DNA from: Candidatus Borrarchaeum weybense | GTDB taxonomy: Archaea > Asgardarchaeota > Sifarchaeia > Borrarchaeales > Borrarchaeaceae | NCBI GenBank assembly: GCA_019057385.1 | Contig: JAHQJS010000005.1 | Coordinates: 224,799-288,798, forward strand | DNA length: 64,000 nucleotides | Direction of reading: 5' to 3' | Part shown: in pieces, positions 1 through 64,000 of the stretch | How the letters are laid out: each line of letters opens with the position of its first letter | How positions within the stretch are numbered: the first letter of the stretch is position 1 | Translations under genes and position numbers: made by a program | The notes under the pieces: generated by a model | The model's input: only the letters and a program-made list of their open reading frames with translations | What the model was told of the DNA's origin: nothing | Database searches by the model: none

Positions 1-579
1 GATTACTTCATCTCAATAGCCAAACTCAAAACTCATGCTGAGGAAAAGATCTCTTGTGTCTTAAAAAATCAATTCGGCTGTCTTCCTTCAAAAATCAAAT
101 CAGGATATCACCCTTACATGTCAGCAACCCTAACAGAGTTAAACAGAATTATAAAACCTGATGTATGTTTGATTGATGGAATTGTGGGAATGGAAGGACT
201 TGGCCCAACGAAAGGCACACCCAAGAAAACAAATCTCATTATTTGTGGAAAAGATCCAGTTGCAACGGATTCAGTTGCAGCGAAAATAATGGGCTTTAAT
301 CCATATTCTGTTCCTCATCTCCAATTTGCAGCCAGAAACCGACTTGGTAATATTGACAATATAAAACTTCTTGGAGACAACATAACGCCAATACCCTTTT
401 CGTTCATCCCCGCAGACGTGTACAGGCTGTATAGGCTTGAATTTCAGTTTGAAAAAGTTGGACAGAAAATGCACGATAAATTCTCCCGATTATCTCAAAT
501 ATCAAGAAGAATCGGAGATTTAGTCAGAGAAGGTGGTTGGTCTTACGTTTTTTCCCGATTTTTAAATAAAATAAGATGA
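1..579 (+). CDS. DUF362 family protein, 5'-partial
   Basis: Frame open from base 1 (DYFISIAKLKTH...), with DGIVGMEG-GP and DPVATD motifs typical of DUF362. Confidence 0.8.
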   Translation, partial: DYFISIAKLKTHAEEKISCVLKNQFGCLPSKIKSGYHPYMSATLTELNRIIKPDVCLIDGIVGMEGLGPTKGTPKKTNLIICGKDPVATDSVAAKIMGFNPYSVPHLQFAARNRLGNIDNIKLLGDNITPIPFSFIPADVYRLYRLEFQFEKVGQKMHDKFSRLSQISRRIGDLVREGGWSYVFSRFLNKIR

Positions 580-643
580 GTTTTGTAATAATGAATATAA
601 TTACATAATGACACAAAAAAGCCTTGCAGAAGAAAAAGGCTCA

Positions 644-1351
644 TCAAGACTTTTTAACTTGATGAATGGCGTTTTTTACGGCTGCTTTTATCATATAGCC
701 TGCTTTATGGAGTATAGTATCTCCAAGAACATTATCGATTGCCATACTAGCTGTACATGGATACGCATGATGATACTTGGAAATTTCCATTTCAACATCA
801 GAAATATGTTTTGCTTTTAGATTGTCTATCACGTGGTATGTTGACCCACAAGGAGCACTTCGAAGAACTCTGCAATCCTCTGTAAAAAATTCATTATCGA
901 TATCTACTTCTACAAGGGGCATGCCCATCTTGGAAAGCTCTATAAATTCATTAATTGTTGGTGTAGCATCATTTGGCTTCAAACTACAAAAAGGCTTTGG
1001 GAAAGTATATTCAACATTCATCTGTTGTAAGCCTTGTTCTATTTGTTTCTGCAGACCAAGCGGACACCAAGTTGGATCTTCTAGAGGGACTATAACCGCT
1101 GTTGCACCTATTTTTTCTACAATTTGCGGTAAAGACGCAAGAATATCTTGATGAACACCTATGACAATTAAAAGGTCTGAATTAGGCATATCAGGGAGAT
1201 ATGGAGAGGCGTCTTCTATAAATGAAGGCAGATCTTTTGATAATTCTTCTATGCCAATAATAGATGCTGCTAGAGAAGGTGAATGAGTTGCTAGGTTTTC
1301 TACGAAACGATTTACGTATTCTCCATAACTGTGAAGGACGTAGATTCTCAA
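644..1351 (-). CDS. DUF166 family protein
   Basis: PKPFCSL, RSAPCGST, HHAYPCTASM and LHKAG motifs; TTG start after GGAGG. Confidence 0.75.
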   Translation of the reverse strand: MRIYVLHSYGEYVNRFVENLATHSPSLAASIIGIEELSKDLPSFIEDASPYLPDMPNSDLLIVIGVHQDILASLPQIVEKIGATAVIVPLEDPTWCPLGLQKQIEQGLQQMNVEYTFPKPFCSLKPNDATPTINEFIELSKMGMPLVEVDIDNEFFTEDCRVLRSAPCGSTYHVIDNLKAKHISDVEMEISKYHHAYPCTASMAIDNVLGDTILHKAGYMIKAAVKNAIHQVKKS

Positions 1352-1499
1352 GAGTTTTACCTCCGTAATTCCGAATATTCCATAATCATGGATTTAATAG
1401 GTGTTTTTGTTTCAAGAAGTGTATGTGATAGCAATGAGTTCAATACTTTGAGAAATGGTTTTCCAATTGAGACAAATCAAACAATATTATTGGAATTGT

Positions 1500-1682
1500 T
1501 CATTCAAGTTCTTCTGCCTCGTTATACACTTCAGTGCAATGAGAACATTGGTAAAAAGTTGATTTTTTGGTTTCTACCTCTTCAATCGCTTGTTGGCCAC
1601 ACTTCTTACAAACATAATTTGTCGGGCGTCTCGCCAGAATTCTTTGCATTCCAGCTCTTTTAGTCATGAATCTTGCCTCCAA
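1500..1682 (-). CDS. small zinc-ribbon protein
   Basis: 60 aa with CxxC...CxxC (CKKC, CSHC). Confidence 0.5.
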   Translation of the reverse strand: MEARFMTKRAGMQRILARRPTNYVCKKCGQQAIEEVETKKSTFYQCSHCTEVYNEAEELE

Positions 1683-1872
1683 ATACTCTTCTAAGCCTCT
1701 ACACTTTGTATAAAGAAAATTTCTTTTTTTTTGATTGACTTACCAGTTATCTACCGGGAAAATCAGGAATAAAAGGATTACGACAGTGACATATTAAAAA
1801 TAGGGCAAACATAGAAAAGAAATTAATATGTTCTCGTTTAAAAAAGAGAAATAAGTGAACGCCACAGATTTT

Positions 1873-4047
1873 CTATGCGTGTTCTCCAGTTAGATTTTCG
1901 GCAATTTCAGTAACTTTTCTTAGATCTTTATCTTTAATACGACCGTTTTGGTGTAATGCCTCTAGACCTTTTTTTAATTCTGGTACAAATTCTTCTTTTG
2001 AAAGCAAGTTCTGCGTGCTTACCGCTTTTTTTGTAAACTCGTTTAATTGTTTCTTTGAAACGATTAATTTTTCAAATTTCTCTTTCAGAGCATGAAAAGA
2101 ATCCGTTGCATAAACTTTCAAGTTTTTGTTGATTAACTTTTCAGAGGTTCCGGTGGCCATTGAAATAAACTGCATAGGTGGATAGACCAGAAGGCGTGAT
2201 GTATCCTGAGTAGGATCTAAGAATTGTGCAAGATAAATTGGAACGTCAACCTTCTGTGCCTGTTTAAATTTTAAAAGATTAGAGAGAACAAATTTCTTAA
2301 ATTGTTCTTCTTCTTCAAGAAGACGTTCTTTTTTGCTGTTAATAAACTCGATAAGTTGATTAGATTTCTCTGCAATCTTTTTTGTAATATCGACCAACTC
2401 GACAATTAGGCTATCTCTTTCAGTCTCTATCTCAGAGAGTTGTTTTTGTTGTTCGCTCATCAGTTTTGTTATTGTCTTGTTTCTATCGACTTCTGTTTTT
2501 TCTATAACTTCTCTTTGTTCTTTCATTAGACGTTCTATATTTTCATTTTGTTCCTTTGTTACACGCTCAACATTTTCATTCAAATCATTTATCTTATTTT
2601 TTGCCTCGTGTTCGATTGCGTTTATCTTCGATTGGGCGTCATTCTCAATAGAAGATAATTCTTTATTGCCTTCCTTTATGCGGGATTTTAATTCTTTTAT
2701 CTCGTTTCTGCTAGCATCTTTCATATGAGACTCCATTGAATTAGCGAGACCACTTATCTGAATTTCGAGGATGTCCTTTACGTCGGCAAATTGAAAGTTT
2801 TTAGTTTTTATATCATCGAGTTGTCCCTGAACTGAACTGGTCATATCGCTAAAGCGGTTTAATAAAGTCTCTAACGTACTGCCAATACTAGTTTTTAGGA
2901 AATTATTTGCATTTAGATTCCTTGCAGTATTTGTATCAGCGATCTTTTTTTCTTTTTGTTCCAAAACGACAGTAATTTGTCTGTCAGTATCCTCTCTTAA
3001 TCGCCTGATGGTTTCTTTATATTCAATTCTAGTTTCATCTAAATGACGGGTCGTGCTTGATCTAACTTCTATAATTTTTTCATCCCATTCCTGCTTCTTA
3101 GCACCAATTTTCATGTCTGTGTTTTCTTTTGTCCTCTGAAGTATAGCACCGTACTTATTGTTCAGTTTTTCGATCTCTTGCTCAATTTTATTTGTGAATT
3201 CGCTTCTTTTTCTCGAAATGAGCGCTTGGATAGTGGGTAAAGTCTTCATATTTTCCTCAATTGTATGAAAGGCCTCATCAAAGGTTACAGTGACCTGAGA
3301 TAGTTCATCTTTTGAGAGTTCGAATGGTAACTCTGTAAATTGTGGTATTGAACGTGGTTTACTAAGCCAGTAAAGTTCTGTAATATCCTCCAAATACTTG
3401 AGAGTGCTAAGGGTATATACAAGATGTTTCTCAGCACTCAGATCTGCTAAGAAATTTTCAACACGTGTAAATGCACTAAGGTAGTCTGAAGTTTCGGAAA
3501 CCGATAACATACTTTCAAAATCAGTTAAAATAAGTGAAGTTGTGGTCGTTACGGTTGTTGGGACTGTGAACGTGTCCACCAGCAACGCGCCAGTCCTATA
3601 AGGTAATACCCATATTGGAACATGAAATACTAAAAGAGATTCAAGAGTTTCTCTTTTCTTTCTATCGTCTTCACATAGAATGAATATCGTTGCAAGCTCA
3701 GTGTTAAGATCTACTTCCGTATACTTTTGTTCTTTTTGTTCTAAATATGGGAATTTTTCAATTAAAAATGGAATTCGTGTTTCAATTGTGAAGAGTTCTG
3801 AAGATGGAACCTCTTCGGTTATGGAGGTGGTAGTAGTGGATACCTTATCTATTTGACTTGTGTATGCTCTCCTTATGTTATGATCAGGATCAACATCTAT
3901 CGTCAGAATATGATCATCATGTACAATTGTCTTACTTAAAATGAACATACCTGGAGGTAAATTTGAAAATTCGTCATCTGAAATCTCGATGGTTTCAGTT
4001 TTAGAACACTTTGGACATGTTACTTTGAGGTCATTTTTCATATCCAC
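1873..4047 (-). CDS. large coiled-coil protein with N-terminal zinc-ribbon-like module
   Basis: 724-aa ORF; N-terminal CPKC...HxxH; about 350 aa of E/K/Q-rich heptads between two globular segments. Confidence 0.7.
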   Translation of the reverse strand: MDMKNDLKVTCPKCSKTETIEISDDEFSNLPPGMFILSKTIVHDDHILTIDVDPDHNIRRAYTSQIDKVSTTTTSITEEVPSSELFTIETRIPFLIEKFPYLEQKEQKYTEVDLNTELATIFILCEDDRKKRETLESLLVFHVPIWVLPYRTGALLVDTFTVPTTVTTTTSLILTDFESMLSVSETSDYLSAFTRVENFLADLSAEKHLVYTLSTLKYLEDITELYWLSKPRSIPQFTELPFELSKDELSQVTVTFDEAFHTIEENMKTLPTIQALISRKRSEFTNKIEQEIEKLNNKYGAILQRTKENTDMKIGAKKQEWDEKIIEVRSSTTRHLDETRIEYKETIRRLREDTDRQITVVLEQKEKKIADTNTARNLNANNFLKTSIGSTLETLLNRFSDMTSSVQGQLDDIKTKNFQFADVKDILEIQISGLANSMESHMKDASRNEIKELKSRIKEGNKELSSIENDAQSKINAIEHEAKNKINDLNENVERVTKEQNENIERLMKEQREVIEKTEVDRNKTITKLMSEQQKQLSEIETERDSLIVELVDITKKIAEKSNQLIEFINSKKERLLEEEEQFKKFVLSNLLKFKQAQKVDVPIYLAQFLDPTQDTSRLLVYPPMQFISMATGTSEKLINKNLKVYATDSFHALKEKFEKLIVSKKQLNEFTKKAVSTQNLLSKEEFVPELKKGLEALHQNGRIKDKDLRKVTEIAENLTGEHA

Positions 4048-4521
4048 GCCTCCATAATTGACACGTGACTTTGAGATTGTCCGTCATCTTTCATCTTTAA
4101 TCAGAAGGTAATCGTGCGTATAATCTACTGTTTATAATAATCTTTCCACTATAATAAGAAAATACCACAATTCACCTAGATATACTCTTTTCACTGACTA
4201 TAAAAAATGCATACTAATTATTAAGGATTTCAGTTTGCCCCTTCAACTAATGAGTACTTCGATATCCTTCTTAAATTAAGATGATATGTAAAATTCCATT
4301 TCCTTTGTTATAAAATAAAGAAGCGACTTTAAAACGCATTTATCACCGTTAAATAAACAGAAAAAACTTAAATTACCCGCAATAATGAAAATTGACTTTC
4401 CTTTTTGTTAAAAAAATATCCATAAAATACAAATAAGGGTTTTAAGAGTTGTAAACTACGAGTTTTAACGCCCTCAGATTATCGTTATGGCAAATAAAAC
4501 TCGCTTTAAGAGGCGAAATTT

Positions 4522-5685
4522 ATGTATAAATGGAAGAAAATTCTATTGGTAACTGTTTCATTTATAATTTTGTTCCTTTATATATCCCCGGCTGTCGCTC
4601 AAAGACAAACTGAAACTCAGAGCGAATACTATGATTATTCCGACTCAAATGGCTTTCTTACCACCATACGAGTTAGTTTAACAGGATTTCCAACTATCGA
4701 AAACCGAAAGGAAACATATACAGCAAGATTCACTGTTCAGAGTCTTGACACAACTTCAAATGTTGAAATAAAATTAAAAAGATATTCATGGGAAATTAAT
4801 ACTGATGAAGGCATTATTTCAGGTGAAGAAGACTTAGATGTGCTACTAAGTGCAGTAGGTGATTCTTACGAATTTGATTTTAATGTGAAATCAATTTCTG
4901 ATGAGTACTCAGGTAATGCAACATTTAATGTAGAATTTAGACATGATGTTTATCGTGATGGTAGTAAAAAACTAACTGATGAAAAGCCATCTATAAACGC
5001 TAATCTAAATGTTTTTACTGTAGGAGAAAGCCCAAGCCCTGCTGATCCCAGTGAAGGAAATACTCAAACAGGAGGTAATCTAACATTTGGAGGCATAAGT
5101 CGATTCTTGCCTGGATTGATTGTTCTTATTCTCATAGTAATAGTAATGGGTATTATTGTTAGTAGAAGGAAACCTCGGTATGAAGATACTACAATTCCAT
5201 CTATGAGTTCATCACAAATTGACAGAATGAATTATGACGAACTATTAGGACGAAGAGAAGTCCTAGAAGAAGGGCTAAGAAAAATTGAAACTCAATTGAG
5301 TTCAGGGTTACTATCACCTGCAGCTTACATGGATGCTTACACAAAGTACAGGTCCGAATGGATTCAAATCAACAATAAACTTTCTGCCGCGGGAATAAGC
5401 GAAGGCGAAGATGAAGGTGAGATAATACCTCCCACAACAGAAGAAGTCGCATGTTCTTCTTGTGGAGCTCCATACTCTAGTGATGCACCATTTTGTCCCA
5501 GCTGTGGATCTGAACGTGAAAAATGCATGGTTTGTCTATTACCTATGGCACCTGGAAGTGAGATTGCCAAATGTCCCCATTGCTCAGGCGTTGCGCACAA
5601 GGATCATCTACAAGAATGGGTTAAAATAAAAGGATTTTGTCCAAAATGTAAAAACAAACTAACAGAATACGATTTGGTACAATAA
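4522..5685 (+). CDS. single-pass membrane protein with C-terminal zinc ribbon and RING-like finger
   Basis: Signal peptide, beta-rich ectodomain, TM helix (LPGLIVLILIVIVMGIIVS-RRK), CSSC/CPSC, then CMVC...CPHC...HKDH...W...CPKC. Confidence 0.75.
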   Translation: MYKWKKILLVTVSFIILFLYISPAVAQRQTETQSEYYDYSDSNGFLTTIRVSLTGFPTIENRKETYTARFTVQSLDTTSNVEIKLKRYSWEINTDEGIISGEEDLDVLLSAVGDSYEFDFNVKSISDEYSGNATFNVEFRHDVYRDGSKKLTDEKPSINANLNVFTVGESPSPADPSEGNTQTGGNLTFGGISRFLPGLIVLILIVIVMGIIVSRRKPRYEDTTIPSMSSSQIDRMNYDELLGRREVLEEGLRKIETQLSSGLLSPAAYMDAYTKYRSEWIQINNKLSAAGISEGEDEGEIIPPTTEEVACSSCGAPYSSDAPFCPSCGSEREKCMVCLLPMAPGSEIAKCPHCSGVAHKDHLQEWVKIKGFCPKCKNKLTEYDLVQ

Positions 5686-5741
5686 TTCTATTCTCTGCTT
5701 CCAGTATCTCTTTTTTGTCAATATTCAAATTCTTTTACTAT

Positions 5742-5785
5742 GACTAAGCCAGAAAGCAACACAGCTTCAGCGTGAGGTAGTTCAC
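5742..5785 (+). mobile_element. IS200/IS605 right-end relic
   Basis: Ends ...cgtgaggtagttcac like the tnpB element right end at 62079; preceded by CTAT. Confidence 0.55.
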
Positions 5786-5839
5786 TATCAACAAAAAAAG
5801 GAATATAAAAAATAGCATAGCCTGACGAGAAAATCTTCG

Positions 5840-6022
5840 TTATTTGTCTATATAAAGCTGGCCTGCAATCGAATAATTTTCTTTAGGCATATCATTGATT
5901 ATAATACGTACAGCGTCTTTTGGACAATCAAGTGCGTCTACAACCGCTTGTGTGACCATTTCAACTAATTTGCGTTTTTTTTCCAATGGGCGCTCGAAGA
6001 GGGTAATTTGTAAAATCGGCAT
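5840..6022 (-). CDS. 4-oxalocrotonate tautomerase family protein
   Basis: 60 aa, catalytic Pro1 (MPIL), R at the conserved position, C-terminal IAG. Confidence 0.9.
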   Translation of the reverse strand: MPILQITLFERPLEKKRKLVEMVTQAVVDALDCPKDAVRIIINDMPKENYSIAGQLYIDK

Positions 6023-6080
6023 GTCTAATCACCTTTTTAGAATTTATTTTTCTCTATTATGATATTCTTTTAAACTCTAT

Positions 6081-6517
6081 CGGCGAGAAGTCCCCTTCCG
6101 AAAGGAGGGGGATGAAAGCCGATGGCTTTTTATAGTTTCGTGGAAACCTATACGTGGTACCGCGAGTGTACCCGTAATGCCCGACTGGGTGGAGGTATAT
6201 CCTCCTGTAAGCGACCAGTCAGCAGGTGACAGGGCTAAACATGAGGAAGCCCGTGCATGAGGTCTTATCCAGCGTGGCAAGAGAGTCCCCTTCTGGTGTG
6301 CAGTTTGCTAACCTGCCAGCCAGGCAGGTAACAGATTAATAGCCTTCTGCAAGCAAATAATCAAGGGGCAGGATAAGGGTGAGCAGCGTGTGCAACCTGG
6401 TAAGCTTCCGTAAGCCCATAACTGTAGTGAAGGTGGCGAAGCGTCGCCCCCCGTGAGGGAGCGAGAACTACAATGGAAAGCTGGAAGCCCCATCCAAAAG
6501 GGTGGGGAGGATGTCAC
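6081..6517 (+). mobile_element. non-autonomous IS200/IS605 derivative with structured non-coding cargo
   Basis: Left-end hairpin cggcgagaagtcccc...ggggatgaaagccg and right end gaagccccatcc...ggtggggaggatgtcac parallel the ends of the tnpB element; GC-rich island; no credible ORF; CTAT immediately 5'. Confidence 0.75.
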
Positions 6518-6579
6518 ACATCTTGCCAATTTAGACAATAAAATGGTATTTTTTGAACTGAAAGAATAGGGTGAATATA

Positions 6580-7728
6580 ATGAATATAGATGAACTTAGA
6601 GCTCAATTTCCGGTTACAAAGCATTATACATACCTAAACCATGCAGCTGTAGCACCCCTCCCACAAAGCGTAATTAACGCAGTTTATGAGGTAACTCAAG
6701 AGAAAGGCGACAGTGGAGGTCTCCACTGGATGGATTGGGAGGAAGAAGCGGAAAAAACCCGAAATGCAATTGCAGGACTTATTAATGCAACGCCAGAAGA
6801 AATTGCCTTCGTCCCGAATACCTCCGAAGGCTTATCCATTATTGCAAATGGATTAAAGTGGAATAAAAACGATAATATCGTGACAAATGACTTAGAATTC
6901 CCTTCTGTTGCGTTTCCTTGGCAAATCCAAGCAAAAAAACATGGACTTGAATTAAGGATTGTCCGTAATCGGAATGAAGCTCTATTTTTGGAGGATTTTG
7001 AAGACAAAATCGATAGAAATACAAAAGTAGTTGCAATTAGCCATGTACAATTTAGCAACGGATTCAAAATAGATTTGAAGCGCCTATCCCACCTGGCTCA
7101 CGAGAATAATGCATATATAATAATAGATGGCGTTCAGGGTGTTGGTCAAATACCTGTAGATGTGAAGCAAATAGACGTTGATTTCTACACCAGCAGTGGA
7201 TACAAGTGGCTTTTATCACCAGTTGCTACAGGGTTTCTGTTTTTAAAGCGAGAATTGCTTGAAGAAATTGATCCAACCTTTGTAGGTTATCGTAGTGATG
7301 AGTTGGAACATGAGTTTCATTTTCGAGAAATAAGTCCCTCAAAGAGTGCTCGCCGATTTGAGCATGGTCAATTAAATTTCCCAGGAATAGCTGGAATGCG
7401 AGTGGCAATAGCATTGCTTGAAAAAATAGGTATTCATAATATTGAAAACCGAATTCGCGTTTTGATGGATTATCTTTTAGCAGGTATAGAAGAAATAAGA
7501 GAGTTAAAAGTAATTTCTTCCCTTACGCCAGAACACAGAAGCGGTATTATCAAAGTGAAGATAGAAAATTCAGATATCGATCCAGAGGAAATAATAACAA
7601 AACTTCAAGAACAACATATCATAATTTCCTCGCGTGCAGGAGGACTGCGAATTTCTTGTAACTTTTATAATACTGAAGAAGAAATCAAAAGATTACTAGA
7701 TGCATTATCCTTGCTCACTCAAAGTTGA
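6580..7728 (+). CDS. class V PLP-dependent aminotransferase (SufS/IscS-like fold)
   Basis: YLNHAA, NTSEG, DGVQ and SGYKWLLSP (PLP lysine) motifs; lacks the desulfurase Cys loop. Confidence 0.85.
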   Translation: MNIDELRAQFPVTKHYTYLNHAAVAPLPQSVINAVYEVTQEKGDSGGLHWMDWEEEAEKTRNAIAGLINATPEEIAFVPNTSEGLSIIANGLKWNKNDNIVTNDLEFPSVAFPWQIQAKKHGLELRIVRNRNEALFLEDFEDKIDRNTKVVAISHVQFSNGFKIDLKRLSHLAHENNAYIIIDGVQGVGQIPVDVKQIDVDFYTSSGYKWLLSPVATGFLFLKRELLEEIDPTFVGYRSDELEHEFHFREISPSKSARRFEHGQLNFPGIAGMRVAIALLEKIGIHNIENRIRVLMDYLLAGIEEIRELKVISSLTPEHRSGIIKVKIENSDIDPEEIITKLQEQHIIISSRAGGLRISCNFYNTEEEIKRLLDALSLLTQS

Positions 7729-8691
7729 TGCAAATCGGTCAGTATGCCAATCGGATTTTCGTGAGTGAGCCTTTTTATCCTTTTTGTAGTATCCCTCAAT
7801 TGTATCTCCTTTCAAACGCATTAACCGTTTTAGTATATTAATTACGGATCTGACCTCAAAAGTATTTGCTGGAAAGCCTACTTGGTTGGAGATATATTTC
7901 CAAAGTTCTTCTTCTGATACTGCTATATTTTCGCCTACTGAGGAGTTTTCAATTATTTGAACAAATCGCGTAAGACGTTCAAATTTATCTAAGGTTTTCA
8001 ATATCCTTTCGCCTTTCCCTGTAAGCTGATAATAGAGGACAAAAAAAGCTTCCGGTAAAGGGTTTGGTCCTGCCTTTACTATGACGCCACGTCTAGAAAG
8101 TTCTGAGAGGCGAGCTTGAACGCTTTTTTCGGCTAAACCAGTTATGTCGGCGATTTCTTCGGATGTCAGTTTGAATCTTTCTGGATTTCCTTTATTAAGG
8201 GCTTTTATAATTTCCGAATAGTATGTAGGTAGTTTTTCTAATTCCGCTGCTGTTGTGATCTCTCTAATTTTGTATCTTATTCTTTCAGTTTGTACTATTC
8301 CTGCTTCTTTCAGTTGTCGTAACAATATAGATGCAAATGTACGTGAAACATCTAAGATTTTTTGCAACTGTTTGTTAGTTTTTGGTTCTTGAAGAGCTTT
8401 AATGCACTGTATTTTACCATTGACTTCCGAAATTTTTAATTTACCTAAAAAATCTACTGCTAAAACGCCTACTGGTGTCGGTACACATGAATCGCCTGTT
8501 ATTTCGACCAAATCTCGTCCTTGAAGTCTTAAAAGATATCTTGACAAAAATTTGCTTCGGTATCGAGGAGCGTAATCTACAGTTTTCATAATGGTATCGA
8601 TATCCGTGGATCCATGTTTGTAGAGTCGATATAACACCTTTGCGCAAATATTATTTCCCAGAGCTCGTATTGCTTCTTCAGCAGAGATCAG
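7705..8691 (-). CDS. multi-winged-helix DNA-binding protein / transcription regulator
   Basis: Several wHTH repeats (e.g. LTSEEIADITGLAEKSVQARLSELSRRG); frame extends to a CTG at 8691 preceded by GGAGG. Confidence 0.7.
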   Translation of the reverse strand: MISAEEAIRALGNNICAKVLYRLYKHGSTDIDTIMKTVDYAPRYRSKFLSRYLLRLQGRDLVEITGDSCVPTPVGVLAVDFLGKLKISEVNGKIQCIKALQEPKTNKQLQKILDVSRTFASILLRQLKEAGIVQTERIRYKIREITTAAELEKLPTYYSEIIKALNKGNPERFKLTSEEIADITGLAEKSVQARLSELSRRGVIVKAGPNPLPEAFFVLYYQLTGKGERILKTLDKFERLTRFVQIIENSSVGENIAVSEEELWKYISNQVGFPANTFEVRSVINILKRLMRLKGDTIEGYYKKDKKAHSRKSDWHTDRFASTLSEQG

Positions 8692-8934
8692 GAAAAGACC
8701 TCCTTTAAATCAAACCTGAATAAGACCAAAAGTGCAAAGTCTCTCGCATTTAGAAAAACTTTTTGCGTTATTCGTTTTTAATCTCACGATATTCGTTATA
8801 TATCGCCTTGCAATAATATATGTTCATACTTTTATATCGATTTCCGTTAATGCATGATATTCTGACGATTCGTATAAATACAAGATGTAGAACACCACGA
8901 ATGAAGTATAATATAATATTTCCGAGGACATCAA

Positions 8935-9354
8935 ATGCTTGATGATATTAATCAGAAAATTATTGAACAATTACAAAAAGATGCTCGGCAAAAAAATACT
9001 GCCATAGCAGAAAAAATCGGTGTTGCGGAATCAACCGTAAGAAAAAGAATCAAGGAAATGATACAGAATGGAATCATTTCGAGTTTTTCTGTGCAGTTGG
9101 ATCCTGTTGCTATGGGTTATACAGTCGCTATTGTCGGAATCGATACAGATTCTGCCAAGCTACTCAAAGTTGCAGAAAAGTTAACAGCATTTAAAGAAAT
9201 ACGCTCCGTACAACTTAGTACAGGAGATCATCATATAATATGCGAAATTTGGGCAAAAGAAAAAAAATTATCTGAATATCTTGAAGAAATAAGCACTCTT
9301 AAAGGAGTAGAGAGAGTGTGTCCCGCAATCGTTATGGAACGATTGAAACCATAA
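8935..9354 (+). CDS. Lrp/AsnC family transcription regulator
   Basis: LDDINQKII..LQKDAR..IAEKIGVAESTVRKRI HTH plus RAM domain (STGDH). Confidence 0.92.
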   Translation: MLDDINQKIIEQLQKDARQKNTAIAEKIGVAESTVRKRIKEMIQNGIISSFSVQLDPVAMGYTVAIVGIDTDSAKLLKVAEKLTAFKEIRSVQLSTGDHHIICEIWAKEKKLSEYLEEISTLKGVERVCPAIVMERLKP

Positions 9355-9390
9355 CTTATGGGCTCATAGAGATGTTAAAGGTTGTAGAAA

Positions 9391-10206
9391 TTAATAGATA
9401 CCCTTGCAAATTTCATTAAAGACTTTTTTCAAGCACGATAATCGAGAGACTTCATCTTTCAAGTGAGAGGTAATTTCGTTAATAATCTTGTAATCATTTG
9501 TGAAATTAAGTTCCGAATATTGAACATTATAAAGTAATAATCCCCAGGCAGGTGCTGGAGGGATTCCCTTTTTAGGACTACTACTCGGATCTAGAAGTTT
9601 TTTGAATTCATTCAAGGTCATTAAACTTCTACCAACTAAGGTTAATACAGTAACAATCTTGCGTATCTGTTGCCAAAGGAAACTCTTTCCTATGAACTCA
9701 AAATGAAGAACCTCATTTACCTTTTTGAATTTTAGTAGAGTTAATTCTCTTATCGGATTAACATGGTGATTGACTTTTGAAAGGTTTTTAAAATTATGAG
9801 TACCGATTAGGTAGTCTGCTGCATTTCTCATTTCTTCTAAATTTAGAGCCTCCTCATAAGGCAAGAAATACATGTAATGCTTAGAAAGTGCATCAAATCT
9901 AGGATTAAACTCCTCTGGGACATGTGCAATCGCCCAACAGCGTATATCTTCAGGTAAATGTGCATTCAATTGGCCTAATATTGTTTGTCTAGAAGTCGAA
10001 AAGGCAATTAGCTGCCCTAAAGCATGAACTCCTCTGTCAGTTCTCCCAGCAGCCCCATACCGAAATGTTCGGGAGTCATCAATAAGTTCCGTCTCTTGAA
10101 ATGCATTAAAAAGGCAGCCTTCAATTGTTTTGAACTTCGTCGTCTGCCGCTGAAATCCGAAGTAATTCGTACCAATATAAAAGACCCTAAGTGCATAGCG
10201 AGCCAC
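9391..10206 (-). CDS. truA: tRNA pseudouridine(38-40) synthase
   Basis: YIG..YFGFQRQ, AGRTDRGVHALGQ, FNPRF and SFLWQQIRKIV motifs. Confidence 0.95.
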   Translation of the reverse strand: MARYALRVFYIGTNYFGFQRQTTKFKTIEGCLFNAFQETELIDDSRTFRYGAAGRTDRGVHALGQLIAFSTSRQTILGQLNAHLPEDIRCWAIAHVPEEFNPRFDALSKHYMYFLPYEEALNLEEMRNAADYLIGTHNFKNLSKVNHHVNPIRELTLLKFKKVNEVLHFEFIGKSFLWQQIRKIVTVLTLVGRSLMTLNEFKKLLDPSSSPKKGIPPAPAWGLLLYNVQYSELNFTNDYKIINEITSHLKDEVSRLSCLKKVFNEICKGIY

Positions 10207-10229
10207 TAAGAAACACCAAGCGAGGCAAT

Positions 10230-11012
10230 TCAATCAAGTCGAATTTGAAGACTAATCTCTCGACTTTTTTCGGGAACTTCTTTTAATTCCTTAACAACTC
10301 CCATAACTACTGCTTTGAACAAATCTTGAACAAACCCTTTCATCACAATGGTCTTTCCATCTATTGCCAAGTCCACTTTGGTGAACATTGTTATACATTG
10401 TCTAACGTCTGCCTCACCTGCACGGACAGCTTCAGCAAAATCTGCACAAGTATTATAACCACAAGATTTACAGTCTATGCCTGGTAACTGATTGACAAAA
10501 ATAGTCTGTGCACGGGATTCAAGAAGATTTACTAATTTTTCACTTTCATTTATCTTAACTACTGGGGCATCAAGATCTAATTTCTTGAGTTCCTCCGGCT
10601 TTTCAACTATCCTTCCAGATATGGCGACAGTGTTACTTAGATTAATACTTTCTAAATCTTCAGCAACGTCAGCAACTATAATTTTCGGATACTCCGAATG
10701 GCGGAATCCCTCAACTATAACATAATCTAAATTCTTTGGAAGTTTGTCTAATATGGTTTCTGGAATTATAGGAAGTTCTGATGAATTCCAAATAGTAAGT
10801 AGCTCAGAATCGGTTATTACACCCGTAGCAGTTGCCCCAGCTTTAATATGTTTCCAAGTATCTTTTTTTGGGGTATCAAAGGTACCATGTATATGTTTAA
10901 CTGTTCCAATACGAAAGCCCTTTTCTGTTATTTTTTTAACCAATCCTTCTACTACAGTTGTTTTACCGACGTTTCTCTTTGGACCGACAACACAGACTAC
11001 ATATGTGAACAT
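10230..11012 (-). CDS. mobB: molybdopterin-guanine dinucleotide biosynthesis protein B with C-terminal Fe-S domain
   Basis: GKTT P-loop, VKH, KDT, VEGF; LPGIDCKSCGYNTC Fe-S motif. Confidence 0.88.
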   Translation of the reverse strand: MFTYVVCVVGPKRNVGKTTVVEGLVKKITEKGFRIGTVKHIHGTFDTPKKDTWKHIKAGATATGVITDSELLTIWNSSELPIIPETILDKLPKNLDYVIVEGFRHSEYPKIIVADVAEDLESINLSNTVAISGRIVEKPEELKKLDLDAPVVKINESEKLVNLLESRAQTIFVNQLPGIDCKSCGYNTCADFAEAVRAGEADVRQCITMFTKVDLAIDGKTIVMKGFVQDLFKAVVMGVVKELKEVPEKSREISLQIRLD

Positions 11013-11069
11013 TTAATCTCACCTAGAGTACATAATCAAATAATGCATGATATCTATTGACGTTATGGA

Positions 11070-11537
11070 TTAAAGGTTTTTGATGATGTCATCCTTGTCC
11101 ATAACGGTATGGCAGTAATGGCAGCGTATGCGAAGTGGTTCCTTGCTTCTAAGTATAAAATGTGGTTCCACGGGTTCCTTCGGAATAGCTGCGGTGACAC
11201 AGTTGGGATTAATACAACGTGGATAACCTTTAACGGTCGTAGGAAGTTTCACTCTATTTTTTTCTACAACTTTAAAGTCTCGGATGATGTTAATTGTTGC
11301 ATTAGGAGCGATTAACGCAATAATATCAACTTCCTGTGGCTCTAATTCACGATCTTCAATTTTTACAATGTCTTTTCGACCAGCTTTTCCACTTGGTACA
11401 TTTATAGCAATTGATATGGTGTTACCCTCTCCTCCGGATATCCCTAAAATCTTTAGAACAGTTAAGGCATTTCCAGCTCGGATATGATCTATTACAGTTC
11501 CATTGCGTATTTTTCTAACTCTTAATTCGTCTTCTAT
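11070..11537 (-). CDS. pyrI: aspartate carbamoyltransferase regulatory subunit
   Basis: Continuous frame LRVRKIRNGTVIDHI...CINPNC...CHYC; no ATG/GTG/TTG at the 5' end, ATA at 11537 follows GGGGGA. Confidence 0.92.
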   Translation of the reverse strand: MEDELRVRKIRNGTVIDHIRAGNALTVLKILGISGGEGNTISIAINVPSGKAGRKDIVKIEDRELEPQEVDIIALIAPNATINIIRDFKVVEKNRVKLPTTVKGYPRCINPNCVTAAIPKEPVEPHFILRSKEPLRIRCHYCHTVMDKDDIIKNL

Positions 11538-11652
11538 GGAAAGTCCCCCAAGTTATCAGTTTCTATAAACTGATTAATGTTCGAATTAATTCTTTAAAAT
11601 GTTTTACTAATTCAGAGTTTTTTTCTAATGATTTGATTGCTCTTAACTTAAT

Positions 11653-11690
11653 CGGCGGGAAGTCCCATCCGTCAGGGTGGGGTAGTTCAC
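11653..11690 (+). mobile_element. minimal IS200/IS605 relic (left end fused to right end)
   Basis: cggcgggaagtccc (left-end-like) joined to atccgtcagggtggggtagttcac (right-end-like). Confidence 0.6.
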
Positions 11691-11836
11691 GCATCTCTTT
11701 TTCAAATTAAAAATATATAGCAGATTACGAAGAATATGAATTTGAAAATCTAGGAAATTAAAAATAAAAAGATTAAACTATCAGAATAATAACAAAGATC
11801 ATTTGGAATCACATATTTTTGAAGAGGCGAAAAGAT

Positions 11837-12751
11837 ATGGATTTTTCAGGGCGCAATATTATGTCCATTCAGGACTTTTCACGAGACGAACTTGAACATA
11901 TTTTCAAAATAGCAAGTGATATGGAAAAGTTTGTCAAAACAGGAAGTGATATGCTCAAAAACAAAATTCTAGCAAATCTTTTTTTTGAACCATCAACTAG
12001 AACTAGGTTGTCGTTCGTTTCTGCGATGTATCGCCTTGGTGGAAAGGTATTAGGCTTTGATGACCCGAAGATGAGTTCAAGGGCGAAAGGAGAAACCCTT
12101 GTTGACACCATCCGTGTCATCGAATCTTATGCAGATGCAATCGTGATCAGGCATACTATTGAAGGTAGCGTGACGCTGGCAGCTGAATATTCAAACGTAC
12201 CGATCATCAATGCCGGTTCTGGAACACTTGGTCATCCCACACAAGCTATGCTGGATCTATTTGCGATTCTCAGGGAAAAAAATACGATTGATGGACTTAC
12301 GGTTGGTATATTGGGGGATTTAAAATACGGAAGAACCGTGAAATCACTTGCGTATGGTTTAGCAAATTATGATGTGCAATTGGTATTTGTAGCACCAGAA
12401 CAGCTGAGAATGCGCCGAGATGTCTTAGAAGATTTAAGCGAAGAAGGAAAATCCATTCGGGAGGTATCAGATCTCGACGAGGTAATATCAGATCTTGATG
12501 TATTATATGTAACACGAATACAAGAAGAGAGATTCCCAGATCCTTCAGAATACGAAAAGGTTAAAGGTTATTTCCGCATAAATCGACGTACCTTAAAATC
12601 TGCAAAAGACGATCTAATCGTACTCCACCCACTGCCACGAGTAGGCGAAATCTCAACAGATGTTGACTCAACAAAACATGCAAGATACTTTAAACAAAGT
12701 TCTTACGGTTTATTGGTTAGAATGGCACTACTCTCATTAATTTTATCCTAA
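11837..12751 (+). CDS. pyrB: aspartate carbamoyltransferase catalytic subunit
   Basis: FFEPSTRTRLSF, HPTQ, GDLKYGRTV and HPLPR motifs. Confidence 0.97.
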   Translation: MDFSGRNIMSIQDFSRDELEHIFKIASDMEKFVKTGSDMLKNKILANLFFEPSTRTRLSFVSAMYRLGGKVLGFDDPKMSSRAKGETLVDTIRVIESYADAIVIRHTIEGSVTLAAEYSNVPIINAGSGTLGHPTQAMLDLFAILREKNTIDGLTVGILGDLKYGRTVKSLAYGLANYDVQLVFVAPEQLRMRRDVLEDLSEEGKSIREVSDLDEVISDLDVLYVTRIQEERFPDPSEYEKVKGYFRINRRTLKSAKDDLIVLHPLPRVGEISTDVDSTKHARYFKQSSYGLLVRMALLSLILS

Positions 12752-12788
12752 TAATGTTTCTTTTCCAACTGGTACGCGCTTTTTTTTG

Positions 12789-14621
12789 TTAGAAGAAGAA
12801 AATGAGAAAAATTATAGAAAACAGATAGAGCACTACGAAAATGATCGGAAAAGTCGTTTTAGCAGTATGAGCCGCTCTCGCAACTCCTTCTAAAAGATTT
12901 TCAAACCCTCTGTCGCCAATTACCTTTACATTTTCTAAATTCCCTATAATGACTCCTACTTCGACTTCTTCTATATTCTTGCTCGCTTGCGAAATGCCCT
13001 CCTGAACATATGAGATAATTTTTTGATGATCAGTTACTTCTCCAATAGGATGATAGCCACTCCTACTTGGACCTAATGCATTCACAGTGTGTGTATCCGA
13101 TGTCATTACCTCTATTTCGTCCACTTCTTGTATGTTTTGAATGATTTTTTCTCTGAGATCAGTTATCATATTATTACTATCGAAAAGAACATAAGCGGTC
13201 CTTTGTCCAGCGACTTCTACAAGCGATACTGCAATTCCACACTCTCCCATTCCTTCTTCTTTCTTAATGTCAGGATATAAACGATGAGTTCCTATTTTCA
13301 GTTCAGAACTCTTTTTTTCTTGTATTTCTTCTATTGCTTTTTCTCCGTCTATCAGTAATTGACTGGCAAGTTTGGATCCTGGGACAATAAAGGGAGAATC
13401 TTCACCCAAGCAATTATGGCCATCAATTACAGTTATCTCTGTTCCGAAGCGACTTTTTATAGCATCAATTAAAGATAAACTAACTTCAAGCGAAATGTCC
13501 TCCATTGTTTTAGGAGACCTTGTTGCTATCAAAATAATTTTCTCATTGAATTTCTGGCAGCCTATCTGGAATTCTTCACCTATTATTCTTACAAATGGGG
13601 TCGCTGACGATTCGAACGAAATAGTTTTCGTGAGAAGATTCTGTATTTGTGATAGCGCTTTTTCATTTTCTCTTTGACTTACAAGGTTCAGCGCGTGCGT
13701 TGAAGGGCCATGAAATACTAACACTTCACAATTGAAGTGTTCTTTCAATTTTTTACATAAATAGAACGGTAAAATACTACTTCCAACATCTTTAAATGGG
13801 CCAGGATGGAAGGAAGGGATAATAAATATAGACTTTAGCTTTTTTTCTTGACGAAAGAGAAGTATATTGATTGGAAGACTTGTTACTTCCCCTATATCTT
13901 CAAGGAGTGCCTCTAAGTCATCACTTTTTCCTCCAAACCAATCCTTAATAAATGCACTAAAGAGGGTATCTCCTTGAACTCCAACAATCTCTTTTACAGA
14001 ATTACTAACTTTCTTGAGGTAGAGATACATCCCAATCATTAAAGCAACTGAAATTATACAGAATGCCAAAAAAATGCGAATCGGATCATTTCCAAACTTC
14101 AGCCAAGTAAATGCTACCAGGCTAAGTATTGGATGAATAAACGTATGGAGTAGCGTATTACTTATAGTCTGTGGTGCGAGAAACGTAAATGCGAGGTATC
14201 TCAAAATGGCTACAGTTGCCATTCCAAGAATAGCCGATGTAAGAAGAATTCTGTCAGATTGGAAAACTGCCATGCTAAGCCTTCCAAAAAGGAGTATTAT
14301 TCCTAAGAAGACGTTACTAATGACACCTGTCGCAATCAAACGACGATATGTTAAAACTTGGCGATACTCGCCGAGAAGTGAATATGAAACGATGCTAGAG
14401 GCAAGTATGGGGATAAGAAAAATTATTAACCCAAATACTAGTAAATTAGTTATTATAACTAAAAGAGAGGTAACAGGGAATTCTAATAAGATTAAACCAT
14501 AGATAAAACTTGAGATAATGGCAATTATGGCTAACTTAATACTTGAGGGGACTGAGAAAAGCCCCTTGTACAACCCCACAACCCTTGATACATTCCTTGT
14601 ATGATGTAACTGTCCTTCCAT
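12789..14621 (-). CDS. DUF2070 family membrane protein
   Basis: N-terminal TM helices then HPGPF..GSS, HGPSTH, DGHN, DSNN and TSDTH motifs. Confidence 0.85.
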   Translation of the reverse strand: MEGQLHHTRNVSRVVGLYKGLFSVPSSIKLAIIAIISSFIYGLILLEFPVTSLLVIITNLLVFGLIIFLIPILASSIVSYSLLGEYRQVLTYRRLIATGVISNVFLGIILLFGRLSMAVFQSDRILLTSAILGMATVAILRYLAFTFLAPQTISNTLLHTFIHPILSLVAFTWLKFGNDPIRIFLAFCIISVALMIGMYLYLKKVSNSVKEIVGVQGDTLFSAFIKDWFGGKSDDLEALLEDIGEVTSLPINILLFRQEKKLKSIFIIPSFHPGPFKDVGSSILPFYLCKKLKEHFNCEVLVFHGPSTHALNLVSQRENEKALSQIQNLLTKTISFESSATPFVRIIGEEFQIGCQKFNEKIILIATRSPKTMEDISLEVSLSLIDAIKSRFGTEITVIDGHNCLGEDSPFIVPGSKLASQLLIDGEKAIEEIQEKKSSELKIGTHRLYPDIKKEEGMGECGIAVSLVEVAGQRTAYVLFDSNNMITDLREKIIQNIQEVDEIEVMTSDTHTVNALGPSRSGYHPIGEVTDHQKIISYVQEGISQASKNIEEVEVGVIIGNLENVKVIGDRGFENLLEGVARAAHTAKTTFPIIFVVLYLFSIIFLIFFF

Positions 14622-14764
14622 ATTGCGAGCCTCGTCTTTTGTTTGAACTCATGTATATTAGTTAGTTGTCGTATTTTCTCCGTTGATTTTTGGCAAAAAG
14701 CATTTGGATCGATTAACTACAAACAAACTCAAAAGATATAGTATGAATTCAGTGAATTTCTTTA

Positions 14765-14807
14765 GTTGGAATACTTAAATAGTATCGTTGGAATACTTAA
14801 ATAGTAT
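14765..14807. repeat. tandem duplication of 21 bp containing a TATA-like box
   Basis: gttggaatacttaaatagtat at 14765-14785 and 14787-14807. Confidence 0.85.
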
Positions 14808-14814
14808 TCCCTAT

Positions 14815-14875
14815 GTCACAGCAAGTTCGGTCGTCGAAGCAGGAAGCCTCACTGCTTTAACGTGAGGTAGTTCAC
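14815..14875 (+). mobile_element. IS200/IS605 right-end (omegaRNA 3' scaffold) relic
   Basis: gaagcaggaagcctcactgctttaacgtgaggtagttcac; preceded by CTAT. Confidence 0.65.
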
Positions 14876-14903
14876 TATATTCAATAGTAAACGGTGAAAA
14901 AGT

Positions 14904-15464
14904 ATGAGTGAAAAATATCTCTCTGTGTCCGATGGAGAGAACTGTCCTGTATGTAACAATCCAACTATGAAAGTTACCGCAAGAGAGATCGACGTCCCAC
15001 ATTTTGGGCAAACCTTACTATATTCGAGTCTATGTCGCAACTGCGGATTTCGACAAAGTTGGTCATATCCGCTTGAAGAAAGTTCACCTCATAGATACAC
15101 GTTATATGTTTCGGATCCTTCTGATCTAACTTCACGGGTAATTAAGTCAAACACAGCATCGATAAAAATCCCAGAACTCGGTTTCAGCATGGAATCTAAA
15201 ATGTCATCTGATCCATTCATTACAAATGTTGAAGGTGTACTTCAAAGGGTTAAAGCTGCTACGCAAACGTTAAATTCATGGGCTGATTCTAAAGAGGAAA
15301 AAGAAAAAATTGAGAAAGTGTTCCAAAAAATAGAGAAGGCAATAGCCGGCGAACTCCCCTTTCACCTAATTATAGAAGACCCACTTGGAATAAGTACTAT
15401 CGAGGCTACAAATCCGAAAAAACTAAAAGTGGAAGAATTGAGATCATCAGAGGATGCCCAGTAA
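14904..15464 (+). CDS. ZPR1-type zinc finger protein
   Basis: CPVC...PHFG...CRNCGFR, IPELG, ITNVEGVL and IEDPLG motifs. Confidence 0.92.
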   Translation: MSEKYLSVSDGENCPVCNNPTMKVTAREIDVPHFGQTLLYSSLCRNCGFRQSWSYPLEESSPHRYTLYVSDPSDLTSRVIKSNTASIKIPELGFSMESKMSSDPFITNVEGVLQRVKAATQTLNSWADSKEEKEKIEKVFQKIEKAIAGELPFHLIIEDPLGISTIEATNPKKLKVEELRSSEDAQ

Positions 15465-15556
15465 ATTTTACGCTTAGTTGGCTGGAATTTAAATAGTTTC
15501 TTTTCCGATTTTTTAGTTTACGTCATTTAGTTTCAAGTTTTCTGTGAAGGATGTTT

Positions 15557-15585
15557 GTCAACTACTAACCCTAAAGGAAAGGTTG
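15557..15585 (-). mobile_element. degenerate IS200/IS605 right-end relic
   Basis: Minus strand reads caacctttcctttagggttagtagttgac, resembling ...tagggtggtagttcac. Confidence 0.4.
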
Positions 15586-15749
15586 TCATTGCGCAAATAT
15601 ATAAAAATAATAGTGGTTTTTCAATATACTTGAATGGAATTCTCTGATAACCTTCGACAGTTTTTATTAAAGTGTATATCTTTGCGATTCTTTATCTGTT
15701 AACCTACTTATGTATCGCATTAAATCTAGAAAAAAAGAGGTCACTTTAC

Positions 15750-17669
15750 ATGGACGAAAGAGATGAATTTAACGAAGAACTTGATATTGACTTTAAGACT
15801 ACAAAAGATTTACCTGTAGATAAGTTATTAATCGCTCAAGTAATAGGTCAAGAAAGAGGCGTTTCTGTCATTAGAAAAGCTGCAGCTAAGAAAAGAAACG
15901 TCCTTTTAATCGGTCCCCCCGGTACAGGAAAAAGCATGTTAGGAGCTGCAATGGCACAACTTATTCCAAAAGAACAACTTGAAGATATTCTAGCTATACC
16001 AAATAGAAAAGATCCAAATACTCCGAAGGTAGTCGTCGTGCCGGCGGGATCTGGAGAACAAATAGTGCATTACCACCTACAAAGAGCAAATAAGTCAAAA
16101 GGTCTCCGCAATTTTATCTCGATAATCCTCCCAGCAGTTATTATACTTCTAGCGTTCATGACTGGACAATGGCTTATGGGCATATTTGTGGCCCTGGTGG
16201 CATTTCTGATCATAAATCAGGTAAAGATAAGATCTGAGCAACTCGTTCCAAAGTTGCTTGTAGATAATAGCAGAAAAGAGTATGCCCCATTTCTCGAAGC
16301 AACAGGAGCACATTCGGGCGCAATGTTAGGTGACGTGAGGCACGACCCATTTCAAAGCGGGGGACTTGGAACCCCTGCGCATGAACGCGTTGAAGCAGGT
16401 TTGATCCATAAGGCTCATAAAGGAGTGCTCTTTATCGACGAAATTGCAACTCTCAAATTAAGAACTCAACACGACCTTTTAACGGCAATGCAAGAGAAAA
16501 AATTCCAAATAACGGGTCAGAGTGAATTGAGTAGTGGTGCTATGGTTCGAACAGAGCCAGTACCTTGTGATTTCATTCTAATAGCTGCAGGTAATTTAGA
16601 TACCGTCCAGAAAATGCATCCCGCGCTGCGCTCAAGAATCCGTGGGTACGGATATGAAGTTTACATCAACGAGACGTTACCCGACACCTTAGAAAATCGG
16701 AGGGCATACGCGCAATTTGTCGCCCAAGAAGTAAGAAAAGATGGAAAGATCCCACACTTCACTAAAGAAGCAGTCATTGAGATCATTCGTGAAGGAAGAA
16801 GAAGAGCGGGAAGAAAGGGTCATCTAACGTTAATGTTAAGAGATCTTGGAGGTTTGATCAGGGCGGCTGGTGATCTTGCAAGTGAGCAAGGCGCCATACA
16901 CGTTACCGCGGAGCATATCATTAATGCGAAAACAATGGCACGAAGTCTAGAACAACAAATTGGCGATAAATACATCGAACGGAAACGAGAATATGAAGTA
17001 ATAAGAGTTCAAGGAGAGGTTGTTGGAAGAGTCAATGGGCTAGCGATCATTGGTGATCCGCGAATAGGTGCAAGTGGTATCGTATTGCCATTAGAAGCAG
17101 AAGTTGTCCCTGCTCTAAGCTCAGACGAAGGAAGAATTATTGCCACAGGCAAATTGGGAGATATTGCAAAAGAGGCTGTCCAGAACGTCAGTGCATTAAT
17201 TAAAAAGCATTCTGACGATGTGTCTAAGTATGATATCCACATCCAATTCCTGCAAACCCACGAAGGCGTGGAGGGCGACAGCGCATCCATCTCCGTAGCA
17301 ACCGCAGTCTTTTCCTCGATAAGAGGTATCCCTGTGGATCAATCAGTAGCCATGACAGGATCCCTCAGCGTACGTGGAGAAGTACTCCCTATTGGAGGCG
17401 TAACTCCGAAAATAGAAGCAGCATGTGAGGCTGGACTCAAAAAAGTTCTTATCCCTACTGCAAATAAGAAGGATGTCATTCTTGAGGCAAAATACAAGGA
17501 TAAAATTGAAATTGTGACCGTTACACGAATTGAGGAAGTACTTCAACATGCTTTAATGTTCGATAGTGAGGAAGAAATGGATTTTTTAAAAGTAGTGGGC
17601 GGTACTAATGCAATCACTGATGAAAAGAAAAAGTTCTCAATTGACTTCAACCAGCCAGTTCCGTCGTAG
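15750..17669 (+). CDS. lonB: membrane-anchored ATP-dependent protease LonB
   Basis: GPPGTGKS, two TM helices in the AAA domain, GDVRHDPFQSGGL, EGDSAS catalytic Ser and PKIEAA Lys. Confidence 0.97.
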   Translation: MDERDEFNEELDIDFKTTKDLPVDKLLIAQVIGQERGVSVIRKAAAKKRNVLLIGPPGTGKSMLGAAMAQLIPKEQLEDILAIPNRKDPNTPKVVVVPAGSGEQIVHYHLQRANKSKGLRNFISIILPAVIILLAFMTGQWLMGIFVALVAFLIINQVKIRSEQLVPKLLVDNSRKEYAPFLEATGAHSGAMLGDVRHDPFQSGGLGTPAHERVEAGLIHKAHKGVLFIDEIATLKLRTQHDLLTAMQEKKFQITGQSELSSGAMVRTEPVPCDFILIAAGNLDTVQKMHPALRSRIRGYGYEVYINETLPDTLENRRAYAQFVAQEVRKDGKIPHFTKEAVIEIIREGRRRAGRKGHLTLMLRDLGGLIRAAGDLASEQGAIHVTAEHIINAKTMARSLEQQIGDKYIERKREYEVIRVQGEVVGRVNGLAIIGDPRIGASGIVLPLEAEVVPALSSDEGRIIATGKLGDIAKEAVQNVSALIKKHSDDVSKYDIHIQFLQTHEGVEGDSASISVATAVFSSIRGIPVDQSVAMTGSLSVRGEVLPIGGVTPKIEAACEAGLKKVLIPTANKKDVILEAKYKDKIEIVTVTRIEEVLQHALMFDSEEEMDFLKVVGGTNAITDEKKKFSIDFNQPVPS

Positions 17670-17777
17670 TTCTGAGACGAGTCATTCGTCTCTTTACTTT
17701 TTAAAAAGACTTAAAAAGAGACATGCGTGATTAGATGCAAGAGCGAAAAAGAAAATAATTCGATTCAGGTGAAACTA

Positions 17778-18083
17778 ATGGTTAAATTTCCGTCAATTAT
17801 ACGTGCGTACTGTCCTTTTTGTCGTCGTCACACCACACACGACGTCACAGAAGTGAAATCTAAGGCCAGAAGAACCCTTTCTAAAGGACAACGTCGAGCT
17901 GAACGACATAAAAAAGGATATGGAAACAAAGGTAAGTACTCAAAGAAAGCAATTACACAAGCGAAAATGGCTTCAAAAACATCAAAGAAAGTAGATTTAC
18001 GCCTTAAATGTCAAGACTGCGAAAAAATGCATCCGAGGAGTTATCCTAGAACTAAGAAGTTTGAAATAGTAAAAATGGTTTAG
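17778..18083 (+). CDS. rpl44e: 50S ribosomal protein L44e (eL42)
   Basis: YCPFCRRHTTH...KKVDLRLKCQDC. Confidence 0.95.
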   Translation: MVKFPSIIRAYCPFCRRHTTHDVTEVKSKARRTLSKGQRRAERHKKGYGNKGKYSKKAITQAKMASKTSKKVDLRLKCQDCEKMHPRSYPRTKKFEIVKMV

Positions 18084-18125
18084 AAATCTCGCTCTATAAA
18101 GAACTCTCAATTACTTTTTAATTTT

Positions 18126-19259
18126 TTAACTCACAGGTTTCCAGGTGATGCCTAATTCATCTGCATATTTGTAAGCTTTATCCATTTCTGCTGAAGTAGG
18201 TCTTCGATTAATACTACTATATTTTTTATTGCTTCCAACTAAGTGTGTTGGGCGATATTGCGCCATTATATTCACAAGTGACTTTGGGCAGTTTTCAGCA
18301 ATCCATTCTAGAATTGGAAGTGTACAGCAATCGACATGGTTCGGCATTACTAGATGTCGGATTATTATTTCTCCATGATCTAGACCACCATAATCGTATG
18401 CCATCTTTAGATTTCTTGAAACGACCGCCCAATAATTAGGGACAATTGAAAATTCTTTAGCGCACTCATCAGAATAGTATTTTAGGTCAGGCAGCCACAC
18501 GTCCATGATATCGAGCAGCTTCATCGTCTCCTCCGAGCAATAGAGATTTGAGTTCCACAACTGTGTTACGTTAATATCGCTGTATTGCAACGATTCGATA
18601 ATTACATGAAGATTTGGAGTAGGCTCGCCCCCAACATAATTTATATTTCGTGCTCCTTCGCGTCTTAAGTTCCTTGATATTGATGCGAGTTTTTCAGGTG
18701 AGATCTCCACGCCGTTCTCTGGATAAACTTGTGATATATCATAATTCTGACAGAAGACACAACAAAAATTACAGCTGGTAAAGAAAATTGTCCCACTTGG
18801 TACAAGCGGTGCTTCTTCGCCATGATGTAAAAAAGCACTGCTAATACGTGCACGTTCATCCAACTTACACCAAGTTCCCTTTTCTCCTTCTCGCCTATTA
18901 ACTCGGCATCGCCTTTCACAGAAGATGCATTCTTCAAGCATTCTTTGAGCAAGTTCTACTTTCAATTCCAAATAGGATACTTTGGGGTTGTCTAGCGAGT
19001 CATATTCAAGTTCTCCGCTGTCAATTCTCTGAATCATGTTTTTAAAACTCTTTCTGATCCGTTCATGTGCATTCCATAGTTTTGGTAAGTCTTCATTTAA
19101 CTCAACTTTTGCATCAATTCTTTTTGTAATAAGATATTTAGCAGTTGTTTTTTCATTTATTATATCCCAATAACGCTTAAGCAATGTTTTTACAACTGAA
19201 TCATCATCCCATACTTTTTTCGCATCAGGGCGTAAAAGTCTCCAAACCATCATTATCAC
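18126..19259 (-). CDS. radical SAM protein, PflX-like
   Basis: CxxCxRxCxVNR, GEE.PLVPSGTIFF, CNFCCVFCQN and RHLVMP motifs. Confidence 0.9.
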   Translation of the reverse strand: MIMMVWRLLRPDAKKVWDDDSVVKTLLKRYWDIINEKTTAKYLITKRIDAKVELNEDLPKLWNAHERIRKSFKNMIQRIDSGELEYDSLDNPKVSYLELKVELAQRMLEECIFCERRCRVNRREGEKGTWCKLDERARISSAFLHHGEEAPLVPSGTIFFTSCNFCCVFCQNYDISQVYPENGVEISPEKLASISRNLRREGARNINYVGGEPTPNLHVIIESLQYSDINVTQLWNSNLYCSEETMKLLDIMDVWLPDLKYYSDECAKEFSIVPNYWAVVSRNLKMAYDYGGLDHGEIIIRHLVMPNHVDCCTLPILEWIAENCPKSLVNIMAQYRPTHLVGSNKKYSSINRRPTSAEMDKAYKYADELGITWKPVS

Positions 19260-19357
19260 CTTATATTTGAAAGGTCAACGAAAACATAAATTCGTTTAAA
19301 ACAAGTACAATATAGCTTTTAAAGTTACAGATTATTTCATTAACAGAGGGACGAATC

Positions 19358-19612
19358 CTATTCTTTTTGACCCAAATACCAGTCTAGATATTCCTTCCTA
19401 CTGCGTCTTTTTTCATCTTCTGTATCTTCGACCTGCGCAAACTTACGCAATTCAGCTCGCATCTTATCGAGTTCTTCCCGAGTGACTGCTAGCCCACAAC
19501 GTTGGCATACCATCAATCTAACGTATCTATCATATTTCATCGTTCCAGCGCACTCAGGGCATACCGTCTCCTTCTTTTTCCTTGGTGATTTAGACATTTT
19601 TTGTATATACAC
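19358..19612 (-). CDS. small TFIIB-type zinc-ribbon protein
   Basis: CPECAG...VCQRCGL, C-terminal EYLDWYL. Confidence 0.65.
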   Translation of the reverse strand: MYIQKMSKSPRKKKETVCPECAGTMKYDRYVRLMVCQRCGLAVTREELDKMRAELRKFAQVEDTEDEKRRSRKEYLDWYLGQKE

Positions 19613-19743
19613 TCCTTACTTCAACATTAAGTTGTACGTTTTTCATTTATTTGAATGATCCTTCGCGAAACTTTATTTAAATCTTGATATTAAGAACTTA
19701 GTAGGATTAAACTTTTTACACTGAATTCCTTTGGTGGCTTAGA

Positions 19744-22497
19744 ATGGCGATTTCGAAAGCAGAACTCAGGAAAATGTTTACAAGAGATAACTATGAAGTC
19801 GAAATATTTCGGGAGAAGGAATTCACACGAAAACAATGCAATGTTTGTGGAAGTTTCTATTGGACACTAAATCCTGAAAAGAACTCATCATGTGGAGATA
19901 CTCAATGCGTAGGGGGCTATCAGTTTATTGGAGATAGTCTAAATGGCGGTTGGGATTTCCATGAAGCAATCGCTCGCTGGAATGACTTTTTTGAGCGACA
20001 TGGTCATGCAAAAATATCCGAATATCCTATAGTAGCTAGATGGAGAGATGATATTCCATTTACCATTGCTTCAATAGCCTGTTTTCAACCCTGGGTGGTT
20101 AATGGAACAGTAGATCCGCCAGCAAATCCACTCGTCATTCCACAACCCTGCTTAAGAACTATTGATATAGATAATATCGGACGTACTGGTCGTCATTTAT
20201 CTTCTTTTATCATGGGAGGACAACACGCCTTTAATTCAGACCATCTTAAAGGATATTGGATGGATCGTTGTATAGAACTAAATTTCAAATTTTTGACAGA
20301 AGAAATGCGAATACCTCAAGAAGAACTCACATATAAAGAAGATGTGTGGGCAGGTGGAGGGAATTTCGGCCCCTGTTTGGAAGCGTTCTCAAAAGGACTT
20401 GAAATCGTTAATAATGTTTTCATGCAGTACCAATTTACAAATGGTGCTCATAAACAACTTGATATCCGCGTTATAGATGTCGGATGGGGACTTGAACGTC
20501 TTGCATTCTTCACACAAGGTTCCCCGACAATATATGAGGCTACATTTGGACCTGTGTTAGAGTTTGTGAAAAAAGAAGTGGGCATTTCCACAAATCAACG
20601 ACTTCTAGGTAAATATGTGATACTTGCAGGGCTATTAGATGTTGATGAAGTCAAAAATATCGATTCGGTTAGAAAGCATATTGCTCATCAACTGGAAGTT
20701 GACCCCGTAGAATTGGAGCGAGAAATAGCACCGCTCGAAGCAGTCTATGCAATTGTCGATCATATGAGAACTTTAGTTTTTGCAGTTGCAGATGGCGCTA
20801 TCCCCAGCAACATTGGTGGAGGTTATAACCTTCGTATGCTTCTTAGAAGGGCAATAACTTTCAATAGCCATTTTGATTTCAATTTAGATCTTATTGAGAT
20901 GTGTCATAAACATATAGAATACCTACAGAAAACTTATCGGCGTGTAAAAACCGCATCAGAAATAATTGATGAACTCTTCAGTTTAGAAAAACAACGATAC
21001 AATAAAACCATTGAAAGTGGACGTGCTTTAGTAAAACGTCATCTCAAAAAGAAGAAAAAAATCGATCGTAAGATTCTAACAGAGTGGTACACAGCTAATG
21101 GAATTCTTCCTGAAATAGTTTCTGAGGAAGCACAAAAATTAGGAACCACCGTGGAAATCCCCGCAGATTTCTTCAAGGAACTTAGTGAAAAAAAGATTAT
21201 AGACAAACCCAAACTAATTGAAGAGGATCTTGAACAAAAAGTAAAAACTTTAGATGCCACAGATAGACTATATTACTCCGATGGTCCGTACAAAACTGAG
21301 TTTAATGCACGAATACTGAAGATTATAGACGGCAATCAATTGGTACTTGACAAGACTATGTTTTATCCTACCAGCGGAGGACAGTTGTTCGATACAGGAA
21401 CCTTAGATAAGTTCAAAGTTATAGATGTATTAAACGTAGGGAAAGTGATAGTGCATAAAATTGATGATATCATCCCTCAAGAGTACAAAGGACGAACAAT
21501 ACAAGGGCGTATTAACTGGGGGCGTCGAATTGAACTTATGAGACATCATACTGCCACGCATATAATTAATGCGGCTGCAAGAACCCTTTTAGGATCTCAT
21601 GTCTGGCAAGTGGGTGCTGAGAAGTCACCAGAAAGAGCAAGACTAGACATTTCACATTTTAAATCATTATCTGCCGATGAATTGAGAGAAATCGAGGCGA
21701 AGGCGAATTTTGCCGTTATGCAAAATAAACCGATTCATACAGAATGGAAATTAAGAAATGAAGCGGAACAAGAGTATGGCTTTACAATTTATCAAGGAGG
21801 GGCAGCAGGCGGAGGTAGGGAACTCAGGATTATCAAGATAGAAGACTGGGATGCTGAGGCCTGTGGAGGCCTTCACCTTAGTTTAACCGGCGAGGCTGGT
21901 GTAATCAAAATAATTAGTTCTGAACGAATCCAAGATGGAGTTGTCAGGCTAGAATTTACAGCAGGAGAAGCGGCAGTAAGATATATGCAACAAAGAGACC
22001 AACTACTTGAAAAAACCGCTCAAATCCTTCGAGTACCAATAGATCAAGTACCAAGAACTGCTATTAAGTTCTTTGAAGAATGGAAAGAACGAGGAAAACT
22101 TATTGAAAAATTGACAGACGAATTGATTCTTGAAAAGATACCCAAACTCATCGAAAACGCCATTATCATTAATGATATTTCATTAGTGTTGGCTGAAATT
22201 CCAGGAACGCGAGAAGAATTAATAAAAGTAAGTAAGAAGATTACTGACGAAAACCCATCAACTATAGCTATATTAGTGAATAAAAACCAGAAAGTTACTA
22301 TAGTTGGGTCATCCGGAAATTCAATTCTGATCGATCTGATACCAATTATACAAGAAGCCTGCGTTATGGCCGGAGGAGGAGCTGGAGGAAATAAAAAGGA
22401 GCGATTAGTAATAGGCGGAGGTCCTGATACTTCAAAATTTGAAAAAATAATGGTTAAACTTAAAAAACTTGTTTTAGACGCTCTAGAAAATCTCTAG
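19744..22497 (+). CDS. alaS: alanine--tRNA ligase
   Basis: Archaeal AlaRS N-terminus, YPIVARWRDD, HxxxH and CGGLH editing motifs, C-Ala domain. Confidence 0.97.
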   Translation: MAISKAELRKMFTRDNYEVEIFREKEFTRKQCNVCGSFYWTLNPEKNSSCGDTQCVGGYQFIGDSLNGGWDFHEAIARWNDFFERHGHAKISEYPIVARWRDDIPFTIASIACFQPWVVNGTVDPPANPLVIPQPCLRTIDIDNIGRTGRHLSSFIMGGQHAFNSDHLKGYWMDRCIELNFKFLTEEMRIPQEELTYKEDVWAGGGNFGPCLEAFSKGLEIVNNVFMQYQFTNGAHKQLDIRVIDVGWGLERLAFFTQGSPTIYEATFGPVLEFVKKEVGISTNQRLLGKYVILAGLLDVDEVKNIDSVRKHIAHQLEVDPVELEREIAPLEAVYAIVDHMRTLVFAVADGAIPSNIGGGYNLRMLLRRAITFNSHFDFNLDLIEMCHKHIEYLQKTYRRVKTASEIIDELFSLEKQRYNKTIESGRALVKRHLKKKKKIDRKILTEWYTANGILPEIVSEEAQKLGTTVEIPADFFKELSEKKIIDKPKLIEEDLEQKVKTLDATDRLYYSDGPYKTEFNARILKIIDGNQLVLDKTMFYPTSGGQLFDTGTLDKFKVIDVLNVGKVIVHKIDDIIPQEYKGRTIQGRINWGRRIELMRHHTATHIINAAARTLLGSHVWQVGAEKSPERARLDISHFKSLSADELREIEAKANFAVMQNKPIHTEWKLRNEAEQEYGFTIYQGGAAGGGRELRIIKIEDWDAEACGGLHLSLTGEAGVIKIISSERIQDGVVRLEFTAGEAAVRYMQQRDQLLEKTAQILRVPIDQVPRTAIKFFEEWKERGKLIEKLTDELILEKIPKLIENAIIINDISLVLAEIPGTREELIKVSKKITDENPSTIAILVNKNQKVTIVGSSGNSILIDLIPIIQEACVMAGGGAGGNKKERLVIGGGPDTSKFEKIMVKLKKLVLDALENL

Positions 22498-22594
22498 AAA
22501 ACCTTCGTTAATAAAAACCTTCATTAAGGACAGTTTAGATCATTTATAAGAGTAGATTGAACCGATTCAATAACTAGAATGAAGTGAGAGCATT

Positions 22595-22870
22595 ATGACT
22601 GTGATTGCGAAACACCTTCGTTGCGACGCACAAAAGATGTGTATACAGTGCAGCGATTATTTATGGAGCCCAGAAAAGAAAGGGGAACATGGAGCGATGA
22701 ACATTTATTATTATTGCCCCTTTTGCAAAATGGATATACTATGCGAGAGAGGTGTCGGAATGCGCTTCACACATGATCGACAGGGGCAAATAGGCAAGAT
22801 ATATGTATGTGTAAAATGCGGAGGAAAACTAGTAGAGCGCATTTGGCCTTTTGGAAAGGATCTAGAATAG
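22595..22870 (+). CDS. small Cys-rich zinc-finger protein
   Basis: 91 aa with several CxxC pairs. Confidence 0.55.
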   Translation: MTVIAKHLRCDAQKMCIQCSDYLWSPEKKGEHGAMNIYYYCPFCKMDILCERGVGMRFTHDRQGQIGKIYVCVKCGGKLVERIWPFGKDLE

Positions 22871-23398
22871 GATTTCCTATCTAGATAAATCTAATATCAA
22901 AGAATTGTATCAAACTACGCTTGAACTGTCTATTTTTTTTAATGAGTCTAAGAATGAACTAAAAAAAAATTTAATACACCTTAATCAATTAAGATACTCA
23001 AGAGCGCAGCATTTTAATGGTTGTTTAATAAAACGCGTCTGATCATATGCAAAGTTAGGGAGTAGTTAATCAATCAGAGTATAAATTGAGCATATATACA
23101 TGATCGTGTTAATTTTCAATAAAAAACTATCGGAAGATTTACACCAAAACAAAAAATATATAAAGGACTTTGAATACGGGTTTATTGACGACCTCTCTTA
23201 CACTTCACTTTTATGTGGATCGATTTTAGTATCCCCACTTCCTTTTTCTAAAATTTTTTATTCGTCAAAAAATTATTAGTATGATGTTTTTTTAACTAAA
23301 ATAATAAAATATCTCATATTCTATAACTTAGCTAACAAGCACATTTTTGAAGCATTAAAAAGCATCCTTTTAAGATAAAAGCAAAAAGGCGATTAGCA

Positions 23399-23755
23399 AT
23401 GACTGCAAAGAAGTACTGTGTCACTCTGAGGAACATAACGCTCAAGAAAATCGACTCGATGTTAAAAAAGATGGGTTTTGTTGAATATGAAGAAATTTCT
23501 CGTGATGCAAGGGCTGAATACCACTTCTATTGGAACGATAGACAATTGCATTTAAGGATTTTCTCGCTTTCTGAATCAGAAGAAATATTTGGGATCAGAG
23601 CTCATACAGAACCTTCAATAAAAACTAACCCTCAGTGGCACTTGGAACGCTTTCTGGAACAACAAGCGGGCGATTTACGAGAAAAATCGCATTATGGGGC
23701 GGGATGCAGAAAATTTAAGGCTATGTTGAAGCAGTATAGACGTTCTCATAAATAA
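23399..23755 (+). CDS. hypothetical protein
   Basis: 118-aa ORF with normal composition; no family recognised. Confidence 0.55.
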   Translation: MTAKKYCVTLRNITLKKIDSMLKKMGFVEYEEISRDARAEYHFYWNDRQLHLRIFSLSESEEIFGIRAHTEPSIKTNPQWHLERFLEQQAGDLREKSHYGAGCRKFKAMLKQYRRSHK

Positions 23756-23775
23756 TATCTTAACTAAAAGGGAAA

Positions 23776-23882
23776 TGGCGGGTCCGGCGAGATTTGAACT
23801 CGCGATCGCCCAGCAACATCGATATGATGGTTGCAATCAGGCTTAGGAGGCCTGTGCCCTATCCTGGCTAGGCCACGGACCC
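23776..23882 (-). tRNA. tRNA-Arg(CCU) with one intron at about 45/46 (23807-23835)
   Basis: GGGTCCG acceptor, A20, CAGGC-CTCCTAA-GCCTG anticodon arm, G73, encoded CCA; 29-nt hairpin insert in the variable region. Confidence 0.9.
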
Positions 23883-23969
23883 TTATTTTGAAGTTATGTT
23901 TTCAAGATTCTCCGCTAACAACTTAGAAAAATTATTGCATTTGTGGAGCACATAAAATCCTTTTCAAAA

Positions 23970-24107
23970 TGGCGGGTCCGATGGGATTCGAACCCATGAG
24001 TCGACGCACTCCTCCGAATTGAGGGAGAGCATTTCCGGCTTCGAAGGCTTACGCCCTAGACACAATGTGTCAAGGTCGGCGCCTCATCCAGGCTAGGCCA
24101 CGGACCC
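23970..24107 (-). tRNA. tRNA-Arg(UCG) with two introns (29/30: 24049-24076; variable region: about 24000-24031)
   Basis: Removing 28- and 32-nt hairpin inserts gives a 78-nt cloverleaf with CCGGC-CTTCGAA-GCCGG; exact register of the second intron is ambiguous. Confidence 0.88.
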
Positions 24108-24314
24108 ATTTTTAAGGTCTTGTTAAGACTAGTAACTTATAGAGGAATCGTTGTCAGAAGTATAGTATATCTTGAGTTTTTAACTTTATCGGCAGAAACG
24201 CCTCTTCCGTACGCGAGAACTACTTACAGTTCATTCCTTACAAAATAAGAAGAAAAAAAGGATGTAAAGGAACCACATTTGTTTTGTTGAGTCACTAGAC
24301 AACAGAAGACTGCA

Positions 24315-24896
24315 TCAGGCGAGGAGAATAATAATCGCGTATCCGATTGCAATGAAGCCAAGAGGTACTGAGATCAAGGGAAATGTCAGAACCTTTGCAA
24401 TAAACTCCAGCAACTCCTCAAGCCATTTGAACAGGAAGAACACAATCCCACCAAAGATTATAAAGACTATTGCAATGATCAGCCAGTTACTAGCTAAGGA
24501 TACGCCTAATGAGACCATTATAAAGACCGCGACACCAGCAGCGATAAGCCCACCGACTAAACCTAGCAGAGCAGCCCATGGGACAACAGTCCATGGTTTC
24601 ATAATGTTTGCAATACCGATTACTAATAATAAGGCAATTAATATAGTGTCTCCGAGCCATGATGGGGCTTGGCCTGCGGGAAACGCAGTATCAGGAGTTA
24701 CCCAAACTACAACGCCAGTCACAACACACAAGATACCAATAAAGAAGCCAAGGGCAGCAAAGATTTTGACAAAAACAGCAAAAACCTCTCCTACTTTACC
24801 CATACGTTCAGCGATTTTTTCACTTAACCACGCAATAGCAAGAAGTCCTGCAACTATGAGAATAGCCGGTGCAAATTGAGCGAGAACTGTTACCAT
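24315..24896 (-). CDS. hypothetical integral membrane protein
   Basis: 193 aa, about six hydrophobic segments; GGTGA SD. Confidence 0.75.
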   Translation of the reverse strand: MVTVLAQFAPAILIVAGLLAIAWLSEKIAERMGKVGEVFAVFVKIFAALGFFIGILCVVTGVVVWVTPDTAFPAGQAPSWLGDTILIALLLVIGIANIMKPWTVVPWAALLGLVGGLIAAGVAVFIMVSLGVSLASNWLIIAIVFIIFGGIVFFLFKWLEELLEFIAKVLTFPLISVPLGFIAIGYAIIILLA

Positions 24897-25194
24897 AATT
24901 CATCACCGATCGTTTTCATTCTTTTATTTTTTGATTCGAGAGACGAGAATTCTTCTTATAAGAAGAAACTGCACGGTGGTTAAAATATGTTTTGCCTTTA
25001 TCAGAAACTTCGAGTATTCAGGTCTTTAATTAGTTGTTTGAACATAGATTTTCGAATTTGGTGAAAAACAGTTTTAAATTCGCGCGCAAATAAATCACCA
25101 TATACTTTAACATGTTGAAAGCACTAAATTATACTTAACTTAAATTTCATAGTTAAGCGAGAGGAATCTGGCAATAGATAAGGTCAATGAATGA

Positions 25195-27204
25195 GTGTGT
25201 ATTTCCTTGAACGAAGAAGCCCATGAAGAAGCCATTTCTTTGAAAATGAGTGTTGAAAAAACCGCGCTTAGCCCCGGAGAACTATTTAACGTCTTCTTTA
25301 CTATAGAATCTCATATTTCCCACAGTTTTAAACGGTTTCAGCATCTGCCAAAGGTATTCAAACTTGCACAAGTTGAAGAATTTCCAAGAAAATTCAAAGA
25401 AGGGGATGAAACGCATCAGAAAGTCAGTTTCGTCGCACCGAGTGGTCAAGTTCCTAGTGATTTTGAACTCTTTTTTGAGTTTATATTTGAGAAAGAGGAT
25501 ACAAGTTTGCTTATTACTACTGTGCCTCTCCTGATAAGGATAATGAGGCCCGAAGAAATCCCCTCTGATCAATTAAGTATCATTGCAGACCATAAAATTG
25601 ATATAAATGGCAATTTGACCACGTCATTGCAGGAATTTCCAAAAATGAACGGAACACATACTGTTCTATCCGAAGAAACTGAATTAGTAGAAATAGAAAC
25701 CAGAATCGTGGCTGCTGAAGAAGTTGACGAACTATCTCCTCCTGAGATAGAGAGTTTTGATACGCTAATTGAAGAACAAGTGGGGACAAGCGAATTACTG
25801 TTGGAACCTGAAGAACAAGTGGAGACAAGTGAATTACTGTTGGAACCTGAAGATACACCAACAAACAATATTTTATCAGAAGATAAAACAGAAATGTTAA
25901 CAGACAAGATTTCGGAATATACTCGAAAAATTGTCTCCCTAGAAGATCAACTTAAGAAGCAAACAAGAGACCTAAAGCTCAAAGAAGAAGATCTAAAAAA
26001 TCGAGAAGAAGAAATAATGATCTTGAAAAATGAAAACACTCGTTTAGACGATGCTATCGGAAAATATCGTGCAAATATAAATGACCTTGAGAGAACTTTA
26101 GAGGACATTACCCCTCGTCTAAGTGAATTTGAAACCAAATTTTCAGAGCGTGGCAAAAAAATCAATCAACAAGAGGGAATTAACGCAAATTTGAGGACAG
26201 AACTTGATGAAAAGGATAAGGAATTAAAACAGCAAAAAGATGAAATTGAGAAACTATCAGAGCACAAATCAAAAACTGAAAAACAAATTGCTTTGTTAAA
26301 AACAAAAACTGAAGAATTAGAGTTACTTGCATCAGAACAAGCAGCAAAAGTAATAGCTCTCGAAGAGACTCGAAAAGAATTAAATGACCATCTCGATGAA
26401 AAAACGGAAGAAATCATGAAAATAAAGAACGAACGTGACCAACTTCAAGTAAAACAACGCGAACTAAAGCGTGTGATAACACAATTATCGCAGCAGATAG
26501 AAGATGAACTCAAACCGCATATTGAACAACTTCAAGAAGCACTTGTCGAGCGCGAATCGAAGATTAATCAACTCAAACGACGACTTAGTAGCGCCGATAA
26601 CCAGTTGAATGAAAAAGACACCGTAATTGAACAACTAAATAAGGAACTCGGAATTCTAAAAGAACAATTTATTATAGAGCCCGAAGATAAGATAATCGAA
26701 TACTATGGTCCTACTGAAGAGATGATTACTACCGAAGAGCCATACACACCTCCTAGAGAACCAGAAGTTGAAGAGCTAATTGATACGCCTGAATCTATAG
26801 CTCTTTCTGAGAACCTTCTTGCATCACCTGAAGAAGATGGGCTTATTGAAGAGAGTGCCGTCAGTGAAACAAAAGAAACTTCTAGAGAAAAAGAAATCGA
26901 AGAATTCATTGTAAAAGGGGGAGAATTCGGCACAGAAGAGATTGAACTGCCTATCATAGACGAAACCAAAGAATTTTATGAAGAAGAGATCGAAGAAAAA
27001 GAAATATTAATCCCGGATGCTCCGAAATGCAAGATTTGTGGGTCCACATCATGTCCTACCTGTGGATCCTCGTTATCATACTGCAAAGTTCGTTGCACTC
27101 ATTGTAGCTCCATTATGCATCGACACTGTGCAGAAGGGATGAGATCCTCCGAAAATGATGTTTTTATAAGCTGTCCAACTTGTAATGAGAAAGTTGTTTT
27201 GTAA
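25195..27204 (+). CDS. acidic coiled-coil protein with C-terminal PHD/RING-like finger
   Basis: Long heptad region; C-terminal CKIC...CPTC...CTHC...HRHC...CPTC; exact start uncertain. Confidence 0.75.
   Translation: MCISLNEEAHEEAISLKMSVEKTALSPGELFNVFFTIESHISHSFKRFQHLPKVFKLAQVEEFPRKFKEGDETHQKVSFVAPSGQVPSDFELFFEFIFEKEDTSLLITTVPLLIRIMRPEEIPSDQLSIIADHKIDINGNLTTSLQEFPKMNGTHTVLSEETELVEIETRIVAAEEVDELSPPEIESFDTLIEEQVGTSELLLEPEEQVETSELLLEPEDTPTNNILSEDKTEMLTDKISEYTRKIVSLEDQLKKQTRDLKLKEEDLKNREEEIMILKNENTRLDDAIGKYRANINDLERTLEDITPRLSEFETKFSERGKKINQQEGINANLRTELDEKDKELKQQKDEIEKLSEHKSKTEKQIALLKTKTEELELLASEQAAKVIALEETRKELNDHLDEKTEEIMKIKNERDQLQVKQRELKRVITQLSQQIEDELKPHIEQLQEALVERESKINQLKRRLSSADNQLNEKDTVIEQLNKELGILKEQFIIEPEDKIIEYYGPTEEMITTEEPYTPPREPEVEELIDTPESIALSENLLASPEEDGLIEESAVSETKETSREKEIEEFIVKGGEFGTEEIELPIIDETKEFYEEEIEEKEILIPDAPKCKICGSTSCPTCGSSLSYCKVRCTHCSSIMHRHCAEGMRSSENDVFISCPTCNEKVVL
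25771..25848 (+). repeat. 39-bp in-frame tandem repeat (two copies)
   Basis: Encodes EEQVGTSELLLEP / EEQVETSELLLEP. Confidence 0.9.
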
Positions 27205-27518
27205 ACATTAATAGAATATTTTCATTATTTAACAGAAGTCTAACCCCTCAAAAAGAGACATTTGCTTGAAAACAAGCTTATAGTGAACCTCAAATTCGTT
27301 TTAAGTTACTGAAATATTTGTATAAGGCGTTAATATTTTAAATGAATTAATGGATGATACTTTGTCCTTTTCATGTAAGAATAACAAAAGGACTCTAATC
27401 CCATTTCAAGAACCCAATCATTTTATTGATTATTGAACTCAAAAACTGGCAAGTAGGCTGCACTCTAAGAAAAAGAATTAGCAATTACTTGTTAAGGTCA
27501 TTAGGAGGAAAGAGTATA

Positions 27519-30506
27519 TTGAAAATGTCAAGAAAATTTACGCCAGTATCTATTGAAGAAACGATTTTGAAATTTTGGGAGGATAATAAGATCTATCAAA
27601 AAACGAAAGATTATCGAAAGGGCAAAGAAAAGTTTTACTTCTGCGATGGTCCCCCTTATACGACTGGGAGCATTCATTTAGGCACTGCATGGAATAAAAT
27701 CATCAAAGATTTCTTCCTCAGATACAGGCGCATGAGAGGTTATGACGTCTATGATCGCCCAGGGTATGATATGCACGGATTACCCATTGAAGTCGCTATT
27801 GAGAAGAAACTGGGCATCGAAACGAAAAAGCAAATCGTTTCATTTGGCGTGGAACGCTTTATTGAAGAATGTAGAGCATTTGCGATTGAAAACCTCAATA
27901 AGATGACAGAACAATTTAAAAGGTTAGCTGTGTGGATGGATTGGGAAGATCCGTACATGACAATCAAAGATTCTTATATCGAGGGTGCTTGGTGGGCACT
28001 TAAGAAAGCGTATGAAAAGGATCTTCTATACAAAGGCACGAGAGTATTGAATTCTTGCCCTAGATGTGAAACTGTTCTCGCTAAGCATGAGTATGAGTAT
28101 AAGACAGTTGGAGATCCTTCAATTTTTGTAAAATTTCAACTAAGAGACACGCCAAATGAATATTTCATAGTTTGGACAACGACACCTTGGACTCTCCCTA
28201 GCGACTTAGCAGTTATGGTACACCCAGAGTTCGAATACGTTCGTGCTCAGGTTGAAGATGAAATCTGGATCATTGGAAAGTTTGTCTCAGTAGGTATTAT
28301 TTCAGCAATGCTTGAAAAAAAATTCAAGGTAATCGAAGAAGTCACAGGTGAAATACTGCGGGAAAGAGGACTCCGTTATATTCATCCGCTCATTGAAGAA
28401 GTTCCTATTATGCAGGAATTTTATGAAAAATATCCGGAAGCACATTCTGTATTATTGAGCAGTGAGTTTGTAACGAAACTGCAAGGTACTGGTATCGTTC
28501 ATAGCTCTCCTGGGGCTGGACCTGAGGACTTTGAGGTAGGAACAAGATATGGACTTCCTCCTTTTTCGCCACTTGATGAAGCTGGACGTTTTACTGAAGA
28601 GGCTGGAAAATACGCTGGATTATTTGTTAAAGATGCAGATCCTATCATAATTGAGGATTTAAGGAGAAAAGGTCTGCTTCTTGCGACTCATCGAGTTGAA
28701 CACGAGTATGCTCATTGCTGGAGATGCAAGAGCCCTTTGATATTTCAAGCTACAAGCCAATGGATGTTGAATTTAACGAAAGAAAAAGAAAAGATTCTTG
28801 CAGAAAATGACAAAGTTAAATGGTCTCCAGATTGGGCAGGTAGTCAGAGTTTTAGGAGCTGGTTAGAAAACCTGCAAGATTGGTGCATTAGTCGACAAAG
28901 ATATTGGGGTATACCTCTACCGCTCTGGATTTGCGATGCATGTGAATCTATTGAGGTTATAGGATCAAGAAAAGAACTATTAGGTATGTATGGAAAACCT
29001 GTTGATGATTTTCACCGACCTTGGATTGATGAGGTAACATGGGTTTGTGCCTGTGGTGGTACCTTTCGAAGGGTACCCGATGTATTAGACGTTTGGCTGG
29101 ACAGTGGCGCAGCAACATGGGCTATCTTGCCCTATCCTGAAGATCCTAAAACCTACGATTACTGGTGGCCTGCCGACTTCATTTTAGAAGGTAAAGATCA
29201 AGTTAGAGGCTGGTTCAACTCACAAATCTGTCTAAGTGTTGTAGCAAACGATAGGAGACCTTACGAGGCAGTTTATATGCATGGTTTTGTTGCAGATACC
29301 GAGGGACGGAAAATGAGCAAATCTTTAGGAAATGCAATTGAACCCAGTGCCGTTATTGAGAAGTATGGCTCCGAAGCGTTTAGATTCTATTCTTTAGCTA
29401 CACCTCCAGGCGAAGATATGAAATTCGATTTTAAAACTCAACAGGATTACTTCAAAATTCTGAATATTCTTTGGAACACTTACATGTTCGCAATATCACG
29501 AGTCAAAGAGTCCAACTTTAATGTACAGGACCATTCTCTCGATACTGCTGAACTTCAGATAGAAGATAATTGGCTTATTTCGCGTTTCCACTCTGCACTT
29601 AACAAGATGACCCGCGCCTTCGAAGCAATGCGCCCGGGAGATACAATTCCCATTATGCAGGAATTAATTGTTGAAGACATAAGTAGATGGTATATTCGCC
29701 TAATCCGAGAACGCACATGGATTTCTGAGTCGGGATCAAGCAAAGCAACTGCACTTACTACCCTTGTAACTGTCCTCACAGAAACTGCCAAGATGTTTGC
29801 TCCTGTTCTCCCAATAATAGCAGAATCAGTCTATCAAAATTTCATTCGTGAACAATATCCTGATTTGCCTGAGTCTATCCATATGTGCGATTGGTCTGAA
29901 GTTAACGAATCATTCCGTGATGAAAAACTAGAAAATGCTATGAAAGACGCACGAAAAATTGTAGAACTTACTCTAGCGCTTCGAGATGAGCATAATATCA
30001 AATTAAGATGGCCTTGTAAGAGACTCGTTGTGATATCGAAAGAAGGTTTTGGTGATATATCAGAAGTAATTCCCGCAATCGTTCACGAGGCAAATGTAAA
30101 AGATGTGCTTGTAACTGAAACGTTACCTAGTTCAACAGAACATTTAGTTGGTATGGTAAGCGATTCATTTGACCTCTACCTCGATTTAGAAATCACTGAT
30201 GAAATTGCCTCAGAAAGACTTGTAAGAGAATTCATGCGCCAAGTACAATTTACTCGAAAGAAAAACAGACTTAATGTAAGTGATCGTGTTGACCTCATTG
30301 TAGTAACTCAAGATGACAAAATCAGACAGTATTTAACAGAGTGGCGAGAAGAAATCATCGCAAAAGTCGGAGCGCAAAACTATGAGGCACAAAAGAACGA
30401 TATAGAAGAAGATTTTAAAGATCACTACCCCATATTCAGTGAATTGCAGTATGAGAATGCCAAAGTCAAAATATATATGAAAAAAACTTCCCTTTCTTCT
30501 AAATGA
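27519..30506 (+). CDS. ileS: isoleucine--tRNA ligase (archaeal/eukaryotic type)
   Basis: DGPPY..IHLGT, WTTTPWTLP, WCISRQRYWG and KMSKS; start TTG 27519 or ATG 27525 after GGAGG. Confidence 0.97.
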   Translation: MKMSRKFTPVSIEETILKFWEDNKIYQKTKDYRKGKEKFYFCDGPPYTTGSIHLGTAWNKIIKDFFLRYRRMRGYDVYDRPGYDMHGLPIEVAIEKKLGIETKKQIVSFGVERFIEECRAFAIENLNKMTEQFKRLAVWMDWEDPYMTIKDSYIEGAWWALKKAYEKDLLYKGTRVLNSCPRCETVLAKHEYEYKTVGDPSIFVKFQLRDTPNEYFIVWTTTPWTLPSDLAVMVHPEFEYVRAQVEDEIWIIGKFVSVGIISAMLEKKFKVIEEVTGEILRERGLRYIHPLIEEVPIMQEFYEKYPEAHSVLLSSEFVTKLQGTGIVHSSPGAGPEDFEVGTRYGLPPFSPLDEAGRFTEEAGKYAGLFVKDADPIIIEDLRRKGLLLATHRVEHEYAHCWRCKSPLIFQATSQWMLNLTKEKEKILAENDKVKWSPDWAGSQSFRSWLENLQDWCISRQRYWGIPLPLWICDACESIEVIGSRKELLGMYGKPVDDFHRPWIDEVTWVCACGGTFRRVPDVLDVWLDSGAATWAILPYPEDPKTYDYWWPADFILEGKDQVRGWFNSQICLSVVANDRRPYEAVYMHGFVADTEGRKMSKSLGNAIEPSAVIEKYGSEAFRFYSLATPPGEDMKFDFKTQQDYFKILNILWNTYMFAISRVKESNFNVQDHSLDTAELQIEDNWLISRFHSALNKMTRAFEAMRPGDTIPIMQELIVEDISRWYIRLIRERTWISESGSSKATALTTLVTVLTETAKMFAPVLPIIAESVYQNFIREQYPDLPESIHMCDWSEVNESFRDEKLENAMKDARKIVELTLALRDEHNIKLRWPCKRLVVISKEGFGDISEVIPAIVHEANVKDVLVTETLPSSTEHLVGMVSDSFDLYLDLEITDEIASERLVREFMRQVQFTRKKNRLNVSDRVDLIVVTQDDKIRQYLTEWREEIIAKVGAQNYEAQKNDIEEDFKDHYPIFSELQYENAKVKIYMKKTSLSSK

Positions 30507-30590
30507 CAAAGGTGTGGAAGAACTTCAAATAATGGAAATGGCGAGTGATCGAAAGATATTAAATAAAACACCTAATATTTCGTTACATGA

Positions 30591-30788
30591 GGGTCCGTGG
30601 CCTAGCCAGGTTAGCAGCGCTTCAATGTGCTGACCGAGGGGCGCCGGCCTTATATGACCTCGTCCCATACAAAGCAGGCCTAAGATAGCCGGAGACTGCC
30701 TGTTTCTTGCTATTACCGGCAGCCGAAGATCGCGGGTTCGAATGTCTTGAGCAAATCGCTCATTTCGAAAAGCCCGCCGGACCCACCA
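30591..30788 (+). tRNA. tRNA-Ile(UAU) with four introns (30614-30638, 30655-30686, 30695-30728, 30743-30771)
   Basis: Removing four BHB-bounded inserts gives a 78-nt cloverleaf GGGUCCGUGGCCUAGCCAGGUUAGGGCGCCGGCCU-UAU-AAGCCGGAGAUCGCGGGUUCGAAGCCCGCCGGACCCACCA with A73. Confidence 0.85.
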
Positions 30789-30868
30789 CTTTCTTCTTTT
30801 TAATGAATATTTTTATTCTCTATACTATCATTTTTCAAGAAACATTGAAAAGGTCATATTAAGAGGTA

Positions 30869-32758
30869 ATGACCATGTCCCCCTACAGGCAATTCGCAGA
30901 GGAATGCATTATACTTACACAGAAAACCCTTCAAGCTGTCTTTCCAGAACTATCAGTAACACTCAATCATGAAATTCCGGCTAAATTAGAGTTTGGAGAG
31001 TTGGCAGTTCCTGTTTTTCATATCGCAAAGAAAATAAACAAAAAACCCAAAGATCTTGCAGAAATTCTCATTGAAAATATCAACCCTTCAAATTCACGCT
31101 TCATAAAAGAAGTAGTAATAGGTGGAGCAGGCTATCTAAATTTCTTTGCAAATTATGATTCCTTTGCAAATCTCGTTATAAACTCAATAAGAACCCTGGA
31201 TACAAGTTATGGAAAAAGTGAAGCGAAGAAAAAGGAAAAAATTATAGTAGAATACTTGAGTCCAAATCCAAATTCTCCTTTGCATATCGGTCATGCACGA
31301 AATGCAATTCTAGGCAGTTCACTAGTCAAAGTTTTGCAAACACAATCTCATGATGTTTGTTCTCACATATATATCGATGATGTTGGTCGACAGGTTGCGA
31401 TATGTGTACAAGGTCTACGGATGGTAGATAGAGACACTCAGCCTTCAGACATGAAGTCAGACCAATTTGTAGGAACAATTTACACAATAACAAATGCACT
31501 TACTGAAATTCAGAAGGCAAAAAAGGAACAAAATGACTTAGCTGAATGGGAATCAATCGCAGAAGAATTAAAAAAAGCACAGCCTAGTATTTTCGACCAG
31601 ATTAGTAATAACTCAGAAAATATCGACTTAGATGCGGAAATATCGACCCTCATATCTCTTTATGAAAATCAAGATGAACAAACTGTTCAACTTTTCAGAA
31701 GTCTTGTTGATTTAGTTCTTGGAGGATTTAAGGAGACCTTCAAAACAATTGATATAGCTTTCGAAAGCTATGATTGGGAAAGTTCGTTCATCTGGGATGG
31801 AAGTGTTACAAAGATTTTAAACGAACTAAAAATGACACCTTTTGTTACAGAACTCGATGGTGCATTAGTCTTCGATTGTGAGAAAGCTGCAACTGAATTT
31901 AATATTAAAGAGAGTTTGGGGGTTAAAGAAACTCATGAAATTCCTCCTATGACTTTAATGAGATCTGATGGCACGACTCTTTATACAACACGGGATATAG
32001 CATACAGTAAATGGAAACTTGATCAATCAGATCGCGTAATAAATGTTATAGGGAAGGAACAGACACTTCCACAACTTCAGATAAGAATAGCTTTGTATGT
32101 ATTAGGTGAAGATGGTAGCAGACAGATTCATTATGCCTATGAACTTGTTAAACTTCCAGAATTCAAAATGTCAAGTCGAAGGGGACGTTATATTGGTTTT
32201 GATGATCTAATAGATGAGGCGACAACGAGAGCTCTAGAGGAAGTTAACACCCGTTCACCGCATTTATCCGAAGATGAGAAAAGAAGTATTGCTGAAGTAG
32301 TTGGGATTGGTGCTGTAAAGTATTCTATCTTAAACGCCGTGCCGACCAAAATTGTGACATTCACATGGAATAAAGTACTCGATTTTGAGCAGAATAGCGG
32401 GCCTTTCATTCAATATGCACATGCAAGAGCATGTAATATTCTTAAAAAAGCAAAAAAAACTCCTAAAACAGCCAACTACAATTTGGTAGATGAAGAATTA
32501 GAAAAACTTCTTGTCCAAAAACTTTCACTATTTCCAGAAATTATATCGAAAGTGGCTGAGGAATTACGTCCAGACATTGTATGTGAGTACGCAAACAACC
32601 TAGCATCGATATTTAACTCATTTTATGCTTCTATACCGGTATTAGCAGCTGAAACCGATGAATTAAGGAATTTACGTTTATTAATTGTTAATAGTGTGCG
32701 AATCGTGTTAAGAAATGCCTTGAAATTGATGGGAATTGTTGCCCCATCGAGAATGTGA
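30869..32758 (+). CDS. argS: arginine--tRNA ligase
   Basis: SPNPNSPLHIGHARN, RSDGTTLYTTRDIAY, KMSSRRG, QYAHAR, C-terminal RM. Confidence 0.97.
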   Translation: MTMSPYRQFAEECIILTQKTLQAVFPELSVTLNHEIPAKLEFGELAVPVFHIAKKINKKPKDLAEILIENINPSNSRFIKEVVIGGAGYLNFFANYDSFANLVINSIRTLDTSYGKSEAKKKEKIIVEYLSPNPNSPLHIGHARNAILGSSLVKVLQTQSHDVCSHIYIDDVGRQVAICVQGLRMVDRDTQPSDMKSDQFVGTIYTITNALTEIQKAKKEQNDLAEWESIAEELKKAQPSIFDQISNNSENIDLDAEISTLISLYENQDEQTVQLFRSLVDLVLGGFKETFKTIDIAFESYDWESSFIWDGSVTKILNELKMTPFVTELDGALVFDCEKAATEFNIKESLGVKETHEIPPMTLMRSDGTTLYTTRDIAYSKWKLDQSDRVINVIGKEQTLPQLQIRIALYVLGEDGSRQIHYAYELVKLPEFKMSSRRGRYIGFDDLIDEATTRALEEVNTRSPHLSEDEKRSIAEVVGIGAVKYSILNAVPTKIVTFTWNKVLDFEQNSGPFIQYAHARACNILKKAKKTPKTANYNLVDEELEKLLVQKLSLFPEIISKVAEELRPDIVCEYANNLASIFNSFYASIPVLAAETDELRNLRLLIVNSVRIVLRNALKLMGIVAPSRM

Positions 32759-32903
32759 TATTCAAAAACAATCAGCGGGATTTTTTAGAAAAACTTGCAA
32801 ATACTTCTTATGATATTGCAATCAGAACGATTTTGTAAAAAGATAATTTAAACCGCCACCTTTTAACTGATAATAAATTTCTGAGGAAATCTGGAGTCAT
32901 AGC

Positions 32904-33431
32904 ATGAACCAAGAAAGAATTCACATTTTACGAAAGGGTATAAAGAAGACAGGTCCAGTTGTTTATTGGATGTGCCGAGACCAACGTGTAAATGATAACT
33001 GGGCGCTATTATTCTCTCAAGAGTTAGCATTAAAACACCCCTTGGCAGTTGTTTTTTGCTTAGTGCCTCAATTTCTAGGAACGACTATTAGGCAGGATGA
33101 TTTCATGCTTAAAGGTCTGCAAGAAGTAGAGAAAAACTTGAAAGAAAAAAATATCCCCTTTTACATGCTTACAGGGTCTCCAGAAGAAGAAATCCCCAAT
33201 TTTGTGTCAGAATATGAAATCGGCACGCTGATCACAGATTTTAGTCCCCTGCGCATTAAAAAAACGTGGAACAGAAGTGTTAAAGGTCATATTGATATCC
33301 CTTTTTTCGAAGTTTACGTTCATAATATTGTACCTTGCTGGATTGCATCGCCAAAACAGGAATATGCGGCTTACACTTTCCGACCAAAAATTCATCGTGC
33401 ACTAAAATTAATATTAACAATAGATAAATAG
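32904..33431 (+). pseudogene. phr: truncated class II CPD photolyase (N-terminal domain only)
   Basis: VVYWM.RDQRV.DNWAL, TDFSPLR and [22 protein letters not shown], then a stop at 175 aa; no FAD-binding domain follows. Confidence 0.85.
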
Positions 33432-33468
33432 CAGCGCTTAGTTATTTAAGCAAGAGGGAGACCCTTGT

Positions 33469-33523
33469 AAAAGTGAAGCAATTCATCGCAAACTATCCCT
33501 CATGTGTTGGGGGTCTTCTTGCG
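33469..33523 (-). mobile_element. IS200/IS605 left-end relic
   Basis: Minus strand cgcaagaagaccccc...gatgaattgcttcacttt matches the tnpB element left end cgcaagaagacccct...gatgaattgcggtttcacttt. Confidence 0.7.
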
Positions 33524-33728
33524 AATGGATTATAAACATCCTCACTCTATTACTCATACGCGTTAACAATTTTCTTATTAATAAACATCAATATTTAATA
33601 CCACCTTACTATTATTCGTGCTTATATTGAAAAACCCCATAAGAGTTTGAGAGTTGATCCAAAACGTTTTTCATTTGATTAAGGGTGCGGTATCACCTTA
33701 GCAACCATACACTGATGTTGGTGACCAA

Positions 33729-34505
33729 ATGGGTGAGCAATCGGCAAAAATCCACTATACAGCATTTGTTGATAAGAAGGTAAAATACGATGATGAAGTA
33801 ACCATTGGTCCTTTTTGTGTTCTCATAGGCAAAATCAAGTTAAACAAAAAGGTTCGCCTATGTCAGAATGTTGTGATTTATGAAAAAACCGAAATTGGAG
33901 ATGCCACTTATATTGGCGATAACGTCGTCATCGGTCATCCTGACGTAGCACAGCTAGATTTGATTATGAGATCAAGTGAAGTTTTCCATCGTGTTATGGG
34001 GGAAAAAGTTCAGATCGGAAAAAACGTCATAATCCGTTCTGGGGTTGTTATTTACTGCAGTGTGAAGATCGGAGATTATACTAAATTGGGTCATAACGTA
34101 ATGCTTAGAGAAGAAACAGAAGTAGGTGAACATAGCCTAATCGGGACAGGGACAATTGTTGATGGAAACGTAAAAATTGGAAATCGTGTTTCCATACAAA
34201 GTGGCGTGTATATCCCTACATACACCACTATTGAAGATAATGTATTCTTAGGACCTCGTTGTACGCTTACCAATGATAAATACGTCATGAGAAAGGAATA
34301 TGATCTAACGGGGCCTACTATTGAAGCAGGTTCGAGTATAGGCGCCAACGCTACAATTCTCCCTGGGATCAGGGTAGGTAAAGGAGCTATTGTTGGTGCT
34401 GGTGCTGTTGTTACAAAAGATGTACCGCCAAGGACGATTGTGACGGGTGTTCCTGCTAAGACATTCAAAGAAGTTCCTGATGACTTCAAAATTCCAAAGG
34501 AATAG
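33729..34505 (+). CDS. hexapeptide-repeat sugar N-acetyltransferase (WbpD-like)
   Basis: Left-handed beta-helix repeats, FLGP...[13 protein letters not shown] and [12 protein letters not shown]. Confidence 0.88.
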
Positions 34506-34629
34506 TTTTGCTACAGCGTTTTTTATAAATCAGATGATGTTAGTGTTATTTCATTATGTTACGAAATGTTTTTAATTACAAAACTGAGAACTAATCCACT
34601 AATTAAACCTAAAGCGGACGTGTAAATGG

Positions 34630-36417
34630 GTGAGACTGAGAAGAATTCTCATTATGTTTATCTTAGTGACTTTCGTTTTTTCAATCATCTGCACTCTTCC
34701 ATCAACGGCATCTCCCGTAACAAAAGAGGTTTCTATTGCCGCCAGCGAAGATTTAATCAATAAAAATGTTGAGCGGGAAGTCACAATCACACAATATGGT
34801 TTAATTGTTATAAAGGATAATTATACGATAGAGGCAAAGAAGGCAATCAACGGGAGTGAAATAGTCTTTTTAAATGAAGATTCTAATAATATATTCCATT
34901 TATCAGCTTATGATGCAAACCGCACAGCTTTAGCTATGGGAAATAGGACAACCGAAGGAAATTTCATTTATCAGCCCCTCATCTATACTAAATCTGTTGA
35001 ATCATCCGAGTCATATTCTTTTGTAGTTGTAACTGCGCTCGCTAATTCGATTAAGCCAGACAAAATAGGAAGTACTACTACGACCCAGTATCTCCAAGCT
35101 ACATTTCGTCTTTACCCTATGTCCCCCTATTTTACAGAAGATGCAACGGTAAATGTCAAGTTTTTCGATGGTATTAATGTGCCTGGTACTCTCGAATTTA
35201 ATCCAATGCCTGACGAAATTACAGGTGGTAAACTCATTTATTCAAAGCAAGACATAAAGGAACTTGCATTAAGTGAACTATTCTTTGTGAGGTACCAAAG
35301 CAACAATCCACTATTAAGATTCATTACTGCTCAAAGAGAATTAGAAATCGATCCGTGGGGCTATATCTATGTAAGAGAGGCACAAACTCTAAAAAATATT
35401 GGTTTAAATCAAACGAATGTAGAGGCTATCAAAATCTCACTCCCACCAGGTGCTGATCAGATTCGTGCTCACGATTCTGTAGGTAACCTTTCAATCAGTA
35501 CAATTGAATCTGTAGATCTTGAAAAGCCTGTAAACATCACATTAAACCTGAGATATCGTGTAGGTGGAGGAGGCGAGGAATATTCATACTGGTTAAATTA
35601 TCGCGTCGGTCTTGAGAATTACACCCAAATTGAGAATGGAAGGTACGTCCTCAAAACATGGAGTTATTCAGCTAGTGATATTCCTGTGGATTCCTTAAAG
35701 TTAACAGTTATTCTTCCACAAGGCAGTTCCTTTAAAACAGCTCGACCTTATAATATTAATTCAACCTATCAAACTAACGGTAAAACAGCATATGTTTTAC
35801 AAGCCAGCGGGCAAAACGCTGCGATCGCATTCGGATATATATGTGTCGAGTATACTTTCCCTGAGATATTCATGTATTCACGCGGTTTTCTTCTCTCTTT
35901 TATTGTAGGAATTATTGCTTTGCTTTATGTAGTAAGTAGTAGGTATATACGACCTTTTCTATTGCCAAGTACCCGGCTTGAAGTGCTCCCTGCACCTGCG
36001 ATACCTATTGTAAAGACATTCTGTAGTCTTTACGACGAAAAAACGGCACTTCAATTGGAACTAAGACAGATAGCCAACGATTTAAAGCGAAAGAAGATCA
36101 AAAAATTCGATTATGCCAAACGTAAGAAACTCTATGAAGATAAACTTAAAGAAATTACACAGAAATTACTTAACTCGAAACGTGAAATGATCAATCTTGG
36201 CGGACGATATGCTGATGCTGTCAATAAAATCGAAATAAAAGAAACTGAGATAGATTCAGTGCGCGAAAACACTAAGCGTTTAATTGAACGCTATAGAAGC
36301 AAGAAAATCACACGTACTACTTATGAACGCCTTAGAAAGGATTATGCACGCGATTTACAAAAGTCAATGCGAGAAATAGACCGAATAATTCTAGAATTGC
36401 GTGAAGAGATACGATAG
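34630..36417 (+). CDS. ribophorin I (OST1/RPN1)-like membrane protein
   Basis: Signal peptide, two repeats (R.V.I..YG; RELEIDPWG.I.VRE...N.G; D.VGNL; V.LP.G), TM helix, cytoplasmic helical tail. Confidence 0.7.
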   Translation: MRLRRILIMFILVTFVFSIICTLPSTASPVTKEVSIAASEDLINKNVEREVTITQYGLIVIKDNYTIEAKKAINGSEIVFLNEDSNNIFHLSAYDANRTALAMGNRTTEGNFIYQPLIYTKSVESSESYSFVVVTALANSIKPDKIGSTTTTQYLQATFRLYPMSPYFTEDATVNVKFFDGINVPGTLEFNPMPDEITGGKLIYSKQDIKELALSELFFVRYQSNNPLLRFITAQRELEIDPWGYIYVREAQTLKNIGLNQTNVEAIKISLPPGADQIRAHDSVGNLSISTIESVDLEKPVNITLNLRYRVGGGGEEYSYWLNYRVGLENYTQIENGRYVLKTWSYSASDIPVDSLKLTVILPQGSSFKTARPYNINSTYQTNGKTAYVLQASGQNAAIAFGYICVEYTFPEIFMYSRGFLLSFIVGIIALLYVVSSRYIRPFLLPSTRLEVLPAPAIPIVKTFCSLYDEKTALQLELRQIANDLKRKKIKKFDYAKRKKLYEDKLKEITQKLLNSKREMINLGGRYADAVNKIEIKETEIDSVRENTKRLIERYRSKKITRTTYERLRKDYARDLQKSMREIDRIILELREEIR

Positions 36418-36507
36418 GTTCGCGAACTTACTTCTTATGTACCTAAACTCATTTCAACTAGACGAGATGCGCATATATCTTCTTAGACACATTCGCGCCA
36501 TTTCAGA

Positions 36508-37389
36508 TCATTCATTTATTTTCTTGATTGAATCTAGGTAAAGTTTTTGCATTGTACGGAGATTTTTTAGATCGGCATCGATCCCTAGATCGTTCCTGGG
36601 GGTTTCTAAGATAAAAGGAAGTCCTTTTAGAACAGGATTACCTAAGATGGCTTTAAAACCCTTTATTCCGATATGACCTTCACCTATATGTTCATGTCGA
36701 TCACGATGGGATCCTTTCTTATATTTCGCATCGTTGGCATGAATCAGTTTCAAACGACCTGGGCCTATTGTATCTAAAATTTCAAGAACGAGTTTGTCAA
36801 CTTCCTTAGATTCTCTTAATTCGTAACCTGAAACAAAAGCATGACAGGTATCAAAACATAAACCAATCATCTGACTTGTCGGATTGTTTAAAGATTCGAT
36901 AATCCTTCTTAATTCATTAAAATTGTTACCCATGCTTGATTTGCTGCTGCCTGTGTTTTCCAGTAGAAGTTTTGTTCTACTCTTACTTTGTTCATACGCA
37001 TCTTCAATTGCGTTGCAGATTTGTCGGAGGCCAATCTCAAACCCTTTTCCTTTATGACTGCCACAATGTGTTACAAGATAGGGAATATTAAGAACGTCAC
37101 AACGCTTAAGCTCCTCTATTAAAACTTGAACTGATTTTTGATATATTTCATCTTCTGGGCTGCTTATATTGGGTAAATATGGCATGTGAGCAAACACAAG
37201 ACCAATGTTAGCGTCTTTGCATTTTTTAATAAAGGCTTGTGTAACTTTAGTATCTAATTCTTTGAAGATCCATGACCGAGGATTGCGAGTGAAAATCTGG
37301 AAAGTCGTACAACCTATCTTTAAAGCGCGATCAACCGACTTATCAATACCACCCGCAATGCTTACATGGAATCCTATTTTGAAAGACAT
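36508..37389 (-). CDS. nfo: endonuclease IV
   Basis: GFHVSIAGG, QIFTRNPR, HMPYL.N, DTCH, HAND, DRHEHIG and ILETP motifs. Confidence 0.95.
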   Translation of the reverse strand: MSFKIGFHVSIAGGIDKSVDRALKIGCTTFQIFTRNPRSWIFKELDTKVTQAFIKKCKDANIGLVFAHMPYLPNISSPEDEIYQKSVQVLIEELKRCDVLNIPYLVTHCGSHKGKGFEIGLRQICNAIEDAYEQSKSRTKLLLENTGSSKSSMGNNFNELRRIIESLNNPTSQMIGLCFDTCHAFVSGYELRESKEVDKLVLEILDTIGPGRLKLIHANDAKYKKGSHRDRHEHIGEGHIGIKGFKAILGNPVLKGLPFILETPRNDLGIDADLKNLRTMQKLYLDSIKKINE

Positions 37390-37528
37390 TATTATAACAT
37401 CAAACTTCCATTCTCTTATTTTTTCGCTTCTAAAAAAGTTAATTTAAGATCAAACAATGACCTTTCACAACATTTTTAAATAACTGTAAAAGAAGAAAAA
37501 TCTTACACTGCCTTTTTATGATACGAAT

Positions 37529-37667
37529 AGCCCGGTGGTGTAGCGATGTGGATGATTTTTATCCCATTGCAAATTGGCCAAGCATAGTGGGCTTTGGACT
37601 CGCTGAGAATTATCTAACCTTATTACGATAATTCGCGGAAACCCCAGTTCGAATCTGGGCCGGGCTA
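37529..37667 (+). tRNA. tRNA-Gln(UUG) with two introns (16/17: 37545-37573; 45/46: 37606-37640)
   Basis: AGCCCGG/CCGGGCT acceptor, GTGGG-CTTTGGA-CTCGC arm; both inserts are hairpins bounded by a 4-bp helix and 3-nt bulges. Confidence 0.88.
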
Positions 37668-37784
37668 TCACTTTTTCAAGCAATGTAAAACCATATGAAT
37701 AAATTAAAAAAAAGTTATCTAAATCACAATAGAAATCCGCATCTCAGAAAGGCTACACTTATTATATGAGTGACACGAAACGCT

Positions 37785-38054
37785 CTAAATATGGAAGGGC
37801 TTTCCTTTTTCAAGCGTTTCCCCTGGAATTTTGTCCTTAAATTTCTTCATAAATTCAAGATCGTCTTTTTCCTCGCGTAAATCGTCTGGAAGCATGTGAG
37901 GAATAGTTTCAATTATAGGGTACCATCTACTGCAATTGGAACAAATAAGAACTCCCTTTTCAATTTCATCATTTTCTTCGAATACATGCAAATCAAGTGG
38001 ATGATGTTTGCATATCGGACAGGCGAGGATCTCCATAAGTTTTCTTCTCATCAT
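37785..38054 (-). CDS. Trm112 family protein
   Basis: LMEILACPICK..PL...G.L.C..C.RWYPI...IP.ML. Confidence 0.9.
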   Translation of the reverse strand: MMRRKLMEILACPICKHHPLDLHVFEENDEIEKGVLICSNCSRWYPIIETIPHMLPDDLREEKDDLEFMKKFKDKIPGETLEKGKPFHI

Positions 38055-38155
38055 AGAACCTCCTAATACTTTCAAGAATAGTCTACTGAAATCCTTTAAA
38101 AATTATGCGTGCGTGTAATTATTAATTAGGAATAACAAATTTGTGTGGTAGCTCA

Positions 38156-39247
38156 ATGAATTTATCAGTTTGGGTCGACTATCTTACGCCAAAACAAGTA
38201 TTATTTTTCAGAAGCATTACTGAAAAACTCGAAAAAGATGGTTTCGAAATAATAAGAACAACGCGTGAGTATAGCGAAGTTATTCGAATGCTTGAATTAA
38301 CTGGCACTGAGGCAAGAATTATAGGACGACATGGAGGTCGTTCTCTAAAAGGGAAACTTATTGCAAGTGCGGAACGCATTATTGAATTGGCTAAATACAT
38401 TTCAACTAAAAAAATTGCATGTGCATTAGGTTTTGGCTCACCTGAATTGTCTCGTGTGGCTTTAGGTCTGGCAATCCCTCATTTTACGGTGAATGACTCA
38501 CCTCATTCTATTGCAGTAGCACGGCTTACAAGTCCACCTTTATCAGAACGATTGTTTACTCCAGAACAAATTCCAATAAGTGCATGGTTAAAAATAGGTG
38601 TACCACAGGATCAAATAACTCAATACAATGGACTTGATCCAATTGCATGGTTAAAAGGATTTACGCCCAATAATCATATTATTGAAGAATTAGGCCTCAA
38701 CCAAGATCTACCCATTATAGTCGCTAGAACCGAAGAAAAAAAGGCCTCGTATTTGCTTGATTTAGATCCCCGCCAAATCTCAATAATTGTCCCAATTATA
38801 AAGAAGATTTCTCAGGAATATCCTGGCTATCAGATTGTAGTAATTCCTCGTTATGACAAGCAATATTTAGAATTAAGAAAAACATTAGACGAAGAAATTA
38901 AAATTTTAGATAAAGCAATAGATGGTGCCAGTTTACTTGCATTTTCATCACTTTTTATTGGCGCTGGAGGTACAATGAATGCTGAAGCAGCACTTTTAGG
39001 TGTTCCAACGATATCTTGCTATCCAAAAGAGACTACTTATGTTGAACAGTATTTGATAAATGAGGGCGCTATTTACAGGGCAAAAAATGAGAATAAGGTT
39101 ATGGAAAAAACAAAAGAGATTTTGTCTAGGCCTGAAGAGTTTAAGGAGCAACATAAATTGGTTGCAGAGCGCCTTTCAAATACTATGGACGATCCTGCTG
39201 AGGTAATTGTGGAGTATCTTGAGAAATTTCTTACTAAAAAGTCTTAG
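38156..39247 (+). CDS. DUF354 family protein (GT-B-like)
   Basis: WVD.LTPKQ..FF, IGRHGG, GAGGTMNAEAALLGVPTIS motifs. Confidence 0.88.
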   Translation: MNLSVWVDYLTPKQVLFFRSITEKLEKDGFEIIRTTREYSEVIRMLELTGTEARIIGRHGGRSLKGKLIASAERIIELAKYISTKKIACALGFGSPELSRVALGLAIPHFTVNDSPHSIAVARLTSPPLSERLFTPEQIPISAWLKIGVPQDQITQYNGLDPIAWLKGFTPNNHIIEELGLNQDLPIIVARTEEKKASYLLDLDPRQISIIVPIIKKISQEYPGYQIVVIPRYDKQYLELRKTLDEEIKILDKAIDGASLLAFSSLFIGAGGTMNAEAALLGVPTISCYPKETTYVEQYLINEGAIYRAKNENKVMEKTKEILSRPEEFKEQHKLVAERLSNTMDDPAEVIVEYLEKFLTKKS

Positions 39248-39251
39248 AGAA

Positions 39252-39530
39252 TTATCCTAATGATGTAATCTCACTTTTTTTCATTGCTGTTTTGAAATAA
39301 TTTTTTGTAATATGATTCCAGACAAAAAGCCATGTTATAAATAGCCCAATTCCAGTTGCTGCTTTAATAATTCCCGTAATGACACGACCCACATATCCTA
39401 TAATTGGAAGTTGAAGCGGAATGATATAAACTTCAAGAAAAAGAAGAATTAATATGAAACTGAACCATACTACAAAGAGAATACTACCTATTTCTAATGC
39501 GCTTCTATACTTCCATCTCATGCTTATCAA
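39252..39530 (-). CDS. small two-TM membrane protein
   Basis: 92 aa with two hydrophobic helices, directly downstream of the GPT gene. Confidence 0.55.
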   Translation of the reverse strand: MISMRWKYRSALEIGSILFVVWFSFILILLFLEVYIIPLQLPIIGYVGRVITGIIKAATGIGLFITWLFVWNHITKNYFKTAMKKSEITSLG

Positions 39531-39540
39531 TCTCCAAATG

Positions 39541-40527
39541 TCATACTGGTGTAATTACAACAGATATTACCGCTAATATTGCTGCAAATAAACTAAGAAT
39601 TGCCAAAATCTTCACTATATCAATTTCTTCAAGAGCCCCCCTTGCAAGTATTAGACGCGTTAGTGTTAGGGGCGCCTCTTTGTCAGGGTTTGCAGCAAGT
39701 TTCCCATCAGGCAAAATTGTAACAGGACGTTTATTCAATTGTGTTCTTCCTTTCAATCCACCAACGCTGGCCAAGATATGAAATGAATTCATAATATGTG
39801 GCATAAGAGCAATTATTGCTGCAATTTCTAACCTACCAATAACCGCAATGCCTCCAATTGCTGCTCCTACTGTGAAACTTCCTACATTTCCCGAAAATAC
39901 TTTTGCGGGATATTTATTGAATATCAAAAATGCAACTAATGCACCTAGTAACAATAGACAAAAAAGAATACCTGTTATGGAGTCTAGAATTATTGCGCAA
40001 ATTAAGAGAGAGGCAGATGCAATTATACATGTAATTGGCATTGAGCCGTTATATACATCCAACATATTTACAGCATTGGCGGGTACAGTGATTGCTAATA
40101 GTAATGCCCCCCAATAAATAATCGTTAATCGAGTTCTACCAATAATCGGAAGTAAAGGACGTGGCGTGACTACTTCAAATAATAATAGTGGAATAATCGC
40201 AAAAACTAAAATAACTGCCTTTTTTCCTGGTGAAAGACCTTTTAGATCATCATAAATTCCAACAAATCCTGCAATAAGGATTATACAAACAAAAGCTAAA
40301 ATTTCCTGAAAGTATTGACCTAAAATAAATAGAATAAGCAGTGAAGCCAAAATTAATCCCGCTAGGATTGCGAGTCCGCCCATTTCCGGGATTTCTGGTT
40401 TATTTGGCTTATGGATGTCGATACCGATAATTCCTTTTTTCTTTAGATACTTCAATAAAAATGGTATAATAGCAAAGGTCAGACCAAACGAAACAAAAAA
40501 GGATAAGGCAATAAATTGAGTCTGCAT
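39541..40527 (-). CDS. UDP-GlcNAc:dolichyl-phosphate GlcNAc-1-phosphate transferase (AglH/Alg7 family)
   Basis: G.DIHK...IPEMGG, GIYDD, NAVNMLD.YNG and FNKYPAKVF.GNVGS motifs. Confidence 0.9.
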   Translation of the reverse strand: MQTQFIALSFFVSFGLTFAIIPFLLKYLKKKGIIGIDIHKPNKPEIPEMGGLAILAGLILASLLILFILGQYFQEILAFVCIILIAGFVGIYDDLKGLSPGKKAVILVFAIIPLLLFEVVTPRPLLPIIGRTRLTIIYWGALLLAITVPANAVNMLDVYNGSMPITCIIASASLLICAIILDSITGILFCLLLLGALVAFLIFNKYPAKVFSGNVGSFTVGAAIGGIAVIGRLEIAAIIALMPHIMNSFHILASVGGLKGRTQLNKRPVTILPDGKLAANPDKEAPLTLTRLILARGALEEIDIVKILAILSLFAAILAVISVVITPV

Positions 40528-40620
40528 CTCTCTAGCAACCTTCCTTAAAAGTTGAACTGATCAAAAAAACATTCTACTATTTTTTAATTCTTTTCATTTA
40601 ACTTACAGAAAAAGAATGTT

Positions 40621-42153
40621 CTAATTAGATAGTTGGCTCATTTGGAATAGTTCAACAGTATAGGGTTGGTCAGTAGCTATAATTGAATTAAATTGGTATC
40701 TCTCAGTAAGCAACTGCAAAACTAAGTCATGGATGTTACTATCTACATACGGATCATCAATGAAATAAACTGGTTTATCAGTTATCCAATTTTCGATAAA
40801 AGGTAGTAATTCTCCAGTTATTTCATTTTCAGTTAAAGCACTATAACGAAGATAATATCTTTCATCATATTCTCGTGAAAAATACGGATGAAATAATTTA
40901 TCCCATGTCGCGTCTCCAATTATGAGCGAGTCAGGTTGTGTATTTGTATAAAACAGATCTCTATAGTAGACCAACCTACCCTTAAATGAATAATATTGTG
41001 ACACCATTACAATATTCATAAGCCCTAAAGTTATGAACAATACTAAGAAGAAATAGTAAAACACTTTTTTTGTTTTAATAAAACCAGAAAACCACATAAC
41101 GGCATTAAAACATAAATATGGCAAGATAACAAGCAAATACCTTGAAGATTCGATGAATAGATGCTCTATGTCGAATCTAAGATAAGAGCCACCATAGAAG
41201 ACAAGAAATGTCAAAATCATAAAAAAGCTAATGAAATGGACATCTTCGCCGAACTTTTTCCTAGTATAGAGAAATGCAGTGATAAGTCCAAATGGTGGAA
41301 ATAGATTAAGGATCAAAAAATAGCGAGGTAAGTTGATTAAAAGGCGTAGTGGATTGAAAAAGACCTCTCCAGTTAATTGATAGCCAGTTACAAAAAAATT
41401 TCCAAAGAAATATGAGTTATAAAGCGCAATTATCGATAGGAAGGGAATTAATGGAATATAATGCAGATAAATAGATAATTCACCTAATTTTCTCGTTCTG
41501 ATTTGATTTAGAAGAAACGGAAGCATGAAAAGAATATTAACAAGCTTCAATAAAACTGCAAATCCAAGCGATAGGGAAGAAATCATAAAATAAAGATACT
41601 CATTCTTTTTAGATGCCCTTAGGTAAAAGAAAAAGGAAAGAAGAAGAAATGTTGCAGAAGTAAGGTCACTAAAAAGCGTTCTAGAATAAAAAACCATTGG
41701 AGGGCATAATCCAAGAAAAAAAGCCCCTATTAGACTACATAATCTGTCTTTTGATATTTCCAACACACAAAAATATGTCAAAATAACCGTAAATATTGCA
41801 AAAACTCCATTCATGTAATATATGAAGGGATATCCCCCTATCAAATAAAAAATTGCTATTAGTAGCGATTGTCCTATAGGATATTTTGAAATAAACACGT
41901 TTGGTTTTGTTGTAGGCACAAAATTTCCACTTAAGAGAGGAGATTCCAGTTGGATTGTTATGGGATTTCCTTCGGCAAGTTGAATTGCAGTGAAAATATA
42001 GTAATACTCATCAGGAGAGGTATAGAAGAAAATCTTGCTAACAAAATAAAAAGGAGCACATATCAGAGTTAATATCAGCATGTCTTTTATTCGGAAATCA
42101 ATCTTTGAGAGAGACCTCAAGTTAAATCCCTGTATTCCTTGAATACGCAACAA
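40621..42153 (-). CDS. GT-C fold membrane glycosyltransferase (PMT/ArnT-like)
   Basis: Polytopic membrane protein with PDE..Y, KYP.G, SD and RY motifs. Confidence 0.75.
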   Translation of the reverse strand: MLRIQGIQGFNLRSLSKIDFRIKDMLILTLICAPFYFVSKIFFYTSPDEYYYIFTAIQLAEGNPITIQLESPLLSGNFVPTTKPNVFISKYPIGQSLLIAIFYLIGGYPFIYYMNGVFAIFTVILTYFCVLEISKDRLCSLIGAFFLGLCPPMVFYSRTLFSDLTSATFLLLSFFFYLRASKKNEYLYFMISSLSLGFAVLLKLVNILFMLPFLLNQIRTRKLGELSIYLHYIPLIPFLSIIALYNSYFFGNFFVTGYQLTGEVFFNPLRLLINLPRYFLILNLFPPFGLITAFLYTRKKFGEDVHFISFFMILTFLVFYGGSYLRFDIEHLFIESSRYLLVILPYLCFNAVMWFSGFIKTKKVFYYFFLVLFITLGLMNIVMVSQYYSFKGRLVYYRDLFYTNTQPDSLIIGDATWDKLFHPYFSREYDERYYLRYSALTENEITGELLPFIENWITDKPVYFIDDPYVDSNIHDLVLQLLTERYQFNSIIATDQPYTVELFQMSQLSN

Positions 42154-42258
42154 GCATATTAATTTTTATAAATCTATATAAAATAACATCGTTTGATGCG
42201 ATGAATCTGGTATATACTGTGGGGTGATGTGCCATATTTGCTCTACGGGTGATTTCAA

Positions 42259-43371
42259 ATGAATATTAAGATTCTCACGGCAAATCTTAGGCGTATTGGA
42301 GGTGAACAGAGAGTAGCAATCGAAGAAATCATTGGGCTGAAAAATAAAGGATACAATGTTAAAGGTTACAGTTTTTTAGGCACAAAAGATTTCTGGATTC
42401 TTAAAGGAATACCTATTATCTTTTATCCAAATCTAAAACTTCCTCTCCTCAAACAATCGTTTAATTGCTGGCTCTCATGGTATCTTCCTCCAAAGACTAA
42501 GGGCGATATATTAATATGCCACGGTAATGCTACATTCCCAATAGGTCATAAAATAAAAAATAAACTCTCAAAAATAAAATATATTCCTTATTTTCATACT
42601 TTATATGGTTATGCGCATCCTCTCACATTATTTCGACCATTTAGAAATTTTGCCTTTCATAGAATGGAAAGAAAAATGCTATACAAGGATCTTGTAAATG
42701 CAGACCACATAATTACAAACTCCACGTTTATGACAGATAGATTACTTAATATACACCCAAATTTAACTGCAGAAATTACTGTAATACACCCTGGAGTAAA
42801 AGAACCTAAGAAACCTGAACTACATATACGACGAAAAAAGTTGGGTTTTACTCTCACTAGGATTCACAGAGGTAAACAGCTTGAATTCCTGCTCGAAGTC
42901 ATTAAAGAAATACCAGATATCAAATGGATAATTGCAGGGGCAATAACTCCTCATATAAGAATTATACGGAAAAAAATCTTAGATTTAAAATTAAAAGAAC
43001 GTGTAAAGATACTTCCTTCAATCTCTGAAGAATTATTGGAATATCTTTACTATAGTGCATGTGTTTTCGTCCATGCAAACGTAGAAACTTTTGGGATGCC
43101 TGCATTAGAGGCCCTCGTCCACGGATGTCCAATTGTTCATCCCTATCCTTCTGGCATATGGGATGTCGCTCAAGATGGTATACAAGGATATCAGGTAGAA
43201 CAAAACAATAGAGAAGATTTTGTAGATAAAATAAATAAAATACTAGAGAATCCGCCTCTAAGAGCAAAAATGAGTGAAAAAGGAAAGGATCTAATTAATA
43301 AAGTATCTTGGAACGCGCATTTGGATGCTCTTGAAGATTTAATAAATTCATCAATTTCACCTGCTTCATAA
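42259..43371 (+). CDS. GT4 glycosyltransferase
   Basis: GGE N-terminal loop, ETFGMPALEA motif. Confidence 0.9.
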   Translation: MNIKILTANLRRIGGEQRVAIEEIIGLKNKGYNVKGYSFLGTKDFWILKGIPIIFYPNLKLPLLKQSFNCWLSWYLPPKTKGDILICHGNATFPIGHKIKNKLSKIKYIPYFHTLYGYAHPLTLFRPFRNFAFHRMERKMLYKDLVNADHIITNSTFMTDRLLNIHPNLTAEITVIHPGVKEPKKPELHIRRKKLGFTLTRIHRGKQLEFLLEVIKEIPDIKWIIAGAITPHIRIIRKKILDLKLKERVKILPSISEELLEYLYYSACVFVHANVETFGMPALEALVHGCPIVHPYPSGIWDVAQDGIQGYQVEQNNREDFVDKINKILENPPLRAKMSEKGKDLINKVSWNAHLDALEDLINSSISPAS

Positions 43372-43389
43372 ATCAACAGAGGTGCTTTT

Positions 43390-44499
43390 TTGCGAATCGC
43401 AATCTTTCATGCGAATCTAAATATGGGAGGAGGAGGCGAAAAATGGGTCATGAATGTGGGAAACCTGTTAAAAAAAAGAGGACATGATTTAAGATATTTT
43501 ACGAACGAATATGACCCGGATCTAGCAATCTTTAAAGAATTTGATCGAGAACAAATCGAAATTGTAAAGAATTCACGGGGATTTCAAGGAAAATTCCGAT
43601 CTTTTAGAGAACTTAAATTAATGATGAATGTAGCTAAACGAATCGTAAAATTTAATCCAGAGACAATTATTCTCTCGACAGATCAACATTTGGCACGAAC
43701 ACTCAAAAAATATTGTAAAAAAATAATCATTTCTTATTTTCATACTATGAGCCCCAAAACTCGTGAAAAGTTTTTAACAAGGTTGTATTTGGCTATCCCT
43801 CGTCTTTTAGGATATCAAGATTATTTGTCATCTGATAAATTGATTGCTAACTCATTATATACCGCAAATTTAGTGCGAACGTTTTATCCGAATCTTAACA
43901 TTGAAGTAATATATCCGAGTGTGAATTCTAAAGAAATCACTCCTAATTTCTCGTATAGCCATAATCTTCTTTGTGTAGGAAGAATAGCTCCTTTCAAAAA
44001 CCAAATATTTCTGCTCAAAATATTACCTTATCTCCTTGAAAAACACCCGAATGTACGTTTAGTAATCGCTGGTTATTTTGATCAACAGTATATGAATTAT
44101 CTTGAAGAAATGAACAAGATTATTAAAAATTTAAGACTTGAAGATAATGTGGAAATAAGATTGAATTGTCCTCAAACTGAAATAGACAGTTTAATGAAAG
44201 ACTGTTCGATATTTCTTTCACCATCAATAAATGAATTTTTTGGGATGGTAGTTCTAGAGGCAATGGCTTATGGAAAATGTGTTATTGCACATAATTCTGG
44301 AGGCGTAAGAGAGATAATTACAAATGAATCAGGATTTCTTTTATCAGGGAACTCAAAGGATTGGGCTTTGAAAATGAATATGCTTTTGGAAGATAAAAAT
44401 CGATTGCTTAACATGGGTCATAGTGCAAGGAAACGAGCGGAATGTTTTACATGGGAAAAAACAGTAAATGATTTGGAAAAAATAATGGGCTCACTATAA
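43390..44499 (+). CDS. GT4 glycosyltransferase
   Basis: GGGE, GRI..FK, EFFGMVVLEAMAYG. Confidence 0.9.
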   Translation: MRIAIFHANLNMGGGGEKWVMNVGNLLKKRGHDLRYFTNEYDPDLAIFKEFDREQIEIVKNSRGFQGKFRSFRELKLMMNVAKRIVKFNPETIILSTDQHLARTLKKYCKKIIISYFHTMSPKTREKFLTRLYLAIPRLLGYQDYLSSDKLIANSLYTANLVRTFYPNLNIEVIYPSVNSKEITPNFSYSHNLLCVGRIAPFKNQIFLLKILPYLLEKHPNVRLVIAGYFDQQYMNYLEEMNKIIKNLRLEDNVEIRLNCPQTEIDSLMKDCSIFLSPSINEFFGMVVLEAMAYGKCVIAHNSGGVREIITNESGFLLSGNSKDWALKMNMLLEDKNRLLNMGHSARKRAECFTWEKTVNDLEKIMGSL

Positions 44500-44586
44500 C
44501 GTGAATAACTGTCTTTGTCTTTATCGATGGAGATTGTAAGATATGAATTGTAATATTAGACTACTTAAAACTCATAATAGCACAGG

Positions 44587-45891
44587 ATGAAACTTATGGT
44601 GTGGCGTATTTTCCGCCAATTCATTTTTGGCTCAACAAGTAATGTACTTAATCGGGTAATAGGACTTATTGGTGCGATTATTACCGCGCGACTTTTAGGT
44701 CCAGAGGCTTATGGGCTGCTAGGGATTGTTTTTGCACTAACTCTAACCCTTAATATGCTTGCAGATAGCGGAATTGAACAAGCAATAGTTCATTACGCGG
44801 CAGGCGAAGAAAACGACCTAATGATCGTTTGGTCGGGTTTTATAATTGATTTTTTTATTACCAGTTCTGCCTTTTTGGTTAATGTACTATTTGCAGGCTG
44901 GTTTGCAGTTCAGACACAAAATCCTATAAAGTCACTTACGATACTTGCGGCACTTTACCTGATTCCAAGTGCCTTCGATACATGGAAATCAAGATTGCAT
45001 GCTAAAAAACGAATTGAACTGCTTTCTACAATTTCAGTTGTTAGCACAATAATGCAGACATCCTTCTCCATCGCTTTGATTATTCTAGGTTTTGGTGTTC
45101 AGGGGGCAGTACTAGGCTTCGTAGTTGCAAGGGTAGGCCATACACTACTTTATATGAACTATGGCTTTGGTAAAGGTGAATTTGATCTTAAAATCGTCAA
45201 ACAATTACTCAAATATGGAATACCAAATGGTTTGAGAAATCTGTCTCTGTATACTGTAGGTCGCATAGACCGACTTATACTTGCGTTTTTTGTCACTGCA
45301 TCAGATATTGCGTTTTACGGAATTGCAAATATGATTGGTAGTATGATTCAATTACTTCCTGCAAGCTTTTCTCTAATTATGCTTCCCTACATCTCCGAAG
45401 CGTATAAAAACAACGATTCTCATAAAATTCATGGTAGTTATGCTGCAGGTTTAGTAATTTTTAGCATATGGGGCATTGTTTCGAGCATAGCCGTCTTGAT
45501 TATAGCTGAACCCTTAATTCTGACCGTCTTAGGGCCTGAGTTTCTCCCAGCTATTATTATTTTGAGAATCAGTATATTTGCAGATTTGATGTATTGCCTA
45601 TTTTATGTTATGACTACTACTTTAGATGGTATTCGCCAACCGAAAATAACTTTAATTATAACAGGGGCACAGGCATTAACTACAATCTCATTACTTACAC
45701 TTATCATTCCGTCTTTAGGGATTATTGGAGCAGCATATGTTGATGTTATTGTAAGCATTATTGGTGTCATTTTAGGTTATTTCTATGTCAGAAAACAAAC
45801 ATCTGTTAAGATAAGTCAAAATTTGGGGTATATTAAAGAATTGCTGACGGTTTTAAAGAAAGGGATAAAAATAAATTCTCATGTAGATTGA
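44587..45891 (+). CDS. oligosaccharide flippase (Wzx/MOP family)
   Basis: ARLLGPEAYG, about 12 TM helices, G..GAA motif. Confidence 0.88.
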   Translation: MKLMVWRIFRQFIFGSTSNVLNRVIGLIGAIITARLLGPEAYGLLGIVFALTLTLNMLADSGIEQAIVHYAAGEENDLMIVWSGFIIDFFITSSAFLVNVLFAGWFAVQTQNPIKSLTILAALYLIPSAFDTWKSRLHAKKRIELLSTISVVSTIMQTSFSIALIILGFGVQGAVLGFVVARVGHTLLYMNYGFGKGEFDLKIVKQLLKYGIPNGLRNLSLYTVGRIDRLILAFFVTASDIAFYGIANMIGSMIQLLPASFSLIMLPYISEAYKNNDSHKIHGSYAAGLVIFSIWGIVSSIAVLIIAEPLILTVLGPEFLPAIIILRISIFADLMYCLFYVMTTTLDGIRQPKITLIITGAQALTTISLLTLIIPSLGIIGAAYVDVIVSIIGVILGYFYVRKQTSVKISQNLGYIKELLTVLKKGIKINSHVD

Positions 45892-45902
45892 GGAACTAAA
45901 TA

Positions 45903-46874
45903 ATGCATGAAGATCCTTTTGTGACTATTGGCGTTCCGATTAGAAACGCGATAAACTATCTCGAACGATTTCTAGATGCGCTATATACCATATCATATCC
46001 GAAAAAGTTACAACGTATTGTTTTCGTTGATGCTTCTGATGATGAAACCTATCAACGCTTAATTCAATTTAAAAATAATCATTATCAAGAATACGAATCA
46101 CTTTTAGTAATCCAAGAAAAAGAATATCCCGGTTTTCAACCATATCCTTTAGCTTTACAAAGACTTTCTCAAGCACGCAATATATGTGTAGAAAATGCTA
46201 TTGGAGAATATTTTCTCAGTTTAGATTGCGATGTCATTGTAGAATCTGATGTCATAACAAAATTACTCTCGTATTTTAGTACACCTACTAGAATTGGTGC
46301 AATAGGTATCTCCTATTACAGAAAAAACCTATCATTTTTTGACAGAATAGCGCTTCATCAAGGGAAAAAGGATCTTAGACACGTGGATGCGACTGGTTTG
46401 GGGTGTACAATGTTTAGGATGGACGTTCTCAAATTAGTTGGCAAATTTGATGAGACTAGGTGGGGCATAGATGTCGAAATCTATCAAAGAATTAAGAAAA
46501 AAGGATTTGAAACTTATCTTGATTTTGCTACAATTTATGAACATATTAAGTTGGCAGAGGGGATAGATAATACCTTTGTAGGACTAGTAAAAGACTCTGG
46601 ACGCATATATTCTGAAATAAAGAAAAATAGACCCTTTAATTACATTCGACAGGTTGCATTTTTTTCAATTTATTTAGTAGCGATAGCCTTCGTAATTATA
46701 TCTTACGTTCCGCTGTTGATACTCACAATAATTGGTTTTAGCTTTTATTTCTTAAGAGCACGAGGCATCTTTAGATTGATTAATCCATTCTATTGCTTCT
46801 CAATGGGAATCCTACTAACGTTTTCTTTTTATTATCATTTCCTACTTGATATACTTAATTTTGAAGAATATTAG
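45903..46874 (+). CDS. GT2 glycosyltransferase with C-terminal TM helices
   Basis: VTIGVPIRN, VD.SDD.T, ARN, LDCD. Confidence 0.88.
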   Translation: MHEDPFVTIGVPIRNAINYLERFLDALYTISYPKKLQRIVFVDASDDETYQRLIQFKNNHYQEYESLLVIQEKEYPGFQPYPLALQRLSQARNICVENAIGEYFLSLDCDVIVESDVITKLLSYFSTPTRIGAIGISYYRKNLSFFDRIALHQGKKDLRHVDATGLGCTMFRMDVLKLVGKFDETRWGIDVEIYQRIKKKGFETYLDFATIYEHIKLAEGIDNTFVGLVKDSGRIYSEIKKNRPFNYIRQVAFFSIYLVAIAFVIISYVPLLILTIIGFSFYFLRARGIFRLINPFYCFSMGILLTFSFYYHFLLDILNFEEY

Positions 46875-46896
46875 ATATTTAGAGGTTTATAAACGA

Positions 46897-47871
46897 ATGA
46901 ATGGTCAAAAAACTATTCCCTTAGTAACCATCGCAATGCCTATAAAAAATCGTGAATGGTGTATAGATAGTGTACTAGACGCAATAGTGAAAGATGAGTA
47001 TCCAAAAAAGAGAATACGCTTTGTATTCGTCGATAATATAAGCTCGGACAACACATATGCTATGTTATTAGAATTCAAAAATAATTTTGCTCACGAATAT
47101 GAGGATGTTATTTTATTAAAAGACGACGGCAATCTTCCACAATTAAGAAATATCTGTATTGATAAGAGTTCAGAGTCGGATTTCCTCCTTTTTCTTGACT
47201 CTGATGTGATTGTTAAAGGAAGCAATACAATAAAAAGAATGATTTCGCTCTTTGAAGATGAAACAGTCGGGATGGTATTTATCCCATATCTGCCCAAAGG
47301 TGGAATCACGGAACTACATGATAGAATATGGGCACTAAAAGAAAAAAAAATCCAAAATGTCCAAGAGGTAGGCATGGGACTCACTATGATAAGAACCTCA
47401 GTTATTCCTACAGTTGGTATATTTGACAAAGATTACCATATGACAGAAGATTGCGAATTCTCATCACGGGTTATAGCAAAAGGCTATAAGATTGTTAAGA
47501 TTTCAGAAGATCCAGCAATTCACCTTCATGTTGAACCAATAGATTATTTTCAAAAACTTTTTATGAATATGGCACCTTTTAGGTGGAAAGTCATCAAGAA
47601 GACATACCCTAAGAGATACATCTACAGACTGATATTGTATTCCCTGTTGATTACAAGTATTTTAATAATTCCAATACAATTCCCCCTCACGCTTATTCCT
47701 TTCATCCTAATATTTAGTACAATCTATGTTTTTCATTTAGTTAGAATGCAAACAATATACGGGAAATTGATTGCCCCTCCATTTTTCATTGTTTCAGGCA
47801 TAATACTGACACTTGGAATTTACCGGGTCATGTTAATCGATTTAAAGAACAAGATAAAAGGCGGATTTTAA
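46897..47871 (+). CDS. GT2 glycosyltransferase with C-terminal TM helices
   Basis: VTIAMPIKN, VDN.SSDNT, LDSD, ED motif; paralogue of the upstream gene. Confidence 0.88.
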   Translation: MNGQKTIPLVTIAMPIKNREWCIDSVLDAIVKDEYPKKRIRFVFVDNISSDNTYAMLLEFKNNFAHEYEDVILLKDDGNLPQLRNICIDKSSESDFLLFLDSDVIVKGSNTIKRMISLFEDETVGMVFIPYLPKGGITELHDRIWALKEKKIQNVQEVGMGLTMIRTSVIPTVGIFDKDYHMTEDCEFSSRVIAKGYKIVKISEDPAIHLHVEPIDYFQKLFMNMAPFRWKVIKKTYPKRYIYRLILYSLLITSILIIPIQFPLTLIPFILIFSTIYVFHLVRMQTIYGKLIAPPFFIVSGIILTLGIYRVMLIDLKNKIKGGF

Positions 47872-47932
47872 CTCTATCAAAATCTAAGTACTACGGGTAA
47901 GTGTGAATATCTTTGATGCGGATTTGAGAAAT

Positions 47933-48422
47933 TAATATTTTTTTATTGTGAAAGATATTTCATGTGGTCTAACAAAAGGAAGAGCAAAATAACCGATTTT
48001 AATTGGTTCTAGACTCACTGTTACGCAATATTTTTTTACTTTAGGATTTAATAACTTACACGCCTTATTAAACCAGGTCTTATTAAAGTATGAAAATGGT
48101 AAGGCGCTTTAGCCGTCCCCGACAATTTATGAGGGCATTTTACCTCAATTTCATCTTTACTAACTCTAACTAACTCTTTTATAAACTTAAATGGAGTTTT
48201 AGTATGTTCTATCACATGATAGGAGATAACTTTATCAAAAGTGTCTGCTCTGAAAGGTAAATAGTTACCATCGGCAACAATATCCGCCTTGGTTTTTGTT
48301 ACATCTTTATTCCGTAAGTAGACACCAGCAGGCAAATGGCACGTTTTAATAAACAAATCTACATTAATGTCACCTTTCGGCTCGTCGCCACAGCCAACAT
48401 CAAGTATCATATAGATCAACAA
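47933..48422 (-). pseudogene. class I SAM-dependent methyltransferase, probably frameshifted
   Basis: ILDVGCG, D...LPF...FD and HVIEH motifs; plausible continuation (YFNKTWF..., ...RPHEISFTIKKY) lies in other frames. Confidence 0.55.
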
Positions 48423-48468
48423 TTATTTGTTTTGTGTGAATATTAGTGAGCATGATATATACTCATTT

Positions 48469-49632
48469 TCAGAGTCTTAAGGTCATTAGTTCTAGAATCT
48501 GTTCCCTAAAATTTACTTCATCGTAAATCTGTGCTCTTTTTATAACTGAGTCGCTCTTTTTCCTAAAGAAATCCTCGTCACCAATAACCTTGTCGATATA
48601 TGTGGCTATTTCTGATATATGATTAAATAAAAACCCATATTTTCCTCTTTCCAATATTTCGATTGATCCTCCAGAATTATGATTGATAGGTATGCAACCG
48701 CTTGCCATTGCCTCTACAGTACTAATGCCAAAGTGTTCATTTTGCATTGGATGTACAAATACCTTAGATTGCCCTAGTATTTTTTTCACAGTTTTGAAGG
48801 GTGCATTAGGATAGAATCGAACTCTATTGTCGACTCCAAGTTCCTTACATAGCCTCTTTAGTCTTAGAAAGTAAGTATTCATGGCGGGAATCAATCCACC
48901 TATCAAATTTAATCGAACTTTCGTTTCGCATTCGCTTATTGCTTGTATTGCCAGTTCAAACCTTTTTTCTGGTGTAAACCTTCCTAAAGAAACTACTATA
49001 TCTTCTTTACTAGATCCTGGAGAATACTCAGAGACAGAAACTGGTGGATACACAACCTTGACATCTTTTCTATGCCAAACTTTTTCGACAAATCTTTTAG
49101 TAAACATGCTATTTGCACACACTATATCTGAGAAATCACCGTCAGCAGGTAATACAACTCTTCTTTGAAACAGAAGGTAAAGTTTCCAGTATATGTTATA
49201 TGGAAAACGAAAATATTTCTCAGGAAGAAGTTCTTTTATAGATGTTTCTGCGACGGTGGGAAAATGAACGTATCTTAAAACTTTAGCATTGTATTTTTTA
49301 ACATCGCTCTGTAATGGTTTGATAAATTCCATATCTAGAAAGACACTTTCCGGATGAAATTTCTTTATAGCCTTTCTTATAGGTAAATATGTAATAAGTC
49401 GGTGAAAGATTCCGAAGAGGTTTATATATTTTTTAAGAAGATAAAATTGTTGCGGCTCTTCAATTAAACTTATGCCAAAATTCTTTTCGAAAGTTGCTTT
49501 CGCATTGAATTGAGATGTTGTAGCAATCGCTACATTATGCGCTTTTTGTAAGGCTTCATCGACAACAATTGCACATAACCTTTCTCCTCCACCTTTCGAT
49601 TCGAAAAGATGATGTGCCACCAATATTCTCAG
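48469..49632 (-). CDS. GT4 glycosyltransferase, ALG11-like
   Basis: GGGER, YVHFP, NS.FT, VVYPPV, GRF.PEK, HPMQNEHFGISTVEAMASG; CTG start after GGAGG. Confidence 0.88.
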   Translation of the reverse strand: MRILVAHHLFESKGGGERLCAIVVDEALQKAHNVAIATTSQFNAKATFEKNFGISLIEEPQQFYLLKKYINLFGIFHRLITYLPIRKAIKKFHPESVFLDMEFIKPLQSDVKKYNAKVLRYVHFPTVAETSIKELLPEKYFRFPYNIYWKLYLLFQRRVVLPADGDFSDIVCANSMFTKRFVEKVWHRKDVKVVYPPVSVSEYSPGSSKEDIVVSLGRFTPEKRFELAIQAISECETKVRLNLIGGLIPAMNTYFLRLKRLCKELGVDNRVRFYPNAPFKTVKKILGQSKVFVHPMQNEHFGISTVEAMASGCIPINHNSGGSIEILERGKYGFLFNHISEIATYIDKVIGDEDFFRKKSDSVIKRAQIYDEVNFREQILELMTLRL

Positions 49633-49844
49633 CTAATAATGCCTCCTTAATTAGGAATATCCCATTAATGCTTATTCAGAATTCCTACTTAAGATAATTA
49701 AAGTATTTCTAAGAGAATTTGAGGTTAAAAGAGAAACTTTAAATAGTCAACTACATTAAGTATTCTCCCTTACTTTCTGGGATAAATATCCCATCAGAAA
49801 TGTTTTATGAACATTTATGGCTAATCAAATAAAAAAGGAACTAG

Positions 49845-50312
49845 GTGTCGTTATTGTCATCGTCTTTCAGACATATTATTCGTATAATAGGTACAGATAT
49901 CGATGGAAATAAACGGTTAGACATGGGCTTAACTGATATTCCAGGTGTTGATATTCGGTTATCCCATGCAATATTACATGTAGCTGATATGGACCAAACT
50001 TCAAGAGTTGGTTTTCTTAGCGATCGTGATGTGAAAAAACTTGAAGATATCATTACAGATCCCTCAAATAATGGTATTCCAAAATGGTTGTTAAATCGTC
50101 AAAAGGATCCACACACTGGCGAGGATATACATTTATTAGGCGCTCGACTAAGACTGATGACAAAAACTGATATTGATTTACTGATGAAACTCAAAACATA
50201 TAAAGGTATACGCCATTCGCAAGGACTAAAAGTGAGAGGACAAAGAACAAGGACTACTGGACGGAAAGGCAGAGTTGTTGGAGTGCGCTTGAAGAAAAGA
50301 AGCGGCAGATAA
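49845..50312 (+). CDS. rps13: 30S ribosomal protein S13
   Basis: FRHIIRI.GTD.DG, IP.WLLNRQKD, GLKVRGQRTRTTGR. Confidence 0.97.
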   Translation: MSLLSSSFRHIIRIIGTDIDGNKRLDMGLTDIPGVDIRLSHAILHVADMDQTSRVGFLSDRDVKKLEDIITDPSNNGIPKWLLNRQKDPHTGEDIHLLGARLRLMTKTDIDLLMKLKTYKGIRHSQGLKVRGQRTRTTGRKGRVVGVRLKKRSGR

Positions 50313-50324
50313 AGGTGATGCGTT

Positions 50325-50864
50325 ATGGGTGATCCAAAAAAACCTAAGAAAAAGTATAAGAAACCCTTTCATCCGTGGGGAAAAAATCGAATGGCTATAG
50401 AGCTCGAATTAATCGGTAAGTATGGTCTTCGTAATAAGAAGGAATACTTACGGCATGAGGCGTATCTGAGAAAGATTAGAGAACAAGCTAGGCAAATTTT
50501 AGCTATTCTAGAAACTGATAAAAGAGAGAAAGTAGAAAAGGAAATATTATCAAGATTAGAACGCCTTGGATTGATTCAAACAGAGGCAGTTATTGATGAT
50601 GTCCTTAGTTTAACAACTGAAGATCTTTTAAAACGTCGACTTCAAACTATAGTTTTTAGACAAGGCTTTGCAAAATCTATTCATCATGCGAGACAACTTC
50701 TTCTTCATGGTCACATAGCACTTCGAGGTCAAAAAATAACTTCTCCAAGTCGTCTATTGCTTAAGGAAGAAGCAAAAGAGTTAACGTATGCATCTTCGAG
50801 TCCATATATGGAAGATAGTCACCCAGAACGTCCATCTACACCAATTCCTGAATCAACTGAATAA
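50325..50864 (+). CDS. rps4: 30S ribosomal protein S4
   Basis: [29 protein letters not shown]...HGHI. Confidence 0.97.
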
Positions 50865-50890
50865 AAATAGTTTTTCTTGAGGTTAATTAT

Positions 50891-51289
50891 ATGAGTCACA
50901 GAAAAGAACAGAAATGGGGCGTTGCCCATATTTATTCTTCTTATAATGATACAATTGTTCATATAACGGACCTTACTGGTGCTGAAACTATTGCGCGATA
51001 TAGCGGAGGTATGATCGTTAAGGCAGATCGAGAAGAAAGCAGTCCTTACGCTGCCATGCAAGCCGCTTTTAGGGCTGCAAATGAAGCAAGAGATAAGGGT
51101 ATTTCAGCTCTTCATATAACTGTAAGAGCACCGGGTGGTCATGGCGCAAAAACACCAGGCCCAGGCGCACAAGCAGCAATCCGTGCTCTAGCCCGTGCAG
51201 GTATGCGGATTGGTAGAATTGAAGAAGTCACACCAGTTCCTCATGATGGAACTAGACGCCCAGGCGGTCGTCGTGGAAGACGCGTTTAA
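50891..51289 (+). CDS. rps11: 30S ribosomal protein S11
   Basis: [35 protein letters not shown]. Confidence 0.98.
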
Positions 51290-51421
51290 GAATTTTTTGT
51301 TTTCTAATTACTATTATACTGTAAACACTCTCGAAAATGGAAATACAATTTCCATTCTTGTGTTCTACAAAATGACAATAGTTAATGCAACGATTTTTTA
51401 ATTCTTTAAAGAGAATTAGAA

Positions 51422-51548
51422 TGGCGCCGGGGGAGGGATTTGAACCCTCGAGCTCCAATGGAGCACAGGCTCTCAGATCTGGTTTCCAGGCATGAGCTGC
51501 AATGAATGACGCTTGCATCTGCTCCCTACCAGGCTAAGATACCCCGGC
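51422..51548 (-). tRNA. tRNA-Ser (anticodon most likely GGA) with two introns (29/30: 51492-51518; anticodon loop 12 nt: about 51472-51483)
   Basis: GCCGGGG acceptor, long variable arm, G73, CCA; first insert has a clean GAGC/GCTC central helix; the register of the 12-nt insert is ambiguous (UGA is the alternative). Confidence 0.8.
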
Positions 51549-51656
51549 ATATTCAGCATTGGATACCCAAAATCGATTGGTTTCTAGAAGGCACCTTTGT
51601 TTAAATATTTATAGGCTAGGTGCTAAAGCCCCCTGTACGAATTAAAAATTATATAA

Positions 51657-52256
51657 CTATATTAATGACTTATATACATGATATCCTGCCTTTTTTCCAA
51701 TTTCTAAGACCGTATTAAACACGTTATTCAATTTTTCATATACTCTATTGTGTCCCCTTCTTATGACTAATTGAAGAGAGCCTTGTGATGTAAGATGAAG
51801 AGGAGCCTCTTCAATAATTTGGAAGACAGTTTTCATGCCGCTTGAAACTGGAGGATTTGTCACAATAATATCGAATGTTTCCTTATCTCCTTGAATAGGC
51901 TCATAAAGGTCGCCCCATCTTGCCTCTGCATTTTTAATGTAATTTTTTTTAAGATTACTCTTCGTAAGATTGATGGCTCGTCTATTAATGTCTGTCAGAA
52001 CAACTTTACTATTAGGAGATATTATTGATGCTGCTACGATACCAATTACTCCTATTCCACAACCAAGATCCAAAACCCTGTCCGAGTTGGTCAAATCCAT
52101 TTTCTCGATAAGCAATTGCGTGCCTTTATCGATTTTGGATTGTGAAAAAACGTCTGGAGCAGAAACGAACTCAAACAATTTACCTCGTAGATACACAGAA
52201 ATTGTTTTCGTTTTTAACGAGGATGTGGGCATTTTAGACGAATATGGCTTTGGCAT
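51657..52256 (-). CDS. RsmC-like class I SAM-dependent methyltransferase
   Basis: VFS...ID.GT.LL, LDLGCG.G.IG, D.N.RA, TNPP. Confidence 0.88.
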   Translation of the reverse strand: MPKPYSSKMPTSSLKTKTISVYLRGKLFEFVSAPDVFSQSKIDKGTQLLIEKMDLTNSDRVLDLGCGIGVIGIVAASIISPNSKVVLTDINRRAINLTKSNLKKNYIKNAEARWGDLYEPIQGDKETFDIIVTNPPVSSGMKTVFQIIEEAPLHLTSQGSLQLVIRRGHNRVYEKLNNVFNTVLEIGKKAGYHVYKSLI

Positions 52257-52280
52257 TTTTCTCAGGGACCTTATCTTTTA

Positions 52281-53317
52281 CTATTGTTTAAAGGATTTCC
52301 ACTCTGGATACGTTGAGCGTGGCATTATGACTTTCTTTGTATTAGCAACTATGCCATGATCTATTTCAAGAATCTCTTTACTTAACATAGTAGCCTCAGC
52401 AATACCAATTGCTTCGCCTTTCTGAGTAAATATGGCTACAGTACCACCTGGTTTGATATTATCGCTTAACTTTAATACACCAGGCGCCGTTAATTTTGCC
52501 CCATGGCATATTGCATCGACTGCAGAGTCTCGAATCACCAGCTTTGGAAGATGAACTAAGCCTTCTTCCACAGGTTGTATTACCTTACGCAGATACTGTT
52601 CCTTTCCATCCTCTTTCCAATAGTGATATGCATCGTTTACTTCAAGAAGTGTAACAAGAGTGTCATCCTCCTTGAATGGACCTGCACGCGTTCTCCTTAG
52701 TTCTAACATATGAGCCCCCGTGCCCAACACTTCGCCAATATCATGTACCAGCTTCCTCATATAGAATCCCGCTTCGCAACCGACTCGAATGAGCACGTCT
52801 TTTCCTAAAATTTCTAATACATTTGTATAATATACTCTACGGATTCTTAAGCGTCTTTTTACAGAAGATCTTAGTGGAGGACGCTGATAAAGTGGGCCTG
52901 TAAACTCTTGACATATTGTCTCTATTTTTTCGTGATCTACTTCTTTGTGAAGACGCATTATGCAGATGTATTCTTTCCCAGCAGGAAGCCAACTTTGTAC
53001 AACCTTTGTTGCACGTTCTAAAGCAACTGGAAGAATTCCTGTTACGCCGGGATTACTCTATTCTGAAGATTAACTCACCTTCAGAACTCTAGAGTCCCTC
53101 CATGTCCTGCTTTCTTTAATTCCAGAATTCTTTTGATCCATGCTACAACTTCATGACTTGTTGGTCCAGCAGGTTTATCTAAATTGATTATTCCAAAGGC
53201 TAAATGCTTTTCAATAGGACGTTCAGCAGGCTTATAACCCCATTCAGGATTTGTCGCCTCCTGTGCTTTAGTGATTAATTCTCCCCGCACGTCACTAGGT
53301 AGGCGGCCTCTTTCCAT
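52281..53317 (-). CDS. cbf5: H/ACA RNA-guided pseudouridine synthase Cbf5, two exons (53317-53089, 53053-52281), 333 aa spliced
   Basis: LDKP.GPTSHEV, GHGGTL-D-PGVTG restored by splicing, YQRPP.RSSVKR, PUA domain. Confidence 0.95.
53054..53088 (-). other. 35-nt BHB intron in cbf5 mRNA
   Basis: GGGA-CUCU-AG^A-GUUCUGAAG...CUUCAGAAU-AGAG-UA^A-UCCC; splits the catalytic Asp codon. Confidence 0.93.
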
Positions 53318-53388
53318 TTTTTCACCTTCTCATTTTTGGAAATCCCAAAAAGTTATTTATATTACAATAAAATAAGTAAAATTAAAAA

Positions 53389-53673
53389 TTAGGGCAGAAC
53401 GATTTTAACCCGTTCTTTTAATGCATCAGTCATCCCCGCAGCCTCAATTGCTTTAAGAACTGCTTCATCATCTGATCCTCGTCCGATTTCAATTTTTTCC
53501 GTTGTTGGTTCGATGTGTCGTATTGATGCACGTCGTCTTTTTACACCGTTTAATTCTTTAGGACCAGTTATTTCCACAGTTTTTGGGTCAACAATATCTA
53601 GGATCACACATTTTCTTCCGACTTCTCTCCCAGCCGTTTTTACGCAAATTCGTCCAATTTCTATCGCAGGCAT
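53389..53673 (-). CDS. rpl14e: 50S ribosomal protein L14e
   Basis: IEIGRICVKTAGRE.G.KCVI, GP...GVKRRR...HIEPT. Confidence 0.96.
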   Translation of the reverse strand: MPAIEIGRICVKTAGREVGRKCVILDIVDPKTVEITGPKELNGVKRRRASIRHIEPTTEKIEIGRGSDDEAVLKAIEAAGMTDALKERVKIVLP

Positions 53674-53674
53674 T

Positions 53675-54241
53675 TCATTTTTCACCTCCTATGAATTCTT
53701 GTATTGCTGTTTTTAAGATATTTGTTATTGAATCAATTGACCATTTGTCAGTATTAAGGATGATATCAAAGATGCTCAGGTCTTGAACGTCAATATTATA
53801 AATTTTTTTGTACCTCTTTCTTTCGCTTGTTTCACGCTTTGTCGTTTCGCCTAAAGCGTATTCATAAGGATCTCCGTCTCTTTGAGCAATTCTTTCGACA
53901 CGTACTTCTAATGGTGCGGTCACAAAGATGTTAAGATCAACAAAATCTTTACACATCCAGGCAGTCAAATGTCCATCTAACACTACATTTCCTTTTTTTG
54001 CTGCATCTATACTTCTTTCATCAATTTCTTTATCAATATGAATATTCTTCTCTGCAAATGTGCTAAAAGTGCTTAAATCCATTTCTCTTTGTTGAGCCAT
54101 TTGCCTAAAGATTTTTCCCGCAGAGATATGTTCTAATTCAAAGGCTTCCGCAATGTGTTTAGCAAAAGTGGATTTTCCAGCACCAGCTGTTCCAGAAATC
54201 GCTATTGTAAGACCCTTATTTTGGGGCAAACTATTCACCAA
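53675..54241 (-). CDS. cmk: cytidylate kinase
   Basis: ISG.AGAGKST, SAG.IFRQMA, ID..ID, RIAQRD; conserved operon position. Confidence 0.93.
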   Translation of the reverse strand: MVNSLPQNKGLTIAISGTAGAGKSTFAKHIAEAFELEHISAGKIFRQMAQQREMDLSTFSTFAEKNIHIDKEIDERSIDAAKKGNVVLDGHLTAWMCKDFVDLNIFVTAPLEVRVERIAQRDGDPYEYALGETTKRETSERKRYKKIYNIDVQDLSIFDIILNTDKWSIDSITNILKTAIQEFIGGEK

Positions 54242-54275
54242 TATAAGAAAAAGAAATCAGTTTAAAAAAATGTTG

Positions 54276-54542
54276 CTAAATTCTTGCCGCCTGTTTTGTG
54301 AGTTCTTGCAGGCATTGAGGACAAAGATGCCCGCCATAAGGTCTTTCTGGACGGCGCTGCGTCTTTGGCAACTTTCTTATTTCTGCGGCGGAAAGGCGAG
54401 GAACACCTGATAACAATTTTCCGCAGTTTGCACACTTACTTTTTCTCACTTTTTTCTTCTTATAATGTGTAGTTGTTCGACCACCTGGCAATTTCATTTT
54501 TCGTTTTTTAATTAACCGAGTACGATAACGTGGTGCTGGCAT
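54276..54542 (-). CDS. rpl34e: 50S ribosomal protein L34e
   Basis: PGG, CA.CG..L.GVPR, RPERPYGG.LC..C. Confidence 0.96.
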   Translation of the reverse strand: MPAPRYRTRLIKKRKMKLPGGRTTTHYKKKKVRKSKCANCGKLLSGVPRLSAAEIRKLPKTQRRPERPYGGHLCPQCLQELTKQAARI

Positions 54543-54600
54543 CTTGTTTTTCACCTACTTTTAACTGTTTTTAGTTACTTTTAACTCATCTGTATTTACT

Positions 54601-55194
54601 TCAGCTCGTCTGGAAAGCAGAAAGACCTCCCATACCGATATTTATACCAAAGATCCTCTGGACTATTGCACCAAATGCAAAGCTCGTCATGGCGTACCAC
54701 CAAACGAAGAGTAGCGCGTATAGGTTCTCTGCTCCAACATTCGCTCCAAAGAACGCAATTGGGAAGCTGAACGGAAGTATTACCACGTATCTAGCCCCTT
54801 CACCCGCAATAAGTGGTAAGTAACCATTGAAGAATCCATTTATTATCCAGAAAAGCGCAAAGAACCCTGGCATGTAAATGAACATTGGTTTAAACCTTTC
54901 CATCATTACTCTGCTTTGAATCTTCTGTATATAATTTTCTTTACGTTTCACCTTTCGATAAAGTCGCTTGTTAGCGGTTTTTTGAGCCTCAGCCTTTGCC
55001 TTATTCCAAGTTGCGATTTCCTTCTGGTAGCGATTAAGCTTGTCCATGTCCATTACGAAGCGACTAACAAGGCTAATCACTACGGAGAGTAGAATGGACA
55101 ACGATAGAATAAATAGAGTGGACCCTGGACGCTGGCCTATACCAACGTTATATAACCACTGATAAAATGGAATTAAGATGTTCCACCATGCCAT
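54601..55194 (-). CDS. EMC3/TMCO1 (DUF106, Oxa1 superfamily) membrane insertase
   Basis: TM-coiled coil-TM layout, FKPM, LPF and WWY motifs; between adk and rpl34e. Confidence 0.85.
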   Translation of the reverse strand: MAWWNILIPFYQWLYNVGIGQRPGSTLFILSLSILLSVVISLVSRFVMDMDKLNRYQKEIATWNKAKAEAQKTANKRLYRKVKRKENYIQKIQSRVMMERFKPMFIYMPGFFALFWIINGFFNGYLPLIAGEGARYVVILPFSFPIAFFGANVGAENLYALLFVWWYAMTSFAFGAIVQRIFGINIGMGGLSAFQTS

Positions 55195-55197
55195 TTT

Positions 55198-55794
55198 TTA
55201 ATTCACACCCTTTAATACGACTGCTAATTCTTCTGCAGTCTCATCAACCATACCTTCCTTATTTTTTACGATTTTGACAGTGGCTCCTGTCAAAACTGAA
55301 ATTGCAGTCGCAGCTGCCCGACATAGGTTTTGATGAGTGTTGATTTCTATCGTAGAATCTTGATCACGAGTTCTAGTTTCATCCTTTGAACGTCTACTAA
55401 AGATAAATTCTGGTTCTGCTTCAACAAGTACAATTACATCTGGTTTAAGTGTAGTGATAACCCATTCGGGTAATCCTGCTAGATAACCTTCTGGAGTTGC
55501 GATCAACATATGAGTATCGACTATTAATAGCTTTCCCTGTGCTGCTTTTTTTGCTATGATCTCTGCTGCATTCTTTTGAATTTCCCGTTGTTTTTCAGGT
55601 GGGAGTAGACGCATTTGATCTCTGTTTTCCACAAATCCTGAATTTACTGCCGCGTCAAACATCACAGATCCGTAATTTACGATCTCTACGGTATACTCTT
55701 GTCTAGCAATATCCGCCGCTTTATTCAAGACTGTTGTTTTCCCAACTCCGGGAATTCCAGTAACGATGACAATGCGTTTACTAGCCACACTCAT
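55198..55794 (-). CDS. adkA: archaeal adenylate kinase
   Basis: VTGIPGVGKTT, NYG..M, RD.MR.L, DTH, GYL.GLP. Confidence 0.95.
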   Translation of the reverse strand: MSVASKRIVIVTGIPGVGKTTVLNKAADIARQEYTVEIVNYGSVMFDAAVNSGFVENRDQMRLLPPEKQREIQKNAAEIIAKKAAQGKLLIVDTHMLIATPEGYLAGLPEWVITTLKPDVIVLVEAEPEFIFSRRSKDETRTRDQDSTIEINTHQNLCRAAATAISVLTGATVKIVKNKEGMVDETAEELAVVLKGVN

Positions 55795-55813
55795 GAATTA
55801 TCGCTCCGTTAAA

Positions 55814-57262
55814 TCATCCAAATCCTAAGAAATCTCTGAGGGATGGATGTATATCTGCTAATCGCTCTTTAGCTATGATCTCATAATATTGTGATATTAT
55901 CATAGTAGCTAACAGAATCCCCATGCCTGTACCAAGTGCTCCAAGATAATCTGCAAAAGCGGCTATAAGCGCAATCGCCACACCACCCCATATAGAGGCG
56001 GGACCAATGTAACGCTTCAGTAATTTTTCAAGTATCTTTGGACTACTTCTAAATCCAGGAACCATCATTCCTGCATCTAAAAGTTGCCTTGCCACATCTT
56101 TTGGAGCCATTCCTCCAACTTCAATCCATGTTACTGAGAAAATGGTGCACGCAACAATTAATACTAATAGATAAACTACAGCCCTCAAGGGATCCGCTGT
56201 CACCACTTCAATGCCTCGTGGAGGCGTCAAATAGTAGACAAGACCTCCTACAGGTTTCAATCCTGCATCTGTCGACTCGAAAGTACCAATTAAATTGTAC
56301 CAGAAGTTAGAGTTGCTCTTATTGTAACGTGACCATAATAACTGCCCAATAAGGTAAACATTAGCGAAGAAAGCCGCTGCAAGAATCACAGGAATATTCG
56401 AAGCGTAAAAGAATTTGATAGGATATCTTCCTTTAAAACCACGATATTTGGCATACGTAAGTGGTACTTCTATGCGAATAGCCTGCATGTAAATAACGAT
56501 AACAAACACAACTGCTGTGGCAATGAATCCTGTCATGTCTGGAAGGCTGCCTGGACGATCAAATGCGGTCATGGCATCTCCTTCAGCAATATATTGTCCA
56601 AGAGCTATGAGCGCACCATGATATTTACCGTCATCTGAAATTACAAGTCCTAAAGAGTTCCATGCTACCTGTTCGGCTACACCAGCAGCAATAAAGAGAG
56701 AAATTCCTGAGCCAAGACCCCATCCTTTCTGCAATAATTCGTCCATTAGCATGAGGACTATACCGGCAGCTATAAGCTGAATGAATATAAGAATTGTGAT
56801 ATCGATGGATAAGGTTCCAAACGCACCTCCGATAAGATATGCTAACGCCTGAAACACTGTCATTATTACACTTAACACTTTTTGAGCAGCAGTAAATAGA
56901 GAACGGTCTTCTGGATCCGAGAAGTCTACGTCAATGATCTGACTGCCAGATAATAACTGCATAACCAGCCCTGCAGTTACTATTGGGCCGATCCCCAACT
57001 CCATGAGTGTTCCTCTAGAACTCGCAAGAATGGTTCGCATCCAGAATTCCGCGAGCTATCTAAGTGATAGTTCTCTAAACGGGTCTGGACCGATATTCTT
57101 TGGAAGTCCATATAGAGGAATTTGTGCCATAACTAAATATAAGAGAAGACAAAGTACCGTATAAACTGCCTTTTCTTTGAAAGACACATCTCGATCTGGT
57201 TTCCCGACCTCTGGTATAACTCTCGATAATGGAGAGAAAATGCGTAAAAATGTACCTGTCAA
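55814..57262 (-). CDS. secY: preprotein translocase subunit SecY/Sec61alpha, two exons (57262-57077, 57046-55814), 472 aa spliced
   Basis: IPEV.KP.R.VSFKEK, IPLYG; splicing gives [53 protein letters not shown]. Confidence 0.93.
57047..57076 (-). other. 30-nt relaxed-BHB intron in secY mRNA containing an in-frame UAG
   Basis: CCAGA-C-CCGU-UU^A-GAG-AA-CUAUC-acuua-GAUAG-CUC-GCGG-AA^U-UCUGG. Confidence 0.82.
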
Positions 57263-57296
57263 CGATTTTCACCTAATATTTAACGATTGTTTTGCC

Positions 57297-57746
57297 TTAG
57301 TCTTTTGCAATAGGGACGATCTTACCCCCTACTGCCTCTATTTTTTCTATTGCTTTTTCTGAAAAACTATAAGCCTTTACATTCATTATTCTAGTGATTT
57401 TGCCCCCACCCAGAATCTTGTTATATCCGAACAGTGTCACATCAATTTCTACCGATTGATCACTAAACTGAACACCTTCCGTATCTTCTGGAAGAGTCTC
57501 AATTAATTCTTCTAATTTACTAATATTGATGGATTTGTCAGGCTTTCTCAATTTAACCGGTCTCTTGAAACCAAAAGAACCTATTGTTGCTCTTTCAGCT
57601 TCAGTTAAACCTGACTTAAGATGTTTATTTTTACCTGCCCAGCCCTTGCCGCCGCGCATTCCTGCTTTTCTATGCTGACCAACCCTTCCAAATCCATGGA
57701 CGCGTGATCCTCGGTATTTTCTTGTTTTTCGCCTTTTTCGAATCAA
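57297..57746 (-). CDS. rpl15: 50S ribosomal protein L15 (uL15)
   Basis: RKYRGSR.HG.G...HRKAG.RGG.G.AG, KILGGG, KIEA.GG. Confidence 0.95.
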   Translation of the reverse strand: MIRKRRKTRKYRGSRVHGFGRVGQHRKAGMRGGKGWAGKNKHLKSGLTEAERATIGSFGFKRPVKLRKPDKSINISKLEELIETLPEDTEGVQFSDQSVEIDVTLFGYNKILGGGKITRIMNVKAYSFSEKAIEKIEAVGGKIVPIAKD

Positions 57747-57767
57747 TTTTAGTTCTTCCTATTAGAA

Positions 57768-58247
57768 TTATATCATCTTCTGGATCAGCTCGATGATCGC
57801 CAACCCTCTATATCCAAGATCTCCTCCTTCTGTGAAGGACGCTTTAATGCCCTTAAGTCCTTTTCTCGGAGGGTGTAAACGAAACACTTTTTTTAATGAA
57901 GGTAAATCCGAAAATTCGGCTTTAAAACCACAAACAGACTGTGCAAATTCAGAAACAGATGAAAAAGACGTTTTTCTTTTAATAAGGTCATCTGTGATCT
58001 TCTTTTTGGTTTCAGCCATTTCGCCTCTCTTTGTTAACAGAAGTTCAACTGTGTCTGAATCTATTTCGCCCCATGTTACCCAGTCTTTAATTTTTTGCAA
58101 CATACCTTGATATGAAGAGCGGTCATCGATGATAACGCAGTTAAACCTACGAAACAGTTTAAGCATTTGTAGTGTGTCCTCTGTGGTTTTTCTTACATTT
58201 ACCCTGCCTCTCATCCGGATAACTGCTAATCGTTTTCTTTCTTCCAC
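57768..58247 (-). CDS. rpl30: 50S ribosomal protein L30 (uL30)
   Basis: AVIR.RG, GML.K.KD.VTWGE, FRLHPPRKG, GG.LGYRG. Confidence 0.96.
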   Translation of the reverse strand: MEERKRLAVIRMRGRVNVRKTTEDTLQMLKLFRRFNCVIIDDRSSYQGMLQKIKDWVTWGEIDSDTVELLLTKRGEMAETKKKITDDLIKRKTSFSSVSEFAQSVCGFKAEFSDLPSLKKVFRLHPPRKGLKGIKASFTEGGDLGYRGLAIIELIQKMI

Positions 58248-58258
58248 TTACATCAGCC

Positions 58259-58915
58259 TCAAGCCCAATCTTGTGGAGTCATAATCTTGTTGGTTTCTCG
58301 TAAAGCATCATAAACTGCATATGCATAATTGACTGTCGTGCGAGTATTACCTCGTGCTTTGCACCAAACATCTTCTATGCCTCCCAATCGCAACATAGTT
58401 TTTCCAACTTCACCAATTGCCAATCCTGTACCTTTGGGTGCTGGAAACAAATTAACTTGAACACTTCCAGCCTTTCCCATTACTTTAAAGGGAATAGTAT
58501 GACCTAATCCACATGCACATTCCCAACTCCCACATGAACGCCTTATTGGGATGATATTAAGTTTTGCTACAAGGATAGCCTTTCGTATGGCAGGACCAAT
58601 TTCTTTAGCTTTCGCAGTGCCTATTCCAACATATCCATCTTTATTGCCAACAACAACTGTTGCTTTGAATCGACTTTTTTCACCAGCATCTGTTTGTTTT
58701 TGAACGAGATTAATATCAAGAACTTCCTCTTGTAGATTAGGAAGTAGAGTATCGATTATTTGAGACTCTTTGATGGGTAAACTCAGTTTAAATAACTCAT
58801 CAACTGATGTTATTCTTCCTTCCTGCACCCATCGCCCTACTCGTGTTCTAGGTATCCAGCCTTCGGTAGGATCTTTTTCCTGTCTTCTAGGTTTTCTACG
58901 TCTACGTCTGGACAT
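58259..58915 (-). CDS. rps5: 30S ribosomal protein S5
   Basis: W.PRT..G, VQKQTDAG...RF, GSWEC, PAPKGTGL. Confidence 0.97.
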   Translation of the reverse strand: MSRRRRRKPRRQEKDPTEGWIPRTRVGRWVQEGRITSVDELFKLSLPIKESQIIDTLLPNLQEEVLDINLVQKQTDAGEKSRFKATVVVGNKDGYVGIGTAKAKEIGPAIRKAILVAKLNIIPIRRSCGSWECACGLGHTIPFKVMGKAGSVQVNLFPAPKGTGLAIGEVGKTMLRLGGIEDVWCKARGNTRTTVNYAYAVYDALRETNKIMTPQDWA

Positions 58916-58917
58916 AT

Positions 58918-59535
58918 CTAATTAGCCTCCTTGTCAAAAGAATTTACTATTTTATTCTTAATTTCATCAAAATGTTCTGGAAGATTTTGGGGTTGTAATC
59001 CTCTTTTTGCTACTAATGTGAAAACCTGAGTCTGTTTTTTGTCTTCATCTTCCTCAGCCTCCGATAGTAGCTTTGCGTAGTTTGCTATGTCTTCTCCTCG
59101 TATACGCGATTCATCTGGTAAGACATCTTCACTATGTGGTATTGAAAGTCCAGCGTCTAATGCACCTTTCAGTGCTGCAAAGATTTTAGCACCTTTAATT
59201 GGGGCAACAATCCCAATATCTAAAACAGCATTTTCTAATCCCGCTTTTGTTGCGCGAAAACCTGCCAGTAATCCTGTAAGATATGTTGCAGGTATATTTC
59301 CACAATTACCTTTCCAGTCAAATTTTTCCTGCAATTCTTTAGAATGAGCGGAAACAATAACATGATCCCCATCCAGATGGGGCTTAAGAATTTGAACTGT
59401 AATATAACGATTAGACCTTCTAATTACGAAACGAAGCCGATTAGAAAGTAATAATTTTCTTCGAAGAAGATAATTTGTTTTTCCTTCTCTTCGTCTTCTG
59501 AAAACGACTCTGTATCTAGGGCCATGCCCTCTCAT
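58918..59535 (-). CDS. rpl18: 50S ribosomal protein L18 (uL18)
   Basis: GPRYRV.FRRRREGKTNY, N.PA.YLTG, LKGALDAGL.IPH. Confidence 0.97.
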   Translation of the reverse strand: MRGHGPRYRVVFRRRREGKTNYLLRRKLLLSNRLRFVIRRSNRYITVQILKPHLDGDHVIVSAHSKELQEKFDWKGNCGNIPATYLTGLLAGFRATKAGLENAVLDIGIVAPIKGAKIFAALKGALDAGLSIPHSEDVLPDESRIRGEDIANYAKLLSEAEEDEDKKQTQVFTLVAKRGLQPQNLPEHFDEIKNKIVNSFDKEAN

Positions 59536-59540
59536 TTAAT

Positions 59541-59990
59541 TCACCGCCGATATAAATCATGATCTTCTATCCATGTGTCCAGATGTGCTTTGCTGCGAAA
59601 ACTGTTGCCTTTTGCTTTTCGATACAACAAGCGATACGTTGAAGATGTGATCATCCTCCGAGCACGCAGCTTTTTGAGATGTCGCCTGATTGGTCGAATC
59701 TTTTGGATCCATTTACGTTTTCTAGGCAATCTTGCAGTTTTTCTACCCGCACGACTTCCGTACCCACGTTTGCGACCGAGTTTCTTTTGTTTATGCTTCT
59801 TTTTAGCTCGACCATGACTTATACCTGTCTCTGGCTTCTTTTTAATAAAGCCATCGTGAATCAATCTTCTTATATCTTCACGACGGATTGCCATTGAAAC
59901 TTCTTCAAGGCGTGTGGGGTTGATCCAGACTCTTGAAATACCTACTTTAAGTATGTCCGCTGCAAGTTCTTTTTGATTTTTCAGATCCAT
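59541..59990 (-). CDS. rpl19e: 50S ribosomal protein L19e
   Basis: QK.LAA.ILKVG..RVW, REDIR.LI, G.GSR.G...AR, YRKAKG. Confidence 0.97.
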   Translation of the reverse strand: MDLKNQKELAADILKVGISRVWINPTRLEEVSMAIRREDIRRLIHDGFIKKKPETGISHGRAKKKHKQKKLGRKRGYGSRAGRKTARLPRKRKWIQKIRPIRRHLKKLRARRMITSSTYRLLYRKAKGNSFRSKAHLDTWIEDHDLYRR

Positions 59991-60098
59991 TTTCAGCACA
60001 TCCGTGAACTAGGTTTTTCACGGTTCATAATTTGGAAATATTGTAAGTACTACAGATAACCTCTTCAATTCTGATCTTGAGGAATAGTGTTTCTAATT

Positions 60099-60566
60099 CT
60101 AGATTTCTTCCTCAAAATCTTCTAATTCGAAATCTTCTAATTCTATATCTTCGAATCTTTCCGTTTCTGAAAGTTCAGCAAGTTCTAAAGGTACTTGTGG
60201 GTTTATTATAGTTATACCTAGGGTTTCTGCGTTATCTATAATTTGTGATCTTTTTCTTGCACCAACTGTATGGGCTATTCTTACAATTTCCTCATCAGGA
60301 TTAATCATACCTACTTCCTTTAGATTGTGAACAAGAACTTCCCTGTATCCTAAAGGATGAAGATTTCGAGTTTCTCTTGGTCCTTTGTAACCTACATTCA
60401 CAGATTTTGGAAGTCCTTTCTTTTTTTGACGCATTCTTGAGTCAATTCCACTTGGTCTCCTCCAAGATTTCTTAACTCGTTTATAGCGCCAACTTTCCTG
60501 CCTTCGGAACTTAGGTTTTTTTAATTTCTTCTTTTTACGTTCCCGAAGGAGTTTTCCTTCAATCAT
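60099..60566 (-). CDS. rpl32e: 50S ribosomal protein L32e with acidic C-terminal tail
   Basis: KP.FRRQESWRY.R....WR.P.GIDS, HP.GY.E.LV.N, VGARKR; ATG after GGAGG. Confidence 0.95.
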   Translation of the reverse strand: MIEGKLLRERKKKKLKKPKFRRQESWRYKRVKKSWRRPSGIDSRMRQKKKGLPKSVNVGYKGPRETRNLHPLGYREVLVHNLKEVGMINPDEEIVRIAHTVGARKRSQIIDNAETLGITIINPQVPLELAELSETERFEDIELEDFELEDFEEEI

Positions 60567-60704
60567 TACTTCTCCTCCAATTAATTGGATGATTTGAATG
60601 TCTAACTTATCTAAACCTATTTTAAGCGTCATTTAGCTTAGTAATTGAAATTGTAAACGGGGCAGCATAGAGAAGGTTAGTATATTTTTTAAGTTTATCT
60701 CTAT

Positions 60705-62079
60705 CGCAAGAAGACCCCTCAACTTATTGGGGGGATGAATTGCGGTTTCACTTTCACCGTAGTGTCCCCAATCTTTAAATAAGTTTTTGCGTCTACTACA
60801 CCCCATAAAATGAATAGTAGGGGGATAACAGGGATAGGTGTGATGAAACGAACTTACCAATATCGTCTGTACCCGACCACACAACAGGCGACCACGTTAA
60901 CGCAATGGCTGACTACCTGTCGTCTGTTGTACAACAACGGTCTTGCCGAGCGGAAAAAAGTATGGGCGACTCATAAAAAATCAGTTACCTATGGTGAGCA
61001 AGCTAACCAACTGAAAGACGCTAAAAAGACCAACCAGTTTTTGAAGGCGGTTCATTCTCAGGTACTTCAGGACGTGCTGAGACGACTGGATAAGACCTTT
61101 ACCAACTTTTTTCGGCGCATCAAGAAGGGGGAAAACGCAGGCTATCCACGATTCAAAGGCAAATACCGGTATGACTCCTTTACCTACCCACAAAGTGGAT
61201 TCGCCCTCGATTACCACCACAAGAAGAAGACACTCCGCCTCTCGAAAATTGGAGGTATCAACATTAAACTCCACCGTCCTATCCCGTCTGAAGGCGTGAT
61301 CAAGACCTGTACCATCAAACGGGATGTCGACCACTGGTATGCCTGTTTTGTAGTAGCACTGCCTGACCCCGCTCTTGACTCTCAGCAGAGAGCCATAAAG
61401 AAGGCAATAGGGGTAGATGTGGGGCTGAAGAGTTTACTGACGTTAAATAACGGAGACACCATAGATAACCCCCGCTGGTTGAGATACTCGGAGAAGCAAC
61501 TAGCCAAAACGCAGCGAAGGAAAGATAGGAAGGTTAAGGGCTCACATAACCGCCATAAGCAGAACAGGAAGGTGGCAAAGCTACACCGGAAGATCCGCAA
61601 CCAGCGGAAGGACTTTCATCACAAGCTCAGTCGACAGCTGGTCGATATGTATGACCTGATTGTGTATGAGCAGCTTACCATCACCAACATGGTGAAGAAC
61701 CATCGTCTCGCCAAGTCGATTAGTGACGCCGGATGGGGGCAACTCATGTGTTTTACCGAGTACAAAGCGGAGGAAGCTGGTACTCTGGTAGAGTATGTGA
61801 GTACCAATAACACTACACAACTGTGTAGTGGTTGTGGGAAGATTGTTCCGAAGACACTGGCAACCCGGATCCACAGTTGCCCTTACTGTGGACTGGTGTT
61901 AGCGAGAGATCATAATTCAGCCATCACAATTTTAAGCCGATCAACCTACTATTTGGAATCACAGTCATCATCACTCTCATCATCACAAGGGCAGGGACTG
62001 CTCGTAGAGCCTGTTTGACATGTCCCGTTGGGGAATGGATGATTCAGGAAGCCAGCCTACTTGTAGGGTGGTAGTTCAC
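60705..62079 (+). mobile_element. IS200/IS605 family tnpB-only (IS1341-like) element
   Basis: Subterminal hairpins at both ends, right end ...gtagttcac, CTAT 5' of the left end, GC content above the host. Confidence 0.88.
60843..62018 (+). CDS. tnpB: RNA-guided endonuclease TnpB
   Basis: YRLYPT HTH, GYPRFK, RuvC D/E/D (GVDVG, VYEQL, RDHNSA), CSGC/CPYC zinc ribbon. Confidence 0.95.
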   Translation: MKRTYQYRLYPTTQQATTLTQWLTTCRLLYNNGLAERKKVWATHKKSVTYGEQANQLKDAKKTNQFLKAVHSQVLQDVLRRLDKTFTNFFRRIKKGENAGYPRFKGKYRYDSFTYPQSGFALDYHHKKKTLRLSKIGGINIKLHRPIPSEGVIKTCTIKRDVDHWYACFVVALPDPALDSQQRAIKKAIGVDVGLKSLLTLNNGDTIDNPRWLRYSEKQLAKTQRRKDRKVKGSHNRHKQNRKVAKLHRKIRNQRKDFHHKLSRQLVDMYDLIVYEQLTITNMVKNHRLAKSISDAGWGQLMCFTEYKAEEAGTLVEYVSTNNTTQLCSGCGKIVPKTLATRIHSCPYCGLVLARDHNSAITILSRSTYYLESQSSSLSSSQGQGLLVEPV

Positions 62080-62241
62080 CTATCTCTTAGTAAGTTCCAA
62101 CTATACTCTTCAAAACACTTAAATCTTTTAGGAAAGTGCGAGTTCTTCTTTGTACAAATAAAAGAGGTTCATCAAACAGCGAGAATGTGAATTAGTCTTT
62201 CAAGATTCCAAAAAAAATTGGTGGAAAACAGAAGGATGTTA

Positions 62242-64000
62242 TTAACTGTGCTGGCGTTCAATATTGATCATTTTAACCACTTGTTCTGCTAAGTCTCTGG
62301 GAAGCCCTGGTACACTTAAGATATCTTCATCTGTTAATTCACCCAATTTTCTTCCATTTTTTAATGCCCATTCAGTAATATACACAAGTCCGCGTGTTGC
62401 AATTATAGTGTCAGGATTTAGTGACATACTGTTGATTCCAGTTTCAACGAGGAAGGCTGCAATGCTTGGAAAGTCTGAAGGCGCTTGACCGCATATGCCA
62501 ATTTTGCGTCCCTTTTGGTTGGCTATTTTTATCACCTGCGCTAATAAACGCTTGACCGCTTGATCTCTTTCATCGAAAATATGCGCTACCAACTCACTAT
62601 CTCTATCTAAGCCGAGTGTTAGCTGAGTTAAATCATTAGATCCAATGCTAAAACCGTCAAATACATCTGCGAACTCCTCAGCTAAAATCACATTGCTTGG
62701 AATTTCAGCCATAACATAAATTTCCAGTCCGTCTTCTCCCTGTATTAAGTCATTTTCGCTCATCACCTTTATGACATTTCGCCCTTCTTCAGGAGTACGA
62801 CAGAATGGAACCATTGCTTTGACATTCTTTAGCCCCATTACCTTTCTGACTTTAACTAGGGCTTTACACTCAAGAGCAAACGCATCTTTAAAATCAGGAG
62901 CATAGTATCGGCTCGCGCCTCGCCAACCAAGCATAGGATTATTTTCATGTGGTTCGTAAAATTCACCGCCGATGAGATTGGCGTACTCGTTGGTCTTAAA
63001 ATCCGACAAGCGGACAATTACATCATAAGGATAGAAGGCGGCACCGATTCGAGCAATACCTTGAGCTAGTTTATCAACAAAATAATCCGCTTTGTTGTCG
63101 TAGTTTGCTGTCTTTTCCTCAATGAGTCGAACTAATTCACGTAAGTCCTTTAGTTTCTCTCGTGCTACCTCTCCTTTATACATATCATCGATAAGTTCAA
63201 CAGTTTGCTTAAAGCGAGGGTAATCAATAAGAGCTTTAGGATGGAACTGGATATGGTCGTTGATGATAAACTCTAATCGCGCCAGACCAACCCCATGGTG
63301 AGGTAGTTGTCCATACACAAAAGCTGAATCAGGAACCCCTAAATTCATCATTACCTGTGTTTCTGTTGGTGGAATATCCGCTAAGTCTATCTCCTCAATC
63401 TCGAATTTTTTAAGACCTCTGATGATGCGGCCGATCCCTTCACTGCAGTCGACAGTTACCTCGTCACCATCTTTTAATAATTTAGTTGCATTGAGTGTGC
63501 CGATAATACAGGGAAGACCAAGTTCGCGCGATACAATAGCAGCATGGCTTGTTCGTCCTCCGCGTTCAGTAATGAGAGCAGAAGCAATGCGCATTGCTGG
63601 TTCCCAATCTGGGTTTGTTTGCTCTGTGATTAGGACTTCTCCGGGTTTAAATTCGCTGAGGCGTGAAACATCTTCAATAACGTTTGCAATGCCTTGACCT
63701 ATCATGCTTCCTACAGGTTCACCCATAAGTATGATGTCATTTGCCTCTATAGATTCAGATATTTTATATGTTCTCAAAACATTGGCTGCTTTAATCTCGT
63801 GTACAGTTTCAGGACGAGCCTGAACGATATAGAGATTACCCGTGACGCCATCTTTTGCCCATTCGATATCCATCGCACGTCCATAATGTTCTTCTATTAG
63901 CATTGACCATTTAGCTAATTGAACTACTTCCTCATCAGAAAGAACGAATTTAACCTGATCTTCTGGAAGAACCTGTTGTTCCACAGTTCCTCCTCGTTTG
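62242..64000 (-). CDS. ppsA: phosphoenolpyruvate synthase, 5'-partial
   Basis: DIEWAKDG, QARPETV, GGRTSHAAIVSRELG, ENNPMLGWRGASRY, SIGSNDLTQ. Confidence 0.96.
   Translation of the reverse strand, partial: KRGGTVEQQVLPEDQVKFVLSDEEVVQLAKWSMLIEEHYGRAMDIEWAKDGVTGNLYIVQARPETVHEIKAANVLRTYKISESIEANDIILMGEPVGSMIGQGIANVIEDVSRLSEFKPGEVLITEQTNPDWEPAMRIASALITERGGRTSHAAIVSRELGLPCIIGTLNATKLLKDGDEVTVDCSEGIGRIIRGLKKFEIEEIDLADIPPTETQVMMNLGVPDSAFVYGQLPHHGVGLARLEFIINDHIQFHPKALIDYPRFKQTVELIDDMYKGEVAREKLKDLRELVRLIEEKTANYDNKADYFVDKLAQGIARIGAAFYPYDVIVRLSDFKTNEYANLIGGEFYEPHENNPMLGWRGASRYYAPDFKDAFALECKALVKVRKVMGLKNVKAMVPFCRTPEEGRNVIKVMSENDLIQGEDGLEIYVMAEIPSNVILAEEFADVFDGFSIGSNDLTQLTLGLDRDSELVAHIFDERDQAVKRLLAQVIKIANQKGRKIGICGQAPSDFPSIAAFLVETGINSMSLNPDTIIATRGLVYITEWALKNGRKLGELTDEDILSVPGLPRDLAEQVVKMINIERQHS

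Follow-up and report, generated by a model that had tools for sequence, protein, structure and literature searches.

Endonuclease-spliced introns within the coding regions of archaeal genes have been published for essentially one case, that of crenarchaeal cbf5. This BHB intron in the cbf5 pre-mRNA is known from Aeropyrum, the Sulfolobales and the Desulfurococcales (Watanabe 2002; Yokobori 2009, PMC2738675), where it lies within the catalytic Asp codon, following the first letter (PMC2738675). With regard to tRNA genes, the Asgard intron regime has already been described, and a preprint lists the Sifarchaeaceae at 1.87 inserts per gene; mRNA introns are not reported in these Asgard papers. Among the papers searched, none was found on mRNA or cbf5 introns of Asgard archaea, nor on mRNA introns such as those described here beyond crenarchaeal cbf5. 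In eukaryotes, the HAC1/XBP1 mRNA is cut by the Ire1 endonuclease, with the exons joined by RtcB in metazoa and by Trl1 in yeast.

The window analysed here, a 64-kb stretch of DNA from a member of the Asgard class Sifarchaeia, contains five tRNA genes, all of them interrupted (Table 1). Before intron removal ARAGORN detects none of these and Rfam only one; the Rfam match to tRNA-Arg(CCU) scores 55.6 bits and accommodates a 30-nt insert. The introns were solved by hand and then verified with ARAGORN on the spliced sequences, where excision of the 11 inferred introns yields full-length cloverleaf tRNAs in 5/5 cases. The number, positions and 12-35 nt size range of these introns are as given in the first-pass annotation. 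The spliced products are the canonical tRNAs Arg-CCU, Arg-UCG, Ile-UAU, Gln-UUG and Ser-GGA, with lengths of 75 nt for both tRNA-Arg species and tRNA-Gln, and of 85 nt for the class II tRNA-Ser. The molecule with anticodon UAU, named Ile-UAU, sits on a tRNA-Arg-like scaffold.

Table 1. Interrupted genes of the 64-kb window with their exons and introns; coordinates are those of the window
Feature	Position	Strand	Length (nt)	Site or remark
tRNA-Arg(CCU)	23779-23882	-		
tRNA-Arg(CCU) intron	23807-23835	-	29	45/46
tRNA-Arg(UCG)	23973-24107	-		
tRNA-Arg(UCG) intron	24049-24076	-	28	29/30
tRNA-Arg(UCG) intron	24000-24031	-	32	~46/47
tRNA, anticodon UAU	30591-30785	+		four introns; spliced product a cloverleaf
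tRNA, anticodon UAU, intron	30614-30638	+	25	21/22
tRNA, anticodon UAU, intron	30655-30686	+	32	37/38
tRNA, anticodon UAU, intron	30695-30728	+	34	45/46
tRNA, anticodon UAU, intron	30743-30771	+	29	59/60
tRNA-Gln(UUG)	37529-37667	+		
tRNA-Gln(UUG) intron	37545-37573	+	29	16/17
tRNA-Gln(UUG) intron	37606-37640	+	35	45/46
tRNA-Ser(GGA)	51425-51548	-		
tRNA-Ser(GGA) intron	51492-51518	-	27	29/30
tRNA-Ser(GGA) intron	51472-51483	-	12	37/38
cbf5 (pseudouridine synthase)	52281-53317	-		
cbf5 exon 1	53317-53089	-		
cbf5 intron	53054-53088	-	35	strict hBHBh'
cbf5 exon 2	53053-52281	-		
secY/Sec61alpha	55814-57262	-		
secY exon 1	57262-57077	-		
secY intron	57047-57076	-	30	relaxed BHB; frame kept; contains TAG
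secY exon 2	57046-55814	-		

All 13 introns of the window fit the BHB arrangement, in which a 4-bp central helix (H) lies between two 3-nt bulges on opposite strands, and the EndA cut rule was applied to each, with cleavage following the second nucleotide in both bulges. The central helix is fully paired in 9/13 introns, with G-U pairs allowed, and carries one mismatch (3/4) in the other four, in keeping with the earlier remark that many of these helices contain G-U pairs or a mismatch. The mismatched examples are the 46/47 intron of tRNA-Arg(UCG), which also has the least certain boundary among the tRNA introns, the 21/22 and 45/46 introns of tRNA-Ile, and the 37/38 intron of tRNA-Ser. H is complete (4/4) in the 29/30 intron of tRNA-Arg(UCG), as GCGC/GCGU, and in both introns of tRNA-Gln, and the 37/38 and 59/60 introns of tRNA-Ile form strict hBHBh' motifs in which h is the anticodon stem and the T stem, respectively. 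Removal at the predicted bonds restores the product in each instance: besides the five cloverleaves, it gives Cbf5 GTLD|P and SecY DPF|FW, which are the junctions of the intron-less orthologues, and Pfam domains run on across both.

The enzymes that such motifs would call for are encoded in the genome. EndA is present as two paralogues, alpha (C4:663.3-664.0 kb) and beta (C5:195.8-196.5 kb), and its cluster mates at ≥90% identity bear names of the class Sifarchaeia, which places the lineage among the Asgard archaea as the first-pass annotation had supposed. The alpha subunit aligns without gaps to that of Aeropyrum pernix, including the lysine of the Crenarchaea-specific (L1) loop and the Tyr/His/Lys triad, and the beta subunit lacks the catalytic His. 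As judged from its sequence, the enzyme is of the broad-specificity (alpha-beta)2 type, and the predicted substrate range agrees with the permissive EndA proposed in the first-pass annotation. The subunit classification and the search for a ligase, both of which that annotation had called for, yield an (alpha-beta)2 architecture and an RtcB with archease encoded adjacently.

Two mRNAs of the window had been said to carry introns like those of the tRNAs, and this is borne out for cbf5 and secY, which together with tRNA-Ser form a single co-oriented run on the minus strand, also as described. In cbf5, the DKCLD domain lies in exon 1, with TruB_N resuming at profile position 17 in exon 2. The motif is GGGA-CUCU-AG|A ... 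AGAG-UA|A-UCCC (bars denote the predicted cuts), and the intron falls between letters one and two of the catalytic Asp codon, exon 1 ending in ...CUA G and exon 2 beginning with AU CCC. This site is occupied in 12/28 Asgard genomes examined, from five families, and in 12/12 of these all four pairs of H are kept by compensatory changes, in six different combinations (CUCU/AGAG, CACU/AGUG, CACU/GGUG, CCUU/AAGG, CUUU/GAAG and CUCU/GGGG). The loop of the intron is shortened by a 4-nt deletion in a related strain. The site shared by the Asgard and crenarchaeal cbf5 introns could reflect either ancestry or a favourable exon context.

For secY, Plug_translocon (positions 1-23) is found in exon 1 and the SecY domain in exon 2. 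Its motif, UCCAGA-(C)-CCGU-UU|A ... GCGG-AA|U-UCUGGA, is classed as relaxed due to one extra C between h and H. The intron is present in two congeners (G001 and G002), in which only the hairpin loop differs, and is precisely absent, at the predicted junction CCGUUU|UUCUGG, from two others (G003 and G004) and from a further genome of the same class (G005). G002 harbours a second, frame-shifting secY intron of 28 nt, CGGG-AA|A ... CCUG-AA|A, excision of which gives the sequence of the genome studied here. The secY intron of the window resembles the 45/46 intron of tRNA-Gln.

Beyond the window, a census was conducted by comparing the genome with an Odin-like relative (tblastn) irrespective of motif, followed by a BHB removal test. 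Further spliced protein genes had been anticipated, and candidates were indeed recovered, TBP having three putative introns, and RFC-S, uL6 and an RNase PH-domain gene (Rrp41/42-like) a single one apiece; with these included, the tRNA and mRNA introns described here span 12-41 nt. TBP has a sole gene copy, and its three inserts, of 30, 37 and 31 nt, are all absent at the predicted junctions in four congeners. Homologous sites in the two TBP repeats bear introns that are alike and were recently acquired. Every congener retains the inserts of the RNase PH-domain gene (31-33 nt, shifting the frame), RFC-S (30 nt) and uL6, at lengths that differ by amounts not divisible by three; that of RFC-S shows stem-compensating changes among the congeners, and the motifs of RFC-S and uL6 are weak, with H at 3/4 or composed mostly of G-U pairs. 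Interrupted protein genes make up approximately 1% of those conserved (about 6 of roughly 700-900), and the spill of introns into mRNA is thus real but sparse, not pervasive. Intact, intron-free duplicates, which the first-pass annotation had held would speak against splicing, were found for none of secY, which is single-copy, cbf5 or TBP in this genome. The active intron gain it had also proposed stands only in so far as presence and absence vary among congeners, since gain and loss are indistinguishable for most of the polymorphisms. Two congeners share one T-loop intron sequence, which lies in a different tRNA-Arg gene in each.

A structure-only scan of the genome for strict hBHBh' motifs gave no excess over a mirror-chirality control, either in raw counts (59,769 vs 58,910) or after an ORF-joining test (516 vs 513). 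Such a scan is powerless, because most hits are chance motifs across gene boundaries and genuine introns frequently have a relaxed form, and it follows that the motif by itself carries little weight without comparative data. Similarly, when the Odin-like genome served as the reference, inserts that keep the frame and lack stops were not enriched for BHB motifs (11 vs 22 for the mirror at score ≥16). None of the contigs from the one run labelled metatranscriptomic bridges any splice junction. Candidate interruptions, seen as stops or inserts, in Mrp/NuoL-like, PALP, FtsZ, M42 peptidase and ABC genes were rejected, as no BHB removal improved their alignments and most lay at gene ends; rRNA-derived pseudo-ORFs were set aside from the census, and a 39-nt indel at 25784-25822 of the window is not an intron, but a tandem repeat within an ORF.

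Taken together, it is highly probable that the inserts of the window are archaeal BHB introns, cut by an (alpha-beta)2 EndA and joined by RtcB with archease, and that they occur in housekeeping mRNAs as well as tRNAs. In the primary transcript, exon and intron bases would pair to form the 4-bp helix with its flanking 3-nt bulges, the heterotetrameric EndA would cut each bulge, and RtcB, aided by archease, would join the exons, the intron probably being freed as a small circle. Targets would comprise essentially every chromosomal tRNA, along with a small set of housekeeping mRNAs: within the window those of cbf5 and secY, elsewhere those of TBP, the RFC small subunit, the RNase PH-domain protein (as in the exosome) and uL6. 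On the sequence data, several essential mRNAs very probably have to be spliced, and the protein from each interrupted mRNA would be obtainable only via the spliced RNA.

The three in-frame inserts of 30 nt each (secY, TBP and RFC-S) might instead be translated as 10 extra residues, with the TAG of secY read as pyrrolysine. As the genome encodes PylS and tRNA-Pyl(CUA), and TAG is the sole in-frame stop of this frame-keeping insert, the secY stop codon alone is no proof of interruption. Translation is nevertheless very unlikely: the secY insert interrupts the conserved Sec61 plug motif and is precisely missing from close relatives, whilst the substitutions in its loop would alter the protein non-conservatively (Leu to Phe or Pro) yet leave the RNA stems intact. 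The RFC-S insert, furthermore, contains TAA twice, within the P-loop, and varies in length by non-multiples of three, and sister introns that shift the frame could not be read through at all (the second secY intron of G002, the 37- and 31-nt introns of TBP, and those of cbf5 and the RNase PH-domain gene). Removal or bypassing of the mRNA inserts by other means, such as ribosomal bypassing, programmed frameshifting or a self-splicing element, is similarly improbable. Several of the mRNA motifs are relaxed, and cleavage and ligation are themselves deduced from observed geometry, restored products, presence and absence, covariation and enzyme genes; the mRNA inserts (28-41 nt), however, are like this genome's tRNA introns in size, bulge composition and position of the 4-bp helix, and the EndA cut rule yields the exact junctions of intron-less relatives. 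Group I or II introns would, in addition, be far longer than these inserts, and Rfam shows no intron family in the window; at 12-41 nt the inserts have neither a ribozyme core of hundreds of nucleotides nor the GU-AG boundaries with a branch site of spliceosomal introns, and the cbf5 intron is documented as spliced at the identical site in Crenarchaeota (PMC2738675). Pseudogene status or misassembly of the interrupted protein genes, with real introns in tRNAs only, is extremely improbable and largely refuted by comparative data. The source is a metagenome assembly whose contamination is estimated at 7%, but the same inserts recur in independently assembled congeners and other metagenomes, the flanking exons are open and conserved, changes are compensatory or concentrated in hairpin loops, and secY, cbf5 and TBP are single-copy essential genes.

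With splicing by EndA and RtcB as the preferred reading, the closest prokaryotic relatives of eukaryotes would apply the mechanism known from crenarchaeal cbf5 to several essential mRNAs; these encode the homologue of Sec61alpha, RFC-S, a ribosomal protein, an RNase PH-domain subunit of exosome type and the genome's only TBP. Species of a single genus appear to gain and lose introns, which would provide a testable system for how short introns enter and exit protein genes without a spliceosome. The findings also bear on whether the TACK and Asgard lineages inherited the cbf5 intron from a common ancestor, and on annotation, in that such genes are truncated or overlooked by standard callers of genes and tRNAs; any connection with pre-spliceosomal splicing at the eukaryotic root is speculative. 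It is possible, though doubtful, that EndA-type splicing constitutes an evolving expression layer for Asgard core protein genes, with introns passing from tRNA to mRNA or the reverse, and from one exon context to a similar one, as might be read from the likeness of the secY and tRNA-Gln introns, the similar TBP introns and the shared T-loop intron of the congeners. Were this so, splicing of secY, TBP or RFC-S could couple expression to tRNA maturation capacity.

Compared with known systems, HAC1/XBP1 splicing is alike in that a protein endonuclease cuts mRNA stem-loops, a tRNA ligase joins the exons and the reading frame changes; it differs in nuclease and motif, and is regulatory and stress-induced, whereas splicing here is presumably constitutive and the introns are not homologous. 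The published Asgard tRNA introns are similarly non-canonical, with several per gene at the D-arm, 29/30, 37/38, 45/46 and 59/60, an (alpha-beta)2 EndA with the L1 loop, and repeated gains and losses, such that the tRNA part, with 2.2 introns per gene in this window against the published Sifarchaeaceae figure, is without essential difference. Closest of all is the crenarchaeal cbf5 intron, likewise a BHB in a protein-coding transcript, of similar size at the identical Asp-codon site, and patchily distributed with gains and losses. Unlike that example, the introns described here occur in Asgard archaea, in Sifarchaeia and four further families, and interrupt at least six protein genes, some with two or three introns.

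The bulge-helix-bulge (BHB) splicing regime that the first-pass annotation described for this genome, with 13 introns in seven window genes (five tRNA genes, secY and cbf5), a permissive splicing endonuclease (EndA) and further spliced genes elsewhere, is confirmed as an observation, and its interpretation is supported by intron geometry, restored products, comparative tests and enzyme genes, all read from sequence. With regard to the tRNA genes, ARAGORN makes no call in the unspliced 64-kb window, and Rfam at its gathering threshold finds one tRNA, with a 30-nt insert. Five candidate genes of 104-198 nt were located in the window via GC-rich islands and pairs of T-arm and acceptor stem. In these, 11 introns of 12-35 nt were placed by hand following the canonical layout of outer helix (h), central helix (H, 4 exon nt), bulge (2 exon nt | 1 intron nt, where | marks the cut) and inner helix (h'), with the 3' half running h', H (4 intron nt), bulge (2 intron nt | 1 exon nt) and h. 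Once these are removed, ARAGORN returns full-length cloverleaves for all five genes (Arg-CCU, Arg-UCG, Ile-UAU, Gln-UUG and Ser-GGA), and the sites, at 16/17, 21/22, 29/30 (twice), 37/38 (twice), 45-47 (four times) and 59/60, match the earlier list exactly. H is fully paired in 7 of the 11 introns and carries one mismatch in the other four; the variable-loop intron of tRNA-Arg(UCG) has the least certain boundary. No intron-less copy of any of the five is present in the genome. A partial tRNA census, restricted to genes with an intact T-arm on the seven contigs other than C1, places 14 of 18 genes above 92 nt and two at 78 nt or less. The tRNA-Ile gene harbours four introns, its UAU anticodon being set by canonical BHB pairing at 37/38 (CUUA/UAAG), and in acceptor stem and D-arm it nearly matches both tRNA-Arg genes; a tRNA-Arg scaffold seems to have been co-opted here as a tRNA-Ile(UAU).

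For the protein-coding genes, the cbf5 intron displays a perfect hBHBh' motif. The frame reads ...GHGGTL before its interruption, and a cut after the second bulge nucleotide gives the junction G|AU CCC, restoring the catalytic Asp, its codon split after the first letter, followed by Pro. Pfam places DKCLD within exon 1 and resumes TruB_N at profile position 17 with the opening residue of exon 2. An intron of 26-41 nt occupies this site in 12 of the 28 Asgard genomes inspected, distributed over five families (f1, f8, f13, f17 and f18), and the four H pairs are intact in all 12. Here the exon side varies through synonymous codons (CUCU, CACU, CCUU, CUUU), and the intron side tracks it (AGAG, AGUG or GGUG, AAGG, GAAG, GGGG); a related strain from another metagenome has a 4-nt deletion within the intron loop. 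Such compensatory and loop-only changes are what would be expected of a spliced RNA element, and not of coding sequence or a pseudogene. Intact duplicates, which the first-pass annotation had named as counter-evidence, were looked for in the genome for both cbf5 and secY, and no second copy of either is present.

The secY frame starts at 57262 and meets an in-frame TAG. Removal of the predicted intron restores a Sec61alpha-like plug motif, with positions 1-23 of Pfam Plug_translocon stopping precisely where exon 1 ends; the BHB motif is of the relaxed kind, an additional C facing the 3' bulge. As the genome encodes PylS and tRNA-Pyl(CUA), the TAG could be decoded instead of terminating translation, and is not in itself proof of an interruption. 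Splicing of secY is argued for, against such decoding, by the BHB geometry and by the precise absence of the insert in relatives: it is missing from the congeners G003 and G004 (98 % protein identity) and from G005, of the same class, exactly at the predicted junction (...CCGUUU|UUCUGG). Where the 30-nt insert is kept, in the congeners G001 and G002, substitutions are non-conservative and confined to the 5-nt hairpin loop. Furthermore, G002 secY alone among the compared genomes has a second insert, of 28 nt (CGGG-AA|A ... CCUG-AA|A), which shifts the frame and whose deletion yields the sequence of the window genome. The C-terminal domain of PylS scores 281 bits (cut-off 178) and adjoins the tRNA-Pyl(CUA) predicted by ARAGORN, such that this Sifarchaeia genome appears to possess a pyrrolysine system and may not read every TAG as a stop. 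In several other Asgard families (G010, G011, G015, G020, G021, G025, G030, G031, G035, G039 and G040) the SecY match falls into two to three pieces inside one long open frame (504-585 aa), reflecting either in-frame insertions of ~30-50 residues or stop-free introns.

A strict, structure-only BHB scan of the genome gave a frequency equal to that of the mirror-image control; the motif is too short for such a scan to be informative, and a motif-free comparison with G006, a complete 1.42-Mb Odin-like genome, was therefore made. Of its 2,036 ORFs, 900 match the window genome at ≥70 bits by tblastn, and collinear alignments interrupted by 8-160 extra bases recovered cbf5 and secY together with further genes (Table). 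All three TBP inserts, at a locus present once, are missing in G001-G004 exactly at the predicted junctions (VCT|GGKS, LY|EPEQ and VCT|GAKS). Those of the RNase PH-domain gene, RFC small subunit and uL6 are kept in all congeners, with length differences that are not multiples of three and, for the RFC subunit, stem-compensating changes; the BHB motifs of the last two are weak. Other apparent interruptions failed checks and were dropped, and in-frame, stop-free inserts relative to G006 show no BHB enrichment. The expectation of more spliced genes is borne out by these four predicted additions, at a sparse extent: at least six protein genes, with nine introns, or ~1 % of the conserved genes testable by this comparison. 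The spill of BHB introns into mRNA is real but sparse, the genes so far serving information processing and secretion.

Table. Coordinates of introns and other elements (window positions unless a contig of the genome is named)
Feature	Position	Length	Remarks
cbf5 intron	53054-53088	35 nt	GGGA-CUCU-AG|A, 9-11-bp intron stem, AGAG-UA|A-UCCC
secY intron	57047-57076	30 nt	UCCAGA-(C)-CCGU-UU|A, hairpin, GCGG-AA|U-UCUGGA
TBP insert 1	C6:542850-542879	30 nt	tblastn screen vs G006
TBP insert 2	C6:543062-543098	37 nt	tblastn screen vs G006
TBP insert 3	C6:543190-543220	31 nt	tblastn screen vs G006
RNase PH-domain gene (Rrp41/42-like) insert	C3:140668-140698	31 nt	CAGU-AG|A ... GCUG-AA|A
RFC small subunit insert	C3:113733-113762	30 nt	two TAA codons within P-loop; relaxed motif
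uL6 insert	C8:67296-67333	38 nt	weak H
Two tRNA-Arg genes	23779-24107		
tRNA-Ile(UAU) gene	30591-30785 (+)		
Archease and RtcB	C5:144870-147087		neighbouring, divergently oriented
PylS C-terminal domain	C7:142596-143312 (-)		
tRNA-Pyl(CUA)	C7:143743-143811 (-)		
Loci on contig C1 (examples)	C1:19435-19896, C1:13917-15008		
Repeated element	60693-62079	~1.39 kb	ORF 60810-62018 (402 aa)
Short repeat	33401-33628		
Non-coding island	6072-6519		GC-rich (~60 %), dense nested stems

Intron turnover is apparent when 36 kb of the window are compared with the congeners for indels irrespective of motif. G001 and G004 have T-loop (59/60) introns, lacking in the window genome, in both tRNA-Arg(CCU) and tRNA-Arg(UCG), and G002 has one in tRNA-Arg(UCG); the remaining polymorphisms are presence or absence of the 30-nt secY intron and the 28-nt one of G002. 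Apart from these, one indel of appreciable size falls within a gene, and it is an ordinary tandem repeat. A near-identical 29-nt T-loop intron lies in tRNA-Arg(CCU) of G004 (near 23793) and tRNA-Arg(UCG) of G002 (near 23990), which suggests copying or gene conversion between adjacent paralogues. Similarly, TBP introns 1 and 3 sit at homologous sites (VCT|G) in the two TBP repeats, are alike in sequence and share their 5' and 3' ends (AUUUAG...UAAAGCAGAA); because all congeners lack both, they look like recent, paired acquisitions. The likeness of the secY intron to the tRNA-Gln 45/46 intron, the local score of which was reached in 50 of 5,000 shuffles with 12 introns compared, is suggestive and not conclusive. 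As the secY intron (in the window genome, G001 and G002, not in G003 and G004) does not follow sequence identity, more than one event is needed, and precise losses would be as likely as gains.

The permissive EndA proposed earlier is consistent with the enzyme genes, its substrate range being predicted. Two paralogues are encoded, both having an N-terminal and a C-terminal endonuclease domain. The first aligns gap-free with the A. pernix alpha subunit (3P1Z_B; E = 6e-42), its loop GYYGKPVGIRKPKHF corresponding to GYYGQPLDVEKPRGADF, and retains the Tyr/His/Lys triad and, in the Crenarchaea-specific (L1) loop, the lysine corresponding to K44; in the second the catalytic His is replaced by Ala, which fits a beta subunit with a structural role. 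An (alpha-beta)2 EndA with L1 has already been reported in Asgard archaea by Kaneta et al. (2018), who linked the loop to relaxed-motif cleavage (PMC5829648). RtcB and an adjacent archease are also present.

Contig C1 (179 kb) carries a second RtcB and 12 compact tRNA genes, of which 11 are called intron-free, with a tight six-tRNA array (Glu, Ala, Gly, Met, Tyr, Pro); of 694 in-alignment stops with Odin-like ORFs one falls on it, far fewer than on any other contig. It looks foreign (virus, plasmid or contaminant), and would be of interest were it an element that supplies tRNAs without introns to a host in which every native tRNA has to be spliced. The repeated element of the window has many copies in all congeners, its ~90-nt ends frequently occurring as solo, MITE-like copies, and breaks G004 synteny beside the ribosomal protein operon. 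Copies of the short repeat are scattered over congener genomes, and the GC-rich island has no Rfam match, even at a permissive threshold.

That Asgard tRNA genes are heavily interrupted is already published, with introns in 92-95 % of them (Valentin-Alvarado 2024, PMC11291895) and, in a 2026 preprint, 1.87 inserts per gene in Sifarchaeaceae and a pair of EndA paralogues in 44 of 60 genomes (10.64898/2026.10.13.758758). Neither source mentions mRNA introns, and the literature searched contained no Asgard cbf5 or mRNA BHB intron, crenarchaeal cbf5 being the only documented coding-region case found; the additional BHB pre-mRNA introns predicted here are the new part. Three points are notable, namely the apparent intron turnover within a genus, a sole TBP gene with three predicted introns, and the cbf5 intron site common to Crenarchaeota and five Asgard families. 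For the crenarchaeal cbf5 intron, the rule given is a break behind the first base of the Asp codon (PMC2738675), and the intron described here makes the same split.

What the first reader, a model, noticed from the sequence alone, without database searches (positions are those of the whole stretch)
27519..32758. tRNA-Ile(UAU) apparently recruited from tRNA-Arg, located between ileS and argS
Seen: the anticodon is fixed as UAU by the canonical intron pairing (C32-U33-U34-A35 with UAAG). The first 20 nt are identical to tRNA-Arg(CCU) in this window and the anticodon stem CCGGC/GCCGG equals that of tRNA-Arg(UCG), but the Arg determinants are changed (A20 to U, C35 to A) and the discriminator is A73 rather than G73. 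Known: most archaea read AUA with agmatidine-modified tRNA-Ile(CAU) made by TiaS; UAU anticodons are the eukaryotic solution and rare in archaea. Inference: a tRNA-Arg(UCU) copy beside argS switched identity by anticodon shift, giving a TiaS-independent route for AUA decoding.
Basis: partly seen in the sequence, partly recalled or inferred. Interest (0 to 1): 0.78.

Follow-up and report, generated by a model that had tools for sequence, protein, structure and literature searches.

The report
Four-intron Asgard tRNA-Ile(UAU), ileS-linked
This is a real isoleucine tRNA gene with the anticodon UAU, cut by four introns, in an Asgard archaeon that lacks the usual archaeal AUA-decoding enzyme TiaS; it is the local copy of an old gene that follows ileS in at least five Asgard families, not a recently converted arginine tRNA.

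Summary
Window 30591-30788 (+) encodes a tRNA that ARAGORN and Rfam miss. Removing four bulge-helix-bulge introns (21/22, 37/38, 45/46, 59/60) gives a perfect 75-nt cloverleaf plus encoded CCA, with anticodon UAU and A73.

The genome is a Borrarchaeaceae (Asgard) assembly, 100% complete by marker genes. It has no TiaS. I found only an initiator and one elongator CAU tRNA. ATA makes up 30% of its Ile codons and exchanges with ATT/ATC, never with Arg codons. So TiaS-independent AUA decoding is supported.

The proposed origin, an Arg(UCU) copy beside argS that shifted its anticodon, is not supported:
- The same gene lies 40-240 nt downstream of ileS in five TiaS-less Asgard families.
- These copies share an identical anticodon arm and an alignable 37/38 intron, and most share the D-loop and 45/46 intron sites.
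- argS is the neighbour only in this family.
- A separate tRNA-Arg(UCU) exists.

The Arg-like look is real but comes from three Borrarchaeaceae-specific base-pair changes (4:69, 12:23, 13:22). A tree of the tRNA bodies does not resolve the question.

Earlier notes of this scan report Asgard tRNA-Ile(UAU) without TiaS on other genomes. I found no paper reporting it. New here are the conserved ileS linkage and a T-loop intron gained within the genus.

The parts
27426..30506 (+). ileS (IleRS, 1026 aa as the longest ORF). It is the conserved upstream partner of the tRNA.
   Evidence: ORF. Best PDB matches are IleRS (1ile, E 1e-191). The IleRS C-terminus ends 40-240 nt upstream of tRNA(UAU) in five families.
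30556..30565 (+). A/T-rich TATA-like box (ATATTAAATA), 26-35 nt upstream of tRNA position 1. Possibly the tRNA's own archaeal promoter; this is inferred only.
   Evidence: Read directly. No test was run.
30591..30788 (+). tRNA-Ile(UAU) gene: 5 exons, 4 introns, encoded CCA.
   Evidence: ARAGORN calls tRNA-Ile(tat) on the spliced sequence.
30591..30613 (+). Exon 1: positions 1-21 (acceptor 5' strand, U8 G9, D-stem 5' strand GCCU, D-loop AGCCAGGUUA).
30614..30638 (+). Intron 1 (25 nt) at 21/22 in the D-loop. Relaxed BHB: central helix H 3/4 pairs, inner helix h' 5/5.
   Evidence: H becomes 4/4 in L027 and L030 through a change at position 17a.
30639..30654 (+). Exon 2: positions 22-37 (D-stem 3' strand GGGC, G26, anticodon stem CCGGC, C32 U33 U34 A35 U36 A37).
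30655..30686 (+). Intron 2 (32 nt) at the canonical 37/38 site. Full hBHBh' motif: outer helix h 4/4, central helix H 4/4.
   Evidence: The intron aligns across five Asgard families.
30687..30694 (+). Exon 3: positions 38-45 (A38, anticodon stem 3' strand GCCGG, A44 G45).
30695..30728 (+). Intron 3 (34 nt) at 45/46 in the variable loop. HBh' type: H 3/4, h' 5/5.
30729..30742 (+). Exon 4: positions 46-59 (AUC, T-stem 5' strand GCGGG, UUCGAA).
30743..30771 (+). Intron 4 (29 nt) at 59/60 in the T-loop. h 4/4, H 4/4. Gained within the genus.
   Evidence: Present in G000 and G050/L027; absent from L030 (G031) and L028 (G041), whose T-loop reads UUCGAAG without interruption.
30772..30788 (+). Exon 5: G60, T-stem 3' strand CCCGC, acceptor 3' strand CGGACCC, A73, CCA.
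30869..32758 (+). argS (ArgRS, 629 aa). It neighbours the tRNA only in this family.
   Evidence: ArgRS was found next to the tRNA only in family f1 loci.
23779..23882 (-). tRNA-Arg(CCU), used for comparison. One intron at 45/46.
23973..24107 (-). tRNA-Arg(UCG), used for comparison. It has a 29/30 intron inside the anticodon stem and a second insert in the variable region.

Best explanation
This is the Borrarchaeaceae orthologue of an old Asgard tRNA-Ile(UAU) gene that sits immediately downstream of ileS.

How it most likely works: the gene is transcribed as a precursor of about 198 nt. The archaeal splicing endonuclease and ligase remove four BHB introns. The mature 75-nt tRNA is charged with isoleucine by IleRS and reads the frequent codon AUA. 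This replaces the TiaS / agmatidine-tRNA-Ile2(CAU) system, which this genome and its whole family lack.

Shown here: the gene structure, the orthology, the absence of TiaS, and that ATA means Ile. Inferred: the splicing itself, charging by IleRS, and some modification of U34 that would stop AUG from being read.

The resemblance to the genome's arginine tRNAs comes from three lineage-specific base-pair substitutions (4:69, 12:23, 13:22) on a body that is otherwise of the Asgard Ile(UAU) type.
For: - Structure. A perfect cloverleaf follows removal of four BHB introns, and ARAGORN calls tRNA-Ile(tat). All 21 stem pairs are kept in six distinct orthologues, six with compensatory changes.
- Orthologue search. 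The exact pattern CCGGCCTTATA-N(10-40)-AGCCGG hits 9 of 400 Asgard genomes and gives no control hits. All hits are in TiaS-negative families f1, f3, f12, f13 and f20.
- Synteny. tblastn and direct reading show ileS ending 40-240 nt upstream, on the same strand, in all five families, including copies with extra introns that the pattern missed (G012, G023, G022, G011).
- Shared intron. The 37/38 introns align across the families (yGrCCnCGyy...ACA...CUrAGr).
- TiaS. PF08489 gives no hit in this genome (100% complete by markers), while all four archaeal control genomes are found. It is also missing from the four other genomes of the family. tblastn with three Asgard TiaS proteins gives nothing below E 0.05.
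- Codon meaning. ATA is 27.1 per 1000 codons, 30% of Ile codons. Of 23 ATA codons that differ between the window and Ca. Borrarchaeum yapensis, 12 are ATT or ATC and none is an Arg codon. In IleRS, ATA positions align with I/V/L in 17 orthologues.
- Gene count. Only one UAU-anticodon gene was found. A separate tRNA-Arg(UCU) exists at contig C5:430786-430891.
Against: - Outside positions 34-37, the 60-nt core differs at 4 positions from the genome's own tRNA-Arg(GCG). It differs at 6 from the nearest cross-family Ile(UAU) orthologue and at 14 from the genome's own Ile(GAU).
- A neighbour-joining tree of the bodies never recovers all Ile(UAU) genes as one group (0 of 1000 bootstraps).
Expression, splicing, charging and modification are therefore untested.
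- My own tRNA scanner found about 44 genes and did not find Tyr(GUA) or Pro(GGG). A heavily interrupted CAU gene could have been missed in the same way.
Confidence: 0.82

Rival explanations
1. Chimera. The gene is the old ileS-linked Ile(UAU) orthologue, but in the Borrarchaeaceae ancestor its 5' exon (positions 1-21) and the paired D-stem and acceptor positions were overwritten by gene conversion from a tRNA-Arg gene.
For: - All three Borrarchaeaceae-specific pair changes (4:69, 12:23, 13:22) produce the state found in Arg(CCU) and Arg(UCG).
- Exon 1 differs from Arg(CCU) at one position only.
- The body is as close to the genome's Arg genes as to its cross-family orthologues.
Against: - The changes on the 3' side (G23, A69) lie in other exons, so one conversion tract does not explain them.
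- The family f12 orthologue already has G9 and U13, so only 12:23 and 4:69 need to change.
- In G031, Ile(UAU) has A4 while that genome's Arg genes keep U4, so there is no ongoing homogenisation.
- By eye, the upstream flanks are not similar.
- With about 20 body types in the genome, a three-pair coincidence is not very improbable. This is my own rough estimate, not a test.
Confidence: 0.15
2. A duplicate of tRNA-Arg(UCU) next to argS changed C35 to A, lost its Arg determinants and became an Ile tRNA in this lineage.
For: - Nt 1-20 are identical to Arg(CCU), and the anticodon stem equals that of Arg(UCG) and Arg(GCG).
- The four best intron-aware alignment scores against all tRNA genes found are all Arg genes.
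- In the TiaS-positive same-class genome G009, a tRNA-Arg(GCG) sits upstream of argS.
Against: - Orthologues with the same anticodon arm, a homologous 37/38 intron and ileS linkage exist in four other families that have non-Arg D stems and no adjacent argS.
- Arg(UCU) is only the fourth closest Arg gene, with 9 core differences against 4 for Arg(GCG).
- The closest Arg genes lack 21/22 and 37/38 introns.
- U20 is also present in the family f3 orthologues.
- The G009 ArgRS is only 33% identical over the N-terminal part compared, so that synteny is weak.
Confidence: 0.05
3. The tRNA is charged with arginine, or AUA is reassigned, or the gene is a non-functional relic.
For: The body is Arg-like. 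No expression data are available.
Against: - ATA exchanges with ATT and ATC and never with Arg codons. It aligns with I/V/L in orthologues.
- ATA is 30% of Ile codons, and no other decoder was found.
- The gene is under purifying selection, with compensatory changes in six stem pairs.
- C35, a principal ArgRS determinant in the model organisms studied (my own knowledge), is absent.
Confidence: 0.03

Closest known systems
tRNA-Ile(UAU) of Nanoarchaeum equitans and Candidatus Korarchaeum cryptofilum
   Same: An archaeal tRNA-Ile with a UAU anticodon, in genomes where CAU plus TiaS would be the usual AUA decoder. PMC6000648 found tRNA-UAU only in these two of 167 archaeal genomes. The Korarchaeum gene also has an intron.
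   Different: This one is in an Asgard lineage. It has four introns instead of none or one. It is syntenic with ileS across five families. The Korarchaeum gene resembles its own tRNA-Ile(GAU) (PMC6000648), whereas this one does not (14 of 56 core differences).
Eukaryotic cytosolic tRNA-Ile(UAU)
   Same: A UAU anticodon reading AUA, and an intron at 37/38 next to the anticodon. The orthologues I extracted from five Asgard families, including this one, all have a 37/38 intron.
   Different: In eukaryotes the anticodon is modified to pseudoU-A-pseudoU (PMC8879553), and by my own knowledge the intron is required for that modification. Neither point is tested here. The three extra introns are of the archaeal non-canonical type.
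Mycoplasma mobile tRNA-Ile(UAU) (PMC3575796)
   Same: A prokaryote that lost the C34-modifying enzyme (TilS there, TiaS here) and decodes AUA with a UAU anticodon.
   Different: It is bacterial and has no introns. Whether IleRS has co-adapted here is untested.
Multi-intron tRNA genes of Asgard archaea and Thermoproteales (bioRxiv 10.64898/2026.10.13.758758)
   Same: BHB introns at canonical and non-canonical sites. That preprint reports up to five per gene in Asgard archaea and 2.12 per gene in Borrarchaeaceae, half of them missed by tRNAscan-SE.
   Different: The preprint does not mention UAU, Ile or agmatidine. The gain of the T-loop intron within the genus and the intron shared across families are specific to this locus.
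tRNA gene recruitment (anticodon shift between acceptor families), known from organelles and eukaryotic nuclear genomes (my own knowledge)
   Same: A tRNA whose body looks like that of another amino-acid family.
   Different: The defining expectation is that no orthologue with the new identity exists in sister lineages. That expectation fails here.

Membership tests
tRNA (cloverleaf) | 7-bp acceptor stem, 4-bp D stem, 5-bp anticodon stem and 5-bp T stem, a 7-nt anticodon loop with U33 and a purine at 37, and a UUCRA-type T-loop | tested here: met
   The spliced sequence folds as a cloverleaf and ARAGORN calls tRNA-Ile(tat). All 21 of 21 pairs are kept in six orthologues.
Archaeal BHB (protein-spliced) tRNA introns | Two 3-nt bulges separated by a 4-bp helix, flanked by at least one further helix | tested here: met
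   At 37/38 and 59/60 the central helix H is 4/4 and the outer helix h is 4/4. At 21/22 and 45/46 H is 3/4 and the inner helix h' is 5/5, the relaxed form. The 21/22 helix is 4/4 in two sister genomes.
Archaeal BHB (protein-spliced) tRNA introns | Introns are actually removed from the RNA | not testable with these tools
TiaS-independent AUA decoding by tRNA-Ile(UAU) | Genomic anticodon UAU | tested here: met
   It is identical in nine orthologues.
TiaS-independent AUA decoding by tRNA-Ile(UAU) | No TiaS gene | tested here: met
   PF08489 gives no hit in this genome while the controls are positive. It is 0 of 4 in the rest of the family. tblastn is negative.
TiaS-independent AUA decoding by tRNA-Ile(UAU) | No tRNA-Ile2(CAU) | tested here: inconclusive
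   Only an initiator and one elongator CAU gene were found on the archaeal contigs. My scanner is incomplete, since it did not find Tyr or Pro(GGG).
TiaS-independent AUA decoding by tRNA-Ile(UAU) | AUA is used and means Ile | tested here: met
   ATA is 27.1 per 1000 codons. ATA exchanges with ATT and ATC. ATA positions align with I/V/L.
TiaS-independent AUA decoding by tRNA-Ile(UAU) | Charged with Ile, and U34 modified so that AUG is not read | not testable with these tools
   This needs aminoacylation assays and mass spectrometry of the tRNA.
tRNA recruited from another acceptor family (Arg to Ile) | No orthologue with the new identity in sister lineages; the gene is nested within the donor family | tested here: not met
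   ileS-linked Ile(UAU) orthologues with a homologous 37/38 intron occur in four other families.
tRNA recruited from another acceptor family (Arg to Ile) | Body sequence groups with the donor genes with support | tested here: inconclusive
   4 differences to Arg(GCG) against 6 to the family f12 Ile(UAU). Bootstrap support for Ile(UAU) plus Arg(GCG) is 21%.

The most novel reading that the evidence does not exclude
ileS and tRNA-Ile(UAU) form a co-inherited two-gene module that marks a single replacement of the agmatidine system in one Asgard clade (families f1, f3, f12, f13 and f20). The conserved 37/38 intron, whose 5' half is alignable across these families, would be needed to modify U34/U36, as it is in eukaryotes. 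Eukaryotic AUA decoding by intron-containing tRNA-Ile(UAU) would then be an inheritance from Asgard archaea.
Probability: 0.2. Interest if true: 0.8.

Novelty: new member of a known kind. Interest (0 to 1): 0.45.

Why it matters
Most archaea read AUA through the enzyme TiaS acting on a CAU tRNA, whereas eukaryotes use an intron-containing tRNA-Ile(UAU). Here the closest archaeal relatives of eukaryotes are seen using the eukaryote-like solution across whole families. That makes the origin of eukaryotic AUA decoding testable.

For this locus the value is more modest. The attractive story of an Arg tRNA caught switching identity next to both synthetase genes does not hold. What it adds are two concrete facts: the tRNA is conserved downstream of ileS in five families, and a fourth intron entered the T-loop within one genus. 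The locus is also a warning for annotation, because standard finders miss the gene entirely.

Tried and rejected
- ARAGORN (default, and with -i) and Rfam at gathering threshold miss the gene or mis-call neighbouring tRNAs.
- The loose pattern CTTATA-N-TAAG-NNN-SSSSS gave mostly chance hits, no more than its reversed control. Nine of the ten regions fetched from it were coding or otherwise not tRNA genes. Only G053 was real.
- The intron-aware global alignment over-fits splice sites. For example, it inflates identity to Ile(GAU). I used it only for ranking.
- The neighbour-joining tree of 56 core positions is unresolved and cannot decide the origin.
- Concerted evolution between Ile(UAU) and the Arg genes is not seen at 4:69 in G031.
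- A CAU candidate at contig C3:11139 turned out not to look like a tRNA. It lies in a longer GC-rich region.
- The IleRS comparison with PDB only shows an ordinary IleRS. It matches the Thermus thermophilus, bacterial IleRS2 and eukaryotic cytoplasmic enzymes better than the Staphylococcus aureus one, which says nothing about the anticodon.
- Cutting loci for the G009 tRNA hits failed once and was replaced by the fetch from genomes.
- No complex prediction or protein fold was run. Neither would bear on the question.
Full report
**What is there**

The region between ileS (27426-30506) and argS (30869-32758) contains a GC-rich stretch at 30591-30788 that ARAGORN and Rfam do not report. Read by eye and checked by script, it is a tRNA gene in five exons. 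The introns are:
- 30614-30638, 25 nt, D-loop, position 21/22
- 30655-30686, 32 nt, canonical position 37/38
- 30695-30728, 34 nt, variable loop, position 45/46
- 30743-30771, 29 nt, T-loop, position 59/60

The spliced 75-nt sequence plus encoded CCA folds as a perfect cloverleaf, and ARAGORN calls it tRNA-Ile(tat).

Each intron sits in bulge-helix-bulge geometry. At 37/38 and 59/60 the 4-bp central helix and the outer helix are both complete. At 21/22 and 45/46 the central helix has 3 of 4 pairs and the inner helix is 5 bp. The mismatch at 21/22 becomes a pair in two sister genomes through changes at position 17a.

**The organism**

ArgRS relatives place the window in Candidatus Borrarchaeum / Sifarchaeum, which are Asgard archaea. 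The assembly is 4.18 Mb in 8 contigs, with 37% GC, 100% completeness and 7% contamination.

A recent preprint reports that Asgard tRNA genes are heavily interrupted, with up to five inserts per gene. It gives 2.12 per gene for Borrarchaeaceae, half of them missed by tRNAscan-SE. Four introns in one gene are therefore in line with the lineage. That preprint does not mention UAU or isoleucine.

- tRNA-Arg(CCU) (23779-23882, minus strand) shares nt 1-20 exactly with this gene.
- After their 29/30 introns are removed, tRNA-Arg(UCG) (23973-24107, minus strand) and tRNA-Arg(GCG) (contig C5:217804-217967) have the same anticodon stem, CCGGC/GCCGG.
- The Ile gene has U20, A35 and A73, where the Arg genes have A20, C35 and mostly G73.

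It is exact only for this genome, though. Sister genomes have C or U at 17a, and one has A4:U69.

**AUA decoding**

- The TiaS family PF08489 has no hit in this genome, while all four archaeal control genomes are found.
- tblastn with three Asgard TiaS proteins finds nothing below E 0.05.
- Among 301 Asgard genomes, 172 have TiaS. Whole families lack it: f1 (this one, 0 of 4), f3 (0 of 4), f10 (0 of 68), f12 (0 of 19), f13 (0 of 3), f20 (0 of 3) and f23 (0 of 7).
- My own scanner finds about 44 interrupted tRNA genes on the archaeal contigs. They include an initiator CAU, one elongator CAU with an eMet-type acceptor stem, Ile(GAU), five Arg genes including a separate Arg(UCU), and only one UAU gene.
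- ATA is 27.1 per 1000 codons and 30% of Ile codons.
- Between the window and Ca. Borrarchaeum yapensis, 23 aligned ATA codons differ. Of these, 12 are ATT or ATC and none is an Arg codon. AGA exchanges with CGA and AGG.
- In IleRS, ATA positions align with I, V or L in 17 Asgard orthologues.

AUA is therefore a frequent Ile codon, and this tRNA is the only decoder found for it.

**Origin**

Within the genome, the body is closest to the Arg genes. Outside positions 34-37, the 60-nt core differs at 4 positions from Arg(GCG), at 7-9 from Arg(UCG), Arg(CCU) and Arg(UCU), and at 14 from Ile(GAU). The gene has clear orthologues elsewhere, however.

- The exact pattern CCGGCCTTATA-N(10-40)-AGCCGG hits 9 of 400 Asgard genomes with no control hits. 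All hits are in TiaS-negative families f1, f3, f12, f13 and f20.
- In every case, IleRS ends 40-240 nt upstream on the same strand.
- Further copies that the pattern missed, because they have extra introns in the anticodon stem, lie downstream of ileS in G012, G023, G022 and G011.
- No tRNA follows ileS in the TiaS-negative family f10 or in the TiaS-positive families f6, f7, f9, f15 and f16.
- ArgRS is adjacent only in family f1.
- The orthologues share G26, the whole anticodon arm, A73 and encoded CCA. They all have a 37/38 intron, and the 5' half and 3' end of that intron align across the families. Most also have introns at the D-loop and 45/46 sites.
- In families f3 and f13 the intron places a G opposite U34.
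- Outside Borrarchaeaceae the D stem is GCUC/GAGC, or GCUU/GAGC in f12. That is the type seen in this genome's own Ile(GAU) and in the candidate Ile2(CAU) of the TiaS-positive genome G009.

The Arg-like look of the Borrarchaeaceae gene thus reduces to three derived pairs: 4:69, U12-A23 to C12-G23, and C13-G22 to U13.G22. The body tree is unresolved. Ile(UAU) plus Arg(GCG) appears in 21% of bootstraps, and all Ile(UAU) genes together in 0%. In G031, Ile(UAU) has A4 while that genome's Arg genes keep U4, so the genes are not being homogenised.

I conclude that the gene is an old ileS-linked orthologue. Partial conversion of its 5' part by an Arg gene remains possible (about 0.15). A de novo recruitment of Arg(UCU) beside argS is unlikely (about 0.05).

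**Dated intron gain**

The T-loop intron is present in G000 and G050 (ArgRS 88-89% identical to each other). It is absent from G031 and G041, whose T-loop reads UUCGAAG without interruption. That is exactly the sequence predicted for the spliced product here.

**Comparison with what is known**

tRNA-Ile(UAU) in place of TiaS is known from Nanoarchaeum and Korarchaeum (PMC6000648) and, in bacteria, from Mycoplasma mobile (PMC3575796). Eukaryotes use an intron-containing tRNA-Ile(UAU) (PMC8879553).

I found no paper that links TiaS, agmatidine or UAU with Asgard archaea. Earlier notes of this scan report the same arrangement on at least 37 other Asgard genomes.

This is therefore a new member of a known kind. 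Its new details are the conserved ileS linkage, four introns and a dated intron gain.

**Limits**

Splicing, charging and the modification of U34 are inferred. My tRNA census is incomplete.

Noticed in passing
Genome contig C5:217804-217967 (-), about 7 kb before the window start: tRNA-Arg(GCG) has A73, the anticodon stem CCGGC/GCCGG, the T stem GCGGG/CCCGC and a 29-nt intron at 59/60. It differs from Ile(UAU) at only 4 of 56 core positions. The Arg(GCG) of the same-class genome G009 has G73 and a different anticodon stem. Sequence flow from Ile(UAU) into Arg(GCG) is as conceivable as flow the other way.
   Followed up: partly
L048 about 2560-2740 (-), = G009:C275 about 17907-18087: In the TiaS-positive same-class genome G009, a two-intron tRNA-Arg(GCG) sits about 420 nt upstream of argS on the same strand, and an intron-less tRNA-Arg(CCG) lies downstream. 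G009 also has a three-intron CAU tRNA (L060) with an Ile-type body, a candidate tRNA-Ile2.
   Followed up: partly
Loci L063-L087 (IleRS of 41 Asgard genomes): The window's IleRS is 45-52% identical to IleRS of the TiaS-negative families f3, f10, f12 and f13, and 36-40% identical to most TiaS-positive families. The exceptions are f9 and f15 at 48-49% and f16 at 43-44%. This could reflect species phylogeny or co-evolution of IleRS with the AUA decoder.
   Followed up: no
window 30655-30686 and orthologues in L128-L136: The 5' half of the 37/38 intron (yGrCCnCGyyCy..ACA) is conserved across five families, well beyond what the BHB motif needs. A role in anticodon modification is conceivable.
   Followed up: no
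Genome contig C1 (179 kb, 39% GC), e.g. C1:19435-19896: Twelve intron-less tRNA genes without encoded CCA, six of them in one tandem array, unlike the interrupted archaeal genes on the other contigs. The contig is probably foreign: a contaminant, virus or plasmid. It carries its own tRNA-Met(CAU).
   Followed up: no
Genome C5:191113-191309 (+): The elongator tRNA-Met(CAU) appears to have four introns, two of them inside the anticodon loop (about 32/33 and 37/38). Its T arm, GCGGG UUCGAAG CCCGC, is identical to that of Ile(UAU).
   Followed up: partly
Many tRNA genes, e.g. C4:78186-78320, C8:121901-122036, C5:201622-201801: Introns at 59/60 in many tRNA genes of this genome are about 29-31 nt long and share a form: a short hairpin followed by YYGAAA(N). 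They look like one intron family.
   Followed up: no
Genome C3:11040-11400 (+): A GC-rich stretch next to tRNA-Ser(GCU). I did not identify it. It may be a structured RNA such as SRP or RNase P RNA.
   Followed up: no
Genome C6:305682-305772 (-) and C7:881440-881511 (-): Two different genes read as tRNA-Cys(GCA). One has a D-loop insert and G37.
   Followed up: no

Follow-up and report, generated by a model that had tools for sequence, protein, structure and literature searches.

The locus at positions 30591–30788 of the window (the whole 64,000-nt stretch of DNA analyzed here) raises the question of whether a tRNA gene can be functional when 120 of its 198 nucleotides are intron and, if so, how its transcript is matured and how exceptional such a gene is. 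The locus is a real tRNA-Ile(UAU) gene on the plus strand. It reads AUA, is built of five exons and four short introns, encodes its CCA end and has orthologues in relatives. We consider it very probable that, taken as a whole, this is a functional gene with four BHB introns matured by EndA and RtcB, that the product is the likely sole AUA decoder, that intron 4 arrived late and that the anticodon intron tends to leave after the variable-loop and D-loop introns.

All features of the gene lie on the plus strand, and the introns occupy Sprinzl sites 21/22 in the D-loop, 37/38 in the anticodon loop, 45/46 in the variable loop and 59/60 in the T-loop. The cut sites are set by the BHB rule, a 4-bp helix between two 3-nt bulges with cleavage after the second bulge nucleotide. 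Exon 1 (23 nt, 30591–30613) contains the 5' strand of the acceptor stem, U8, the 5' strand of the D-stem and the D-loop up to A21. It is followed at 21/22 by intron 1 (25 nt, 30614–30638), whose central helix AGGU/ACCG forms three of four pairs with an A·G mismatch and whose outer helices are GCC/GGC and CAGC/GCUG. Exon 2 (16 nt, 30639–30654) contributes the 3' strand of the D-stem, G26, the 5' strand of the anticodon stem and C32, U33, U34, A35, U36 and A37, and its sequence is invariant across all relatives compared. Intron 2 (32 nt, 30655–30686) sits at the canonical 37/38 site with all four pairs of the central helix CUUA/UAAG formed and the anticodon stem as outer helix. Exon 3 (8 nt, 30687–30694) supplies A38, the 3' strand of the anticodon stem, A44 and G45. 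Intron 3 (34 nt, 30695–30728) at 45/46 has the central helix CCGG/CCGA, again with three of four pairs (C·A mismatch), and the inner helix CUGCC/GGCAG. Exon 4 (14 nt, 30729–30742) carries A46, U47, C48, the 5' strand of the T-stem and U54 to A59. Intron 4 (29 nt, 30743–30771) at 59/60 has a fully paired central helix UUCG/CGAA and uses the T-stem as outer helix. Exon 5 (17 nt, 30772–30788) completes the gene with G60, the 3' strands of the T-stem and acceptor stem, A73 and CCA. An initial annotation of the locus had listed a 198-nt gene with four introns of 25, 32, 34 and 29 nt at these sites and with these helices, and all of its numbers check out on parsing.

The 5' end GGGUCCG and the 3' end CGGACCC-A-CCA of the gene are complementary over the acceptor stem. 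ARAGORN identifies the spliced 78-mer as tRNA-Ile(tat), and it folds as a cloverleaf with every stem paired. The acceptor stem has 7 bp, the D-stem 4 bp, and the anticodon stem and T-stem 5 bp each, with a D-loop of 10 nt. The anticodon loop is CUUAUAA, the 5-nt variable loop is AGAUC and the T-loop is UUCGAAG, and the characteristic tRNA positions A14, G18G19, U33, purine 37, the UUCRA T-loop and the discriminator base (A73) are all in place. A cloverleaf-constrained search, in which jumps are allowed only over BHB candidates, finds exactly four introns at the locus with zero stem mismatches. Both results uphold the earlier proposal that cuts after the second bulge nucleotide leave a normal 78-nt cloverleaf. 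The unspliced gene gives no RF00005 match at 30591–30788 at the gathering threshold, as expected with 120 nt inserted, and it is not called by ARAGORN either, so the suspicion that standard finders would miss it is borne out for two of them. When introns are removed in part, ARAGORN returns Ile(tat) only with introns 1, 3 and 4 or all four out; the other combinations give nothing or a spurious call.

A TATA-like box TATTAAATA (30557–30565) is centered about 30 nt upstream of G1 and reads as a putative promoter, and B. yapensis has the similar TTTTAAATA at the equivalent position. A T-rich run 3' of the CCA (30790–30801) is a putative terminator and is kept in all orthologues. The tRNA gene lies between the genes for IleRS (27426–30506) and ArgRS (30869–32758). 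The order IleRS, tRNA-Ile(UAU), ArgRS (27426–32758) is also found in B. yapensis and Yap75.

The genomic context suggests why such a tRNA would be needed. The search for TiaS (TiaS_FLD, PF08489) covered two 100%-complete genomes of the genus, this one and a congener, and gave no hit in either. In the two flanking genes 39 of the 134 Ile codons are AUA, and in comparison with the B. yapensis orthologues AUA is exchanged with AUU, AUC, GUA and UUA and never with Arg codons. Judged from these exchanges, AUA behaves as an isoleucine codon. With its UAU anticodon, A37 and A73, the tRNA has the features of an AUA decoder of TiaS-less archaea. The tRNA survey of the genome (a BHB-plus-cloverleaf search that recovered about 30 of about 45 expected genes) contains only two CAU genes, one initiator and one elongator-type. 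Since TiaS was not found and AUA is frequent as Ile, the tRNA-Ile(UAU) is probably the sole AUA decoder, as far as a survey of that coverage can indicate, and is probably essential. Its charging with isoleucine would fall to IleRS, and if it is the only tRNA reading AUA, all four excisions would be needed for growth. Among the Asgard genomes sampled, 44 of 81 have TiaS; the sister family within the class has it too, and whole families are without it. The loss of TiaS together with the gain of tRNA-Ile(UAU) may have occurred several times among Asgard archaea.

The body of the tRNA is less easily placed than its anticodon. Its identity to the Arg tRNAs of the genome is 81–85%, reaching 84–85% for Arg(UCU), Arg(GCG) and Arg(CCU), the D-stem is of the Arg type and the gene adjoins ArgRS, all of which could be read as recruitment of a UAU tRNA from an arginine tRNA, not charged, or not only charged, with isoleucine. 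We regard this as very unlikely. The mature sequence is also 81% identical to Ile(GAU), and the two have in common the GGUUA D-loop, the UUCGAA start of the T-loop and A73. In E. coli tRNA-Arg the major arginine identity elements are A20 and C35. Both are changed in the tRNA-Ile(UAU), and the exchanges of AUA are with Ile, Val and Leu codons as described above. Ile(GAU) itself was located by hand; a regex search for its anticodon arms was too noisy. Recruitment from tRNA-Arg, strong against the automatically recovered set, became weaker once Ile(GAU) was added. By sequence identity, the origin of the tRNA body appears ambiguous between the Ile and Arg families. Decoding of AUA as isoleucine by this tRNA remains the preferred reading.

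Comparison of ArgRS gives Candidatus Borrarchaeum yapensis (89% identity), the Borrarchaeota MAG Yap75 and Candidatus Sifarchaeum marinoarchaea as nearest relatives, all in one GTDB genus, and an orthologous tRNA gene is found upstream of ArgRS in all three. B. yapensis has the same four introns; 77 of 78 nucleotides of the mature tRNA and 109 of 120 intron nucleotides are identical, and the flanks are 75–81% identical. In Yap75, 72 of 78 nucleotides of the mature tRNA are identical, and the differences include the compensatory change of U4-A69 to A4-U69. Introns 1–3 of Yap75 measure 31, 50 and 44 nt and are about 58% identical, with the motif-forming ends conserved and indels only in the loops. 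Intron 2 is 50 nt long in Yap75 and 37 nt in L027, and the loop alone varies. In intron 3 a compensatory change affects the sixth pair of the inner helix, with G-C for B. yapensis against U-A for Yap75. The first pair of the intron 1 helix is A·G here, C-G in B. yapensis and U·G in Yap75 and in run X5. The same three allele types recur in six further metagenome contigs. The entire gene is covered without a gap by contigs X6 and X7, which come from independent studies, and in run X6 26 of 28 differences fall outside the gene and the other two within intron 4. Gap-free independent contigs and differences mostly outside the gene indicate that the locus is not an assembly artefact and that the gene is under constraint. 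Joints of intron-less DNA alleles were sought in four contig runs over the gene and none was found. At position 30608 of the window, A17a is replaced by U in run X5, from an independent study; the resulting change of A·G to U·G is a natural variant with a better splice motif.

This record of change is hard to reconcile with a decaying pseudogene, that is, a one-time tRNA gene that insertions have overrun and whose transcript is not matured any more. Conservation is 92–99% in the exons, against diverging flanks and, in Yap75, diverging introns; the acceptor-stem change in the relative is compensated, every stem of the spliced product is perfect, the promoter-like and terminator-like flanks are conserved, and AUA is heavily used as Ile although TiaS was not found. 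Decay is highly improbable on these grounds, even though two of the four motifs carry a central-helix mismatch and a 212-nt Ile-TAT gene of Atabeyarchaeia-2 was flagged "possible pseudo" by tRNAscan-SE (PMC11291895).

The relatives also date the introns. Intron 4 is absent from Yap75, from Sifarchaeum marinoarchaea (truncated contig) and from L026 and L030, and their T-loop TTCGAAG is identical to the predicted spliced junction. No relative lacking introns 1–3 was seen among those compared. Two genomes of the same genus with three introns and a T-loop equal to the predicted junction point to a recent gain of the 59/60 intron, which this comparison places on the branch shared by this genome and B. 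yapensis, and introns 1–3 are older than the genus. A donor for intron 4 was looked for among the other 18 T-loop introns of the genome, and the best identity of 22 of 29 nucleotides equals the 95th percentile of the shuffled controls, also 22. The chief value of the gene is thus comparative: the empty 59/60 site in congeners dates an intron gain within the genus and at the same time checks the intron boundaries.

All four introns are picked up independently by a genome-wide BHB scorer, and each has a 4-bp central helix, two 3-nt bulges on opposite strands and at least one outer helix. The scores for central, outer and inner helix are (3,3,5) for intron 1, (4,5,1) for intron 2, (3,1,5) for intron 3 and (4,5,1) for intron 4. 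Introns 2 and 4 therefore have a full central helix and almost no inner helix, and introns 1 and 3 are relaxed, with three of four central pairs. Given the mismatches in introns 1 and 3 and the near-absent inner helix in introns 2 and 4, three of the four motifs count as relaxed forms. When the introns are shuffled, a BHB score at least as high as observed arises with P = 0.002, 0.010, 0.0017 and 0.032 for introns 1–4; the product of the four values, about 1e-9, is partly circular since the motif helped to define the boundaries. At the scorer threshold, BHB-like motifs arise by chance at about 0.3 per nucleotide genome-wide, and about 25 candidates lie within this gene; a preprint also states that such motifs are cheap on their own (bioRxiv 10.64898/2026.10.13.758758). 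As chance motifs are common, the motif alone is weak evidence, and what carries the case is the cloverleaf product together with the comparative data. Short repeats at the junctions leave the cut register of introns 1, 3 and 4 ambiguous by 1–3 nt (in intron 3 an AGA repeat at both junctions allows up to 3 nt). A wrong intron count, with the 45/46 insert being two small introns (five in total) or some inserts being retained in the mature RNA, is scarcely credible: the search did also give an alternative with five introns, in which intron 3 is replaced by two of 20 + 14 nt, but this costs one anticodon-stem mismatch and alters the variable loop, the four-intron parse is mismatch-free, the intron 3 helices are retained in Yap75 through changes on both sides, and the product is the same whatever the register.

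The genome encodes the enzymes expected for four introns of this kind. There are two EndA paralogues. The first (208 aa) keeps the catalytic His and has as best match the alpha chain of Aeropyrum pernix (3p1z_B); its best matches are catalytic alpha chains from the heterotetramers of Aeropyrum, Sulfolobus and Pyrobaculum. The second (223 aa) is beta-like and has Ala at the position of the catalytic His. The two genes lie in the regions of C4:663774 and C5:195898. The pair suggests an alpha-beta architecture, a quaternary structure deduced from these similarities, and EndA of the alpha-beta type is linked to relaxed and non-canonical motifs (PMC4090602, PMC5829648). The RtcB ligase is encoded as well, and the genome accordingly has both an endonuclease of the type for relaxed and non-canonical motifs and a ligase. 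Maturation would then proceed from a primary transcript of about 200 nt with four short introns, each of which would pair with adjacent exon nucleotides into a strict or relaxed BHB motif. The alpha/beta-like EndA would cut in every bulge, and the five exons would be ligated by RtcB to give the 78-nt tRNA. In evolutionary terms, introns 1–3 were in place before the genus arose, and the T-loop intron entered later, in the lineage of this genome and B. yapensis, at the commonest intron site of the genome.

Two of the four motifs are not independent of each other. Nucleotides 40–43 (CCGG) serve twice: in the 37/38 motif they are the 3' strand of the outer helix, the anticodon stem, and in the 45/46 motif they are one strand of the central helix. 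As these nucleotides are common to both, the 37/38 and 45/46 motifs are mutually exclusive, which confirms the competition for the CCGG strand described in the initial annotation, and they would never be formed together on one molecule. Each motif was forced in ViennaRNA across all 15 splicing intermediates, and the resulting values describe protein-free thermodynamics. The 37/38 motif costs 10.0 kcal/mol in the full precursor, 3.9 kcal/mol with intron 3 out and 2.1 kcal/mol with introns 1 and 3 out. The 45/46 motif costs about 12 kcal/mol in any context, that of intron 1 about 5–6 kcal/mol nearly independently of context, and that of intron 4 6.2 kcal/mol independently of context. Removal of the 45/46 intron thus cheapens the 37/38 motif by about 6 kcal/mol, and the reverse removal gives no help. 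Without the enzyme every motif is disfavored in the folding model, by about 6–12 kcal/mol.

In this model the 45/46 and D-loop introns probably leave before the anticodon intron. The earlier statement that splicing must be ordered is too strong, as folding gives an in-silico tendency and refolding could permit either order. An obligatory order is a plausible hypothesis. A more specific proposal holds that the 45/46 and D-loop introns are obligatorily removed first and that the anticodon intron is kept to the last because, like that of eukaryotic tRNA-Ile(UAU), it serves an intron-dependent modification of U34/U36 that blocks misreading of AUG by the UAU anticodon; this we consider unlikely. 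If it were true, it would be an Asgard–eukaryote parallel in AUA decoding without TiaS. Motifs that share nucleotides 40–43 are in any case a simple test case for ordered splicing.

Among known systems, the Thermoproteales, whose multi-intron tRNA genes were reportedly described by Sugahara et al. in 2008 with up to three introns, are similar in that relaxed BHB motifs occur at sites including 45/46 and 59/60, EndA is of the alpha-beta type and introns have proliferated at a few preferred sites. They differ in belonging to another phylum and in their maximum of three introns per gene, against four here. A second parallel is the nuclear tRNA-Ile(UAU) gene of a eukaryote, the red alga Cyanidioschyzon merolae (PMC3728597, PMC9602550). 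It has three introns, and the anticodon intron is lost last as determined by RT-PCR (PMC9602550), whereas the same order is a predicted, in-silico tendency here. Closer in decoding are the TiaS-less archaea with a UAU-anticodon tRNA-Ile, namely ARMAN, Nanoarchaeum equitans and Korarchaeum cryptofilum (PMC3239211, PMC6000648). There, too, TiaS is absent and UAU replaces the agmatidine-modified CAU. Their genes have a single intron, however, which in ARMAN-2 is at the canonical 37/38 site, and the one-intron gene of Korarchaeum is clearly derived from Ile(GAU) (PMC3239211, PMC6000648), unlike the ambiguous Ile/Arg origin here.

The number of introns is not new. The initial annotation took three introns per tRNA as the known maximum, a figure that held for Thermoproteales and is now out of date, and it had staked novelty on four-intron archaeal tRNAs not already being commonly catalogued. 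By that criterion novelty fails, because four-intron Asgard genes were tabulated in 2024 by Valentin-Alvarado et al. (PMC11291895). Their Supplementary Data 4, which has columns for a fourth intron, lists such genes for Arg-TCT, Ile2-CAT and Leu-GAG of Freyarchaeia and Trp-CCA of Atabeyarchaeia-2; Lys-TTT of Atabeyarchaeia-2 has four introns by tRNAscan-SE and three after manual R2DT review (PMC11291895). An October 2026 preprint on 90 Asgard genomes reports as many as five introns in a single gene and, for three families, 2.2 intervening sequences per gene (bioRxiv 10.64898/2026.10.13.758758). It names Borrarchaeaceae and Sifarchaeaceae as heavily interrupted and puts the figure for Borrarchaeaceae at 2.12 per gene, half of which escape tRNAscan-SE, mostly in the D-arm (bioRxiv 10.64898/2026.10.13.758758). 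The gene described here resembles these published Asgard genes in carrying several short BHB introns, some at canonical and some at non-canonical sites, and in a D-arm intron of the sort that annotators miss. It is unlike them in that the gain of the fourth intron falls between sequenced congeners, some of which still show the empty site. The published Asgard accounts, in the portions compared, contain no description of the Ile(UAU) gene of the Borrarchaeum genus or of its intron set. The gene is a well-documented further example and neither a record nor a new mechanism. It is a clean example of a probably essential tRNA that requires four cut-and-join events, in a lineage where annotation routinely overlooks genes of this sort.

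Within its own genome the intron number of tRNA-Ile(UAU) is unexceptional. The survey finds one to four or more introns in nearly all recovered genes, and counts per gene are lower bounds, with Trp (C5:182 kb), Pro-UGG and Asp partly parsed. Relaxed search thresholds lead to false solutions with 5–6 "introns" beside real T-arms. An elongator-type tRNA-Met(CAU) (C5:191113–191309, plus strand, 197 nt) needs four removals, with inserts of about 43, 16, 32 and 29 nt. A tRNA-Glu(CUC) (C6:275683–275935, minus strand, 253 nt) needs at least four, with inserts of about 45, 34, 67 and 29 nt; the insert of 67 nt may itself consist of two introns. Three introns each are found in Ile(GAU), Lys(UUU) and Arg(GCG). 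Site 59/60 is filled in at least 18 genes and is the commonest intron site of the genome. Only about 14 archaeal tRNAs in the genome reach the Rfam cut-off, and about two thirds of the tRNA set are invisible to standard models. In its lineage, in the interruption of most genes and in the presence of several introns including D-arm introns, the genome conforms to the heavily interrupted Asgard pattern.

The window itself illustrates this, with at least four tRNA genes and one visible to standard tools. An unannotated tRNA-Arg(UCG) (23969–24107, minus strand, 139 nt) carries two introns, one (about 28 nt) in the anticodon stem close to 29/30 and the other (about 31 nt) at 45/46, and is missed by both ARAGORN and Rfam. 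It lies directly upstream of tRNA-Arg(CCU) (23779–23882, minus strand), which has one 29-nt intron at 45/46 and is the sole tRNA of the window found by Rfam. A tRNA-Gln(UUG) (37529–37667, equal to C5:262327–262465, plus strand) with two introns of 29 and 35 nt was found by our own search.

Elsewhere in the genome, several 59/60 introns, those of Val(CAC) (C4:78186–78320), Val(GAC) (C4:332584–332718), Pro(UGG) (C5:184757–184954) and a locus near C8:121990, have a GGAA-AGAGAGA ... CUCUUUCUGAAAA pattern in common. The pattern exceeds what the motif requires and hints at copying of one intron between tRNA genes; the Ile(UAU) intron is outside this group. Contig C1 (179 kb) is unlike the other contigs: it carries 14 tRNA genes that are compact, free of introns and tightly clustered, and another RtcB gene, broken by a stop or frameshift. 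The 7% contamination estimate probably stems from this contig.

Follow-up and report, generated by a model that had tools for sequence, protein, structure and literature searches.

An interrupted secY frame

The locus studied here raises the question of how an essential, single-copy gene can be expressed when a stop codon parts its reading frame. The window, that is, the whole 64,000-nt stretch of DNA that was analyzed, corresponds to C5:224799-288798 of a 4.18-Mb, 8-contig metagenome-assembled genome of a Borrarchaeum-like Asgard archaeon (labeled G000; estimated contamination, 7%). In this window, secY occupies minus-strand positions 55814-57262 and lies downstream of the genes for the ribosomal proteins S5, L30, and L15. 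The ORF list and the translation resolved it into two ORFs in one frame, of 68 aa (57056-57262) and 408 aa (55814-57040), separated by one TAG just as a preliminary description of the locus had stated, and ten extra codons, the TAG included, interrupt the Sec61/SecY plug motif midway. The parts of the gene, with splice sites as predicted, are the following.

secY exon 1: 57077..57262, minus strand; TTG start codon with a GGTGA Shine-Dalgarno-like motif upstream, ends at the Phe62 codon
Content of exon 1: 57077..57262, minus strand; encodes TM1 plus positions 1 to 24 of the plug domain
Putative secY BHB intron: 57047..57076, minus strand; 30 nt, predicted 5' splice site 57077/57076 and 3' splice site 57047/57046
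Whole secY BHB element: 57039..57090, minus strand; outer helix formed by the exons, an unpaired C, a central helix of 4 bp between the two 3-nt bulges, and the hairpin of the intron with its loop of 5 nt
In-frame UAG in the intron: 57056..57058, minus strand; located in the GAUAG hairpin arm, so that the unspliced frame ends after 68 codons
secY exon 2: 55814..57046, minus strand; remainder of the plug plus the SecY core domain, TGA stop codon

In the Pfam comparison, secY residues 40 to 63 match positions 1 to 24 of the 35 in Plug_translocon, and positions 1 to 306 of the SecY profile are matched in exon 2 with 233 bits. The orthologues start with the same TTG, and in all five genomes of the genus, secY was matched once.

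We consider it likely that the 30 nt at 57047-57076 are a constitutively spliced BHB intron, carried by this archaeon as a tolerated passenger. The preliminary description had already read them as a tRNA-type BHB intron, and this reading gained strong support from the RNA structure, the presence and absence of the insert among relatives, the constraint on it, the enzyme toolkit of the genome, and an internal control in cbf5. From these data, we infer that the secY transcript is cleaved, ligated, and spliced constitutively.

Structure and predicted splice sites of the insert

When the 60 nt at 57036-57095 (minus strand) were folded, the MFE and centroid structures agreed, and both were a BHB. 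An outer 7-bp helix made of exon sequence (GUCCAGA/UCUGGAU) is followed by one unpaired C and a 4-bp helix (CCGU/GCGG), the latter lying between two 3-nt bulges on opposite strands (UUA and AAU), and the structure is capped by an inner hairpin (GAG..CUAUC/GAUAG.CUC) with a 5-nt loop. This MFE fold is identical to the one drawn in the preliminary description, down to the single unpaired C. Its energy is -19.9 kcal/mol (z = -2.9), a stability reached by 1 of 200 shuffled sequences. The inner helix GAG/CUC directly adjoins the 5' bulge, and the outer helix is offset by the unpaired C opposite the 3' bulge, where the element forms a 1x3 internal loop and not a clean bulge. As modeled, the motif would be a relaxed BHB rather than a strict hBHBh'. 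Along the 5' strand, its parts run h-H-bulge-h', and along the 3' strand, h'-H-bulge-h, which is the layout of tRNA introns at 37/38.

A cut that follows the second nucleotide of the bulge is the confirmed rule in cbf5 (PMC2738675). Applied to each bulge of the secY element, the rule takes out 57076..57047, exactly 30 nt, and gives a predicted product of 472 aa, as had been claimed; the very same 30 nt are missing in intron-less relatives. The predicted spliced gene encodes an intact plug with DPFFWMR and is collinear with its orthologues. The intron sits between two Phe codons, and its length (30 = 3 x 10) comes with exactly one stop, the UAG.

The agreement between motif and insert was set against our own whole-genome scan, in which a relaxed BHB definition gave 99,675 occurrences in 8.36 million strand positions over 135 lengths. 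A relaxed BHB is thus met by chance at a fixed position and length at a rate of about 9e-5, so that the match between the cut sites of the motif and the ends of the indel is not due to chance. The intron sequence itself is single copy, with no second copy found in G000 when up to 7 mismatches were allowed, and on this ground an origin from a repeat or mobile element was rejected.

Distribution of the insert among relatives

Five species-level genomes of the genus (G000, G001, G002, G003, and G004) and a class relative (G005) were compared. The 30-nt insert is present in G000, G001, and G002, whereas in G003, G004, and G005 precisely this stretch is missing and the protein reads DPFFWMR. Further public contigs fall into both groups, L173, L174, L176, L177, and L178 with the intron and L092, L172 (which reads DPFYWMR), L175, and L179 without it. 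The exact 30-nt gap in the intron-less orthologues fixes the position and length of the intron independently of the fold. The alignment of secY from related genomes that had been called for thus delivered an exact presence/absence of the 30 nt; it did not deliver covariation, since the stems are invariant.

The plug domain gave a concordant picture. In an intron-less orthologue, Plug_translocon is matched contiguously over positions 1 to 35 of 35 (57 bits), whereas in the read-through protein of G000 the match is broken off at position 24 of 35 (34 bits); the earlier claim that excision restores the plug motif without a gap agrees with both this profile and the DPFFWMR of the intron-less orthologues. 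Once the predicted introns are removed, all 14 of the 14 secY genes become open frames of 472 to 476 aa. Among about 150 best matches listed from 400 Asgard genomes, an internal TAG in secY was found in the three Borrarchaeum genomes only. A metagenome scan with the N-terminal 137 aa recovered one close relative (the intron-less L092) and otherwise distant SecY; intron-bearing alleles were probably out-ranked there as their match is split, and they were recovered through the protein database and contig look-ups.

A second insert in secY of relatives

A further insert, of 28 nt, lies in secY exon 1 after codon 22 and shifts the frame. It occurs in four separate records, namely, G002 and one contig each from Logan, JGI, and ENA; in G002-type strains, it spans L003:2152-2179 on the minus strand. 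Its RNA contains a CGGG/CCUG helix with an AAA bulge on either side, and a cut after the second A of each is predicted to take out exactly 28 nt and restore the orthologous sequence. In the MFE fold, one added U-A pair brings the 3' bulge down to two nucleotides, and one unpaired nucleotide lies between the outer and the central helix; in such a model, this insert would be a relaxed BHB motif too. Every difference between its two sequence variants falls on a position left unpaired in the G002 fold, so that no pair is broken, and both changes add pairs in the hairpin of the variant. Since the 28-nt insert shifts the frame of an essential single-copy gene, stop-codon readthrough cannot rescue it, and we regard it as the strongest indirect argument for secY mRNA splicing in the genus.

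In a gene tree of the secY exons, which represents a single gene and has weak deep nodes, both introns are scattered among very close strains. The intron-free pair G004/L092 and the group L173/L174/L177, whose members have one or two introns, are sisters with 99% support. This scatter points to several precise losses, gains, or allelic exchanges.

Splicing enzymes and other BHB elements in the genome

Two tRNA_int_endo (EndA) paralogues (99 and 77 bits) and two RtcB genes (582 and 286 bits) were found in G000. All three catalytic motifs (Tyr/His/Lys) are present in one EndA paralogue, and the His is missing from the other; on our own reading of these motifs, the two would represent a catalytic alpha subunit and a structural-type beta subunit. 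Asgard EndA has been described as an (alpha-beta)2 enzyme with a broad-specificity loop, and relaxed motifs are reported to be substrates of (alpha-beta)2 and epsilon2 enzymes alone (PMC5829648).

A further BHB element is present in the window close to secY.

cbf5 BHB intron: 53054-53088; 35 nt, strict hBHBh', z = -4.3, about 4 kb from secY

This intron parts the first letter of the catalytic Asp codon from the second, with DKCLD encoded upstream of it and TruB_N 17-149, TruB_C_2, and PUA downstream. The crenarchaeal cbf5 intron is at the same Asp-codon site, and its splicing is cDNA-supported (PMC2738675), whereas that of secY is what we infer. The Borrarchaeum cbf5 intron, at a known crenarchaeal site, serves as an internal control for the reading of secY. 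On contig C6, the TBP gene contains three interruptions, and one of these inserts was recovered in the genome scan as a stable BHB.

ORF-rescuing BHB motifs were also counted de novo across the genome, and this census was set against a decoy of mirrored geometry. The census did not separate the true geometry from the decoy (991 versus 994 matches, with helix lengths alike), and with an MFE fold required, the counts were 59 and 50, respectively. Since the census does not discriminate from the decoy, we make no claim on the number of mRNA introns. The most stable short candidates of true geometry were cbf5, secY, an unassigned one at window positions 6305-6337, and TBP, and none of the decoys of 40 nt or less reached -17 kcal/mol. 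A search of the GC-rich island at about 6100-6500 against Rfam gave no match. In the RNA look-up, which covered 20 runs with one clear RNA library, that library and two "metatranscriptomic WGS" runs were examined, and the sole matching metatranscriptome contig covers 56463-56706, short of 57047-57076.

Proposed splicing of the secY transcript and its likely role

In the mechanism that we propose, the exon flanks of the secY transcript would pair with each other through GUCCAGA/UCUGGAU and with the intron through CCGU/GCGG, and the folding would present two 3-nt bulges four base pairs apart. A heteromeric (alpha-beta)2 endonuclease would cut after the second nucleotide of each bulge, and RtcB would join the exons at the junction ...CCGUUU/UUCUGG...; the predicted spliced junction, in full, is ...GACCCGTTT joined to TTCTGGATG.... 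The 30-mer would probably be circularized by RtcB, and only the spliced mRNA would encode the 472-aa SecY with its intact plug helix (DPFFWMR).

Most likely, the intron in secY is a passenger that the host tolerates, part of a spread of BHB introns across the lineage, out of tRNA and rRNA and into mRNA, and we think that its splicing is constitutive. An unspliceable secY would be lethal, and the shape of the intron would therefore be kept by selection against unspliceable variants. Because the intron comes and goes and other genes carry the same kind, a passenger is likelier than a dedicated switch.

Such a switch had nevertheless been suggested, in loose analogy to HAC1/XBP1. Splicing of HAC1/XBP1 is non-spliceosomal: an endonuclease cuts at stem-loops, RtcB ligates the exons in metazoans, and the full protein needs splicing. 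The nuclease is IRE1, its targets are two 7-nt loops, the reaction is stress-gated, and the C-terminus is changed. For secY, the corresponding view would be that the transcript is spliced and that the efficiency of splicing doubles as a regulatory valve on translocon supply, with only a short TM1 peptide being made until EndA and RtcB act. We regard this as unlikely. It would be in keeping with an invariant in-frame stop six codons past the 5' splice site and with the conservation of the whole element in sequence, beyond pairing; moreover, the BHB intron in the 5' untranslated region (UTR) of Haloferax volcanii HVO_1309, like that of secY an EndA substrate within an mRNA, likely affects the expression of that gene (PMC7714728). 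The Haloferax intron, unlike that of secY, lies in an untranslated leader where no frame is interrupted, and the host is a euryarchaeon with a homodimeric-type EndA. Against the valve, near-identical secY exons differ in the intron (absent from G004 and L092 and present in L173 and L174), and since near-identical strains exist with or without it, the intron is dispensable. Similar introns in cbf5 and TBP point to a general spread. The secY RNA forms a BHB rather than twin 7-nt loops, the best match to the IRE1-type RNase PF06479 scored 21.5 bits, below the 23.3-bit cut-off, and neither a sensor or condition nor a sign of gating is known. HAC1-like regulation of secY therefore has no positive evidence in its favor.

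A broader version combines an EndA-based mRNA splicing regime, in which essential genes such as secY (two different introns), TBP (three), and cbf5 would depend on EndA and RtcB for expression, with a possible dual outcome for secY: spliced mRNA would yield normal SecY, and unspliced mRNA either a TM1 mini-peptide or, where pyrrolysyl-tRNA is at hand, a plug-extended isoform. We judge it quite unlikely; if it were true, translocon output would be tied to RNA-processing capacity and Pyl status.

Constraint on the insert at the RNA level

The constraint on the presumed intron was counted over eight intron-bearing sequences, five of them distinct. None of the 25 non-loop intron positions and none of the 7 third-codon positions within the exonic helices is variable, which gives 0/32 for structured positions versus 89/155 for the other third-codon positions in the stretch (Fisher p = 6e-11). 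The hairpin loop, with 4 of its 5 positions variable, is the sole variable part of the element; the variants are ACUUA, AUUUA, AUUCA, and GCCUA, and an independent sediment contig of 2015 has GCUUA. Between G000 and G001, SecY diverges by 10% at the amino acid level and 49% of the four-fold sites differ, and there are 0/25 differences in the stem and bulges of the intron. All intron-bearing copies share one consensus BHB fold, and the UAG codon is identical in every intron copy. The exonic codons GGT CCA GAC CCG TTT and, across the splice site, TTC are frozen where the intron is present, whereas synonymous drift is seen where it is absent, for example, GGA CCG GAT in G004, whose secY ranks among the closest to that of G000. 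No compensatory base changes were found in the secY stems, as all paired positions are invariant in the intron-bearing copies, and the structure is thus supported by constraint and not by covariation. Judged from these comparisons, the constraint on the secY intron acts at the RNA level.

These counts bear on the reading that the 30 nt are translated, the UAG being decoded as pyrrolysine or otherwise read through, into a SecY of 482 aa whose plug carries 10 additional residues. The 30 nt keep the frame, and their sole stop is UAG; profile searches detected PylS_Cterm (281 bits) and PylD (244 bits) in G000, both above the curated cut-offs, and a full Pyl system has been reported for Sifarchaeia (PMC9499178). 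With PylS and PylD in the genome, UAG is not necessarily an absolute stop. The earlier statement that unspliced mRNA yields only a 68-aa peptide is weakened to that extent, although TAG is the stop of 23% of the long open frames in G000, a usage that also speaks against a translated insert. The synonymous sites of the insert never vary, while divergence at four-fold sites close by reaches 49%, and the codons that do vary change Leu/Phe/Pro and lie, all of them, in the RNA loop. Around the UAG, conservation tracks RNA pairing and not codon degeneracy. Frozen stems and bulges next to drifting neighbors are what selection on RNA structure predicts, as opposed to a translated 10-residue loop. The insert also cuts the Plug_translocon profile, and the companion 28-nt insert of relatives, being frame-shifting, is unreadable through. 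Homologues that retain a translated 10-aa insertion had been named as a finding that would speak against the intron; none was seen at this SecY site in the matches listed from about 376 Asgard genomes with a match or in the best 120 database proteins, and the insert is absent from the other SecY examined. A translated insert is thus very unlikely.

Translational bypassing of the kind seen in gene 60 of phage T4 (ribosome hopping), in which peptidyl-tRNA-Phe would leave the UUU and land on the downstream UUC, is highly improbable. A Phe codon does stand on each side of the insert, with a stable hairpin and a stop between them, but a ribosome that landed on UUC would make DPF-WMR, and all orthologues have one residue more (DPFFWMR or DPFYWMR); the element matches the geometry of an EndA substrate nucleotide for nucleotide, and the neighboring cbf5 has a classical spliced-type intron. 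To our knowledge, bypassing is not known in archaea. An assembly artefact or a pseudogenized secY, conceivable for a metagenome-assembled genome with the contamination given above, is scarcely credible, as the same insert occurs in three species-level genomes, in several independent assemblies (JGI, ENA, NCBI, and Logan), and in the 2015 sediment contig, each genome has a single secY match, and the exons are under purifying selection (10% amino acid versus 49% four-fold-site divergence).

Relation to known introns

A BHB intron in cbf5 of Crenarchaeota was reportedly described by Watanabe in 2002 and by Yoshinari in 2006. Crenarchaeal cbf5 introns are 33 to 39 nt long in several species and mostly of the relaxed BHB type, some are multiples of three, their gain and loss is patchy among close relatives, and a hetero-oligomeric EndA cuts them between the second and third bulge nucleotides (Yokobori 2009, PMC2738675). 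The secY intron resembles them in being short, lying in coding sequence, having a relaxed BHB, and being patchy in relatives. Unlike them, it belongs to a membrane translocon gene and to the phylum Asgard, does not resemble the cbf5 intron in sequence, and is accompanied in relatives by a second intron in the same gene. It is not a homologous cbf5 intron, since gene and site are different and the cbf5 intron of G000 is a separate element.

In Asgard archaea, multiple non-canonical tRNA introns have been reported for Atabeyarchaeia/Freyarchaeia (PMC11291895) and in a census including Borrarchaeaceae, which have about 2.1 intervening sequences per tRNA gene (bioRxiv 10.64898/2026.10.13.758758). 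Both studies deal with tRNA genes only and leave mRNA introns unmentioned. The secY intron shares with these tRNA introns the lineage, the range of sizes, the geometry of the BHB, and the presumed enzymes; it is unlike them in that its substrate is an mRNA with exon helices made of codons.

In the searchable literature, a confirmed endonuclease-spliced intron within archaeal coding sequence is named for cbf5 alone (PMC7714728, PMC2738675), next to the 5' UTR case in Haloferax, and work on BHB or mRNA introns of Asgard, Borrarchaeum, or Sifarchaeum is confined there to tRNA and rRNA. The preliminary description had likewise called cbf5 the well-established archaeal mRNA intron and knew of none in secY. 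The secY intron would represent a known mechanism in a new gene and a new phylum, as part of a broader and apparently undescribed spread. Together, the secY, TBP, and cbf5 introns would show protein-mediated splicing in core housekeeping mRNAs of a lineage related to the eukaryote ancestor. The presence/absence series in near-identical strains offers a ready test system for intron gain and precise loss.

Public databases contain SecY fragments of 396 to 408 aa from intron-bearing strains. As gene callers split or truncate intron-bearing genes, inferences on completeness and metabolism are biased for such genomes.

Interruptions in cbf5 and TBP

The predicted BHB (bulge-helix-bulge) intron of secY has counterparts in other genes of the source genome (G000), one within the window and one on contig C6, outside it:

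Window 53054-53088, minus strand: cbf5 intron of 35 nt, strict hBHBh' form, from the MFE fold
C6, about 542,600-543,400, plus strand: TBP reading frame with three breaks

The reading frame of cbf5 is interrupted within the catalytic Asp codon (GTL|DP), between its letters 1 and 2, and the hBHBh' motif of the insert was recovered in the MFE fold with a z of -4.3. The insertion site in this Asgard genome is identical to that of the crenarchaeal cbf5 intron. In TBP, two of the three frame breaks occupy matching sites in its two repeats, at GKLVCT|G, and the 37-nt insert (C6 543062-543098) folds as a stable BHB.

secY in relatives and in public databases

A second, frame-shifting insert was found in secY exon 1 of relatives:

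L003:2152-2179 (contig with the G002-type secY), minus strand: BHB-like intron of 28 nt in G002-type strains

This insert is common to L003 and three further contigs of intron-bearing relatives (L174, L176, and L177), lies upstream of the 30-nt intron, and displays BHB-like geometry, with a CGGG/CCUG helix and AAA bulges. It is absent from secY of G000.

Because of the secY intron, the database proteins of intron-bearing strains (P0003, P0004, and P0006-P0008) are SecY forms shortened to 396-408 aa, with the plug domain missing; these gene calls are annotation artefacts. In other Asgard families (e.g., genomes G011, G031, and G040), many secY genes show two or three separate SecY matches within one open frame of 500-585 codons; these genes therefore contain long translated insertions rather than introns. 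Genome G187 carries one in-frame TGA in secY.

Other BHB candidates, tRNA, and pyrrolysine machinery

Further loci in G000 were as follows:

Window about 6100-6500, minus strand: GC-rich island (53% GC versus the 37% genome average)
Window 6305-6337, minus strand: candidate strict BHB intron of 33 nt, fold -22.4 kcal/mol
Contig C7:592073-592101, minus strand: candidate strict BHB intron of 29 nt
Window 23779-23882, minus strand: Rfam tRNA match of 104 nt
C7:142596-143312 and C7:134124-134924: PylS and PylD homologues, scoring above curated cut-offs

The ORFs in the GC-rich island are not protein-like and no Rfam match was obtained there; the island may be a structured RNA gene masked by an intron. 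Excision of the 29-nt candidate restores the motif GAAGRDFHNFN within a 459-codon frame. ARAGORN reported zero tRNAs over the whole 64-kb window, and an Rfam tRNA match without an ARAGORN call fits tRNA genes that are heavily interrupted by introns.

Since the PylS and PylD homologues exceed their cut-offs, this Borrarchaeum-type genome has pyrrolysine machinery; nevertheless, TAG is the stop of 23% of its open frames of at least 250 codons.
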